This document shows, in pieces, positions 1-64,000 of a stretch of DNA of 64,000 nucleotides. Source of the DNA: Schmidtea nova (lineage: Eukaryota). Position numbers and translations under genes: made by a program. The notes beneath the pieces are model-generated. The model was not told the DNA's origin and did not search any database. It worked only from the letters and a program-made list of their open reading frames with translations. Positions within the stretch are counted from its first letter, which is position 1; each line of letters starts with the position of its first letter. The stretch is from contig CM097882.1 in NCBI GenBank assembly GCA_044892505.1, positions 417,818,001-417,882,000 of the forward strand, read 5' to 3'.

Positions 1-1099
1 GATTAACATTTTTTAACATTATTCAAGTCCTGATAACCAGAAATAGAAAATCTCGGAAAGACACTCATAACAAAATCAAGTATAATGAAATTCAACTTTT
101 CTGTAAAGTTTCACGATGACAATAAGAAAATTTCATATTTTCCAGTGAATCTATCAATAAACTCTGTCGAATCGTAAAATATTCTACCGTAACCAAAGAG
201 AATTGTTGAATGAATAAATATCAAGAGACGGATTTTTGATAAAAAAATTAATAATTTCATTTGCACGCCTGTCAAGGAAGATTTGGATAAAAAAGATTTT
301 AGCAACTACGATAAAAAAAATTTCGCTTTCTTCATATTAATTAAAAACGAAATGCGATTCAACAAACAGAGAATATTTACTGAGACAATCTCCAACAATT
401 TATCCGAATTAATTTCCAAATTGAAATTTTCACTTTTTTTCAATTTGAAATGTGAATTTTGATATTTGTTATCAAAGGTCAACAATTTGTGTTGAATATT
501 TTATATGACTAAACGTATAACCGATATTTTGTACCGCAATATCATATGCACGACACTCCAAAAACCTCAAATTATCGGACCCGCATATTTCTATAATGGA
601 CGATTGAGTTGGATCGAGTTGTGACATGAACCGAATGTACATTGGATCTGGTTGATTTCGTGGGTTAGGAGATATATAGGTCTTCCAGTTTATAAATGGT
701 TCAATTTCTTTGTTAGCGTTGAATGGAATTTTGAACACGACCGATCTAAATAAAATTTATTGCGCAATATATAAACTCAAAATGATATATTGGCAGTAAA
801 TAAATAAATAAAAATTATTAATAATAATAATAATATCATAATTATCTTTTTTCACCTTTGATCTTTTTTTATNNNNNNNNNNNNNNNNNNNNNNNNNNNN
901 NNNNNNNNNNNNNNNNNNNNNNNNNNNNNNNNNNNNNNNNNNNNNNNNNNNNNNNNNNNNNNNNNNNNNNNNNNNNNNNNNNNNNNNNNNNNNNNNNNNN
1001 NNNNNNNNNNNNNNNNNNNNNNNNNNNNNNNNNNNNNNNNNNNNNNNNNNNNNNNNNNNNNNNNNNNNNNNNNNNNNNNNNNNNNCACCTTTGATCTTT

Positions 1100-1393
1100 T
1101 TTTATTATTATTATCAATAATTCTAATAATGACTATAGATCAAAATTTCTTTTTATAAACAATAACACAATATTTCGGCACAGCCTTTATCAAGTGTGAA
1201 TTTCTATCGTTATATTTACGTTATATTATAAAATTTTAAAAAAATAATTAAGGCTACTATTTAGGATTAAGTAAATATAACGATAGAAATACACACTTGA
1301 TAAAGGCTGTGCCGAAATATTGTGTTATTGTTTATAAAAAGAAATTTTGATCTATAGTCATTATGAGAATTATTGATAATAATAATAATAAAA
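1100..1393. repeat. Foldback (long inverted repeat) element: ~120-bp arms, 51-bp spacer
   Basis: 1100-1219 is the reverse complement of 1271-1393 with ~2 mismatches and one extra AAT. Core TATTTCGGCACAGCCTTTATCAAGTG. Related copies at 5161, 21385 and 23641. Confidence 0.85.
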
Positions 1394-3159
1394 TGTTCAA
1401 ATAATATAATAATTTGATAAAATATTATTAGTCTACTAAATTTTTATGTTGAACATATAATCTAAAAAATTAATAAAAATAAAAATAAAACAAATAAGAA
1501 TAAAATAAAATGTATTAAAATTTCATAAAAGATTCATAATATCCTATGCAAAATGAGAAATTTATATTTTTAATTAATTATCTAAATAAAAAGAAAATAT
1601 ATGTAAATAAAATATTATTCCTGTTGAAATTCTTGGATATAAAATACGCATAGGGTTACTTAAAAATGCAATGATATGATTTTTTGTAACATGTTGGGGA
1701 ATATACCGGCCATATTTCATTATAAAATATTCTTTTCCTTTTTCTACATTTAAAACAAAATATTGTTTGGCAATCGTAAATTCTGATTTAGACGAAGAAT
1801 GATTTCCCTATGCTTAGATTACTAGTTCAAACAGTCTATCATGTTATTATGTGAAGAGCACCAATGTCCCCTCCTATAGTCCCTATTTTCTATACAAGTT
1901 TGAATAATAATTCGTTTACGCAAGAAGTTCCATGTTAGGCATCTGTCATTAGCACATTGGGCGCACAAAAAATAGAAATATTTTATTATTTTCTCAAACC
2001 TTAAACTCATTTTGAGTTATTTATTTTTTATTATAAAACCCTGGAAAATAAATCTAATTTACTTATTTTAATATAAATAAACGATGTTTTTATTTATATC
2101 TATATCAAAAGATTATGTTTCTAAATTTTAAAGTTTATTTAAAATTAAATTAATTTTTATTGTAAAATATGAAAAATGATAAACGTTTAAAAAATTGTAA
2201 TTAAAATTGTAAAATCTTCTAAATTATAAAATTAAAAATTTTTTTAAAAGTATTTCAATTTTAAAATGTTCTGAAAATTTAACATTCGTATGATACAGAG
2301 TTTTGAAATTAAATCTTAACGAGTGCTTAAAAAGGATATGCTGTGAAATTATTTTTAATTACTTGAAATTTATCTTTGAAGTAAAATTTAAAAATGAAAG
2401 CTAGATAAATGCAGTGCAATTCTATTGAAAGTTAAACTTTTCATTTGTATTTTGATACATTCAAATTTTCTCTTAAATAGATTCCGGATCTAGTTTTGTT
2501 CTTAACTAAATCCGAGACGTCAATTGAAATGTCAACAAGGCATTGTTTTTCCATTAGTTAATGGGCGGTAGCAATACTGAAAGATTATTGCCGTTTAACC
2601 TGATATAATGAGTCTGCGAAAGTTGAAATTGTTCGCTTTTCTTCATGTAATTCACTTTCATTTTGTCAGCAATGAATTTTGAAATGAATCCTTTTAAGGC
2701 CATTGTATCTTTCTGAAGATTTCCAGTTTCTACCATAGTTTCTAATAGGCATTACGTTAAGAAGTCTGCAAAAACTTTCAAGGAACATTTGTTCATCCAA
2801 AAAATAATTGTAAATTGTAAATGAAAAAAGATCAAAAGTGAAGAATTATTTTAATGATAATAAATAAATAAAAGTCAATTCCAATTTTAATCGAATATTA
2901 TCTTCCAAACTTTTTATTATTTTTTTCGGATGATAATCATTCAATTTTCGGTTGTATTTACAGAGCAATATGATAGTTATGGTAATAAATATTTATATCA
3001 ACTTTCTCAGATAAGCAATTAACATATTAACATTTCACGCTAAACTAATTACGCAAAACTTGACATAAGATTGGCGGGCAATTTCATTCCTAGCCGTACG
3101 ATTTTTATTTTTTGTTTAATCTTGTTTAAGAATATTGCCTATAAGAGAGGGATACATAA

Positions 3160-3500
3160 CCCTTTAGCGATATGAAGACTCCAAAAAGGCAAAAAAATAG
3201 TTTTGGTGTTCGGATGAATGACAGAGAATCAGATCACTGATGTGTGATGCAGTATGGAGGCGGAGTGATCATAAAATTGCTAGATTCATATTAAAAACTT
3301 AATATTAATATCAGAAAAGGTTAGAAAATTCCAATAAAGAAGAATTATTTTTTGACCTACGAAATTTCTGACACTCCATTTTTATAAAAAACCAATTTCA
3401 TCAGTATCAGCAAAAACTTCATTATTGGACAGTTGGTGAGTTGAGAAATGTTATGATCTTGATAAATGAGGTTACTATATTTCAACTTCGACTGTAAACC
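3160..3500 (+). pseudogene. Possible highly decayed Tc1-like transposase fragment
   Basis: Broken frames read VMQYGGGVII (cf. Tc1 VKHGGGSIMVW) and HYWTVGELRNVM (cf. HWTxxDWxxVxF). Many stops; motif resemblance only. Confidence 0.3.
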
Positions 3501-4631
3501 TCATCACTAACCTAATTACCATTTAGTAAGACCCAAAAGTTTGTCGATTTAATACTTAACTTATAAATCATAAATCTTGACATCTTTAGAACTCTTAGTA
3601 TAAAATGCAAAATATTTATAATGTTTTATTCAGAGCATGTTCTCTTATCTAAACTTTATATGACTGTGAGTACCATTATCCGTGAAGTTATACTGAATTT
3701 TATTTTTCATAAATTAAACCTCTGTTCCCAATTTCGCATCAAGGGACATATTATTTACAAATTACATATGCACTTTGTCGAACAACTTAATGTATATGCA
3801 TGTGTTTGATTGAAACGTCCCTCCTGAAAAAAATTGCAAGTTCTATATGGGTAAAGAAATATCGAGGAAAGGCTTCCAAAAATATTTAATTTTTACTATT
3901 TTAGTTCATTAAAAAATCTGCTTCAATAATGCAATCATTTTCGTTAAGTGTTACAAGACGTGAATCAATTCTATTTAAAATCCACAAAAGGTAAGGATCG
4001 CAATTTGTTGAGTTTTAATAAGTCAATTTTTTATTCATTTTATTGAGTGCTTTATTTATCCAGTAAAATAGCTGTTCAGTGTGATGCTTGTCAAATGTGA
4101 AGCTTATCGAGAATTTGCTGTATTTAGAAATTTATATTTACATTATATTTTTAAACATTCTAAGGGTTCGACTGTAAAATAAACCTTAGAAAAGATTTCG
4201 ATCATTTCGAGAAAATCTTTTAAATTTAAATTTTAAAGTTTTGATAATAATTATTATTTTCAGTGACTGATTTTTACTTCTGTTGAATATCCACGATTTC
4301 ATTTGCAACAAATACCGCTACTGTCTTTTCTTCCTTAAAGAAATTGTTTCAAAATCTTGCTAGGGTTCTTAATGTGAGTATAATTTCCAAAAGAAGGATT
4401 AACAAATTTTAGGATTAATTCAGTTTGACGTACAATATGAACCAAATTTATGTGGAGTTAAAAATGGGAACTTGGTTTATTCAANNNNNNNNNNNNNNNN
4501 NNNNNNNNNNNNNNNNNNNNNNNNNNNNNNNNNNNNNNNNNNNNNNNNNNNNNNNNNNNNNNNNNNNNNNNNNNNNNNNNNNNNNNNNNNNNNNNNNNNN
4601 NNNNNNNNNNNNNNNNNNNNNNNNNNNNNNN

Positions 4632-5079
4632 ATTAATAATATATTGAATGAGCATTAACATAATAAAGCTTTGGTGTGTAGAAGACAGATACTTGTACCT
4701 GTCCTGAATTTCTAAAGCGCTACATTTGCAAACATGTGGTTGGTATGGCGATAAGATTAAAGTATTGCAAACCACAACCAGAGGCAAAAAATGTCTATAT
4801 TGGAACCAAGATTAAGAGAGAAAGACCTTTGAAAGCTTTACTAAGACAATGACAATTTTATAAAAGATGATCTGTGATTTTTTTCAATTTCAAAATAATA
4901 TTATATAATGGTCTTTCTTTGTCAAATGTTTTTTCTTAAATTGATTAATGTATTTTTTCATTAAAATTAATGTAGTTCTTTTAATAAACTAATGCTCATA
5001 AATAATTTCTATAATGCGATTAAGTTAATACTAAAGCTTTATTATGTTAATGCTCATTCACTATATTATTAATGCTCAA

Positions 5080-5085
<6 letters not shown>
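4632..5085 (+). mobile_element. MULE (Mutator-like) derived non-autonomous element; left end runs into the N gap
   Basis: Inverted repeat 4632-4672 versus 5033-5075 (ATTAATAATATATTGAATGAGCATTAACATAATAAAGCTTT) flanks a SWIM zinc-finger coding fragment. Confidence 0.6.
4694..4852 (+). pseudogene. SWIM zinc-finger C-terminal fragment of a MULE-type transposase
   Basis: Translates CTCPEFLKRYICKHVVGMAIRLKYCKPQPEAKNVYIGTKIKRERPLKALLRQ*: CxC-x8-CxH SWIM motif plus basic tail; no N-terminal part. Confidence 0.7.

Positions 5086-5161
<76 letters not shown>
5085..5161. repeat. (CT)n microsatellite
   Basis: About 38 TC units with one TA interruption. Confidence 0.95.
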
Positions 5162-5162
<1 letters not shown>

Positions 5163-5322
5163 TTGATCTTTTTTTATTATTATTATCAATAATTCTCATA
5201 ATGACTATAGATCAAAATTTTTTTTATAAACAATAACACAATATTTCGGCACAGCCTTTATCAAGTGATAAAGGCTGTGCCGAAATATTATGTTATTGTT
5301 TATAAAAAAAAATTTGATCTAT
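5161..5322. repeat. Foldback family copy with collapsed spacer; right arm cut by the N gap
   Basis: Same arm sequence as 1100-1219, centred on TTTATCA-AG-TGATAAA (loop 5264-5265). Confidence 0.8.
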
Positions 5323-6657
5323 NNNNNNNNNNNNNNNNNNNNNNNNNNNNNNNNNNNNNNNNNNNNNNNNNNNNNNNNNNNNNNNNNNNNNNNNNNNNNN
5401 NNNNNNNNNNNNNNNNNNNNNNNNNNNNNNNNNNNNNNNNNNNNNNNNNNNNNNNNNNNTGTCAAGGGCAGCTAGTTTACTAGAAGTTACCATATATCTA
5501 ACAATAAAATAAAATACAGATTTCCAAAGATTTGGAAATAAATTAAATTATGAAAAATGTTTTTACCTAATTGAAATTGAAACTTTTTCTAAACAAGCTA
5601 AAATACTTCATTCGTTGCCGAATTCTTAAGTGATGAACTGTGAGCAAAAACACAAATATTGAAAAATGAAATAATTGAATTTTAAAAAACGACAAACATA
5701 AATTATTTTATAATATCACCAATGCAAATATTTTTAAAATTTTTATTTTATTTTATTTTAGTATTGCTTTAATTTCTGCAACACCTACTTTTGAGGATTC
5801 AATGATGGAGTTTACTTATTTATTTACTGGGTTTACTTTATGGTGGTGACTGTTGTGGATAGATGAATCAAAAGAATACCTACTTAACAAAATATAGCAA
5901 TAAACTACTTACCACACAGGAGAAAACTTTGGTTAGCAAAAATATTATAATTAAATTGGTTGATTTTTTTTTCAAGATTGAATGTAGAGAAATGTATGGA
6001 TAAGAATTTACGCTCGGCTTATGTTTCGATGAAAGGTAAAAGAGTACTGTAAAAAATCGTACTTATCGTTATGTTTGGAGGAATGAAACTTTATCTACCA
6101 GCTGTAATATTCGAATGTATCATGAACATAATAGTATGATACACCAGATTTCAAAAGTTAAGGTACACCAGGCTGTGCGTCTGAATTTCATTTATATATT
6201 TTTCATTTTAATTTATTTCTAATTTAAGATTTAATTTTAAGCTTAATTTTTAGTTAAATATTTGTTTTTAAATGTAACAATTTTTTTGAACAATTCTTTA
6301 TATAAATCTTTTGCTTTAGATTAGAAATTATTTCATTCCAAATCAAAGTTAGTTTTTATTATTTTCTTAAACATTTTTTTAGTTGATTATACAAATTCAA
6401 GCAATATTACAGGCGATTTCCATTTTCCATGACCTGAATTATTTTTCTTTAGCATTAAAGATAAATTTTTGTAAAATCATAATAAATTTTATTTTTAAAT
6501 TACAAAAAGTTAAGATTTTCCAGTATAACGCTCGTTAACAGGTTGTGTCGAAGACATCTGTGTATTAAAACTTTTTAATTTTTTCCTTAATTTTCTTTAT
6601 TCTGGATATTCATTTTGATATTCATTTGATTGATTGTCTGTAATGTCTGTATTTTTA

Positions 6658-7152
6658 TTATAGAAAATGTGTGTGTAGGAATGCTAGAAGCAAATAAGAT
6701 TTTATTAATAGAAATTGATCTCCAATTGACAAGTTGGTCTTTGGCAACCGGAAATCCTGACCGATGATAACAAGAGTTGAAATGAGCAAGCTCCATGACA
6801 GTCCGTATTGATTGATTTCTGGTGATGGCGAATAATCGTTTAATCGAGATTGATTGTGATCCAATGTATTGATTTGTAGATTTTTTGAGTTATACATTTC
6901 AGATTTGTCTGGATAGTAGATTAATATTGATCCAGTTGATGACAAGCATCTTCCAGTTTGTACGGCTTCTTTAGGCACTCCAGCAGCGAAACATTTCTGC
7001 AATCTACGGAACTGGCAATTGTTTCTTCTTTGAATATCGACTACACAATCTCCACTAGAGTAGAACTGATAATTGTTGTCATTTGATGAAAACGAGTCGC
7101 TGTGAATGTCTTGAGTGAATTGGCATATCGAATCATTGTTAACAGCTTGCAT
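6658..7152 (-). pseudogene. Nuclear hormone receptor fragment (second Zn finger, T-box, hinge, start of LBD), NR2-like
   Basis: ORF contains FYSSGDCVVDIQRRNNCQFRRLQKCFAAGVPKEAVQTGR (cf. NR2F CxxNxxCxIDxHHRNQCQYCRLKKCxxVGMxxEAVQRGR) and NLSIGDQFLLIKS (LBD FxxLxxxDQxxLL signature). Two Cys ligands are changed, the first finger is absent, and the ORF stops early in the LBD. Confidence 0.7.
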
Positions 7153-8817
7153 TTTTTTTGATCAGCGTGAAAAAAGTGAAAATATGTAAATATTAAAACA
7201 ACATCTAATTTAATCCATTTAATAATTAATTAATTTATAAAATTGGAAATTTAATCTAAGGCACTACAGTGTGTTAAGAATTCATATTGTGCCTTCGTAA
7301 TTTTGCTGACCTGTTTTATTTTCCATTCTTATGTATGTATTTTTATATTATAAATTTCTTTTGTACCTTAAAGTTTGAAATAAACGAGTATGTTTTTACT
7401 ATGTAACAATTTTATTTAATTTATAGGTGGACCTTAAATTTTGAAAAGGATTGCACAAGAAACTAGTCATCGTTGGAAAACCTCATTGATGCATGAGTAT
7501 ACAAAACATTCCAATTCAGACCCATCTTCAGCTATTCTTAAAAGTTGTTGGTTTGAGAATGCATGGAAAAAGATATGGTTTAGGAATATAAATCGATTAA
7601 TTCAACTGGATTTGCATTTGATTTTAATAATCAGCATATTTTTAGACATATTTTACTGAATAATGTTTTTATCAAAGGTTGAATGATGTTCTAGAAAATG
7701 AAATTAATTCAGATTAATTTGAAACAGTAGATGTTTATGGTGAATAAATTATAGTTCTGATAGAAATGAAGACTATTTAATATTAAAGCTTCAAACTTTA
7801 TCACTAAAATATTATTACTAACAAAATTTACTTTTTGGCTAATTCATCATTGACCAAGAAAAATTAAAATTAAATTAAATAGAATAGAATCTTTATATAA
7901 TATCTTATATGCGTATTGTTATCTATGATATTTTGATAAATATCATTGTTTTGTAGTCATAAAGTCTAGGAGTGCGCGTACGATTTCTGATATTTTATCA
8001 TTATGTGAATTGATATCAAATATCTCAAATGTGATAGTTAGAAGTAACGAAGGTAAACAAATAGTTAAATAATAATCGTTGGGGTTAGTATTAAAGCAAT
8101 AAAAGCAAAATCCAAGAAAGATAAATATTATTAAAATCAAAAAAAATATCAAAATAACTAAAAGTGCAAAAATTTATGAAAATTTATCAAAAAATTAAAA
8201 AATATATTGAAGGGGGGAAATGGATATGGTTGAACGCAAATCATAAAATTAACTCAAAAATAGTAATAAAAACTTAGTAAAAATTCCTAGAATAAGTTAT
8301 TAAGAAATAACAAATTAATTAAAATAAGCCCGAGTCAATGGGGAAACCCGAGCAATGAGAAAAACTTAGAGCGCATTGGAGAGCCGAGAGAGCAGGGAAC
8401 CCGGGTAATTCCGTATATAATTAATGATAAACTCACCCAAGTGTCATGAAAAAATTAGACAATTTAATTGTTATTGTCCCAATTTATTGTCAAAAATATT
8501 TACATTGATTATCTCAATAAACTTCTCAATGATCTATAAAAAGGGAGTTGAAAAAAACGTACCGCCAGTTGGTGGATAAGATTAACGTCAAAATTGGAAG
8601 CTTACAAAACTTTAAGAAAATTAATAGAGGGAGGAAAGAAGTGATTTTAATAAAACTTAGCCCTTGGGTCATCTACCTTAAAGTTTAATCAAATTATAAA
8701 ACGAAAGAAAGTGTAAATTAATGAAAAATTGTAAATTGCATATATTTAATAAATTGGAATTAAAGACAATTTGTAATTTAACAAATAAAGTTTGTGATAC
8801 CCAGTACAAATCCCCAA

Positions 8818-8857
8818 TAGCCCACTAGTTTCGAGTTTTTGGCTCTCATCAGTGCTA
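8818..8857 (-). ncRNA. Minimal type I hammerhead ribozyme motif (degenerate cleavage site)
   Basis: Minus strand: TAGCA CTGATGA GAGC CAAAA ACTC GAAAC TA GTG GGCTA. Core intact; GTC triplet and stem I altered. Confidence 0.7.
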
Positions 8858-9093
8858 TGCAGAAGACGCGAAAATTTTTCTCCGCGTTTGCAAATAGTTT
8901 ATATTGAACACTTTTAGTGCGCAGAGGCGAATATGAAATTCATACGCCATGTTTACAAGTTACAAATTATCTGTAGGACCTTGCATTTTCAAGTGATGTG
9001 ATATCCAGTGTACCAGGTACGGTATTTAACAAAGTTGTTTAGACTTTGTTTTATACTTACATGGCGCGGAGAGAAATTTTCGGTTCTCCTGTC

Positions 9094-9133
9094 TAGCACT
9101 GATGAGAGCCAAAAGCTCGAAAATAGTCTGCTA
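9094..9133 (+). ncRNA. Minimal type I hammerhead ribozyme motif
   Basis: TAGCA CTGATGA GAGC CAAAA GCTC GAAAA TA GTC TGCTA. Stem I TAGCA/TGCTA, stem II GAGC/GCTC, GTC triplet; stem III carries GAAAC>GAAAA. Confidence 0.75.
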
Positions 9134-11010
9134 TTGGAGATTTAAACTGGGAATCACAAAGCTTTACTTGTTAGAAACAAAAAGTCATCCGACAAATGTT
9201 TTTCCCTTTGTAATTTGTTGTGACAATCAAATAAAATTATTTTTTGTTGGATATTATTGATGTTGATATAGATAAAAGGACATGAGGAATCAGAGGTTAC
9301 ATAGATCTAGTGTTTAAATAAAATAACCCAACAAAGTGTTTAAATGTAATTTAAAATAAATTATGATTAACTATTAGTATATCAACGCAAAATCTTTGTT
9401 TGTACTGTTCGTACAATTCAAATATGATTATATTTATAATTGCATACAACCAATATCATACCTATATTTACTAATATCAAAATATTTGTTTATTTTTTAT
9501 AAAAACTAGATAAAATTTGTTTCTAAACGATAAACGTATTTTTGGAACAGCTTTTTTTAATTCTATAATTATTAACGAAATGATAGAAGGTGATATAAGA
9601 AATAATAAATTATTTTTACTAAAATAAGTAAATATTTTGTTAGAAATATCATTAAAAAAGAAAGAAAACTTTTAAAAGAAAAATGTCTAGAAAAACCGTA
9701 AAAACTGTCAAAATCACTATCAAAATTATCTTTTCGTTTCACATTTTACTTATTTTTTAATTCTTTAATTTTCATATATACTGTAAATGCTGTATATTTT
9801 TTATCATTGACATTTTTATTATGGTTATCTTTATTGTTGTTATTATTGTTATTGAAACCGCTGTCATCCTGGTAGGTGTCCCTGCGGATTACCGGGTAAC
9901 NNNNNNNNNNNNNNNNNNNNNNNNNNNNNNNNNNNNNNNNNNNNNNNNNNNNNNNNNNNNNNNNNNNNNNNNNNNNNNNNNNNNNNNNNNNNNNNNNNNN
10001 NNNNNNNNNNNNNNNNNNNNNNNNNNNNNNNNNNNNNNNNNNNNNNNNNNNNNNNNNNNNNNNNNNNNNNNNNNNNNNNNNNNNNNNNNNNNNNNNNNNN
10101 NNNNNNNNNNNNNNNNNNNNNNNNNNNNNNNNNNNNNNNGAATTTTAATGATATAAAACTATAGTAATAAACTATAGTAGAAAAAAATTAATACACAAAT
10201 AAAAATATCAAATGAAATTTGGAAAATAACTAAGGAATTATGAATTAAAATCGTTAAAGAAACAAATTGAAAAGTAAAAAGAAAAACGTTTGGCAAAATT
10301 ATTTGAATTTGAAGACGGAAGAATTAACCCAAATTAATTATTAAAACGAAAGAAAACTTGCTTAAAGAAACCCAATTAAAGAATTCAAATTAAAGAAGAT
10401 AGAAAAAAAGAAATAAAGACTGAGAAGAAACCTTAACAAGCGACAATACAGATTATTGCGAGTAACTTAAAGAAACTTGCTCAAAGAAATCACAGTTGAG
10501 GAAGTCTAATTAAAGAAAGCAAAGAAAAAAACAGAGAAAGAAAAAAACTTAACTACTAAGGAAAATAAACCAAAGGAGGTAAATTAAAAAAAAACGAACT
10601 TAAGTCAAAATTACGTGAGTACGTGTTTATAAAGTTTTGAATAATAAAAGTTTTAAAAAAATAATTAGTTTTGTTGGTTTGTCATTTGAATTTTCTATTT
10701 TGAATTATTTGTATTTACACGCACCACAAGTTACACAACAAGCACCTCGAGTGTCTACACACTGTTTTTGTAAGACTCTCTCGGGCTCTACAATATTTCC
10801 CTTATTAACACAAAATCTATCAACAACCTACAAATAACAATACTTAATAATTAAAAAGTTAGAACATAATATATACACTTGACAAAAGCTATACCGACAT
10901 ATTGTGTACCTAATAAACAAAAATAAATTTTTAAAAATTATTGAATAAAACACTCAATCAAAGACTACGAAATCAGAAGCTGAATTTCGAATCGCATTTG
11001 TTTGTTTGCA

Positions 11011-11150
11011 CGTAAAGATAATTTTGCAGAAAGAGTTACAGCTGGAACACCTATGTATACGAATGAAGTTGTAGAATATTTAGCTGTTGGAGTCCAAGAA
11101 TTAAGAAATAATTATACTAAAGACAATAAAAATCCAGACATTTGCAATTG
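11011..11150 (+). pseudogene. H2A: Histone H2A pseudogene fragment
   Basis: RKDNFAERVTAGTPMYTNEVVEYLAVGVQELRNNYTKDNK versus canonical [40 protein letters not shown]. The following CCAGACATTTGCAATTG gives RHLQL after a frameshift. Confidence 0.7.
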
Positions 11151-12125
11151 AGATCTTATTATTACAAAAATATATTGAATAAAGTGTTTTTACTATTTTT
11201 CATTACTTCAGAATGTCTTAGATAAATTTATGTTTTCTTATTTTTAATGAAAATTTAACCTTAAGACAATGTTAAAATGATTAAATAAAATTAAAAAATG
11301 CTTTCTTTATATTAAATATATTTAAGAACCAAATCCAGTGCCTAACCGAATGGCCATTTGGCTATCCCTGGTTTTTGAATATTTAATATAATTTATTTAT
11401 TAAAAAATTTCTCAATTATGTAGATCCAAGAATAATAATTATCTAATAACTCAGGATCAACAATTTGTAAAGAGCTATAAATATTTTGTCAACTCCATTA
11501 ACTACAATGTCAAAAACTCTCCAGATAATTTCCGTATTCTCCTTTCTCTTCCATTCGAAACAATTCAACAATTTTAAATTTTAACTTTTAATCATTTCAT
11601 CACTTGATAAATAACTTGGCTTAATTGTAAAGAAGGAAGTTAATTTCTCTTTATTTTTTTAACAGAAATAAAAACGAATTAGCGAATATGAAGTTATTTG
11701 AAACAAACTATTTAAGTAAGAAAATATTTTCTAAAATTTTATGAATAAAATCAAAAAATATATATTTATTAATATTTTTCATATTTTTTTAGTTTTTTAC
11801 ATATTTTAAAAAATTTCCTTTTGATTAAAAGATATTCTAACAAAAATAGATCAATGAAAGAAAGACAAATTATTTATTTATCATACATTAGAATATTAGT
11901 TGTTTAAAAAATATTTTAGATTTATTCTATTGGTTAATTATTTTTTGTTTGTTTGAAAAAGAGAAAATTATTTAAAAATTATCTATTTCTACAGAAGCTA
12001 AATGTTGATGGATTAAACATTTAGGGGGCCCTGTGCGGCTGTACCAAAATAAATTTGGTCACCATTTTCGCAGGCATAATTTTATCTCAAAAATAAAACT
12101 TCTGAAAACTACATTTTTAGAGTCT

Positions 12126-12425
12126 CTAAGCCACTTGACTAACTTGAGGATGAATTAAATGAATTTCACCACTATTGTCTTTTTCATGAAATCTTTCGGA
12201 GTTAAATAACATTTCGGCTTCTTCGGGAGCTATGCTTAACCTTTGAGAATCTGAACAAAGCACGTCAGATTCTATGATGTTCATATCCGATTCCGACTGA
12301 TAGTTAACAGTGTTCGTTGTAAATCCCAATTTAAACAAATTCATGTCCTGACTGTTACCTAATTCTTTTTCTTTCTTTTCAACTTTTTACTTACGTTTGA
12401 GCGCTCCACTTAAATAAACGCGTTT
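12126..12425 (-). pseudogene. Possible hAT transposase N-terminal remnant
   Basis: Minus strand reads LSGALKRK*KVEKKEKELGNSQDMNLF..., resembling SGAxKRK N-termini of hAT/ZMYM1-like transposases. No catalytic domain seen. Confidence 0.3.
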
Positions 12426-12492
12426 GTCTGACATTTTTTATTTACGATTGATCGTTAAATATTTTTAAATATTTTTTTTAATATTAATCTGA

Positions 12493-12694
12493 TTTATTTA
12501 TTTCATTATTATTATTACAATCAACACCATCATTCATTCCCATAACAACATCACCTGTTTCAATCAAAGGAGCACTGTCAGGGGTATTAAATCCGTTTAT
12601 TACCCCTGATAGTGCTCCTTTGATTGAAACAGGTGATGTTGTTATGGGAATGAATGATGGTGTTGATTGTAATAATAATAATGAAATAAATAAA
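12493..12694. repeat. 202-bp near-perfect palindrome at the 5' end of the Penelope-like fragment
   Basis: Arms 12493-12591 and 12596-12694, 4-nt loop TCCG, one mismatch and one G:T pair. Confidence 0.95.
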
Positions 12695-13132
12695 AGTAAC
12701 TTGAATGACTGCATTGGTTCTGTTATAGTTTTACCGTTTTCTGAGGGATTAGTATATTTTAAAAAATCTATTATAAAATATATTGGAAATACTAATGTTA
12801 AAATAATTTCTAAGTCTTGCAAAGTTCGGGACATGTTCAATAATAAATCTGTGACGACATTTGGTCTGTGTTCTGATCTCGTATATCGTTTTACTTGTAA
12901 TAGGTGTAATGCCACATACATTGGAGAGACTGCTCGTCATCTCTGTACACGAGTTCAAAAACATGCCAGAAAGAGCGGAAAGAGTAACATTATTGAACAT
13001 AATAAGACTTGCAAGAAGAGCATTGATATTTCTAATTTCAAAATACTTTCTAAGGGTTTTAAAAATTATTATGAACGTGTGAATTGTGAGGCTTTGATGA
13101 TAAAATCATTTAATCCAAAAATAAACATATAA
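12620..13132 (+). pseudogene. Penelope-type GIY-YIG endonuclease C-terminal fragment
   Basis: LVYRFTCNRCNATYIGETARHLCTRVQKH...IIEH...NFKIL...ERVNCEALMIKSFNPKIN: GIY-YIG with CxxC, as in PLE endonucleases. Open frame but 5'-truncated. Confidence 0.85.
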
Positions 13133-13276
13133 AATGCAATATCTACATACATTGTGAGAGTGTTTAATTAATTTTTACTAGGGTAAATAAACGTTTTATT
13201 GGATTATGCACGAGTAATTATGTAATCACTATTAAGCGTATAAATAAGATCAATTTTTATTTTATTGAGATTGTGG

Positions 13277-13319
13277 AAAGCCTGATGATGACAGCTAAGC
13301 TGTTGAAATATATTGCATT
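13277..13319 (+). ncRNA. Minimal hammerhead ribozyme motif in the PLE 3' region
   Basis: AAAGC CTGATGA T GACAGC TAA GCTGTT GAAA TATA TT GCATT: core, stem II, palindromic ATATAT stem III, imperfect stem I. Confidence 0.65.
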
Positions 13320-15555
13320 AATATATTTTAAAAAATGGTGTTCTCTTATTTATTATTATTATTACTATTATTATTATTATTAATGTGAGGATTTAAATAT
13401 TGAAAAATTACAAAAATTAGTATTTTAAAATTAAAATAATTCAAAGTATAAAAAATTCAAAAAATTAATCAATTATTAAAAATGTATTCTTAAATTTCAA
13501 CAGGACAATTTTTATAAGATGTTTATTTTAAAATTAGTTTGCGGAAATTTTGTATGCATGGATTTGAATTACAGCTTTTTGAAAATATTGAAATTTGACT
13601 CTCAAAAAAATTGTTCTAACGCGGCAATTTAATGAAGATATAAATTTGCTTTATGGGAATAAATATTATTTGGAAATTCAATAGTGAGTTTAGTATTGTC
13701 TGATTTCAATGTTATTGAAACTGAAAATATTGCTGTTGTTATTATTATTATTTTTATTGTTGCTATTATTCTCATTATAAGTGTTGAAAAATATTGGAAA
13801 AAGGTGAAAATCCAAAGTATCATTTAATTAATTGATTTCTCAAATAAAATTGAGAAATCTTTTCAAGTGTAAATAAATTTAATGAAAAGAGACAGTAATT
13901 GGCAAGTTTTTCTAATATATTTCCATGATATCAAATAGGCCTTCCATGGTTAGTTTATGTTCATCCAAAAACCGATACTTATGGTGATAATTTATTAGGG
14001 TTAAAGTGGTCAAATCTTTAATAATTTATTGAACATTTGGTTTTGCCATTATTAGCTGTATTTTAATCAGGTTAAATATTTTGTATTTATTTTTTGTTCA
14101 ATATCAATAAATAAATGGTTTTAAATAATAACATTATTGTAAGGTTTTATTTATTAAAATAATATTAATTAATCATTTGGACTTTGAACATAATACTGCC
14201 ATTTGTATTTTTAATTCAACCTATTCAGTTCAACTGGGCAAAAATTTACAAATTCTAAATAAACTGAAACTAAATGACGGTGTAATATTTATGTTAAAAA
14301 TTAATCTTTGTGTTTTTTGTATCCCGTTTCCTCTTTTATTACTTTTTCATAATAATGGTGAGGGCGATAACGCATTTAATAATATGTTGATAATAATGGC
14401 ATATTATAATATATTAAAATTAAAATAAAACCCTATAGTAAGTATTATATTTTAAATTTACTCTAGGGATGTTGCTAAAAAAACAAACACAAATTAATTT
14501 AAGAAAAATGAAATAAGAGACGAGTTGGTATTTAAAATTTCGTTATCTGCGAATTATATTAAAAAGTTGTTTTTGTCGTTTGTTTTTCTTTTAATAAAAT
14601 TTGTTACAAATAACGTTTTATTATTTCTACATTATTTGTAACACACTAATAAATACTTATGCGCACATCATGCGCAAATCACACACAATCACTCTGGCTG
14701 TTTAAAGGCAGATTTAAGAGGAGACTCTGCTGGGTTAAACAGTTTATTCGTATACTTCTCTTGGTAAATACAATTACAACATTACAATATACCTAAACGT
14801 CTTTTAAACTAACAATAAAATAAATAGAATTCACATATTGTAAAATAGAGTTTCGTTAACTTGGCAAACTTGTCGAAATATTAATAAAACCGTTTTAATG
14901 TGTACTGCTTCCAGTATGGGACTAGCATTAGTTGATTTATGTTACTTTAACAGTTTTACATTCTGACTTCAAATTTTTAAGAGTAACCTCAATAACGACG
15001 ACTTATTATTATTAAAATGCATTTAAAAAAAGTTAAAACACTACATTTCTATTAGTGAAATTCTTAATCATCTGAGTCCTAAGAGGCGCGGTCAACTCAT
15101 TCACAAATCATATCAAAAAGGCTGATTATATTTTATCGCTGTGAATAATCACAATATGTATTTAAATTTTCCCGAACTGATCACGCTCAACTTTTATGAT
15201 GTATTTCTACTTTTTTTATATTAAGCATTTTCTTTTTAATTGACTTTTTAATTTATTTTTGGTTATTGTAGTGATACAAAGGACAAGCGTCGATGCGCAG
15301 CTTTGTTGTTTTTAACAATATTTTCTCCATGACCCATGTGATTCAAATGTTTAATATTGCAGTCATTAAGATGTTGAAATAATTTGTAATGGAATTGAAA
15401 GAGACAAATGGTATTACAATCTGACAAATTGACTTGGGATGAATTCTATATGAAGGAATAACGTAATAAATCTGATTTGCAAAAATATGCATGACTTAGT
15501 TTAAAAACTTTAAATGTGCAAAACTGAAACGTGTTAATAAATAATTATGGCTAGT

Positions 15556-15840
15556 ATTTAATTGAGCATTAATAATATATTGAATGAGCATTATTAATAT
15601 ATTGAATGAACATTAATAATATATTGAATGAGCATTAATAATATATTGAATAAGCATTAATAATATAGTGAATGAGCATTAATAATATATTGAATGAGCA
15701 TTAACATAACATGGTCAATTAAATTTTTCTGATATATATATATGTGTGTGTGTGTGTCTATTAATAATAATAATAATTTCTATAATGCTATTAATTTAAT
15801 ACTAAAGCTTTATTATGTTAATGCTCATTCAATATATTAA
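15556..15840. mobile_element. Internally deleted relative of the MULE-SWIM element with an expanded 22-bp subterminal repeat
   Basis: TGAGCATTAATAATATATTGAA repeats at 15563, 15585, 15607, 15629, 15651, 15673 and 15695 (partial). Inverted partner at 15770-15840 matches 5003-5075. Confidence 0.6.
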
Positions 15841-16213
15841 TTTACTTAAACCGCAAAAAATGAGGCAAACACACGCACTCAAAACTCTCACACTCACATA
15901 CACACAAACATTGATATGACTGAAAACAACGCTATTAGAGCATTTTCAATTGAGGATTATGGATTTTGTTTTCAATCAGTCTGTTGTTTATAAATATGAA
16001 AATATTTATAATATATTCTTAAAAAAATATTTTTTGTAAAAAAAGTATTATATTTTTAAGATTAATTTATTTAAATTAAAAAAAATTTTAATCGTTTTAA
16101 ATTTTTTGACTATTATATAGAATTTATAATATATATTTTATTTTAAAAATTAATGTTAATTCGTTTGATAAAGTCGATTTATTTGATTTATATATTAAAT
16201 GGAAGATTGAGTA

Positions 16214-16254
16214 GCACCTGATGAAGAGAATTAAGTTCTCGAAATATATTGTGC
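16214..16254 (+). ncRNA. Minimal hammerhead ribozyme motif (solo PLE pLTR remnant)
   Basis: GCAC CTGATGA A GAGAA TTAAG TTCTC GAAA TATA TT GTGC: stem I GCAC/GTGC, stem II GAGAA/TTCTC, palindromic stem III. Confidence 0.75.
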
Positions 16255-19200
16255 AGAATATATATTTGGATTGGCATTTGTTTTTAATTATTTTAGTGCC
16301 ATGTTTGTTGTATTATGTAATTGATGAAATATATTTCATTTTTGTAAAAATGGTGTTTAAAATATTTTAAAGTTAAATAAATTAACAAATAAGTAACAAA
16401 ATAAGTAACAAAAAATCGAAAATTTTCTCACTTTATAAAATTATTTTTGCAGCAAAGGCTTATTTTGTTACTTATTTATTAATTAATTTAATACTTAATG
16501 CTGCTACCAAGGAATCACCATTTTATACTATTTTAAAGTTATTTGATTTTAAATAATTATGTATAATAATATATTACTTTTAATGCGAAAAATATATTTC
16601 CTCAGTAAGTTTAATTTTATGCAACACACTATTTGAAACAGTTAAAAATGTAAACAATTTTATTTAGTTTGCATATTTATTAATATATTTTAAGAACTGT
16701 ATAATCATCATGATCGAATTACACGGCATTTCATTTCATTATATTATTTTCTATAATGGCATACATGATACCCATACTTTATATAATGTAATTAATTTTA
16801 AGTGAATCTGGTTTTCATTAGTAGAGAGCTTTTCATATTTATCAAGGGTAATTATGAAATGCTATTAAATATTTTAGGAACTTTTGATAAATTTCTACAA
16901 TTACTTCTATTATTCAGCGGGTGAACAACAAATAAGCAATGAATAAATGGAAATCTGTGCAAATTGCTTTAATGTACTGTTGGACTATTAAGACCTCCTC
17001 AAGGATGGTATACTGTAGTTAGCGAAAAATATGCTTCAGACAATACAAAAATACGAGCTTTGAATGGTGAACAGTAATTCTCTGAATTTGTAGATTTTTC
17101 ATTTTAAATAAATTTTGTGACTAATTTAAAAAAAACCTTAATTACAGATTCTATTAACACTCATTAAATTTATAAAAATTTTATAATTAAATATTTTTGA
17201 TTGATTCTATGTTGGTCATTTAAAAACAATTACCATAATTGACATCAATTTAACTAGAATCGCTCCTTGTCAAGAATTTTAAACTTCAAACCCTCTCACA
17301 TTTTTATTGACAATAATGGACACCTCCTTATTTTATAGTTAATATTTACATTTCTGCTACAACACAATGAATAAAACTGTCTTTTAAAATAAATTATCAC
17401 GTACATCACTCTGGATAAAACAACAAGGACAGGAAAAAATACAACAATGCCGAGGAATTTCCAATTTCCAGCAGCAGCAAATGAAACCATGGTTAAGGAT
17501 GATTTCAATAACTGAAAACTTCTTTACAGTAGATATGGATCTTATAAAAGAAAAATAAAGGGGTAATTAGATCGTTTAAGGTTCAAAAGAAGTAAGGTTT
17601 CAAAGAAGTAGATAACTCCCACCACACTTGTCTTGTCAAAGTAATATTGCTCCAGAATTCACAAATAAGTACTTCAATATCATATGTGAAAAGGTGTTCT
17701 TTTTCGATAAAAACCTGCTTGATGAAGGTGATATCACTAAATATAAAATGATACGTGTTAATCTAACAACTAGTGCATTAACACTAGAACTACCAAAGCT
17801 GATTGTATAACAAGTTTTATCATATCAGTATCCAATTGAAAATAAAAATAGATATTTAATAACTTTATTGCCATATTAAAAGTTACTATATAACATTATA
17901 ACAGTATATATAAGATGTTAATAAATATAAATTAAAAAATGTAAAATCAGTCATTTCCATATGTTGGTACTTTTAGAGTAAATTGAAAAATATGTGCATA
18001 TGTAATACCATGTGATTGTAGAACATTCATATAGAACAAATTACGACCTGTAGTCAACAAAATTCTTCTCAATAAATGAATTTTGGAAAAAAAAAGTTAC
18101 AGACTTTTACTGAAATTTACTTTATTAGATGCTAACTTTCTTGTCATTGTGCAGCACTTAAAATGGTTTAATGGAATTTTATTAGTTAAACTAATGTGAA
18201 AAACAATAAAACCTCAATCTAAATCTGTAAAATGACACTTTAAAATAGTAATAGTAAAGATAATCGTATGAGGACGTTTTTTGAGCTGGTGAAAAACTAA
18301 AAATGTACCTCATTCAAAAAGGATTTGGCCAAAAAACAGTCTCTAAAATACACAACAGCAATGTTTCTTACTATTACCCTTCTTTTGCACTCTAAATTTC
18401 TGATTTACCGATATTAGCCCCCTTTCTNNNNNNNNNNNNNNNNNNNNNNNNNNNNNNNNNNNNNNNNNNNNNNNNNNNNNNNNNNNNNNNNNNNNNNNNN
18501 NNNNNNNNNNNNNNNNNNNNNNNNNNNNNNNNNNNNNNNNNNNNNNNNNNNNNNNNNNNNNNNNNNNNNNNNNNNNNNNNNNNNNNNNNNNNNNNNNNNN
18601 NNNNNNNNNNNNNNNNNNNNNNNNNNNNNNNNNNNNNNNNNNNNNNNNNNNNNNNNNNNNNNNNNNNNNNNNNNNNNNNNNNNNNNNNNNNNNNNNNNNN
18701 NNNNNNNNNNNNNNNNNNNNNNNNNNNNNNNNNNNNNNNNNNNNNNNNNNNNNNNNNNNNNNNNNNNNNNNNNNNNNNNNNNNNNNNNNNNNNNNNNNNN
18801 NNNNNNNNNNNNNNNNNNNNNNNNNNNNNNNNNNNNNNNNNNNNNNNNNNNNNNNNNNNNNNNNNNNNNNNNNNTATGCATGAATGTAATAATACTGATA
18901 ATTTGGATGATGTAGTGAATAGTAGTATATTATCTGTCAAACAAGAAAGTTTTGGGTTAAAATTTAATAAATAAAATTTTTTTTTTTAAAAATATATATT
19001 TTCTTTAAATATTTAAGAAATTTTAAATAATAATTCATTTTTAAAAATTATTTTGTGGTTTGTTTCTTGATAAATTAAAATGTATATTTTAAAATAAATG
19101 TTTGGGAATAAAATTTAAAATAAAATTTAAAAAGTTAATATCTTTATTTAATTATATTTTATAATTTGTTAGTTTAGCCTGAATTTAGCATAGTTTTATG

Positions 19201-19242
19201 GATACCTGATGATGGCAGGGAGTCTGTGGAAATATATTGTTC
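19201..19242 (+). ncRNA. Degenerate hammerhead motif (solo PLE pLTR remnant)
   Basis: GATAC CTGATGA T GGCAG GGAGT CTGTG GAAA TATA TT GTTC. Stems damaged; the downstream GCCATGTTTGT is shared with the 16214 copy. Confidence 0.45.
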
Positions 19243-20136
19243 GTTTGTTGTATAAATGGCGTTTACTTTAATTAAATCATTGCCATGTTTGTTTATGTTA
19301 TTTATTTGTTATTGATATTATTATTTTATTTATTAATATGTGTGTGTGTGTGTGTGGAACAAAAGCAACTCTTAGGTGTCTAAGAAAATATATATTAAGT
19401 AATAGTTAATGACTGCTGGCATGTAAGAAGGTAATGTATCAATGGTTGTATTATAATTATTTTAATAAAGGATTTTTTTAATTTGAAAGGGGAGCACTAA
19501 ATATCCAGAGTATTTCCTAGGTAATACTGAAGAGTCTCAGAAAGTGTAACTGCGGCCTGGAAATAATATACGCCTCAATTGAAAGAAAATAGATTTTCCA
19601 TCTTTCAATTATTTTAATAATAATGTCAATGAAAGTACATTTAAACAAAGTCTATGAAATGATGAATAATCAAGATGAGATTTTATTTAGTCTTGCATGA
19701 ACGAAAGCATATTAGAATTCTTGTGAATAAATTACTTTCTAATTTCAAAATAATTAAATTTTAATAATCGAATTACCATTGAATATAATGAGTCTCGCTT
19801 ACTTTGCACCAACGTGAACGTTTTCTTCGTTCATCCCAATTACTGTCAACAATCCACCAGCATATTCAAGAGAATTTGAGTTTACTTAAAAATTATTCAA
19901 AATATCAATATTTTTTCATGATAAAATTATATTTTTTTATAAAATAAAATTTCAAAAATCATTTTTGTAAAAAGAACACCTTTTAAACACCATTTAACGA
20001 TACATTTTAATAGGTTAATTTTCACATTTCTGAAATGAAAAATCTATTTATACAATAAACAAAGACTAGGTAATCGGTTGTGCAATGGAAATGAGGCAAT
20101 AAATATAAAATCAATTTAGTTGTCGATTCCATAGAC

Positions 20137-20764
20137 CAGAGGTCTCGAAACTTTTATTTCTTCGCACTCAAATTTATGATCATGTATTTAACGCACACTC
20201 TCCAAAATATTTTAAATAAATACATTAGCATGTATTTTTAGTTTTTTATATTTATAAAAAATATAGATGAAAAATAATTAGAAAATGTTATAAAATATTT
20301 CAAATACTACTTTAAAATCTGATCGATCTTTTATAGTAGTATAAATTATTGGTAAAAATAAATTATTATAACAAATTATTGGGGGCCGCTCCCAATTTTT
20401 TTACACCTTTGCCCTATATGATACTATGGAGACTGGGTCTAAAATAGAGCTAGAAATGGATCATAGTCTGAGTTGTAACATCAATACCATATAGCCAACA
20501 GCCATTTCCAGAAAATTAATGATACTGACCAATAACGATTTCAATTCGACAGATTTTTCAAAAACTTTCAATTTTCAGTTCTTTTAACAGGCTTTATAAT
20601 AATCAATAACAATTGCAAGATCACTATAAAATAATGGCCATTTATAATTGTATAATAGGTATGTATGCGGAACTGATATGACTGAATATTAAACAATGTA
20701 TATCTGAATGTCAAAGATATAATAATAATATATTTAATATAATAATAATAATATAATAATAATA

Positions 20765-20818
<54 letters not shown>

Positions 20819-21165
20819 ACATTGCTTAAGGTATGCACTTTATAGGGCAGGGCTAGAAATCTTTTTTACTAGAAGAGCATATTTCGAAAATACGGGAGTT
20901 TAGAAGGCACTGGAAATGAAAAGGATGGAAGGGTAATATAAAACAAAATAAAAGATCAATAATTATATTATTACATAAATTATGAACCATAAATTCAAAT
21001 TTTAATATAGTATATTAGATATAAAGTTTTTATTACTAAAATATCATACTTAATTTCATTAGTGTTTTTTAAATAAATTCATTGAAATTCTTAAAATTAA
21101 AAACTTTTGTTCTTGACGGCAGGCACTTTAAAAATGTTTCTCGGGCACCACGTTGCCGACGCCTG
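20137..21165. mobile_element. Possible hAT-type non-autonomous element ends
   Basis: Left CAGAGGTCTCGAAAC and right GTTGCCGACGCCTG resemble CAGGGGTCGGCAAC-type hAT TIRs. No matching 8-bp TSD, so the two ends may belong to different copies. Confidence 0.35.
20771..20815. repeat. (TA)n microsatellite
   Basis: About 22 perfect TA units. Confidence 0.95.
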
Positions 21166-21384
21166 ATATATGATTTTTAAAAAAAGGGGTATCAAATTTT
21201 AGGTATATGTAGTATTCATCAAAACAAGCATAAACTTTCAAAGAACATTTCAAAACATTCCACAAAGTTTGATTGATAGAAATAAAATTATAAAAATAAT
21301 GAAAATAATTTTTTAGAATCTTCGTAAAATAATTTATTATTATTTAAAATATTATACTTTTTAGAATTATAATTATCTTTTGGT

Positions 21385-21615
21385 TTCACCTTTGATCTCT
21401 TTTTTTTAATTCAACAATTTTCGTATTATTAATATTATAAAACTATTGATTAATTTTTTTTGGTTATTAGGTGCACGATATTTCGGCACAGCCATTATCA
21501 AGTGATAAAGGCTGTGTCAAAATATCGTGAACCTAACAACCAAAACATTTTGATCTACAATTTTACAAATATTAATAATATGAAAATTATTGAAATTTGA
21601 AAAATATTAAAATTA
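21385..21615. repeat. Diverged foldback family copy nested in the mariner-like element
   Basis: Centre TTATCA-AG-TGATAA at 21495-21508, arms GATATTTCGGCACAGCC / GGCTGTGTCAAAATATC, and TTCACCTTTGATC terminus as in the other copies. Boundaries approximate. Confidence 0.7.
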
Positions 21616-21643
21616 AATGTTAAACTATTTTCCATATTTTAAA

Positions 21644-22660
21644 ATGACATACATTCATTTCATATACGGCAAAGCAAATGGTAATGCCACTGAAACAAGA
21701 CGATTATATGAAAAAACTTTTCAAATTACAGATGTACAAGCAGGCGAATGTTAATCAAAGTTCATCAACGTTTTACCTGATACTGGAAATTTTGAGCCCA
21801 ATTTAATTGACTATGGTAAACCATAATGCGTTAAAACACATGAATTCAAGGAAACCATTTAACAAATGTTTGAAGAAAACCCTGAAACATCATATTGAAG
21901 GATTGCTGTGAAAGAATATATATCAAGTCATTAAACAGTTTGGAACATTTTGCATCAAGACGGTTGCCATCCATGTCATATTAAGCGTCTTCAATCAATT
22001 AAGCCCTTGATTATAAAACAATGGTTACCTTTTTTCAATGGCTCATTAACTCTTTCATTCCTAATCCACTGATTTTATCAAACATTTTACTTACTGATAA
22101 AGAATCTTTCACTATGTGCGGTATCAATAATTTTCACAACATTCATGTTTGGTCAGATGAGAATCTTCACGCGGTTTTAGCATCTATGCACAGTATCGCT
22201 TTTCTATTCATGTTTCCCTGGAATCTTTTCAGATCATCTTATTGGACCTTAGATTGTACTTAATAGACTGACAGGAGTAATTTATCCTAATTTTCATATT
22301 CATTTCTTCATCATAAATGACTTGTCTGAACTTATGGAAAATATGCCACTAATCCATTTACAATATATGTCGTTCACGCATGATGGTACCCCTGTCAATT
22401 TTCTTAAGAATATCTAAACAAACGATTTTAAAGAAAATTGACAGGGGGTGGCAGGCATGTTGCATGGCCAACTCACTCACCAGATTTCAATTCGTTAGAG
22501 TTTTCTTAGTGGGCACATTTGAAGAGTACGTCACATCAATGAATTGAAAGATATTGTCAGGAAATACGAAAAAAATCGGGAATCTTTGAACGTGTTCGAT
22601 CTTCAATGATGAAGAGTGCTACATTGTGTATTGAAATAAACGAGGGAAACTTTCAGTTGA
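21644..22660 (+). pseudogene. Tc1/mariner-superfamily transposase pseudogene
   Basis: HFIYGKANGNATETRRLYEKTF (N-terminal HTH), LLTDKESFT, HDGTP and WPTHSPDFNSLEF motifs, with many stops and frameshifts. Confidence 0.8.
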
Positions 22661-23640
22661 TAAAATTAATGTTAATATATTTTATAATAGTATTTGTATT
22701 AATGAAAATTTGTGGGATAAAACTATTAAAGAAAACATTGGCTCACTCATGTTCTGTTGAATTTTATGCTTAATTTGATGAATACTACACACACATAAAG
22801 TTCGGTAACACTTTTTTCAACACCCTGTATATTTATAGTCCACCTTAGATAGAGATTTTCATAATTTTGATAGAATAAATTGTATGTCTCCAGAGTCTCC
22901 AAACAAAAATCGAGCAGTAAATTCGTAACTTCAAAGTTTTCTCCTAATAATACTGTTATAAGAGTTATTATGTCGTATTTAAATTATTAGTAAATCATTG
23001 TTTGTAACGACTTTATTTTCCATGTTTAAACTTTGTAGACAATATATTTTCACGATAAATTAAAGGCACAATTCCATTTAATTCTTTAATTCCCTAGATT
23101 AAATAACTACGCAAAAGGCAAGATTCATCCTATTTATATTAAAATCTTAAAAAATCTTTAAACTTTATTTTTTTAAAAACAAATCTTTAAACTGATTCAA
23201 TTTTTACCCGAAAATAATTTATTATAAAATGTTTACATAAACTATGTAAATATTTATTTACATTTATTATTAACGGCCAGGACACGATCGATTAATGACA
23301 ATTTTTCAAATATAGCCGGGTGGTTAATCTTTTGCTGTTTATGTAATTTTATGATTGTTTTACCGACAATTTTGAAAGTATTCATAAAGTAGAAATAGTA
23401 TTTTCTAAATATTTTATCTTCTTCACATTTATTTTTTATTTGCGATTTCCTGTATTTTCATTTCATAAATATGATAATTGAAAAAGGCAGTTTGAAAAAT
23501 TTGTATTATATTGAGAAAAAATTGATTTATTATCTGAAAAAACGAAAATAAACGAAATTGTATTTGCAACTACGAAGTAACGATTGGTCTACTCGGTGAT
23601 GGGCATCTGCTGCCGGATAATCATTAACATCTTTAATTTT

Positions 23641-23749
23641 GGTCACCTTTGATGTTTTTTTTCAATTTCAGATATTTTTGCTTTTTATTGACAATAGATT
23701 AAAATATTTGAAATTGTAGAAATTGTAGAAAATAACATCAAGGGTTACC
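23641..23749. repeat. Short inverted-repeat derivative of the foldback family
   Basis: GGTCACCTTTGATGTT (23641-23656) versus AACATCAAGGGTTACC (23734-23749), 14/16 complementary; shares the CACCTTTGAT terminus motif. Confidence 0.4.
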
Positions 23750-24581
23750 ACATTTGAAATTGTATTTGAATTATTTTTTATTTTCAAATGTATGATATGA
23801 CTAATAAAGACAGCTATAAAACTTAGAAAAGAAGGTAAAACTAATCGGCAAATCGGAACAATATTAAATCCGAACGATATGACAGTGATAAATTTATACT
23901 CTCATGGTGCAAAAACTAGGACAGGAGTTAAAAATTGAAAGAAAGAACTGCCTAAGTACGTGTATGGCAAATAATTGTGGTAAGAGCATTTTTATCATTT
24001 ACAGTTAAAATATCAAATGATCTCATGACTAATGCTTAACAAATGACTCTTACCTAAAGGTTTCTGGTATAATTTTAAAACCATCATACCAATTTTTATT
24101 TTACGAACTTCATTAAACTTACAAAATATTGTTCAATATACTCGTTCAACAATGTTCTCGAACCCAAGTTCAAATTGATAGTACAATTCTTATAACCGTC
24201 ATAATAAGGCAATACATAGACTTATTTAGATTCAACAAAATTCCGAAATTCTTTATATTCAGAATCAGGTATGTCAGTAATTTTAGACAAAGTAGACTAA
24301 GTATTTCATGTCATTCTGTTATCAGGATGTACTTATTAACTGTTGACATTATCATCCTCCCAAAACGTTATTTAAAATGTCTATTATTTTGTAATTTTAT
24401 TAGCATGTCGAGCGTTTTAGATTTCTTAAATAAGTTCCTGAAGTAAGATTTTGCAAGGAATTTTTAAATTCGTATTGTAAAAGTGGAGAGGATGAAAATC
24501 GAGCGAAATCGAACCAATTAATTTATATTATGGTGGAAGAAACTGATTTTATGAGATGTTATATTAAGGGAAAAAGAAAGC

Positions 24582-24582
<1 letters not shown>

Positions 24583-24614
<32 letters not shown>
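24583..24614. repeat. (TA)n microsatellite
   Basis: 16 TA units. Confidence 0.95.
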
Positions 24615-24617
<3 letters not shown>

Positions 24618-25662
24618 GTCCAAATTTTGTATTATTATTATTAAATTTTATTAGATCTTTTAATTATTTGGATATTATTATATTTATGTAATATAAGTAA
24701 AGAAGTATTTAATTGTATTACATATAATATTTAATATAATACCTTTCTAAAGTAAAAATTCACGAAAACGCAATATTTTTAATCAGTATTATTTAACCGA
24801 ATTTATCATCAGTTATATACAAAGCAACAATTAAAATTATAATAAATTAATGATATATAAATGAAAATTATATGAAAATTTCAAAAATCATTTGTAGGTA
24901 GGAAACCCTATCGGAAAACTTATATTCTCAATGAATTGATGCTTATAAGCTACTTTTTTAGATTTATATTTGAAATTAAAAAAATAATCTATTCTCTTTT
25001 AATTTGAATTTTATTTTTACCCAGATGTTTAGTAAAAACACAAAAATACTTATTATAATTCTGACGGCCTATTAAAAAAAGCTTAGAAAAGTAGAACTGT
25101 AAAATAACAAGGTGTACAGTAAAAAAACTATAAAAATTACCCGACAAACAATTTATAAATTAAATTTATAGTGATATGAAATTATTCATATTGAATTGAT
25201 ATTTAAAAAAATATTCATATTGCACTAACTGTCAGAATTTAATTGAAAGCAAAACTAACAATTAATACTCACTTTTGTAGGGTATTTCCATTTTTCGAAT
25301 GAGATTATTATCACATGAATTTAATAGCATATAAACTATCAGAATGATTTCTGTGTATTTAAAAATTTGATTGTTCATTGAGTGAGTAATTAAATTTTAA
25401 TTATTAGTTCATCCAACATCTTTATTCCATTTACCTATTTTTTAGTTGAATTAAACTAATAATTTCTCGTTCAAATTGCCTTATTTATATTTGATTTTGA
25501 AATTGATAATTTTAAACAATAATCAAATAGTTCGTATTTTTCATAATGTATTAATTGAAAAAAAAATTGTAATATCTAATAAATATCAAACAAGATATTA
25601 TTTTAAAATTTCTTTTAATTAAATAATTTGTTAGATTAAATAGATAATTGTATACATTAAAT

Positions 25663-26048
25663 AAAGGGTGGCCAACTCCAATGATCTTGCAGACCACATA
25701 TAAAATTATATATCACCATATTAGATTTAAATACACTATAAACATTTTTTTTCATTGTAAATAGAAACATGAGTTATTATTATTTTGTTTACTATTATCC
25801 TTACATGTAAAATAGATAATATAATAATGATACTATTTTCTTCCACTATTCGTCTTTTCTTTGCTGTCATACTTCATATTACCGAAAATACACTGAAAAT
25901 GTTTGTTTATCGATACAATTAAAATGTTTAAATTACCCTGGCCTTTATAAAATAAATATATTTTGTAAAAGTGTGATGAATCTCGCGGGCCAAAAAGTGT
26001 TGAAGGCGGGCCGAGTGCGGCCCACGGGCCGTGGGATGGCCAACCCTG
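25663..26048. mobile_element. hAT-type MITE (unit 1)
   Basis: Left AAAGGGTGGCCAAC, right GATGGCCAACCCTG with subterminal GCGGGCCGAGTGCGGCCCACGGGCC; 8-bp TSD CATTAAAT/TATTAAAT. Confidence 0.8.
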
Positions 26049-27935
26049 TATTAAATAGATTTAAAAATGTATAAATAGATAATTATCGACATTGATTGAT
26101 AAGTTTTTAAATAAGTAAAAGCAGGATATACTATTGCATTGAACTAAAAAAAGTATTTTTTTTATTGTTTTATGCGTTGAAAATATACATGCAGCGAAAT
26201 AAGTAATTTCAAAATCCAAGTAAACACCAAATAATACAAAGTATAAACATAATACAATAAGTTTAATAAACATGATCATTTAAAATATAAAATGCAAACT
26301 ATGACAAGCGCCGACACAATAGGTATACAAACGGCTTATCATAAGTTGCTCAGGATAAGAAAAACAATAAAAAAGACCACATGAAAATTGAATTTTTGAA
26401 ATATTATTGATGGTGTTGAGTAAAAACAAAACCAAACTAATTTTTGTGTAACAGTAGTGGAAACATACCTTGAAGAAGTCGCGCACAAAGTGAATTTATA
26501 GTTCTAAGCAGAAACTTTAAATAAACAAAAAACTAACAATTTGTTTGCGTGTATGGGCTGTTACGAAAAAATATTTGGTCTCTAAGGATTACTATAACCC
26601 ACGCCATATCATAAATATTAACTACCTCACTCATGTACCCATATTTACTCCTTGGCAAACTATGTTGGTAATGTACACAGTGGCGAAAATCTAGTGAGTA
26701 AGTGAGTTTCGCTGCTAAAACTACTCAATAAATTCTCTCTTTCAAGTTCCTTCTGCCGATAGAAAAACTTACGCACCTATCTATTTTACGGTCATGACGG
26801 ATTATTAATTCTTAGCGTCCTATCACTTAATGTTATCTCAGATCTACGTTTATTTATTCCCAAAAATATCTGAATAATCATCCTGCTTATATATTCCTTA
26901 ATTGTTCAATACTACTCTCAATGACCTCAAATTTACCCCTTTAATTATTATATACCACGGCTTTCACCTCGCATTCGCCTGGCGAATTGTAGGACTAAGG
27001 CTTCGTGGGAAACCATCGGTGAAATCACAACACACGATCTCATAATTATTAATTAAGTTTAGGGAAAATCAAATTGAACAGAGCTTGAACAAAATAAAAT
27101 CACATTTAAAATGTTTTTGAGTAAAATCACTTTATTACACCTTACACAGAAATAAAGTATACTTGAATAGTCCTGCAAACTGTTCCACTTGAATAACAAA
27201 ATACAATGACTGCTGCTGGCTGGTAGAATAAAATTGCTCTCCGTGAAAAAAGAAATCAAAATATTGAAAATGGAAAAAAGTTAAATTGTAGTTTTGTGTT
27301 GTCTTATGATTTTTCGGCGTCTATTTAGATTAATTCTAAATGACGTCTACTCATTCTATTCATTAAATCAAAATATTTGTAATTTGATTTATATAATTAG
27401 TTTAAAATTTAAATTATTTTTTAATAAATAAATAAATTATTTATTTTTGTAACATTTTATTTTATAATTTATTTTTTAAATATTTATTTTTAATTCTATT
27501 AATTAATGTGTGCATGTACTTTTTGCACGCTTTAATTGATTAATTAAAACAATCAAATTTTATTTCAATTTTATTTTCATTCCTATCTCCGTAATTTTGC
27601 CGACATTTTAATATATATTTTTCTATAATATTTAATAAATTATTCTCTTTATTCTAATACCGATTTTATTCTTTGATCATGCTTTTTGTTTTCTATATAT
27701 TGTTAGGTTGTTGACCATCAATATGACCTTGACGATGGTATGGCTCATCATCAACAACTCAACACATAAAACATTAGCTAACCATCTTATTGCCCGCTAT
27801 AAAATAACGTTGGTGATGCAACAAATAGATAGACATCCGCAAACAGTGAGCGTCGAAAATATTAGAATGACCGAATGTGACAATGGGTTCAAGGGCGCCC
27901 GATAGAAGGTTCTTTGCCAATTTTTACCTATACTT

Positions 27936-28346
27936 AGTAGGGGGAAGTGTGGACGGGAGCACAAAACATATGACGTCATCGCATGTGTACATCCAATTTA
28001 AATGAAGACCCCCGGGCAGTAGTTTTTTTTGCATAATCCCCCAAATTTGTTTTGCACACACACGATGAGTCATTAAAATTTATGTTTTATTTTTAAAGTC
28101 ATTTTAAAGACAAACAATGAGATCAACTTAAGTTCAAGGTCGAGGTCATCTTGGGGTCAAAGTCGACTTAAGGTAAAGGTCATTTGAGATTATCATAAGG
28201 TCATATTTTTAAAATTCAAAATTTTCGACAAAACTTTAAAATTTAAAAAACTTTAAAAAATTCAAAAATTCAAAAAACTTAAAATTTTTCAAAATTAAAA
28301 ATAAGAGGGAGGAATATACACTTCCCGCTCCACACTTCCTCTTACT
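27936..28346. mobile_element. 411-bp TIR-bounded element of uncertain class (Polinton/Maverick-terminus-like), unit 1
   Basis: AGTAGGGGGAAGTGTGGA-CGGGA versus reverse complement AGTAAGAGGAAGTGTGGAGCGGGA (21/24). No TSD found. Interior has TGACGTCA, AGGTCA-like motifs and A-tracts. Confidence 0.45.
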
Positions 28347-28484
28347 CTCCCGTTTATTTCTCACGAGATTTTTAACACTTTATATGTGTCTGATCAAGAC
28401 TTTAGTGTAAGAATAGATAGACGAAATTTAATTATATACAAGATGGTTTTATTTAAAATTTAAACTGTTGCGTATTGTGTTGTG

Positions 28485-29041
28485 CACGCGTGTTTTGTAA
28501 TTAAATTTGTATATTTAACTTACATAAAATATTTTTATTGTATTTTCATTATAACATTGTATGTATAAAATTTAAATGTCTACAAAATGACCTGATTGGA
28601 AATTTACTATCTTGGTTTGTTTTAAGACATACATGTTTTGTATTTAAATTTGCATTTTTCATATATATAAATTAACTTTAATGAGTTTTACTTGTAATAA
28701 TATAAATATAAGATTTAAATTTCTACAAAATGGCTTGATTGGTAATTTAGTTTGTTAGTGTGTTTGTATTACACACATTTTTGTAGTCAAATTTGTATAT
28801 TTCATCTATTTAAAATGACTTTATTGAGTTTTCATTGTAATCATGTAGAGATAAAATTTAAAATTCTACAAAATGGCTTAATTAAAATTTTTTTAAGTTG
28901 CTGTTTTTCGTGTTGTATACATGTTTTGTAATTAATTTTAGATTTTTCACATATATAAAATTATTTTGTTGAGATTTCATTATAATATTGAACATATAAA
29001 ATTTAATTTCCTTGAAAATGACTTTATTCAAAATTATGTAT
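28485..29041. repeat. Degenerate ~143-145-bp tandem repeat (4 monomers; a fifth continues at 32742-32860 after the LTR element)
   Basis: Anchor TTTTGTA at 28493, 28636, 28779, 28924 and 32773 (=29068 once the 3705-bp insertion is removed). AAAATG anchor at 28584, 28727, 28870 and 29015. Confidence 0.85.
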
Positions 29042-29223
29042 TGTAATACGATTACTAAACGAAAATAATTAGTGAGCACAGCAACTGTTTATTTAATTAA
29101 AAATATATTTCAATATATCGATATAAATTACCGCAAAGTAATATGTTAGCGACAAGAGCTATTGCATAATAGTCTCGTCGTTCAACACTATTACGCAACA
29201 GTGTCACAGTATTTTATTGCACA
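29042..29223 (-). repeat. 3' LTR (182 bp), unit 1; copies at 36957, 44872, 52787, 60702
   Basis: TGTAAT...TGCACA; aligns to 32567-32741 with 14 substitutions and one 7-nt indel. Confidence 0.95.
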
Positions 29224-29234
29224 TTCAACCGTGA

Positions 29235-31957
29235 TCAGTACGCTGTATCCAAGTCATGCTGATCAAGATAAAGTTGCTTCCTCTTATGTCGTCTCGGCCA
29301 GTCCTCACGTGTAGCAGCTTCCATCTCCTCACTTGCTCGGTCTGTCTGGGGTTGATATTCGAATCTGTCATCAGCAACATCTTCTTCTACTGCTGGTCGG
29401 ATGTGTAAAATGTGTCGCGATGTTCCATCCACTTCAATGTTTGTGGCAGAATTAATTCCGGTTACAATTTCAATGGGCTATTGAGTAGTACACTTTGCCC
29501 AGTTGTATATTCACATGTTACTGAGAGTTCATCTTCTTTTCCTCGGTGAAATCTCCAATGATACTTGAACAACCCTTCTGACGGGGATGTGTCCTGATTG
29601 GTGCCATCTCTAGGCGCGGCGTTGTACCAGAAGACAATATCTCGGGGATCTGCATGACTCCTGGCTGCATGACACTTTATTGTCCGGTGGCTTTTTTTAC
29701 AATCCAATTTACAGCGGGCCGATAAGCGCATCTGTAGGGTGGCATAACATTCCATCTACAACACAGCTCTCTGAGGGAATTAGATTGAAAACTTGATCCA
29801 TTATCCATCAATAGTTCTGATACTAGGCTTCTCTCTCGAAATACTTCCTCCAAATTTCTCAATGTTTGGGGCGTCCTTGTGGTCTATTTTCCTCCATATT
29901 GCAAATCTGTTAGGCAAGCAGTCTACCATTGTCATAAATATGGATCTCTCGTAGTGCGTGACGTCAACCACCAATCTCTTCCAGTTTTCCGTGACTTCCA
30001 GTGTACCGTACTTCCAATTAATCGATTCTGTACAGTTTCTCAAGACGTCTTTTTTCCTGTCTCGATCGGTTTCCGGATTTTCCGATTGAATGAAGTAGAT
30101 TGATTTTTTTCAAAACCGAAATGGTGTTTGCGATGGCGGTCCTTTATTTGCTCTGTTGACAGTCTTACACATCCAAAACAATTCCCAGGCTTCAGCCAAT
30201 TCATTGGAACACGCGTAAAGACATCTGTTCGGTTCTCTGTTGACTTCAATAAACATACAGAGATAGTTATATTTTCATCGGCGGTGAGTTCATTGAGTTC
30301 TCCAGGCGTTTCAGAAATTACATGGACCCTTATGTTGCTTTTTTTATTCATCGCTGTTTATAACCAGGTTGTCACGGTGGCCGAATCCACCATCAATTCG
30401 ATTCTCTTAACTCCCCATTGTATAGCCAAATTAATACCCTTAAGCACCGCATCAAGTTCTGCAGCATTTATATGAGAGTGGTCATCGCCTTTTCTGAGCC
30501 AAGAAACATCATCAACGACATCACCATTTATTACCAGCATAACCCCTAAGACGAAACTACTCGAATCACACCACAGAACCTCGCAATCGTTATTTGTTAC
30601 CGTCCACCTTCCCTTGATTGGATCTTTTGATTTAACACGAGTGATCACTTCTGCCAGCTTCGATTCGCATTCTTTTCCAATTAGTTCATCCCATTTCGTA
30701 CCATTTGCAATTTTTTTAATATAACTGAACGCGACTCTGAGCCACCCTGCAACTGAATAATGTCCAACAAGTTTACCGCAAATAAAGAACAGCATACGAC
30801 GAGTGATTTCACTTTCGATTGCACCGATATCATTTCCCCTGATTCATGACAGGTGGCCCGCACGATCACGTTTTATTCTGAGCCCAAGAACCTTTGAGTT
30901 TTCTATTGATCCTGCTGGCTTTGTAGTCAAGCCGTATTGAGCTAAGTGATTCACGACCTCGTTAACTTGAACTTTGCTTGTGTCAACAGCGATGTCATCA
31001 ATGTAGTGATCTGTTGCATCTTTGATTCTGGTTGGAATCTTAACACTTTCCTGAGCACTTGAGACATTATTTTTGAAGAACAGTTGAAGCCGAATCCCAA
31101 TCCTGTTAAGTAATACAGCTTGTCTTTGTATCGAACATTTTGGTATTCCCAAAGATCTTCGCTGAAGTGTAACTGCACATAGGCATTCTTTGAAAATCAA
31201 GCACTAACACCTTATCTCCCATTTGTCGACATTTCTTCAAACTTTCGCCTCATACATCACATACTGTCACCCGTGTGACTCCTACCGTAATTATTGAGCT
31301 CTCTGAAGTCAATAACCAGTCGGACTTTCCCTTTGTTTTTTTGCATTGCTGCTGACAAAAGCAAAATACCATGATCGTCGCTGTTCGCCGGAATCAACCA
31401 GTATTCCTTGATCCAGTTCTCGATCTCCTTTTCATGCTCATTTCGCATTTCTGGTTTTACTGTATATACTGCAACATGGTTTTCAGCAGGACAGGTTTGT
31501 TCTTATCGAATGACGCTGAAAAATCGTCATCTTCAATTTTTACTTGATTCTGTTTCACGATCTGCACTGATGAAACAGCACATCCACCAAATTACACTTC
31601 TTCTTTATTACTCCAAACGCATCCAAGAAGTCTGATTGCATCAAGTCCCACAACTACGTCAACCCCTGCTACAAGATTTTCCATTATTAAACAATTTACC
31701 ATAACACATGATCCCCGTACGGATATTCTGCATTGGCTCTCTCCTTTGCAAGGCACTCTACGACCATCAACAGAGATGACGTCCCTGGTTTCGCCTCTAC
31801 TTTTCGTAAGCCGCATGGATGCTATTGTTTGGGAGCATCCAGGATCAACCAATCCAACTCACCACTTTCCATTCACCTTGAGCTTGACTATCCCCTAAGC
31901 CATTCCCGACATTATTGAGAAACCGCTGGCGCTACAGTTTCTCTTCTGGCGTTTCCC
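29235..31957 (-). pseudogene. pol: pol pseudogene (protease, RT, RNase H, integrase), unit 1
   Basis: PR LVDPGCSQT; RT VRLVIDFRELN, LGFGFN, HYIDD; RH WCDSSS, HINAAEL, VDSAT; IN HHFG, VVDVTH, MDNG. Multiple stops and frameshifts. Confidence 0.92.
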
Positions 31958-32553
31958 TGTGATCTTTTTGGACATTGTCCGGACGAGTGCTCTGTGTTCC
32001 TACATGTCCAACATTCTTGCTTAGGACATTTTTTCAAGTAGTGTCCAGGTCTCCCACAACCGTAACAGAGTCTACTTTCCATTCTATTATTGTTAGGCGA
32101 TGTCTTTGACGCGACCAGTCCGACCGACATGGAATGTTCTGATAACAGAGCATGAGCTTGCCGAACTATTTCTGTAAGGCTCATTTCATGAATTTTTTCC
32201 GAGGCTCTCATCTGTTGGGATTCTGGCAATGGCAAACCTGTAACAAATGCCCTCTTGATCAGATTATCTTCTTGAATGCCAGCCACTGTGATCAATTGCT
32301 TTAAATCCGCGAGGAAGTCGTCCACCAGCTCCCCTTTCCATGACTTATTTAAAAATTTATCATAGGTCTGGAAACCGTCCATTAAAAATGTGTCTAACAG
32401 CACCTTTTGATTGCATTACAGCAACGCTTATCTTTTTCCATCAAATGATCGTAGACAAAAAATGCAGGCCCCTCTAACGACAACGTTAGCACAAGTGATA
32501 TATCGATAATACACCTATTCATCATAGGGCTTTATAAATTTTTGTAATTCCAT
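31912..32553 (-). pseudogene. gag: gag pseudogene with two CCHC zinc knuckles, unit 1
   Basis: ATG at 32553, TAG at codon 13, out-of-frame LEGPAFFVYDH segment; C-terminal CYGCGRPGHYLKKC and CWTCRNTEHSSGQC. Confidence 0.92.
31917..31957 (-). promoter_or_regulatory. -1 programmed ribosomal frameshift signal at the gag-pol junction
   Basis: G GGA AAC heptamer in the gag register (31951-31957), 7-nt spacer, 9-bp stem GAGAAACUG/CGGUUUCUC. The -1 frame is the VDPGC protease frame. Confidence 0.75.
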
Positions 32554-32566
32554 TACCACGATAGCT

Positions 32567-32741
32567 TGTAGGACGATTTCTAAACGAAAAGAATTAGTGA
32601 GCACAACAACTGCTTATTTAATTAAAACTAGATTTCAATATATCGATATAAATTACCGCAACGTTAGCGACAAGAGGTATTGCACAATAGTCTCGTCATT
32701 CAACACTATTACGCAACAGTGTCGCAGTATTTTCTTGCACA
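32567..32741 (-). repeat. 5' LTR (175 bp), unit 1; copies at 40482, 48397, 56312
   Basis: TGTAGG...TGCACA followed by the TSD TGTAT. Confidence 0.95.
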
Positions 32742-33019
32742 TGTATGTCGATATGTTTGTAATGCACACATATTTTGTAATAAAATTTGTATATTTTATT
32801 TATATTTAATAATTTCATAAAGTTTTCATTGTAATATTGTATGTGAAATTTTAAATACCACAACGTATGAAAACCCGAGTCATCAACAAAATTATATAAT
32901 TACCGGAGAAATTGGATGATCTAGAGGAAGCCCGGATGAGCAGCAGATAAACCAATTACCCTGAACAAAAATTAATTATCAGTAAACACGAATGAAAATA
33001 GAAAACCCAAGCGGTAAGG

Positions 33020-33290
33020 AGAACCAAAACCTAAATTATATAATTAGCTTTTTTAGACTAATTGATCGAGAGGTGTTGACCAATAATTCAATCAAAAAAT
33101 ACTATCAAAAGAGAAGCAAGTTAAGTATTATTGCCACTTGGTCAAAGACAGATTTCTTTGAGTTATTCAAAGGGTTAGCTACAGATTTTCACTCATCAAA
33201 TCAATTATCGCGTACAAGAAAAGGGATCTCCTATTGGAAGACCTACCCCTATCGCAGAAAAGTACCGATTGGTTAAAAAGGGTTAGCGAT
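33020..33290 (+). pseudogene. Possible decayed Penelope-type RT fragment (repeated at +7915 in units 2-4)
   Basis: IISF...LTN then DFFELF...NQL / VQEKGSPIGRPTPIAE resemble PLE RT motifs SFDVxSLFTN and QxxGxPMGSPLSPxxAE; frameshifted. Confidence 0.35.
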
Positions 33291-33577
33291 ATTATAATTG
33301 TGGAGTGAAAATTAAAAATTATTGTGTTAGGTGATTTGTATTGATTTTATTGAAAGGAGCACGAAGAGTCAGAAATTTATAGACCTAATAATAAACCCAA
33401 CACTTGTATGTTAATAAATATTATGTTTTCATTTGATTTTTTACTTTGTAATATGTCTCATATGATACCCATTCAAATAAAGTCATTTAAATTTCGTTAA
33501 AGACAGAAAATGTAGACAGAAAATTTCTTTTAATTAAATAATTTGTTAGATTAAATAGATAATTGTATACATTAAAT

Positions 33578-33963
33578 AAAGGGTGGCCAACTCCAATGAT
33601 CTTGCAGACCACATATAAAATTATATATCACCATATTAGATTTAAATACACTATAAACATTTTTTTTCATTGTAAATAGAAACATGAGTTATTATTATTT
33701 TGTTTACTATTATCCTTACATGTAAAATAGATAATATAATAATGATACTATTTTCTTCCACTATTCGTCTTTTCTTTGCTGTCATACTTCATATTACCGA
33801 AAATACACTGAAAATGTTTGTTTATCGATACAATTAAAATGTTTAAATTACCCTGGCCTTTATAAAATAAATATATTTTGTAAAAGTGTGATGAATCTCG
33901 CGGGCCAAAAAGTGTTGAAGGCGGGCCGAGTGCGGCCCACGGGCCGTGGGATGGCCAACCCTG
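33578..33963. mobile_element. hAT-type MITE (unit 2)
   Basis: Copy of 25663-26048 at +7915. Confidence 0.8.
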
Positions 33964-35850
33964 TATTAAATAGATTTAAAAATGTATAAATAGATAATTA
34001 TCGACATTGATTGATAAGTTTTTAAATAAGTAAAAGCAGGATATACTATTGCATTGAACTAAAAAAAGTATTTTTTTTATTGTTTTATGCGTTGAAAATA
34101 TACATGCAGCGAAATAAGTAATTTCAAAATCCAAGTAAACACCAAATAATACAAAGTATAAACATAATACAATAAGTTTAATAAACATGATCATTTAAAA
34201 TATAAAATGCAAACTATGACAAGCGCCGACACAATAGGTATACAAACGGCTTATCATAAGTTGCTCAGGATAAGAAAAACAATAAAAAAGACCACATGAA
34301 AATTGAATTTTTGAAATATTATTGATGGTGTTGAGTAAAAACAAAACCAAACTAATTTTTGTGTAACAGTAGTGGAAACATACCTTGAAGAAGTCGCGCA
34401 CAAAGTGAATTTATAGTTCTAAGCAGAAACTTTAAATAAACAAAAAACTAACAATTTGTTTGCGTGTATGGGCTGTTACGAAAAAATATTTGGTCTCTAA
34501 GGATTACTATAACCCACGCCATATCATAAATATTAACTACCTCACTCATGTACCCATATTTACTCCTTGGCAAACTATGTTGGTAATGTACACAGTGGCG
34601 AAAATCTAGTGAGTAAGTGAGTTTCGCTGCTAAAACTACTCAATAAATTCTCTCTTTCAAGTTCCTTCTGCCGATAGAAAAACTTACGCACCTATCTATT
34701 TTACGGTCATGACGGATTATTAATTCTTAGCGTCCTATCACTTAATGTTATCTCAGATCTACGTTTATTTATTCCCAAAAATATCTGAATAATCATCCTG
34801 CTTATATATTCCTTAATTGTTCAATACTACTCTCAATGACCTCAAATTTACCCCTTTAATTATTATATACCACGGCTTTCACCTCGCATTCGCCTGGCGA
34901 ATTGTAGGACTAAGGCTTCGTGGGAAACCATCGGTGAAATCACAACACACGATCTCATAATTATTAATTAAGTTTAGGGAAAATCAAATTGAACAGAGCT
35001 TGAACAAAATAAAATCACATTTAAAATGTTTTTGAGTAAAATCACTTTATTACACCTTACACAGAAATAAAGTATACTTGAATAGTCCTGCAAACTGTTC
35101 CACTTGAATAACAAAATACAATGACTGCTGCTGGCTGGTAGAATAAAATTGCTCTCCGTGAAAAAAGAAATCAAAATATTGAAAATGGAAAAAAGTTAAA
35201 TTGTAGTTTTGTGTTGTCTTATGATTTTTCGGCGTCTATTTAGATTAATTCTAAATGACGTCTACTCATTCTATTCATTAAATCAAAATATTTGTAATTT
35301 GATTTATATAATTAGTTTAAAATTTAAATTATTTTTTAATAAATAAATAAATTATTTATTTTTGTAACATTTTATTTTATAATTTATTTTTTAAATATTT
35401 ATTTTTAATTCTATTAATTAATGTGTGCATGTACTTTTTGCACGCTTTAATTGATTAATTAAAACAATCAAATTTTATTTCAATTTTATTTTCATTCCTA
35501 TCTCCGTAATTTTGCCGACATTTTAATATATATTTTTCTATAATATTTAATAAATTATTCTCTTTATTCTAATACCGATTTTATTCTTTGATCATGCTTT
35601 TTGTTTTCTATATATTGTTAGGTTGTTGACCATCAATATGACCTTGACGATGGTATGGCTCATCATCAACAACTCAACACATAAAACATTAGCTAACCAT
35701 CTTATTGCCCGCTATAAAATAACGTTGGTGATGCAACAAATAGATAGACATCCGCAAACAGTGAGCGTCGAAAATATTAGAATGACCGAATGTGACAATG
35801 GGTTCAAGGGCGCCCGATAGAAGGTTCTTTGCCAATTTTTACCTATACTT

Positions 35851-36261
35851 AGTAGGGGGAAGTGTGGACGGGAGCACAAAACATATGACGTCATCGCATG
35901 TGTACATCCAATTTAAATGAAGACCCCCGGGCAGTAGTTTTTTTTGCATAATCCCCCAAATTTGTTTTGCACACACACGATGAGTCATTAAAATTTATGT
36001 TTTATTTTTAAAGTCATTTTAAAGACAAACAATGAGATCAACTTAAGTTCAAGGTCGAGGTCATCTTGGGGTCAAAGTCGACTTAAGGTAAAGGTCATTT
36101 GAGATTATCATAAGGTCATATTTTTAAAATTCAAAATTTTCGACAAAACTTTAAAATTTAAAAAACTTTAAAAAATTCAAAAATTCAAAAAACTTAAAAT
36201 TTTTCAAAATTAAAAATAAGAGGGAGGAATATACACTTCCCGCTCCACACTTCCTCTTACT
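35851..36261. mobile_element. 411-bp TIR element (unit 2)
   Basis: Copy of 27936-28346. Confidence 0.45.
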
Positions 36262-36399
36262 CTCCCGTTTATTTCTCACGAGATTTTTAACACTTTATAT
36301 GTGTCTGATCAAGACTTTAGTGTAAGAATAGATAGACGAAATTTAATTATATACAAGATGGTTTTATTTAAAATTTAAACTGTTGCGTATTGTGTTGTG

Positions 36400-36956
36400 C
36401 ACGCGTGTTTTGTAATTAAATTTGTATATTTAACTTACATAAAATATTTTTATTGTATTTTCATTATAACATTGTATGTATAAAATTTAAATGTCTACAA
36501 AATGACCTGATTGGAAATTTACTATCTTGGTTTGTTTTAAGACATACATGTTTTGTATTTAAATTTGCATTTTTCATATATATAAATTAACTTTAATGAG
36601 TTTTACTTGTAATAATATAAATATAAGATTTAAATTTCTACAAAATGGCTTGATTGGTAATTTAGTTTGTTAGTGTGTTTGTATTACACACATTTTTGTA
36701 GTCAAATTTGTATATTTCATCTATTTAAAATGACTTTATTGAGTTTTCATTGTAATCATGTAGAGATAAAATTTAAAATTCTACAAAATGGCTTAATTAA
36801 AATTTTTTTAAGTTGCTGTTTTTCGTGTTGTATACATGTTTTGTAATTAATTTTAGATTTTTCACATATATAAAATTATTTTGTTGAGATTTCATTATAA
36901 TATTGAACATATAAAATTTAATTTCCTTGAAAATGACTTTATTCAAAATTATGTAT
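36400..36956. repeat. ~143-bp degenerate satellite (unit 2)
   Basis: Copy of 28485-29041. Confidence 0.85.
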
Positions 36957-37149
36957 TGTAATACGATTACTAAACGAAAATAATTAGTGAGCACAGCAAC
37001 TGTTTATTTAATTAAAAATATATTTCAATATATCGATATAAATTACCGCAAAGTAATATGTTAGCGACAAGAGCTATTGCATAATAGTCTCGTCGTTCAA
37101 CACTATTACGCAACAGTGTCACAGTATTTTATTGCACATTCAACCGTGA

Positions 37150-39872
37150 TCAGTACGCTGTATCCAAGTCATGCTGATCAAGATAAAGTTGCTTCCTCTT
37201 ATGTCGTCTCGGCCAGTCCTCACGTGTAGCAGCTTCCATCTCCTCACTTGCTCGGTCTGTCTGGGGTTGATATTCGAATCTGTCATCAGCAACATCTTCT
37301 TCTACTGCTGGTTGGATGTGTAAAATGTGTCGCGATGTTCCATCCACTTCAATGTTTGTGGCAGAATTAATTCCGGTTACAATTTCAATGGGCTATTGAG
37401 TAGTACACTTTGCCCAGTTGTATATTCACATGTTACTGAGAGTTCATCTTCTTTTCCTCGGTGAAATCTCCAATGATACTTGAACAACCCTTCTGACGGG
37501 GATGTGTCCTGATTGGTGCCATCTCTAGGCGCGGCGTTGTACCAGAAGACAATATCTCGGGGATCTGCATGACTCCTGGCTGCATGACACTTTATTGTCC
37601 GGTGGCTTTTTTTACAATCCAATTTACAGCGGGCCGATAAGCGCATCTGTAGGGTGGCATAACATTCCATCTACAACACAGCTCTCTGAGGGAATTAGAT
37701 TGAAAACTTGATCCATTATCCATCAATAGTTCTGATACTAGGCTTCTCTCTCGAAATACTTCCTCCAAATTTCTCAATGTTTGGGGCGTCCTTGTGGTCT
37801 ATTTTCCTCCATATTGCAAATCTGTTAGGCAAGCAGTCTACCATTGTCATAAATATGGATCTCTCGTAGTGCGTGACGTCAACCACCAATCTCTTCCAGT
37901 TTTCCGTGACTTCCAGTGTACCGTACTTCCAATTAATCGATTCTGTACAGTTTCTCAAGACGTCTTTTTTCCTGTCTCGATCGGTTTCCGGATTTTCCGA
38001 TTGAATGAAGTAGATTGATTTTTTTCAAAACCGAAATGGTGTTTGCGATGGCGGTCCTTTATTTGCTCTGTTGACAGTCTTACACATCCAAAACAATTCC
38101 CAGGCTTCAGCCAATTCATTGGAACACGCGTAAAGACATCTGTTCGGTTCTCTGTTGACTTCAATAAACATACAGAGATAGTTATATTTTCATCGGCGGT
38201 GAGTTCATTGAGTTCTCCAGGCGTTTCAGAAATTACATGGACCCTTATGTTGCTTTTTTTATTCATCGCTGTTTATAACCAGGTTGTCACGGTGGCCGAA
38301 TCCACCATCAATTCGATTCTCTTAACTCCCCATTGTATAGCCAAATTAATACCCTTAAGCACCGCATCAAGTTCTGCAGCATTTATATGAGAGTGGTCAT
38401 CGCCTTTTCTGAGCCAAGAAACATCATCAACGACATCACCATTTATTACCAGCATAACCCCTAAGACGAAACTACTCGAATCACACCACAGAACCTCGCA
38501 ATCGTTATTTGTTACCGTCCACCTTCCCTTGATTGGATCTTTTGATTTAACACGAGTGATCACTTCTGCCAGCTTCGATTCGCATTCTTTTCCAATTAGT
38601 TCATCCCATTTCGTACCATTTGCAATTTTTTTAATATAACTGAACGCGACTCTGAGCCACCCTGCAACTGAATAATGTCCAACAAGTTTACCGCAAATAA
38701 AGAACAGCATACGACGAGTGATTTCACTTTCGATTGCACCGATATCATTTCCCCTGATTCATGACAGGTGGCCCGCACGATCACGTTTTATTCTGAGCCC
38801 AAGAACCTTTGAGTTTTCTATTGATCCTGCTGGCTTTGTAGTCAAGCCGTATTGAGCTAAGTGATTCACGACCTCGTTAACTTGAACTTTGCTTGTGTCA
38901 ACAGCGATGTCATCAATGTAGTGATCTGTTGCATCTTTGATTCTGGTTGGAATCTTAACACTTTCCTGAGCACTTGAGACATTATTTTTGAAGAACAGTT
39001 GAAGCCGAATCCCAATCCTGTTAAGTAATACAGCTTGTCTTTGTATCGAACATTTTGGTATTCCCAAAGATCTTCGCTGAAGTGTAACTGCACATAGGCA
39101 TTCTTTGAAAATCAAGCACTAACACCTTATCTCCCATTTGTCGACATTTCTTCAAACTTTCGCCTCATACATCACATACTGTCACCCGTGTGACTCCTAC
39201 CGTAATTATTGAGCTCTCTGAAGTCAATAACCAGTCGGACTTTCCCTTTGTTTTTTTGCATTGCTGCTGACAAAAGCAAAATACCATGATCGTCGCTGTT
39301 CGCCGGAATCAACCAGTATTCCTTGATCCAGTTCTCGATCTCCTTTTCATGCTCATTTCGCATTTCTGGTTTTACTGTATATACTGCAACATGGTTTTCA
39401 GCAGGACAGGTTTGTTCTTATCGAATGACGCTGAAAAATCGTCATCTTCAATTTTTACTTGATTCTGTTTCACGATCTGCACTGATGAAACAGCACATCC
39501 ACCAAATTACACTTCTTCTTTATTACTCCAAACGCATCCAAGAAGTCTGATTGCATCAAGTCCCACAACTACGTCAACCCCTGCTACAAGATTTTCCATT
39601 ATTAAACAATTTACCATAACACATGATCCCCGTACGGATATTCTGCATTGGCTCTCTCCTTTGCAAGGCACTCTACGACCATCAACAGAGATGACGTCCC
39701 TGGTTTCGCCTCTACTTTTCGTAAGCCGCATGGATGCTATTGTTTGGGAGCATCCAGGATCAACCAATCCAACTCACCACTTTCCATTCACCTTGAGCTT
39801 GACTATCCCCTAAGCCATTCCCGACATTATTGAGAAACCGCTGGCGCTACAGTTTCTCTTCTGGCGTTTCCC
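37150..39872 (-). pseudogene. pol: pol pseudogene (unit 2)
   Basis: Same fragments as unit 1; R>Q change in the integrase C-terminal fragment. Confidence 0.92.
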
Positions 39873-40468
39873 TGTGATCTTTTTGGACATTGTCCGGACG
39901 AGTGCTCTGTGTTCCTACATGTCCAACATTCTTGCTTAGGACATTTTTTCAAGTAGTGTCCAGGTCTCCCACAACCGTAACAGAGTCTACTTTCCATTCT
40001 ATTATTGTTAGGCGATGTCTTTGACGCGACCAGTCCGACCGACATGGAATGTTCTGATAACAGAGCATGAGCTTGCCGAACTATTTCTGTAAGGCTCATT
40101 TCATGAATTTTTTCCGAGGCTCTCATCTGTTGGGATTCTGGCAATGGCAAACCTGTAACAAATGCCCTCTTGATCAGATTATCTTCTTGAATGCCAGCCA
40201 CTGTGATCAATTGCTTTAAATCCGCGAGGAAGTCGTCCACCAGCTCCCCTTTCCATGACTTATTTAAAAATTTATCATAGGTCTGGAAACCGTCCATTAA
40301 AAATGTGTCTAACAGCACCTTTTGATTGCATTACAGCAACGCTTATCTTTTTCCATCAAATGATCGTAGACAAAAAATGCAGGCCCCTCTAACGACAACG
40401 TTAGCACAAGTGATATATCGATAATACACCTATTCATCATAGGGCTTTATAAATTTTTGTAATTCCAT
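39827..40468 (-). pseudogene. gag: gag pseudogene (unit 2)
   Basis: Identical translation to unit 1. Confidence 0.92.
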
Positions 40469-41492
40469 TACCACGATAGCTTGTAGGACGATTTCTAAAC
40501 GAAAAGAATTAGTGAGCACAACAACTGCTTATTTAATTAAAACTAGATTTCAATATATCGATATAAATTACCGCAACGTTAGCGACAAGAGGTATTGCAC
40601 AATAGTCTCGTCATTCAACACTATTACGCAACAGTGTCGCAGTATTTTCTTGCACATGTATGTCGATATGTTTGTAATGCACACATATTTTGTAATAAAA
40701 TTTGTATATTTTATTTATATTTAATAATTTCATAAAGTTTTCATTGTAATATTGTATGTGAAATTTTAAATACCACAACGTATGAAAACCCGAGTCATCA
40801 ACAAAATTATATAATTACCGGAGAAATTGGATGATCTAGAGGAAGCCCGGATGAGCAGCAGATAAACCAATTACCCTGAACAAAAATTAATTATCAGTAA
40901 ACACGAATGAAAATAGAAAACCCAAGCGGTAAGGAGAACCAAAACCTAAATTATATAATTAGCTTTTTTAGACTAATTGATCGAGAGGTGTTGACCAATA
41001 ATTCAATCAAAAAATACTATCAAAAGAGAAGCAAGTTAAGTATTATTGCCACTTGGTCAAAGACAGATTTCTTTGAGTTATTCAAAGGGTTAGCTACAGA
41101 TTTTCACTCATCAAATCAATTATCGCGTACAAGAAAAGGGATCTCCTATTGGAAGACCTACCCCTATCGCAGAAAAGTACCGATTGGTTAAAAAGGGTTA
41201 GCGATATTATAATTGTGGAGTGAAAATTAAAAATTATTGTGTTAGGTGATTTGTATTGATTTTATTGAAAGGAGCACGAAGAGTCAGAAATTTATAGACC
41301 TAATAATAAACCCAACACTTGTATGTTAATAAATATTATGTTTTCATTTGATTTTTTACTTTGTAATATGTCTCATATGATACCCATTCAAATAAAGTCA
41401 TTTAAATTTCGTTAAAGACAGAAAATGTAGACAGAAAATTTCTTTTAATTAAATAATTTGTTAGATTAAATAGATAATTGTATACATTAAAT

Positions 41493-41878
41493 AAAGGGTG
41501 GCCAACTCCAATGATCTTGCAGACCACATATAAAATTATATATCACCATATTAGATTTAAATACACTATAAACATTTTTTTTCATTGTAAATAGAAACAT
41601 GAGTTATTATTATTTTGTTTACTATTATCCTTACATGTAAAATAGATAATATAATAATGATACTATTTTCTTCCACTATTCGTCTTTTCTTTGCTGTCAT
41701 ACTTCATATTACCGAAAATACACTGAAAATGTTTGTTTATCGATACAATTAAAATGTTTAAATTACCCTGGCCTTTATAAAATAAATATATTTTGTAAAA
41801 GTGTGATGAATCTCGCGGGCCAAAAAGTGTTGAAGGCGGGCCGAGTGCGGCCCACGGGCCGTGGGATGGCCAACCCTG
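41493..41878. mobile_element. hAT-type MITE (unit 3)
   Basis: Copy of 25663-26048. Confidence 0.8.
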
Positions 41879-43765
41879 TATTAAATAGATTTAAAAATGT
41901 ATAAATAGATAATTATCGACATTGATTGATAAGTTTTTAAATAAGTAAAAGCAGGATATACTATTGCATTGAACTAAAAAAAGTATTTTTTTTATTGTTT
42001 TATGCGTTGAAAATATACATGCAGCGAAATAAGTAATTTCAAAATCCAAGTAAACACCAAATAATACAAAGTATAAACATAATACAATAAGTTTAATAAA
42101 CATGATCATTTAAAATATAAAATGCAAACTATGACAAGCGCCGACACAATAGGTATACAAACGGCTTATCATAAGTTGCTCAGGATAAGAAAAACAATAA
42201 AAAAGACCACATGAAAATTGAATTTTTGAAATATTATTGATGGTGTTGAGTAAAAACAAAACCAAACTAATTTTTGTGTAACAGTAGTGGAAACATACCT
42301 TGAAGAAGTCGCGCACAAAGTGAATTTATAGTTCTAAGCAGAAACTTTAAATAAACAAAAAACTAACAATTTGTTTGCGTGTATGGGCTGTTACGAAAAA
42401 ATATTTGGTCTCTAAGGATTACTATAACCCACGCCATATCATAAATATTAACTACCTCACTCATGTACCCATATTTACTCCTTGGCAAACTATGTTGGTA
42501 ATGTACACAGTGGCGAAAATCTAGTGAGTAAGTGAGTTTCGCTGCTAAAACTACTCAATAAATTCTCTCTTTCAAGTTCCTTCTGCCGATAGAAAAACTT
42601 ACGCACCTATCTATTTTACGGTCATGACGGATTATTAATTCTTAGCGTCCTATCACTTAATGTTATCTCAGATCTACGTTTATTTATTCCCAAAAATATC
42701 TGAATAATCATCCTGCTTATATATTCCTTAATTGTTCAATACTACTCTCAATGACCTCAAATTTACCCCTTTAATTATTATATACCACGGCTTTCACCTC
42801 GCATTCGCCTGGCGAATTGTAGGACTAAGGCTTCGTGGGAAACCATCGGTGAAATCACAACACACGATCTCATAATTATTAATTAAGTTTAGGGAAAATC
42901 AAATTGAACAGAGCTTGAACAAAATAAAATCACATTTAAAATGTTTTTGAGTAAAATCACTTTATTACACCTTACACAGAAATAAAGTATACTTGAATAG
43001 TCCTGCAAACTGTTCCACTTGAATAACAAAATACAATGACTGCTGCTGGCTGGTAGAATAAAATTGCTCTCCGTGAAAAAAGAAATCAAAATATTGAAAA
43101 TGGAAAAAAGTTAAATTGTAGTTTTGTGTTGTCTTATGATTTTTCGGCGTCTATTTAGATTAATTCTAAATGACGTCTACTCATTCTATTCATTAAATCA
43201 AAATATTTGTAATTTGATTTATATAATTAGTTTAAAATTTAAATTATTTTTTAATAAATAAATAAATTATTTATTTTTGTAACATTTTATTTTATAATTT
43301 ATTTTTTAAATATTTATTTTTAATTCTATTAATTAATGTGTGCATGTACTTTTTGCACGCTTTAATTGATTAATTAAAACAATCAAATTTTATTTCAATT
43401 TTATTTTCATTCCTATCTCCGTAATTTTGCCGACATTTTAATATATATTTTTCTATAATATTTAATAAATTATTCTCTTTATTCTAATACCGATTTTATT
43501 CTTTGATCATGCTTTTTGTTTTCTATATATTGTTAGGTTGTTGACCATCAATATGACCTTGACGATGGTATGGCTCATCATCAACAACTCAACACATAAA
43601 ACATTAGCTAACCATCTTATTGCCCGCTATAAAATAACGTTGGTGATGCAACAAATAGATAGACATCCGCAAACAGTGAGCGTCGAAAATATTAGAATGA
43701 CCGAATGTGACAATGGGTTCAAGGGCGCCCGATAGAAGGTTCTTTGCCAATTTTTACCTATACTT

Positions 43766-44176
43766 AGTAGGGGGAAGTGTGGACGGGAGCACAAAACATA
43801 TGACGTCATCGCATGTGTACATCCAATTTAAATGAAGACCCCCGGGCAGTAGTTTTTTTTGCATAATCCCCCAAATTTGTTTTGCACACACACGATGAGT
43901 CATTAAAATTTATGTTTTATTTTTAAAGTCATTTTAAAGACAAACAATGAGATCAACTTAAGTTCAAGGTCGAGGTCATCTTGGGGTCAAAGTCGACTTA
44001 AGGTAAAGGTCATTTGAGATTATCATAAGGTCATATTTTTAAAATTCAAAATTTTCGACAAAAATTTAAAATTTAAAAAACTTTAAAAAATTCAAAAATT
44101 CAAAAAACTTAAAATTTTTCAAAATTAAAAATAAGAGGGAGGAATATACACTTCCCGCTCCACACTTCCTCTTACT
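43766..44176. mobile_element. 411-bp TIR element (unit 3)
   Basis: Copy of 27936-28346; C>A at 44064. Confidence 0.45.
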
Positions 44177-44314
44177 CTCCCGTTTATTTCTCACGAGATT
44201 TTTAACACTTTATATGTGTCTGATCAAGACTTTAGTGTAAGAATAGATAGACGAAATTTAATTATATACAAGATGGTTTTATTTAAAATTTAAACTGTTG
44301 CGTATTGTGTTGTG

Positions 44315-44871
44315 CACGCGTGTTTTGTAATTAAATTTGTATATTTAACTTACATAAAATATTTTTATTGTATTTTCATTATAACATTGTATGTATAAAA
44401 TTTAAATGTCTACAAAATGACCTGATTGGAAATTTACTATCTTGGTTTGTTTTAAGACATACATGTTTTGTATTTAAATTTGCATTTTTCATATATATAA
44501 ATTAACTTTAATGAGTTTTACTTGTAATAATATAAATATAAGATTTAAATTTCTACAAAATGGCTTGATTGGTAATTTAGTTTGTTAGTGTGTTTGTATT
44601 ACACACATTTTTGTAGTCAAATTTGTATATTTCATCTATTTAAAATGACTTTATTGAGTTTTCATTGTAATCATGTAGAGATAAAATTTAAAATTCTACA
44701 AAATGGCTTAATTAAAATTTTTTTAAGTTGCTGTTTTTCGTGTTGTATACATGTTTTGTAATTAATTTTAGATTTTTCACATATATAAAATTATTTTGTT
44801 GAGATTTCATTATAATATTGAACATATAAAATTTAATTTCCTTGAAAATGACTTTATTCAAAATTATGTAT
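44315..44871. repeat. ~143-bp degenerate satellite (unit 3)
   Basis: Copy of 28485-29041. Confidence 0.85.
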
Positions 44872-45064
44872 TGTAATACGATTACTAAACGAAAATAATT
44901 AGTGAGCACAGCAACTGTTTATTTAATTAAAAATATATTTCAATATATCGATATAAATTACCGCAAAGTAATATGTTAGCGACAAGAGCTATTGCATAAT
45001 AGTCTCGTCGTTCAACACTATTACGCAACAGTGTCACAGTATTTTATTGCACATTCAACCGTGA

Positions 45065-47787
45065 TCAGTACGCTGTATCCAAGTCATGCTGATCAAGATA
45101 AAGTTGCTTCCTCTTATGTCGTCTCGGCCAGTCCTCACGTGTAGCAGCTTCCATCTCCTCACTTGCTCGGTCTGTCTGGGGTTGATATTCGAATCTGTCA
45201 TCAGCAACATCTTCTTCTACTGCTGGTCGGATGTGTAAAATGTGTCGCGATGTTCCATCCACTTCAATGTTTGTGGCAGAATTAATTCCGGTTACAATTT
45301 CAATGGGCTATTGAGTAGTACACTTTGCCCAGTTGTATATTCACATGTTACTGAGAGTTCATCTTCTTTTCCTCGGTGAAATCTCCAATGATACTTGAAC
45401 AACCCTTCTGACGGGGATGTGTCCTGATTGGTGCCATCTCTAGGCGCGGCGTTGTACCATAAGACAATATCTCGGGGATCTGCATGACTCCTGGCTGCAT
45501 GACACTTTATTGTCCGGTGGCTTTTTTTACAATCCAATTTACAGCGGGCCGATAAGCGCATCTGTAGGGTGGCATAACATTCCATCTACAACACAGCTCT
45601 CTGAGGGAATTAGATTGAAAACTTGATCCATTATCCATCAATAGTTCTGATACTAGGCTTCTCTCTCGAAATACTTCCTCCAAATTTCTCAATGTTTGGG
45701 GCGTCCTTGTGGTCTATTTTCCTCCATATTGCAAATCTGTTAGGCAAGCAGTCTACCATTGTCATAAATATGGATCTCTCGTAGTGCGTGACGTCAACCA
45801 CCAATCTCTTCCAGTTTTCCGTGACTTCCAGTGTACCGTACTTCCAATTAATCGATTCTGTACAGTTTCTCAAGACGTCTTTTTTCCTGTCTCGATCGGT
45901 TTCCGGATTTTCCGATTGAATGAAGTAGATTGATTTTTTTCAAAACCGAAATGGTGTTTGCGATGGCGGTCCTTTATTTGCTCTGTTGACAGTCTTACAC
46001 ATCCAAAACAATTCCCAGGCTTCAGCCAATTCATTGGAACACGCGTAAAGACATCTGTTCGGTTCTCTGTTGACTTCAATAAACATACAGAGATAGTTAT
46101 ATTTTCATCGGCGGTGAGTTCATTGAGTTCTCCAGGCGTTTCAGAAATTACATGGACCCTTATGTTGCTTTTTTTATTCATCGCTGTTTATAACCAGGTT
46201 GTCACGGTGGCCGAATCCACCATCAATTCGATTCTCTTAACTCCCCATTGTATAGCCAAATTAATACCCTTAAGCACCGCATCAAGTTCTGCAGCATTTA
46301 TATGAGAGTGGTCATCGCCTTTTCTGAGCCAAGAAACATCATCAACGACATCACCATTTATTACCAGCATAACCCCTAAGACGAAACTACTCGAATCACA
46401 CCACAGAACCTCGCAATCGTTATTTGTTACCGTCCACCTTCCCTTGATTGGATCTTTTGATTTAACACGAGTGATCACTTCTGCCAGCTTCGATTCGCAT
46501 TCTTTTCCAATTAGTTCATCCCATTTCGTACCATTTGCAATTTTTTTAATATAACTGAACGCGACTCTGAGCCACCCTGCAACTGAATAATGTCCAACAA
46601 GTTTACCGCAAATAAAGAACAGCATACGACGAGTGATTTCACTTTCGATTGCACCGATATCATTTCCCCTGATTCATGACAGGTGGCCCGCACGATCACG
46701 TTTTATTCTGAGCCCAAGAACCTTTGAGTTTTCTATTGATCCTGCTGGCTTTGTAGTCAAGCCGTATTGAGCTAAGTGATTCACGACCTCGTTAACTTGA
46801 ACTTTGCTTGTGTCAACAGCGATGTCATCAATGTAGTGATCTGTTGCATCTTTGATTCTGGTTGGAATCTTAACACTTTCCTGAGCACTTGAGACATTAT
46901 TTTTGAAGAACAGTTGAAGCCGAATCCCAATCCTGTTAAGTAATACAGCTTGTCTTTGTATCGAACATTTTGGTATTCCCAAAGATCTTCGCTGAAGTGT
47001 AACTGCACATAGGCATTCTTTGAAAATCAAGCACTAACACCTTATCTCCCATTTGTCGACATTTCTTCAAACTTTCGCCTCATACATCACATACTGTCAC
47101 CCGTGTGACTCCTACCGTAATTATTGAGCTCTCTGAAGTCAATAACCAGTCGGACTTTCCCTTTGTTTTTTTGCATTGCTGCTGACAAAAGCAAAATACC
47201 ATGATCGTCGCTGTTCGCCGGAATCAACCAGTATTCCTTGATCCAGTTCTCGATCTCCTTTTCATGCTCATTTCGCATTTCTGGTTTTACTGTATATACT
47301 GCAACATGGTTTTCAGCAGGACAGGTTTGTTCTTATCGAATGACGCTGAAAAATCGTCATCTTCAATTTTTACTTGATTCTGTTTCACGATCTGCACTGA
47401 TGAAACAGCACATCCACCAAATTACACTTCTTCTTTATTACTCCAAACGCATCCAAGAAGTCTGATTGCATCAAGTCCCACAACTACGTCAACCCCTGCT
47501 ACAAGATTTTCCATTATTAAACAATTTACCATAACACATGATCCCCGTACGGATATTCTGCATTGGCTCTCTCCTTTGCAAGGCACTCTACGACCATCAA
47601 CAGAGATGACGTCCCTGGTTTCGCCTCTACTTTTCGTAAGCCGCATGGATGCTATTGTTTGGGAGCATCCAGGATCAACCAATCCAACTCACCACTTTCC
47701 ATTCACCTTGAGCTTGACTATCCCCTAAGCCATTCCCGACATTATTGAGAAACCGCTGGCGCTACAGTTTCTCTTCTGGCGTTTCCC
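45065..47787 (-). pseudogene. pol: pol pseudogene (unit 3)
   Basis: Same fragments; IVFWY>IVLWY. Confidence 0.92.
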
Positions 47788-48383
47788 TGTGATCTTTTTG
47801 GACATTGTCCGGACGAGTGCTCTGTGTTCCTACATGTCCAACATTCTTGCTTAGGACATTTTTTCAAGTAGTGTCCAGGTCTCCCACAACCGTAACAGAG
47901 TCTACTTTCCATTCTATTATTGTTAGGCGATGTCTTTGACGCGACCAGTCCGACCGACATGGAATGTTCTGATAACAGAGCATGAGCTTGCCGAACTATT
48001 TCTGTAAGGCTCATTTCATGAATTTTTTCCGAGGCTCTCATCTGTTGGGATTCTGGCAATGGCAAACCTGTAACAAATGCCCTCTTGATCAGATTATCTT
48101 CTTGAATGCCAGCCACTGTGATCAATTGCTTTAAATCCGCGAGGAAGTCGTCCACCAGCTCCCCTTTCCATGACTTATTTAAAAATTTATCATAGGTCTG
48201 GAAACCGTCCATTAAAAATGTGTCTAACAGCACCTTTTGATTGCATTACAGCAACGCTTATCTTTTTCCATCAAATGATCGTAGACAAAAAATGCAGGCC
48301 CCTCTAACGACAACGTTAGCACAAGTGATATATCGATAATACACCTATTCATCATAGGGCTTTATAAATTTTTGTAATTCCAT
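47742..48383 (-). pseudogene. gag: gag pseudogene (unit 3)
   Basis: Identical translation to unit 1. Confidence 0.92.
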
Positions 48384-49407
48384 TACCACGATAGCTTGTA
48401 GGACGATTTCTAAACGAAAAGAATTAGTGAGCACAACAACTGCTTATTTAATTAAAACTAGATTTCAATATATCGATATAAATTACCGCAACGTTAGCGA
48501 CAAGAGGTATTGCACAATAGTCTCGTCATTCAACACTATTACGCAACAGTGTCGCAGTATTTTCTTGCACATGTATGTCGATATGTTTGTAATGCACACA
48601 TATTTTGTAATAAAATTTGTATATTTTATTTATATTTAATAATTTCATAAAGTTTTCATTGTAATATTGTATGTGAAATTTTAAATACCACAACGTATGA
48701 AAACCCGAGTCATCAACAAAATTATATAATTACCGGAGAAATTGGATGATCTAGAGGAAGCCCGGATGAGCAGCAGATAAACCAATTACCCTGAACAAAA
48801 ATTAATTATCAGTAAACACGAATGAAAATAGAAAACCCAAGCGGTAAGGAGAACCAAAACCTAAATTATATAATTAGCTTTTTTAGACTAATTGATCGAG
48901 AGGTGTTGACCAATAATTCAATCAAAAAATACTATCAAAAGAGAAGCAAGTTAAGTATTATTGCCACTTGGTCAAAGACAGATTTCTTTGAGTTATTCAA
49001 AGGGTTAGCTACAGATTTTCACTCATCAAATCAATTATCGCGTACAAGAAAAGGGATCTCCTATTGGAAGACCTACCCCTATCGCAGAAAAGTACCGATT
49101 GGTTAAAAAGGGTTAGCGATATTATAATTGTGGAGTGAAAATTAAAAATTATTGTGTTAGGTGATTTGTATTGATTTTATTGAAAGGAGCACGAAGAGTC
49201 AGAAATTTATAGACCTAATAATAAACCCAACACTTGTATGTTAATAAATATTATGTTTTCATTTGATTTTTTACTTTGTAATATGTCTCATATGATACCC
49301 ATTCAAATAAAGTCATTTAAATTTCGTTAAAGACAGAAAATGTAGACAGAAAATTTCTTTTAATTAAATAATTTGTTAGATTAAATAGATAATTGTATAC
49401 ATTAAAT

Positions 49408-49793
49408 AAAGGGTGGCCAACTCCAATGATCTTGCAGACCACATATAAAATTATATATCACCATATTAGATTTAAATACACTATAAACATTTTTTTTCAT
49501 TGTAAATAGAAACATGAGTTATTATTATTTTGTTTACTATTATCCTTACATGTAAAATAGATAATATAATAATGATACTATTTTCTTCCACTATTCGTCT
49601 TTTCTTTGCTGTCATACTTCATATTACCGAAAATACACTGAAAATGTTTGTTTATCGATACAATTAAAATGTTTAAATTACCCTGGCCTTTATAAAATAA
49701 ATATATTTTGTAAAAGTGTGATGAATCTCGCGGGCCAAAAAGTGTTGAAGGCGGGCCGAGTGCGGCCCACGGGCCGTGGGATGGCCAACCCTG
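49408..49793. mobile_element. hAT-type MITE (unit 4)
   Basis: Copy of 25663-26048. Confidence 0.8.
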
Positions 49794-51680
49794 TATTAAA
49801 TAGATTTAAAAATGTATAAATAGATAATTATCGACATTGATTGATAAGTTTTTAAATAAGTAAAAGCAGGATATACTATTGCATTGAACTAAAAAAAGTA
49901 TTTTTTTTATTGTTTTATGCGTTGAAAATATACATGCAGCGAAATAAGTAATTTCAAAATCCAAGTAAACACCAAATAATACAAAGTATAAACATAATAC
50001 AATAAGTTTAATAAACATGATCATTTAAAATATAAAATGCAAACTATGACAAGCGCCGACACAATAGGTATACAAACGGCTTATCATAAGTTGCTCAGGA
50101 TAAGAAAAACAATAAAAAAGACCACATGAAAATTGAATTTTTGAAATATTATTGATGGTGTTGAGTAAAAACAAAACCAAACTAATTTTTGTGTAACAGT
50201 AGTGGAAACATACCTTGAAGAAGTCGCGCACAAAGTGAATTTATAGTTCTAAGCAGAAACTTTAAATAAACAAAAAACTAACAATTTGTTTGCGTGTATG
50301 GGCTGTTACGAAAAAATATTTGGTCTCTAAGGATTACTATAACCCACGCCATATCATAAATATTAACTACCTCACTCATGTACCCATATTTACTCCTTGG
50401 CAAACTATGTTGGTAATGTACACAGTGGCGAAAATCTAGTGAGTAAGTGAGTTTCGCTGCTAAAACTACTCAATAAATTCTCTCTTTCAAGTTCCTTCTG
50501 CCGATAGAAAAACTTACGCACCTATCTATTTTACGGTCATGACGGATTATTAATTCTTAGCGTCCTATCACTTAATGTTATCTCAGATCTACGTTTATTT
50601 ATTCCCAAAAATATCTGAATAATCATCCTGCTTATATATTCCTTAATTGTTCAATACTACTCTCAATGACCTCAAATTTACCCCTTTAATTATTATATAC
50701 CACGGCTTTCACCTCGCATTCGCCTGGCGAATTGTAGGACTAAGGCTTCGTGGGAAACCATCGGTGAAATCACAACACACGATCTCATAATTATTAATTA
50801 AGTTTAGGGAAAATCAAATTGAACAGAGCTTGAACAAAATAAAATCACATTTAAAATGTTTTTGAGTAAAATCACTTTATTACACCTTACACAGAAATAA
50901 AGTATACTTGAATAGTCCTGCAAACTGTTCCACTTGAATAACAAAATACAATGACTGCTGCTGGCTGGTAGAATAAAATTGCTCTCCGTGAAAAAAGAAA
51001 TCAAAATATTGAAAATGGAAAAAAGTTAAATTGTAGTTTTGTGTTGTCTTATGATTTTTCGGCGTCTATTTAGATTAATTCTAAATGACGTCTACTCATT
51101 CTATTCATTAAATCAAAATATTTGTAATTTGATTTATATAATTAGTTTAAAATTTAAATTATTTTTTAATAAATAAATAAATTATTTATTTTTGTAACAT
51201 TTTATTTTATAATTTATTTTTTAAATATTTATTTTTAATTCTATTAATTAATGTGTGCATGTACTTTTTGCACGCTTTAATTGATTAATTAAAACAATCA
51301 AATTTTATTTCAATTTTATTTTCATTCCTATCTCCGTAATTTTGCCGACATTTTAATATATATTTTTCTATAATATTTAATAAATTATTCTCTTTATTCT
51401 AATACCGATTTTATTCTTTGATCATGCTTTTTGTTTTCTATATATTGTTAGGTTGTTGACCATCAATATGACCTTGACGATGGTATGGCTCATCATCAAC
51501 AACTCAACACATAAAACATTAGCTAACCATCTTATTGCCCGCTATAAAATAACGTTGGTGATGCAACAAATAGATAGACATCCGCAAACAGTGAGCGTCG
51601 AAAATATTAGAATGACCGAATGTGACAATGGGTTCAAGGGCGCCCGATAGAAGGTTCTTTGCCAATTTTTACCTATACTT

Positions 51681-52091
51681 AGTAGGGGGAAGTGTGGACG
51701 GGAGCACAAAACATATGACGTCATCGCATGTGTACATCCAATTTAAATGAAGACCCCCGGGCAGTAGTTTTTTTTGCATAATCCCCCAAATTTGTTTTGC
51801 ACACACACGATGAGTCATTAAAATTTATGTTTTATTTTTAAAGTCATTTTAAAGACAAACAATGAGATCAACTTAAGTTCAAGGTCGAGGTCATCTTGGG
51901 GTCAAAGTCGACTTAAGGTAAAGGTCATTTGAGATTATCATAAGGTCATATTTTTAAAATTCAAAATTTTCGACAAAAATTTAAAATTTAAAAAACTTTA
52001 AAAAATTCAAAAATTCAAAAAACTTAAAATTTTTCAAAATTAAAAATAAGAGGGAGGAATATACACTTCCCGCTCCACACTTCCTCTTACT
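51681..52091. mobile_element. 411-bp TIR element (unit 4)
   Basis: Copy of 27936-28346; C>A at 51979. Confidence 0.45.
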
Positions 52092-52229
52092 CTCCCGTTT
52101 ATTTCTCACGAGATTTTTAACACTTTATATGTGTCTGATCAAGACTTTAGTGTAAGAATAGATAGACGAAATTTAATTATATACAAGATGGTTTTATTTA
52201 AAATTTAAACTGTTGCGTATTGTGTTGTG

Positions 52230-52786
52230 CACGCGTGTTTTGTAATTAAATTTGTATATTTAACTTACATAAAATATTTTTATTGTATTTTCATTATAAC
52301 ATTGTATGTATAAAATTTAAATGTCTACAAAATGACCTGATTGGAAATTTACTATCTTGGTTTGTTTTAAGACATACATGTTTTGTATTTAAATTTGCAT
52401 TTTTCATATATATAAATTAACTTTAATGAGTTTTACTTGTAATAATATAAATATAAGATTTAAATTTCTACAAAATGGCTTGATTGGTAATTTAGTTTGT
52501 TAGTGTGTTTGTATTACACACATTTTTGTAGTCAAATTTGTATATTTCATCTATTTAAAATGACTTTATTGAGTTTTCATTGTAATCATGTAGAGATAAA
52601 ATTTAAAATTCTACAAAATGGCTTAATTAAAATTTTTTTAAGTTGCTGTTTTTCGTGTTGTATACATGTTTTGTAATTAATTTTAGATTTTTCACATATA
52701 TAAAATTATTTTGTTGAGATTTCATTATAATATTGAACATATAAAATTTAATTTCCTTGAAAATGACTTTATTCAAAATTATGTAT
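52230..52786. repeat. ~143-bp degenerate satellite (unit 4)
   Basis: Copy of 28485-29041. Confidence 0.85.
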
Positions 52787-52979
52787 TGTAATACGATTAC
52801 TAAACGAAAATAATTAGTGAGCACAGCAACTGTTTATTTAATTAAAAATATATTTCAATATATCGATATAAATTACCGCAAAGTAATATGTTAGCGACAA
52901 GAGCTATTGCATAATAGTCTCGTCGTTCAACACTATTACGCAACAGTGTCACAGTATTTTATTGCACATTCAACCGTGA

Positions 52980-55702
52980 TCAGTACGCTGTATCCAAGTC
53001 ATGCTGATCAAGATAAAGTTGCTTCCTCTTATGTCGTCTCGGCCAGTCCTCACGTGTAGCAGCTTCCATCTCCTCACTTGCTCGGTCTGTCTGGGGTTGA
53101 TATTCGAATCTGTCATCAGCAACATCTTCTTCTACTGCTGGTCGGATGTGTAAAATGTGTCGCGATGTTCCATCCACTTCAATGTTTGTGGCAGAATTAA
53201 TTCCGGTTACAATTTCAATGGGCTATTGAGTAGTACACTTTGCCCAGTTGTATATTCACATGTTACTGAGAGTTCATCTTCTTTTCCTCGGTGAAATCTC
53301 CAATGATACTTGAACAACCCTTCTGACGGGGATGTGTCCTGATTGGTGCCATCTCTAGGCGCGGCGTTGTACCATAAGACAATATCTCGGGGATCTGCAT
53401 GACTCCTGGCTGCATGACACTTTATTGTCCGGTGGCTTTTTTTACAATCCAATTTACAGCGGGCCGATAAGCGCATCTGTAGGGTGGCATAACATTCCAT
53501 CTACAACACAGCTCTCTGAGGGAATTAGATTGAAAACTTGATCCATTATCCATCAATAGTTCTGATACTAGGCTTCTCTCTCGAAATACTTCCTCCAAAT
53601 TTCTCAATGTTTGGGGCGTCCTTGTGGTCTATTTTCCTCCATATTGCAAATCTGTTAGGCAAGCAGTCTACCATTGTCATAAATATGGATCTCTCGTAGT
53701 GCGTGACGTCAACCACCAATCTCTTCCAGTTTTCCGTGACTTCCAGTGTACCGTACTTCCAATTAATCGATTCTGTACAGTTTCTCAAGACGTCTTTTTT
53801 CCTGTCTCGATCGGTTTCCGGATTTTCCGATTGAATGAAGTAGATTGATTTTTTTCAAAACCGAAATGGTGTTTGCGATGGCGGTCCTTTATTTGCTCTG
53901 TTGACAGTCTTACACATCCAAAACAATTCCCAGGCTTCAGCCAATTCATTGGAACACGCGTAAAGACATCTGTTCGGTTCTCTGTTGACTTCAATAAACA
54001 TACAGAGATAGTTATATTTTCATCGGCGGTGAGTTCATTGAGTTCTCCAGGCGTTTCAGAAATTACATGGACCCTTATGTTGCTTTTTTTATTCATCGCT
54101 GTTTATAACCAGGTTGTCACGGTGGCCGAATCCACCATCAATTCGATTCTCTTAACTCCCCATTGTATAGCCAAATTAATACCCTTAAGCACCGCATCAA
54201 GTTCTGCAGCATTTATATGAGAGTGGTCATCGCCTTTTCTGAGCCAAGAAACATCATCAACGACATCACCATTTATTACCAGCATAACCCCTAAGACGAA
54301 ACTACTCGAATCACACCACAGAACCTCGCAATCGTTATTTGTTACCGTCCACCTTCCCTTGATTGGATCTTTTGATTTAACACGAGTGATCACTTCTGCC
54401 AGCTTCGATTCGCATTCTTTTCCAATTAGTTCATCCCATTTCGTACCATTTGCAATTTTTTTAATATAACTGAACGCGACTCTGAGCCACCCTGCAACTG
54501 AATAATGTCCAACAAGTTTACCGCAAATAAAGAACAGCATACGACGAGTGATTTCACTTTCGATTGCACCGATATCATTTCCCCTGATTCATGACAGGTG
54601 GCCCGCACGATCACGTTTTATTCTGAGCCCAAGAACCTTTGAGTTTTCTATTGATCCTGCTGGCTTTGTAGTCAAGCCGTATTGAGCTAAGTGATTCACG
54701 ACCTCGTTAACTTGAACTTTGCTTGTGTCAACAGCGATGTCATCAATGTAGTGATCTGTTGCATCTTTGATTCTGGTTGGAATCTTAACACTTTCCTGAG
54801 CACTTGAGACATTATTTTTGAAGAACAGTTGAAGCCGAATCCCAATCCTGTTAAGTAATACAGCTTGTCTTTGTATCGAACATTTTGGTATTCCCAAAGA
54901 TCTTCGCTGAAGTGTAACTGCACATAGGCATTCTTTGAAAATCAAGCACTAACACCTTATCTCCCATTTGTCGACATTTCTTCAAACTTTCGCCTCATAC
55001 ATCACATACTGTCACCCGTGTGACTCCTACCGTAATTATTGAGCTCTCTGAAGTCAATAACCAGTCGGACTTTCCCTTTGTTTTTTTGCATTGCTGCTGA
55101 CAAAAGCAAAATACCATGATCGTCGCTGTTCGCCGGAATCAACCAGTATTCCTTGATCCAGTTCTCGATCTCCTTTTCATGCTCATTTCGCATTTCTGGT
55201 TTTACTGTATATACTGCAACATGGTTTTCAGCAGGACAGGTTTGTTCTTATCGAATGACGCTGAAAAATCGTCATCTTCAATTTTTACTTGATTCTGTTT
55301 CACGATCTGCACTGATGAAACAGCACATCCACCAAATTACACTTCTTCTTTATTACTCCAAACGCATCCAAGAAGTCTGATTGCATCAAGTCCCACAACT
55401 ACGTCAACCCCTGCTACAAGATTTTCCATTATTAAACAATTTACCATAACACATGATCCCCGTACGGATATTCTGCATTGGCTCTCTCCTTTGCAAGGCA
55501 CTCTACGACCATCAACAGAGATGACGTCCCTGGTTTCGCCTCTACTTTTCGTAAGCCGCATGGATGCTATTGTTTGGGAGCATCCAGGATCAACCAATCC
55601 AACTCACCACTTTCCATTCACCTTGAGCTTGACTATCCCCTAAGCCATTCCCGACATTATTGAGAAACCGCTGGCGCTACAGTTTCTCTTCTGGCGTTTC
55701 CC
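52980..55702 (-). pseudogene. pol: pol pseudogene (unit 4)
   Basis: Same fragments; IVFWY>IVLWY. Confidence 0.92.
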
Positions 55703-56298
55703 TGTGATCTTTTTGGACATTGTCCGGACGAGTGCTCTGTGTTCCTACATGTCCAACATTCTTGCTTAGGACATTTTTTCAAGTAGTGTCCAGGTCTCCC
55801 ACAACCGTAACAGAGTCTACTTTCCATTCTATTATTGTTAGGCGATGTCTTTGACGCGACCAGTCCGACCGACATGGAATGTTCTGATAACAGAGCATGA
55901 GCTTGCCGAACTATTTCTGTAAGGCTCATTTCATGAATTTTTTCCGAGGCTCTCATCTGTTGGGATTCTGGCAATGGCAAACCTGTAACAAATGCCCTCT
56001 TGATCAGATTATCTTCTTGAATGCCAGCCACTGTGATCAATTGCTTTAAATCCGCGAGGAAGTCGTCCACCAGCTCCCCTTTCCATGACTTATTTAAAAA
56101 TTTATCATAGGTCTGGAAACCGTCCATTAAAAATGTGTCTAACAGCACCTTTTGATTGCATTACAGCAACGCTTATCTTTTTCCATCAAATGATCGTAGA
56201 CAAAAAATGCAGGCCCCTCTAACGACAACGTTAGCACAAGTGATATATCGATAATACACCTATTCATCATAGGGCTTTATAAATTTTTGTAATTCCAT
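55657..56298 (-). pseudogene. gag: gag pseudogene (unit 4)
   Basis: Identical translation to unit 1. Confidence 0.92.
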
Positions 56299-57322
56299 TA
56301 CCACGATAGCTTGTAGGACGATTTTTAAACGAAAAGAATTAGTGAGCACAACAACTGCTTATTTAATTAAAACTAGATTTCAATATATCGATATAAATTA
56401 CCGCAACGTTAGCGACAAGAGGTATTGCACAATAGTCTCGTCATTCAACACTATTACGCAACAGTGTCGCAGTATTTTCTTGCACATGTATGTCGATATG
56501 TTTGTAATGCACACATATTTTGTAATAAAATTTGTATATTTTATTTATATTTAATAATTTCATAAAGTTTTCATTGTAATATTGTATGTGAAATTTTAAA
56601 TACCACAACGTATGAAAACCCGAGTCATCAACAAAATTATATAATTACCGGAGAAATTGGATGATCTAGAGGAAGCCCGGATGAGCAGCAGATAAACCAA
56701 TTACCCTGAACAAAAATTAATTATCAGTAAACACGAATGAAAATAGAAAACCCAAGCGGTAAGGAGAACCAAAACCTAAATTATATAATTAGCTTTTTTA
56801 GACTAATTGATCGAGAGGTGTTGACCAATAATTCAATCAAAAAATACTATCAAAAGAGAAGCAAGTTAAGTATTATTGCCACTTGGTCAAAGACAGATTT
56901 CTTTGAGTTATTCAAAGGGTTAGCTACAGATTTTCACTCATCAAATCAATTATCGCGTACAAGAAAAGGGATCTCCTATTGGAAGACCTACCCCTATCGC
57001 AGAAAAGTACCGATTGGTTAAAAAGGGTTAGCGATATTATAATTGTGGAGTGAAAATTAAAAATTATTGTGTTAGGTGATTTGTATTGATTTTATTGAAA
57101 GGAGCACGAAGAGTCAGAAATTTATAGACCTAATAATAAACCCAACACTTGTATGTTAATAAATATTATGTTTTCATTTGATTTTTTACTTTGTAATATG
57201 TCTCATATGATACCCATTCAAATAAAGTCATTTAAATTTCGTTAAAGACAGAAAATGTAGACAGAAAATTTCTTTTAATTAAATAATTTGTTAGATTAAA
57301 TAGATAATTGTATACATTAAAT

Positions 57323-57708
57323 AAAGGGTGGCCAACTCCAATGATCTTGCAGACCACATATAAAATTATATATCACCATATTAGATTTAAATACACTATA
57401 AACATTTTTTTTCATTGTAAATAGAAACATGAGTTATTATTATTTTGTTTACTATTATCCTTACATGTAAAATAGATAATATAATAATGATACTATTTTC
57501 TTCCACTATTCGTCTTTTCTTTGCTGTCATACTTCATATTACCGAAAATACACTGAAAATGTTTGTTTATCGATACAATTAAAATGTTTAAATTACCCTG
57601 GCCTTTATAAAATAAATATATTTTGTAAAAGTGTGATGAATCTCGCGGGCCAAAAAGTGTTGAAGGCGGGCCGAGTGCGGCCCACGGGCCGTGGGATGGC
57701 CAACCCTG
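57323..57708. mobile_element. hAT-type MITE (unit 5)
   Basis: Copy of 25663-26048. Confidence 0.8.
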
Positions 57709-59595
57709 TATTAAATAGATTTAAAAATGTATAAATAGATAATTATCGACATTGATTGATAAGTTTTTAAATAAGTAAAAGCAGGATATACTATTGCATT
57801 GAACTAAAAAAAGTATTTTTTTTATTGTTTTATGCGTTGAAAATATACATGCAGCGAAATAAGTAATTTCAAAATCCAAGTAAACACCAAATAATACAAA
57901 GTATAAACATAATACAATAAGTTTAATAAACATGATCATTTAAAATATAAAATGCAAACTATGACAAGCGCCGACACAATAGGTATACAAACGGCTTATC
58001 ATAAGTTGCTCAGGATAAGAAAAACAATAAAAAAGACCACATGAAAATTGAATTTTTGAAATATTATTGATGGTGTTGAGTAAAAACAAAACCAAACTAA
58101 TTTTTGTGTAACAGTAGTGGAAACATACCTTGAAGAAGTCGCGCACAAAGTGAATTTATAGTTCTAAGCAGAAACTTTAAATAAACAAAAAACTAACAAT
58201 TTGTTTGCGTGTATGGGCTGTTACGAAAAAATATTTGGTCTCTAAGGATTACTATAACCCACGCCATATCATAAATATTAACTACCTCACTCATGTACCC
58301 ATATTTACTCCTTGGCAAACTATGTTGGTAATGTACACAGTGGCGAAAATCTAGTGAGTAAGTGAGTTTCGCTGCTAAAACTACTCAATAAATTCTCTCT
58401 TTCAAGTTCCTTCTGCCGATAGAAAAACTTACGCACCTATCTATTTTACGGTCATGACGGATTATTAATTCTTAGCGTCCTATCACTTAATGTTATCTCA
58501 GATCTACGTTTATTTATTCCCAAAAATATCTGAATAATCATCCTGCTTATATATTCCTTAATTGTTCAATACTACTCTCAATGACCTCAAATTTACCCCT
58601 TTAATTATTATATACCACGGCTTTCACCTCGCATTCGCCTGGCGAATTGTAGGACTAAGGCTTCGTGGGAAACCATCGGTGAAATCACAACACACGATCT
58701 CATAATTATTAATTAAGTTTAGGGAAAATCAAATTGAACAGAGCTTGAACAAAATAAAATCACATTTAAAATGTTTTTGAGTAAAATCACTTTATTACAC
58801 CTTACACAGAAATAAAGTATACTTGAATAGTCCTGCAAACTGTTCCACTTGAATAACAAAATACAATGACTGCTGCTGGCTGGTAGAATAAAATTGCTCT
58901 CCGTGAAAAAAGAAATCAAAATATTGAAAATGGAAAAAAGTTAAATTGTAGTTTTGTGTTGTCTTATGATTTTTCGGCGTCTATTTAGATTAATTCTAAA
59001 TGACGTCTACTCATTCTATTCATTAAATCAAAATATTTGTAATTTGATTTATATAATTAGTTTAAAATTTAAATTATTTTTTAATAAATAAATAAATTAT
59101 TTATTTTTGTAACATTTTATTTTATAATTTATTTTTTAAATATTTATTTTTAATTCTATTAATTAATGTGTGCATGTACTTTTTGCACGCTTTAATTGAT
59201 TAATTAAAACAATCAAATTTTATTTCAATTTTATTTTCATTCCTATCTCCGTAATTTTGCCGACATTTTAATATATATTTTTCTATAATATTTAATAAAT
59301 TATTCTCTTTATTCTAATACCGATTTTATTCTTTGATCATGCTTTTTGTTTTCTATATATTGTTAGGTTGTTGACCATCAATATGACCTTGACGATGGTA
59401 TGGCTCATCATCAACAACTCAACACATAAAACATTAGCTAACCATCTTATTGCCCGCTATAAAATAACGTTGGTGATGCAACAAATAGATAGACATCCGC
59501 AAACAGTGAGCGTCGAAAATATTAGAATGACCGAATGTGACAATGGGTTCAAGGGCGCCCGATAGAAGGTTCTTTGCCAATTTTTACCTATACTT

Positions 59596-60006
59596 AGTAG
59601 GGGGAAGTGTGGACGGGAGCACAAAACATATGACGTCATCGCATGTGTACATCCAATTTAAATGAAGACCCCCGGGCAGTAGTTTTTTTTGCATAATCCC
59701 CCAAATTTGTTTTGCACACACACGATGAGTCATTAAAATTTATGTTTTATTTTTAAAGTCATTTTAAAGACAAACAATGAGATCAACTTAAGTTCAAGGT
59801 CGAGGTCATCTTGGGGTCAAAGTCGACTTAAGGTAAAGGTCATTTGAGATTATCATAAGGTCATATTTTTAAAATTCAAAATTTTCGACAAAACTTTAAA
59901 ATTTAAAAAACTTTAAAAAATTCAAAAATTCAAAAAACTTAAAATTTTTCAAAATTAAAAATAAGAGGGAGGAATATACACTTCCCGCTCCACACTTCCT
60001 CTTACT
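59596..60006. mobile_element. 411-bp TIR element (unit 5)
   Basis: Copy of 27936-28346. Confidence 0.45.
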
Positions 60007-60144
60007 CTCCCGTTTATTTCTCACGAGATTTTTAACACTTTATATGTGTCTGATCAAGACTTTAGTGTAAGAATAGATAGACGAAATTTAATTATATACA
60101 AGATGGTTTTATTTAAAATTTAAACTGTTGCGTATTGTGTTGTG

Positions 60145-60701
60145 CACGCGTGTTTTGTAATTAAATTTGTATATTTAACTTACATAAAATATTTTTATTG
60201 TATTTTCATTATAACATTGTATGTATAAAATTTAAATGTCTACAAAATGACCTGATTGGAAATTTACTATCTTGGTTTGTTTTAAGACATACATGTTTTG
60301 TATTTAAATTTGCATTTTTCATATATATAAATTAACTTTAATGAGTTTTACTTGTAATAATATAAATATAAGATTTAAATTTCTACAAAATGGCTTGATT
60401 GGTAATTTAGTTTGTTAGTGTGTTTGTATTACACACATTTTTGTAGTCAAATTTGTATATTTCATCTATTTAAAATGACTTTATTGAGTTTTCATTGTAA
60501 TCATGTAGAGATAAAATTTAAAATTCTACAAAATGGCTTAATTAAAATTTTTTTAAGTTGCTGTTTTTCGTGTTGTATACATGTTTTGTAATTAATTTTA
60601 GATTTTTCACATATATAAAATTATTTTGTTGAGATTTCATTATAATATTGAACATATAAAATTTAATTTCCTTGAAAATGACTTTATTCAAAATTATGTA
60701 T
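60145..60701. repeat. ~143-bp degenerate satellite (unit 5)
   Basis: Copy of 28485-29041. Confidence 0.85.
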
Positions 60702-60894
60702 TGTAATACGATTACTAAACGAAAATAATTAGTGAGCACAGCAACTGTTTATTTAATTAAAAATATATTTCAATATATCGATATAAATTACCGCAAAGTA
60801 ATATGTTAGCGACAAGAGCTATTGCATAATAGTCTCGTCGTTCAACACTATTACGCAACAGTGTCACAGTATTTTATTGCACATTCAACCGTGA

Positions 60895-63617
60895 TCAGTA
60901 CGCTGTATCCAAGTCATGCTGATCAAGATAAAGTTGCTTCCTCTTATGTCGTCTCGGCCAGTCCTCACGTGTAGCAGCTTCCATCTCCTCACTTGCTCGG
61001 TCTGTCTGGGGTTGATATTCGAATCTGTCATCAGCAACATCTTCTTCTACTGCTGGTCGGATGTGTAAAATGTGTCGCGATGTTCCATCCACTTCAATGT
61101 TTGTGGCAGAATTAATTCCGGTTACAATTTCAATGGGCTATTGAGTAGTACACTTTGCCCAGTTGTATATTCACATGTTACTGAGAGTTCATCTTCTTTT
61201 CCTCGGTGAAATCTCCAATGATACTTGAACAACCCTTCTGACGGGGATGTGTCCTGATTGGTGCCATCTCTAGGCGCGGCGTTGTACCAGAAGACAATAT
61301 CTCGGGGATCTGCATGACTCCTGGCTGCATGACACTTTATTGTCCGGTGGCTTTTTTTACAATCCAATTTACAGCGGGCCGATAAGCGCATCTGTAGGGT
61401 GGCATAACATTCCATCTACAACACAGCTCTCTGAGGGAATTAGATTGAAAACTTGATCCATTATCCATCAATAGTTCTGATACTAGGCTTCTCTCTCGAA
61501 ATACTTCCTCCAAATTTCTCAATGTTTGGGGCGTCCTTGTGGTCTATTTTCCTCCATATTGCAAATCTGTTAGGCAAGCAGTCTACCATTGTCATAAATA
61601 TGGATCTCTCGTAGTGCGTGACGTCAACCACCAATCTCTTCCAGTTTTCCGTGACTTCCAGTGTACCGTACTTCCAATTAATCGATTCTGTACAGTTTCT
61701 CAAGACGTCTTTTTTCCTGTCTCGATCGGTTTCCGGATTTTCCGATTGAATGAAGTAGATTGATTTTTTTCAAAACCGAAATGGTGTTTGCGATGGCGGT
61801 CCTTTATTTGCTCTGTTGACAGTCTTACACATCCAAAACAATTCCCAGGCTTCAGCCAATTCATTGGAACACGCGTAAAGACATCTGTTCGGTTCTCTGT
61901 TGACTTCAATAAACATACAGAGATAGTTATATTTTCATCGGCGGTGAGTTCATTGAGTTCTCCAGGCGTTTCAGAAATTACATGGACCCTTATGTTGCTT
62001 TTTTTATTCATCGCTGTTTATAACCAGGTTGTCACGGTGGCCGAATCCACCATCAATTCGATTCTCTTAACTCCCCATTGTATAGCCAAATTAATACCCT
62101 TAAGCACCGCATCAAGTTCTGCAGCATTTATATGAGAGTGGTCATCGCCTTTTCTGAGCCAAGAAACATCATCAACGACATCACCATTTATTACCAGCAT
62201 AACCCCTAAGACGAAACTACTCGAATCACACCACAGAACCTCGCAATCGTTATTTGTTACCGTCCACCTTCCCTTGATTGGATCTTTTGATTTAACACGA
62301 GTGATCACTTCTGCCAGCTTCGATTCGCATTCTTTTCCAATTAGTTCATCCCATTTCGTACCATTTGCAATTTTTTTAATATAACTGAACGCGACTCTGA
62401 GCCACCCTGCAACTGAATAATGTCCAACAAGTTTACCGCAAATAAAGAACAGCATACGACGAGTGATTTCACTTTCGATTGCACCGATATCATTTCCCCT
62501 GATTCATGACAGGTGGCCCGCACGATCACGTTTTATTCTGAGCCCAAGAACCTTTGAGTTTTCTATTGATCCTGCTGGCTTTGTAGTCAAGCCGTATTGA
62601 GCTAAGTGATTCACGACCTCGTTAACTTGAACTTTGCTTGTGTCAACAGCGATGTCATCAATGTAGTGATCTGTTGCATCTTTGATTCTGGTTGGAATCT
62701 TAACACTTTCCTGAGCACTTGAGACATTATTTTTGAAGAACAGTTGAAGCCGAATCCCAATCCTGTTAAGTAATACAGCTTGTCTTTGTATCGAACATTT
62801 TGGTATTCCCAAAGATCTTCGCTGAAGTGTAACTGCACATAGGCATTCTTTGAAAATCAAGCACTAACACCTTATCTCCCATTTGTCGACATTTCTTCAA
62901 ACTTTCGCCTCATACATCACATACTGTCACCCGTGTGACTCCTACCGTAATTATTGAGCTCTCTGAAGTCAATAACCAGTCGGACTTTCCCTTTGTTTTT
63001 TTGCATTGCTGCTGACAAAAGCAAAATACCATGATCGTCGCTGTTCGCCGGAATCAACCAGTATTCCTTGATCCAGTTCTCGATCTCCTTTTCATGCTCA
63101 TTTCGCATTTCTGGTTTTACTGTATATACTGCAACATGGTTTTCAGCAGGACAGGTTTGTTCTTATCGAATGACGCTGAAAAATCGTCATCTTCAATTTT
63201 TACTTGATTCTGTTTCACGATCTGCACTGATGAAACAGCACATCCACCAAATTACACTTCTTCTTTATTACTCCAAACGCATCCAAGAAGTCTGATTGCA
63301 TCAAGTCCCACAACTACGTCAACCCCTGCTACAAGATTTTCCATTATTAAACAATTTACCATAACACATGATCCCCGTACGGATATTCTGCATTGGCTCT
63401 CTCCTTTGCAAGGCACTCTACGACCATCAACAGAGATGACGTCCCTGGTTTCGCCTCTACTTTTCGTAAGCCGCATGGATGCTATTGTTTGGGAGCATCC
63501 AGGATCAACCAATCCAACTCACCACTTTCCATTCACCTTGAGCTTGACTATCCCCTAAGCCATTCCCGACATTATTGAGAAACCGCTGGCGCTACAGTTT
63601 CTCTTCTGGCGTTTCCC
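60895..63617 (-). pseudogene. pol: pol pseudogene (unit 5)
   Basis: Identical translations to unit 1. Confidence 0.92.
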
Positions 63618-64000
63618 TGTGATCTTTTTGGACATTGTCCGGACGAGTGCTCTGTGTTCCTACATGTCCAACATTCTTGCTTAGGACATTTTTTCAAGTA
63701 GTGTCCAGGTCTCCCACAACCGTAACAGAGTCTACTTTCCATTCTATTATTGTTAGGCGATGTCTTTGACGCGACCAGTCCGACCGACATGGAATGTTCT
63801 GATAACAGAGCATGAGCTTGCCGAACTATTTCTGTAAGGCTCATTTCATGAATTTTTTCCGAGGCTCTCATCTGTTGGGATTCTGGCAATGGCAAACCTG
63901 TAACAAATGCCCTCTTGATCAGATTATCTTCTTGAATGCCAGCCACTGTGATCAATTGCTTTAAATCCGCGAGGAAGTCGTCCACCAGCTCCCCTTTCCA
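63572..64000 (-). pseudogene. gag: gag pseudogene, C-terminal part (unit 5)
   Basis: Two CCHC knuckles; truncated by the window end. Confidence 0.9.

What the first reader, a model, noticed from the sequence alone, without database searches (positions are those of the whole stretch)
25605..64000. Young 7,915-bp macrosatellite built entirely from TE and satellite debris
Seen: at least 4.85 head-to-tail copies, constant period, no net indels, only four variant sites found, a sharp left boundary at 25605, and no recognisable intact gene in the unit. Each copy keeps the host flanks and TSDs of its TEs, so the elements did not amplify by their own transposition. Inference: recent segmental amplification (unequal crossover, break-induced replication or reinserted rolling-circle/eccDNA product) creating a nascent large-unit satellite.
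Basis: partly seen in the sequence, partly recalled or inferred. Interest (0 to 1): 0.8.

Follow-up and report, generated by a model that had tools for sequence, protein, structure and literature searches.

The report
Recent 7.9-kb tandem duplication of junk DNA
A gene-free 7,915-base stretch holding a dead retrotransposon, a small satellite and other non-coding DNA is repeated head to tail at least 4.85 times with almost no differences, which is an ordinary recent segmental duplication whose reality still needs checking against raw reads.

Summary
From 25605 to the window end the sequence repeats with a period of exactly 7,915 bases. It is 99.98% identical at that lag, has no indels and has exactly four variant columns. 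The left edge is sharp.

The unit has no RNA gene, no tRNA and no protein family match outside one decayed LTR retrotransposon. About two thirds of the unit can be assigned:
- the 3.7-kb LTR element, with its 5-base target-site duplication;
- the 143-base satellite that the element split;
- two MITE-like pairs of inverted ends.

The other third has no recognisable origin, so "entirely TE debris" is not shown.

The element's two LTRs differ by about 8%. The array copies differ by 0.03%, so the amplification is roughly 280 times younger than the insertion and copied the whole segment, not a transposon. The unit ends are not transposon ends. Copies 3 and 4 share two linked variants, which argues for stepwise growth rather than a single burst.

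Best reading: a real, very recent, functionless tandem segmental duplication, made by a non-homologous first duplication and then unequal exchange. An assembly artefact and a reinserted rolling-circle product remain open. This is a known kind of structure and of low to moderate interest. The organism was not identified.

The parts
25605..64000 (.). Tandem array, period 7,915 bases, 4.85 copies visible (25605-33519, 33520-41434, 41435-49349, 49350-57264, 57265-64000). The right end lies outside the window. The parts below are given for copy 1 and recur at +7,915 per copy.
   Evidence: Lag identity 99.98%, no indels, four variant columns. The 32-base junction word occurs exactly 4 times against 0 expected.
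25656..26056 (.). MITE-like element 1: a weak pair of inverted ends with a G+C-rich interior, lying in a 21-base AT-rich minisatellite (25615-25665).
   Evidence: Inverted ends 25656-25674 and 26037-26056, 17 of 20 columns matching with one gap. TRF row. No second copy in the window, so the family assignment is not verified.
26057..27935 (.). Segment of unassigned origin (1.9 kb, 30-40% G+C). No protein or RNA family match and no repeat in the flank.
   Evidence: Pfam blank for its open stretches. Rfam blank. Only low-complexity matches to the flank.
27936..28346 (.). MITE-like element 2: good inverted ends around an interior that holds a 17/27-base A-rich tandem. Target-site duplication not resolved.
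   Evidence: Inverted ends 27936-27958 and 28323-28346, 21 of 24 columns matching with one gap. TRF rows 28230-28301.
28478..29041 (.). 143-base satellite, left part (about 3.9 monomers, 69-78% alike), cut by the LTR element.
   Evidence: TRF period 143, 3.8 copies. Direct-repeat families D1 and D2 with spacing 143, 143, 145.
29037..29041 (.). Target-site duplication TGTAT, left copy.
   Evidence: The same 5 bases directly flank both LTR ends.
29042..32741 (-). Decayed, internally shortened LTR retrotransposon (3,700 bases) with TG...CA LTRs and the order gag ... RNase H-like ... integrase.
   Evidence: LTR pair. Pfam domains on the minus strand.
29042..29224 (-). 3' LTR in the element's orientation.
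   Evidence: 163 of 177 aligned bases identical to the other LTR, plus one 7-base indel.
29225..32565 (-). Broken gag-pol region, given as one part. Recognisable domains: zinc knuckle 32020-32070, DUF7047 30631-30804, RNase H-like RVT_3 30364-30546, integrase core 29716-29874 (below Pfam's cut-off). All lie in one reading frame, which carries 41 stop codons. Protease and reverse transcriptase are not detectable. No frame is open for more than 167 codons. Frameshifts were not counted.
   Evidence: Pfam: zf-CCHC E 3e-5; DUF7047 E 6e-20; RVT_3 E 2e-6; rve E 1e-5 at 25.9 bits against a cut-off of 32.6. Stop counts per frame 41, 63 and 58.
32566..32741 (-). 5' LTR in the element's orientation.
32742..32746 (.). 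Target-site duplication TGTAT, right copy.
32747..32863 (.). 143-base satellite, right part (about one monomer). It resumes in phase with the left part once the element and one duplication copy are discounted.
   Evidence: The fifth member of family D2 starts at 32758. The start predicted from the 143-145 spacing is 29052-29054, which maps to 32757-32759 (and the coordinates).
32864..33519 (.). Segment of unassigned origin holding the orphan 96-codon open stretch 32986-33273 (+). Its last 45 bases weakly resemble the 143-base satellite in inverted orientation.
   Evidence: Pfam only sub-threshold. Word search blank. 0 relatives in 1.84 billion representatives. Inverted repeat I1.
33504..33535 (.). 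Unit-to-unit junction (33519|33520), identical at 41434|41435, 49349|49350 and 57264|57265.

Best explanation
This is a genuine, evolutionarily very recent tandem segmental duplication of a gene-free, repeat-derived 7,915-base segment in an AT-rich animal genome.

Shown:
- A 143-base satellite was first split by an LTR retrotransposon. The element then decayed, with its LTRs reaching about 8% divergence.
- Much later the whole segment was copied head to tail: satellite, dead element, two MITE-like elements and about 2.7 kb of unassigned DNA.

Inferred:
- The first duplication was a non-homologous event, either a replication template switch or end joining between sister chromatids. The left breakpoint shows no homology with the unit end, and the unit ends are not repeat ends.
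- Once two copies existed, unequal sister-chromatid or homologue exchange raised the number to five or more.
- At least one later step duplicated a copy that had already acquired two mutations, giving copies 3 and 4.

The array most likely has no function of its own. It is neutral repeat turnover of the kind that can seed large-unit or composite satellites.
For: - Exact periodicity and a sharp edge.
- Every copy holds the same LTR element with the TGTAT duplication and with the satellite in phase across it. The unit is therefore a piece of chromosome, not a transposon.
- LTR divergence is 0.084 (Jukes-Cantor) against 0.00029 mean pairwise difference between copies, a ratio of about 280.
- The four variants form a perfect nested tree in which adjacent copies 3 and 4 are sisters.
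- By majority rule all four are G/C to A/T changes, one at a CpG. The chance that four random sites all fall on G/C in a 34% G+C unit is 0.014. This is the direction expected of real mutation in an AT-rich genome.
- No variant is a length difference, although each unit holds three long homopolymer runs.
- There is no RNA gene, tRNA or protein family outside the dead element.
- The 40 bases left of the boundary weakly resemble the AT-rich motif just inside the unit (11 of 300 shuffles score as high). That is a faint hint that flank and unit are native neighbours.
Against: - No reads were available, so depth and spanning reads could not be checked.
- The window ends inside the array, so the right breakpoint, the true copy number and any terminal partial copy are unknown.
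- Near-perfect identity can be inflated by consensus polishing of multi-mapping reads.
- With four variants, the phylogenetic argument rests on two linked sites.
- Small-RNA production or chromatin function cannot be excluded from sequence alone.
- The organism is unknown, so no empty or single-copy allele could be compared.
Confidence: 0.6

Rival explanations
1. Assembly or library artefact. A single-copy or low-copy segment was over-expanded by the assembler, or a concatemeric read was incorporated. Alternatively the array is real but its copy number and near-identity are products of consensus polishing.
For: Identity of 99.98% with zero indels over 38 kb. The window ends inside the array. 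The junction word is absent from JGI metagenome contigs, and four ORFs from the unit are absent from the indexed assemblies, so there is no independent sighting.
Against: The array joins a unique flank at a clean base-level boundary with no N run. The variants are substitutions with nested, adjacent-copy structure and a G/C to A/T bias, not the homopolymer length errors typical of long-read consensus. The negative database look-ups are uninformative, because the organism itself seems absent from those collections: the closest relatives of its retroelement protein are only 49-55% identical.
Confidence: 0.15
2. Reinserted rolling-circle product. A 7.9-kb extrachromosomal circle excised from this or another locus was replicated into a linear concatemer and integrated at 25604|25605. 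Later exchange added the structure seen in copies 3 and 4.
For: There is a sharp, homology-free left edge and a constant unit with a single junction type. Circles and rolling-circle replication have been proposed for the spread of satellites and for the Bari1 array (PMC7403614, PMC2543021, PMC5932611, read).
Against: A single burst predicts only private variants, but two linked variants are shared by adjacent copies. The flank's last 40 bases weakly resemble the motif at the unit's start, which suggests native contiguity (weak). Nothing in the unit marks a preferred excision site. The model needs two rare steps where in-place duplication needs one.
Confidence: 0.12
3. Functional array. The repeats are kept or amplified because they yield something useful, such as small silencing RNAs against the resident retroelement (a piRNA-type cluster), a non-coding RNA, or a chromatin or centromere-proximal structural block.
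For: The unit carries antisense-capable retroelement fragments. The homogeneity of the Bari1 array has been suggested to reflect selection, perhaps as a piRNA source (PMC5932611).
Against: No RNA family, conserved ORF or relative of any non-TE open stretch was found. The homogeneity is fully explained by youth. Five copies of a long-dead, low-copy element are a poor silencing source.
Confidence: 0.08
4. Self-made transposon tandem: either a Helitron-type rolling-circle concatemer, or an LTR-internal-LTR chain made by recombination between LTRs or by double insertion.
For: Tandem TE dimers and arrays are common in Drosophila (PMC5932611).
Against: The period is 7,915 bases, not LTR plus interior (about 3.5 kb). 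Both diverged LTRs and the target-site duplication are kept in every unit. The unit ends are not TG/CA, inverted-repeat or TC...CTRR ends, and the only CTRR-type hairpin candidates lie inside the retroelement. The unit junction carries no target-site duplication.
Confidence: 0.03

Closest known systems
Composite satellite monomers from heterochromatic "TE graveyards" (hypothesis in PMC12628747, 2025)
   Same: A stretch of shuffled, decayed TE remnants plus other DNA is tandemised as a block, so the monomer shows pieces of several unrelated elements. Here these are an LTR element, two MITE-like elements and an older satellite.
   Different: Those monomers are short satellite units with only faint TE similarity, and they occur in long arrays. 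Here the unit is 7.9 kb, the parts are still whole enough to show LTRs and a target-site duplication, only about 5 copies are seen, and one third of the unit has no TE assignment.
Human macrosatellites D4Z4, DXZ4, NBL2 (PMC8122249)
   Same: Head-to-tail arrays of kilobase-sized units.
   Different: Those units are 1.4-3.3 kb, G+C- or CpG-rich, present in tens to a hundred copies and known to vary in copy number. From my own knowledge, D4Z4 also carries an ORF. Here the unit is 7.9 kb and AT-rich, has no ORF with relatives, and its copy number and polymorphism are unknown.
TE-derived tandem arrays of Drosophila melanogaster: hobo (about 16 copies), Bari1, R1 (PMC5932611)
   Same: Young, homogeneous head-to-tail arrays that grow by unequal exchange. 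The hobo case shows that expansion to about 16 copies can occur within a single line.
   Different: There the unit is one transposon, and the junction carries its target-site duplication or trimmed ends. Here the unit is a chromosomal segment with several nested elements, and its junction is unrelated to any element end.
Satellites derived from tandem sub-repeats inside plant LTR retrotransposons (PMC7004042)
   Same: A link between an LTR retroelement and a tandem repeat.
   Different: There the repeat arises inside the element. Here the 143-base satellite pre-dates the element and was split by it, and the large array is a later segmental event.

Membership tests
Macrosatellite (large-unit tandem repeat) | Unit of about 1 kb or more, arranged head to tail | tested here: met
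   Period 7,915, all copies in the same orientation.
Macrosatellite (large-unit tandem repeat) | Array of many copies (typically tens or more) | tested here: inconclusive
   4.85 copies are visible and the array runs off the window end.
Macrosatellite (large-unit tandem repeat) | Copy number varies among individuals | not testable with these tools
   Needs reads or assemblies from other individuals. The organism is unidentified.
TE tandem array by double insertion | Unit equals one transposon, and the junction holds its target-site duplication or its joined ends | tested here: not met
   The unit holds several elements plus host flanks. The junction at 33519|33520 is not an element end.
LTR-internal-LTR chain (recombination between LTRs) | Period equals one LTR plus the interior, with neighbouring units sharing an LTR | tested here: not met
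   The expected period is about 3.5 kb and the observed period is 7,915. Each unit has two LTRs that are 92% identical, plus the duplication TGTAT.
Helitron concatemer | 5' TC and 3' CTRR ends with a sub-terminal G+C-rich hairpin at the head-to-tail junction | tested here: not met
   The unit ends do not fit on either strand. The only three hairpin-plus-CTRR candidates lie inside the retroelement interior.
Tandem RNA-gene arrays (rDNA, 5S, snRNA, tRNA) | Unit contains the RNA gene | tested here: not met
   Rfam gave 0 hits at gathering score and 0 at E<=1. ARAGORN found 0 genes.
Ampliconic protein-gene family | Unit contains an intact or recently intact protein-coding gene | tested here: not met
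   No Pfam match outside the dead retroelement. The longest other open stretch has no relatives. A gene made of small exons cannot be fully excluded.
Composite satellite from decayed TE remnants | Monomer is a mosaic of fragments of several unrelated TEs, tandemised as a block | tested here: met
   An LTR element, two MITE-like inverted-end pairs and an older satellite lie within one unit. The MITE assignments rest on inverted ends only.
Composite satellite from decayed TE remnants | Long array, or spread to several loci (satellite status) | not testable with these tools
   Needs the rest of the genome.
LTR retrotransposon (the resident element) | Two direct LTRs with TG...CA ends, a 4-6-base target-site duplication, and gag and pol domains between them | tested here: met
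   The superfamily (Ty3/gypsy-like or BEL/Pao-like) is not resolved because protease and RT are undetectable, and the PDB search gave only spurious hits.

The most novel reading that the evidence does not exclude
The array may be a large composite satellite caught at birth. Its founding segment would still be fully legible: an old satellite, the retroelement that split it with its target-site duplication, MITE-like elements and anonymous DNA. Its first expansion steps would be recorded in four mutations. If it proves real, polymorphic in copy number and still growing beyond the window, it would be a direct early-stage example of the proposed recycling of "TE graveyards" into new satellites. 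The order of events (first duplication, then stepwise unequal exchange or a possible 4-unit higher-order period) could then be read from long reads.
Probability: 0.3. Interest if true: 0.45.

Novelty: new member of a known kind. Interest (0 to 1): 0.25.

Why it matters
If real, the locus is a clean snapshot of the earliest stage of large-unit satellite formation. The founding segment is not yet blurred, so the timing (TE insertion long before amplification), the non-transpositional mechanism and the stepwise growth can all be read directly. That bears on how composite satellite monomers with mixed TE ancestry arise. Beyond that it is ordinary repeat turnover with no sign of function. Similar young tandem segmental duplications are expected in any repeat-rich long-read assembly.

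Tried and rejected
- **rDNA or another RNA-gene array.** I suspected this from the 42% G+C block. It is rejected: Rfam gave 0 hits at both thresholds and there are no tRNAs. The G+C block is the retroelement.
- **Helitron concatemer.** Rejected.
- **LTR-LTR tandem.** Rejected on period and on the retained duplication.
- **Shared repeats between unit and flank.** Only three short low-complexity matches.
- **Independent sighting of the junction.** The 32-base junction word was not found in JGI metagenome contigs.
- **Organism identification.**
  - Exact-protein look-ups of four window ORFs were blank.
  - The word search with the RNase H-like piece gave four fragments, 49-55% identical. I looked up two of them, and both lie on unnamed ENA metagenome-assembly contigs.
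  - The search with the gag piece was blank.
  - The organism remains unidentified. It is an animal, judged from a nuclear-receptor zinc-finger fragment in the flank. It is very AT-rich and shows no CpG depletion.
- **Retroelement superfamily.** The PDB sequence search returned only designed TIM barrels, which are spurious hits. The superfamily is unresolved.
- **Hidden gene.** The 96-codon open stretch has no relatives.

Full report
**1. Observation**

The window is 64,000 bases with five N runs, all in the first 19 kb. I left these untouched.

From 25605 to the end, the sequence matches itself at a lag of 7,915 bases at 99.977% of 30,481 sites. Lags one or two bases away give 30-31%, and lags of two, three and four units give 99.96-100%. 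So there is no net indel anywhere in 38.4 kb.

The identity starts abruptly. Each 100-base bin up to 25600 shows 22-40% lag identity, and from 25605 on every base matches except at the four variant sites. The five copies are 25605-33519, 33520-41434, 41435-49349, 49350-57264 and 57265-64000, which is 4.85 copies. The window ends inside the fifth.

Exactly four columns vary:
- offset 2630: A in copies 3 and 4, C elsewhere;
- offset 3794: T in copy 2;
- offset 4026: T in copies 3 and 4, G elsewhere;
- offset 6976: T in copy 4.

The 32-base word across the junction occurs four times, against none expected.

**2. What the unit contains**

Rfam finds nothing in the whole window at gathering score, and nothing in one unit at E<=1. 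ARAGORN finds no tRNA. My first suspicion was a ribosomal or other RNA-gene array, raised by a 42% G+C block in an otherwise 22-33% G+C window. That suspicion is refuted.

The G+C block is a decayed LTR retrotransposon on the minus strand, at 29042-32741.
- Its LTRs (29042-29224 and 32566-32741) begin with TG and end with CA. They match at 163 of 177 aligned bases, with one 7-base indel.
- The same five bases, TGTAT, directly flank both LTR ends.
- Pfam recognises a gag zinc knuckle, a DUF7047 domain followed by an RNase H-like RVT_3 domain, and a sub-threshold integrase core. They occur in that order on the minus strand and all in one reading frame.
- That frame carries 41 stop codons. No frame is open for more than 167 codons.
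- Protease and reverse transcriptase are undetectable. The 3.3-kb interior is too short to hold a full pol, so at least one large internal deletion is inferred.
- I did not count frameshifts. The superfamily is unresolved: a PDB sequence search gave only spurious designed proteins, and the closest database relatives of the RNase H-like piece are 49-55% identical fragments. The two of these that I looked up lie on metagenome-assembly contigs.

The element sits inside a 143-base satellite. About 3.9 monomers lie on its left (28478-29041) and about one on its right (32747-32863). The monomer phase continues across the insertion once the element and one duplication copy are discounted.

Two further segments have inverted ends like MITEs. 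The pair at 27936-28346 is good (21 of 24 columns match). The pair at 25656-26056 is weak. For neither could I resolve a target-site duplication or find a second copy.

The rest has no assignable origin. It comprises 26057-27935, 32864-33519 and two small gaps, about 2.7 kb or 34% of the unit.
- Its open stretches have no significant Pfam match; the few listed matches score 12-15 bits against cut-offs of 27-29.5.
- The longest, 96 codons at 32986-33273, has no relative in the word search.
- It also has none among 1.84 billion representative proteins.

So "no recognisable gene" holds, while "entirely TE and satellite debris" is shown for about two thirds of the unit.

**3. How the array arose**

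Three points show that a piece of chromosome was copied, not a transposon:
- Every unit keeps the same old element with both diverged LTRs, its duplication and its split host satellite.
- The period is 7,915 bases, not the roughly 3.5 kb of one LTR plus the interior.
- The unit ends are not LTR, inverted-repeat or Helitron ends. The only hairpin-plus-CTRR candidates fall inside the retroelement.

*Timing.* LTR divergence is 0.084 after Jukes-Cantor correction. The mean pairwise difference among the four full copies is 0.00029, a ratio of about 280. I assumed a mutation rate of about 3e-9 per site per generation. This is an insect-like figure from my own knowledge, and the organism is unknown. 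On that assumption the copies share ancestry on the order of 5e4 generations ago, and the element inserted on the order of 1e7 generations ago. This is rough inference only.

*Mode.* The last bases of the flank and of the unit do not match, so the left breakpoint shows no homology. The first duplication was therefore probably non-homologous, by a replication template switch or end joining. This is inference.

The four variants fit a tree without conflict: founder type (copies 1 and 5), plus one change (copy 2), plus two changes (copy 3), plus one more (copy 4). Adjacent copies 3 and 4 are sisters. A single burst would give only private variants. At least one later local duplication, or a conversion, is therefore needed, as unequal exchange predicts.

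By majority rule all four changes are G/C to A/T, and one is at a CpG. The chance that four random sites all fall on G/C in this 34% G+C unit is 0.014. That direction fits real mutation in an AT-rich genome. None of the differences is a homopolymer length change, which is the usual long-read consensus error.

A weak similarity between the flank's last 40 bases and the AT-rich motif just inside the unit hints that flank and unit are native neighbours (11 of 300 shuffles score as high).

**4. Rivals**

- *Assembly or polishing artefact.* This cannot be excluded without reads. The window ends in the array, and I found no independent sighting of the junction or of unit ORFs in the indexed collections. 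The organism itself seems absent from those collections, so these blanks carry little weight.
- *Reinserted rolling-circle concatemer.* This also fits the sharp edge. It has been proposed for other arrays (PMC5932611 for Bari1; PMC7403614 and PMC2543021 for satellites). It needs extra steps to explain the shared variants.
- *Functional array* (small-RNA source, non-coding RNA, chromatin block). This has no support in the sequence, but sequence cannot refute it.

My estimates are: real in-place duplication 0.6, artefact 0.15, rolling circle 0.12, functional 0.08, TE-driven 0.03.

**5. Comparison with known kinds**

By unit size and arrangement the array meets the working definition of a macrosatellite (PMC8122249). 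Copy number beyond the window and polymorphism are untested.

It is not a TE tandem of the double-insertion kind (PMC5932611), because the defining junction feature is absent. Its make-up matches the idea that blocks of decayed TE remnants can be tandemised into composite monomers (PMC12628747). It would represent an unusually early and large-unit stage of that process.

It is therefore a new member of a known kind. Interest is low to moderate. A specialist would not be surprised, but if confirmed the locus gives a legible early time point.

**6. Conduct**

- One slip: my script printed the bounds of open stretches inside the broken element, which implicitly mark stops.
- No contig looked human.
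- The N runs were left as they are.

Noticed in passing
window 6661-7152 (-): An open stretch with a partial match to the nuclear-receptor C4 zinc-finger DNA-binding domain (profile positions 33-68 of 70, E 1.5e-6). It is an exon or a pseudogene fragment, and it marks the genome as animal.
   Followed up: partly
window 12493-13129: A 99-base near-perfect palindrome (12493-12591 / 12596-12694, 98%) overlaps the start of a 170-codon open stretch. That stretch has a GIY-YIG endonuclease match just under Pfam's cut-off (22.0 against 22.6 bits). It may be a remnant of an endonuclease-bearing mobile element.
   Followed up: no
window 1097-1393, 5160-5314, 21452-21529: A foldback or hairpin repeat family. 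There are 128-base inverted arms (96%) at 1097-1393, and related copies at the other two sites, two of them next to N runs.
   Followed up: no
window 15555-15704 and 5001-5085: A 22-base minisatellite with 6.8 copies at 92% match. Related motifs lie 10.5 kb away in both orientations, next to a (TC)38 microsatellite at 5085-5160.
   Followed up: no
window 57265-64000 against 25605-32340: Copy 5 is identical to copy 1 over all 6,736 visible bases (lag 31,660, 100%). Either both keep the founder type or the array has a four-unit higher-order period. Only sequence beyond the window can tell.
   Followed up: partly
window 33503-33524 and the same place in each junction: Joining the unit end to the unit start creates a second copy of the 9-base word ACAGAAAAT, 13 bases after the first. 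This may be chance in AT-rich DNA or a trace of template switching.
   Followed up: no
whole window: The CpG observed/expected ratio is 0.92-1.02 in the flank, the unit and the retroelement alike. There is no sign of methylation-driven CpG decay, which helps narrow the kind of host genome.
   Followed up: no
window 25605 boundary: G+C rises from 22-28% in the flank to 30-42% in the unit. The duplicated block is compositionally distinct from what lies to its left, mostly because of the retroelement.
   Followed up: partly
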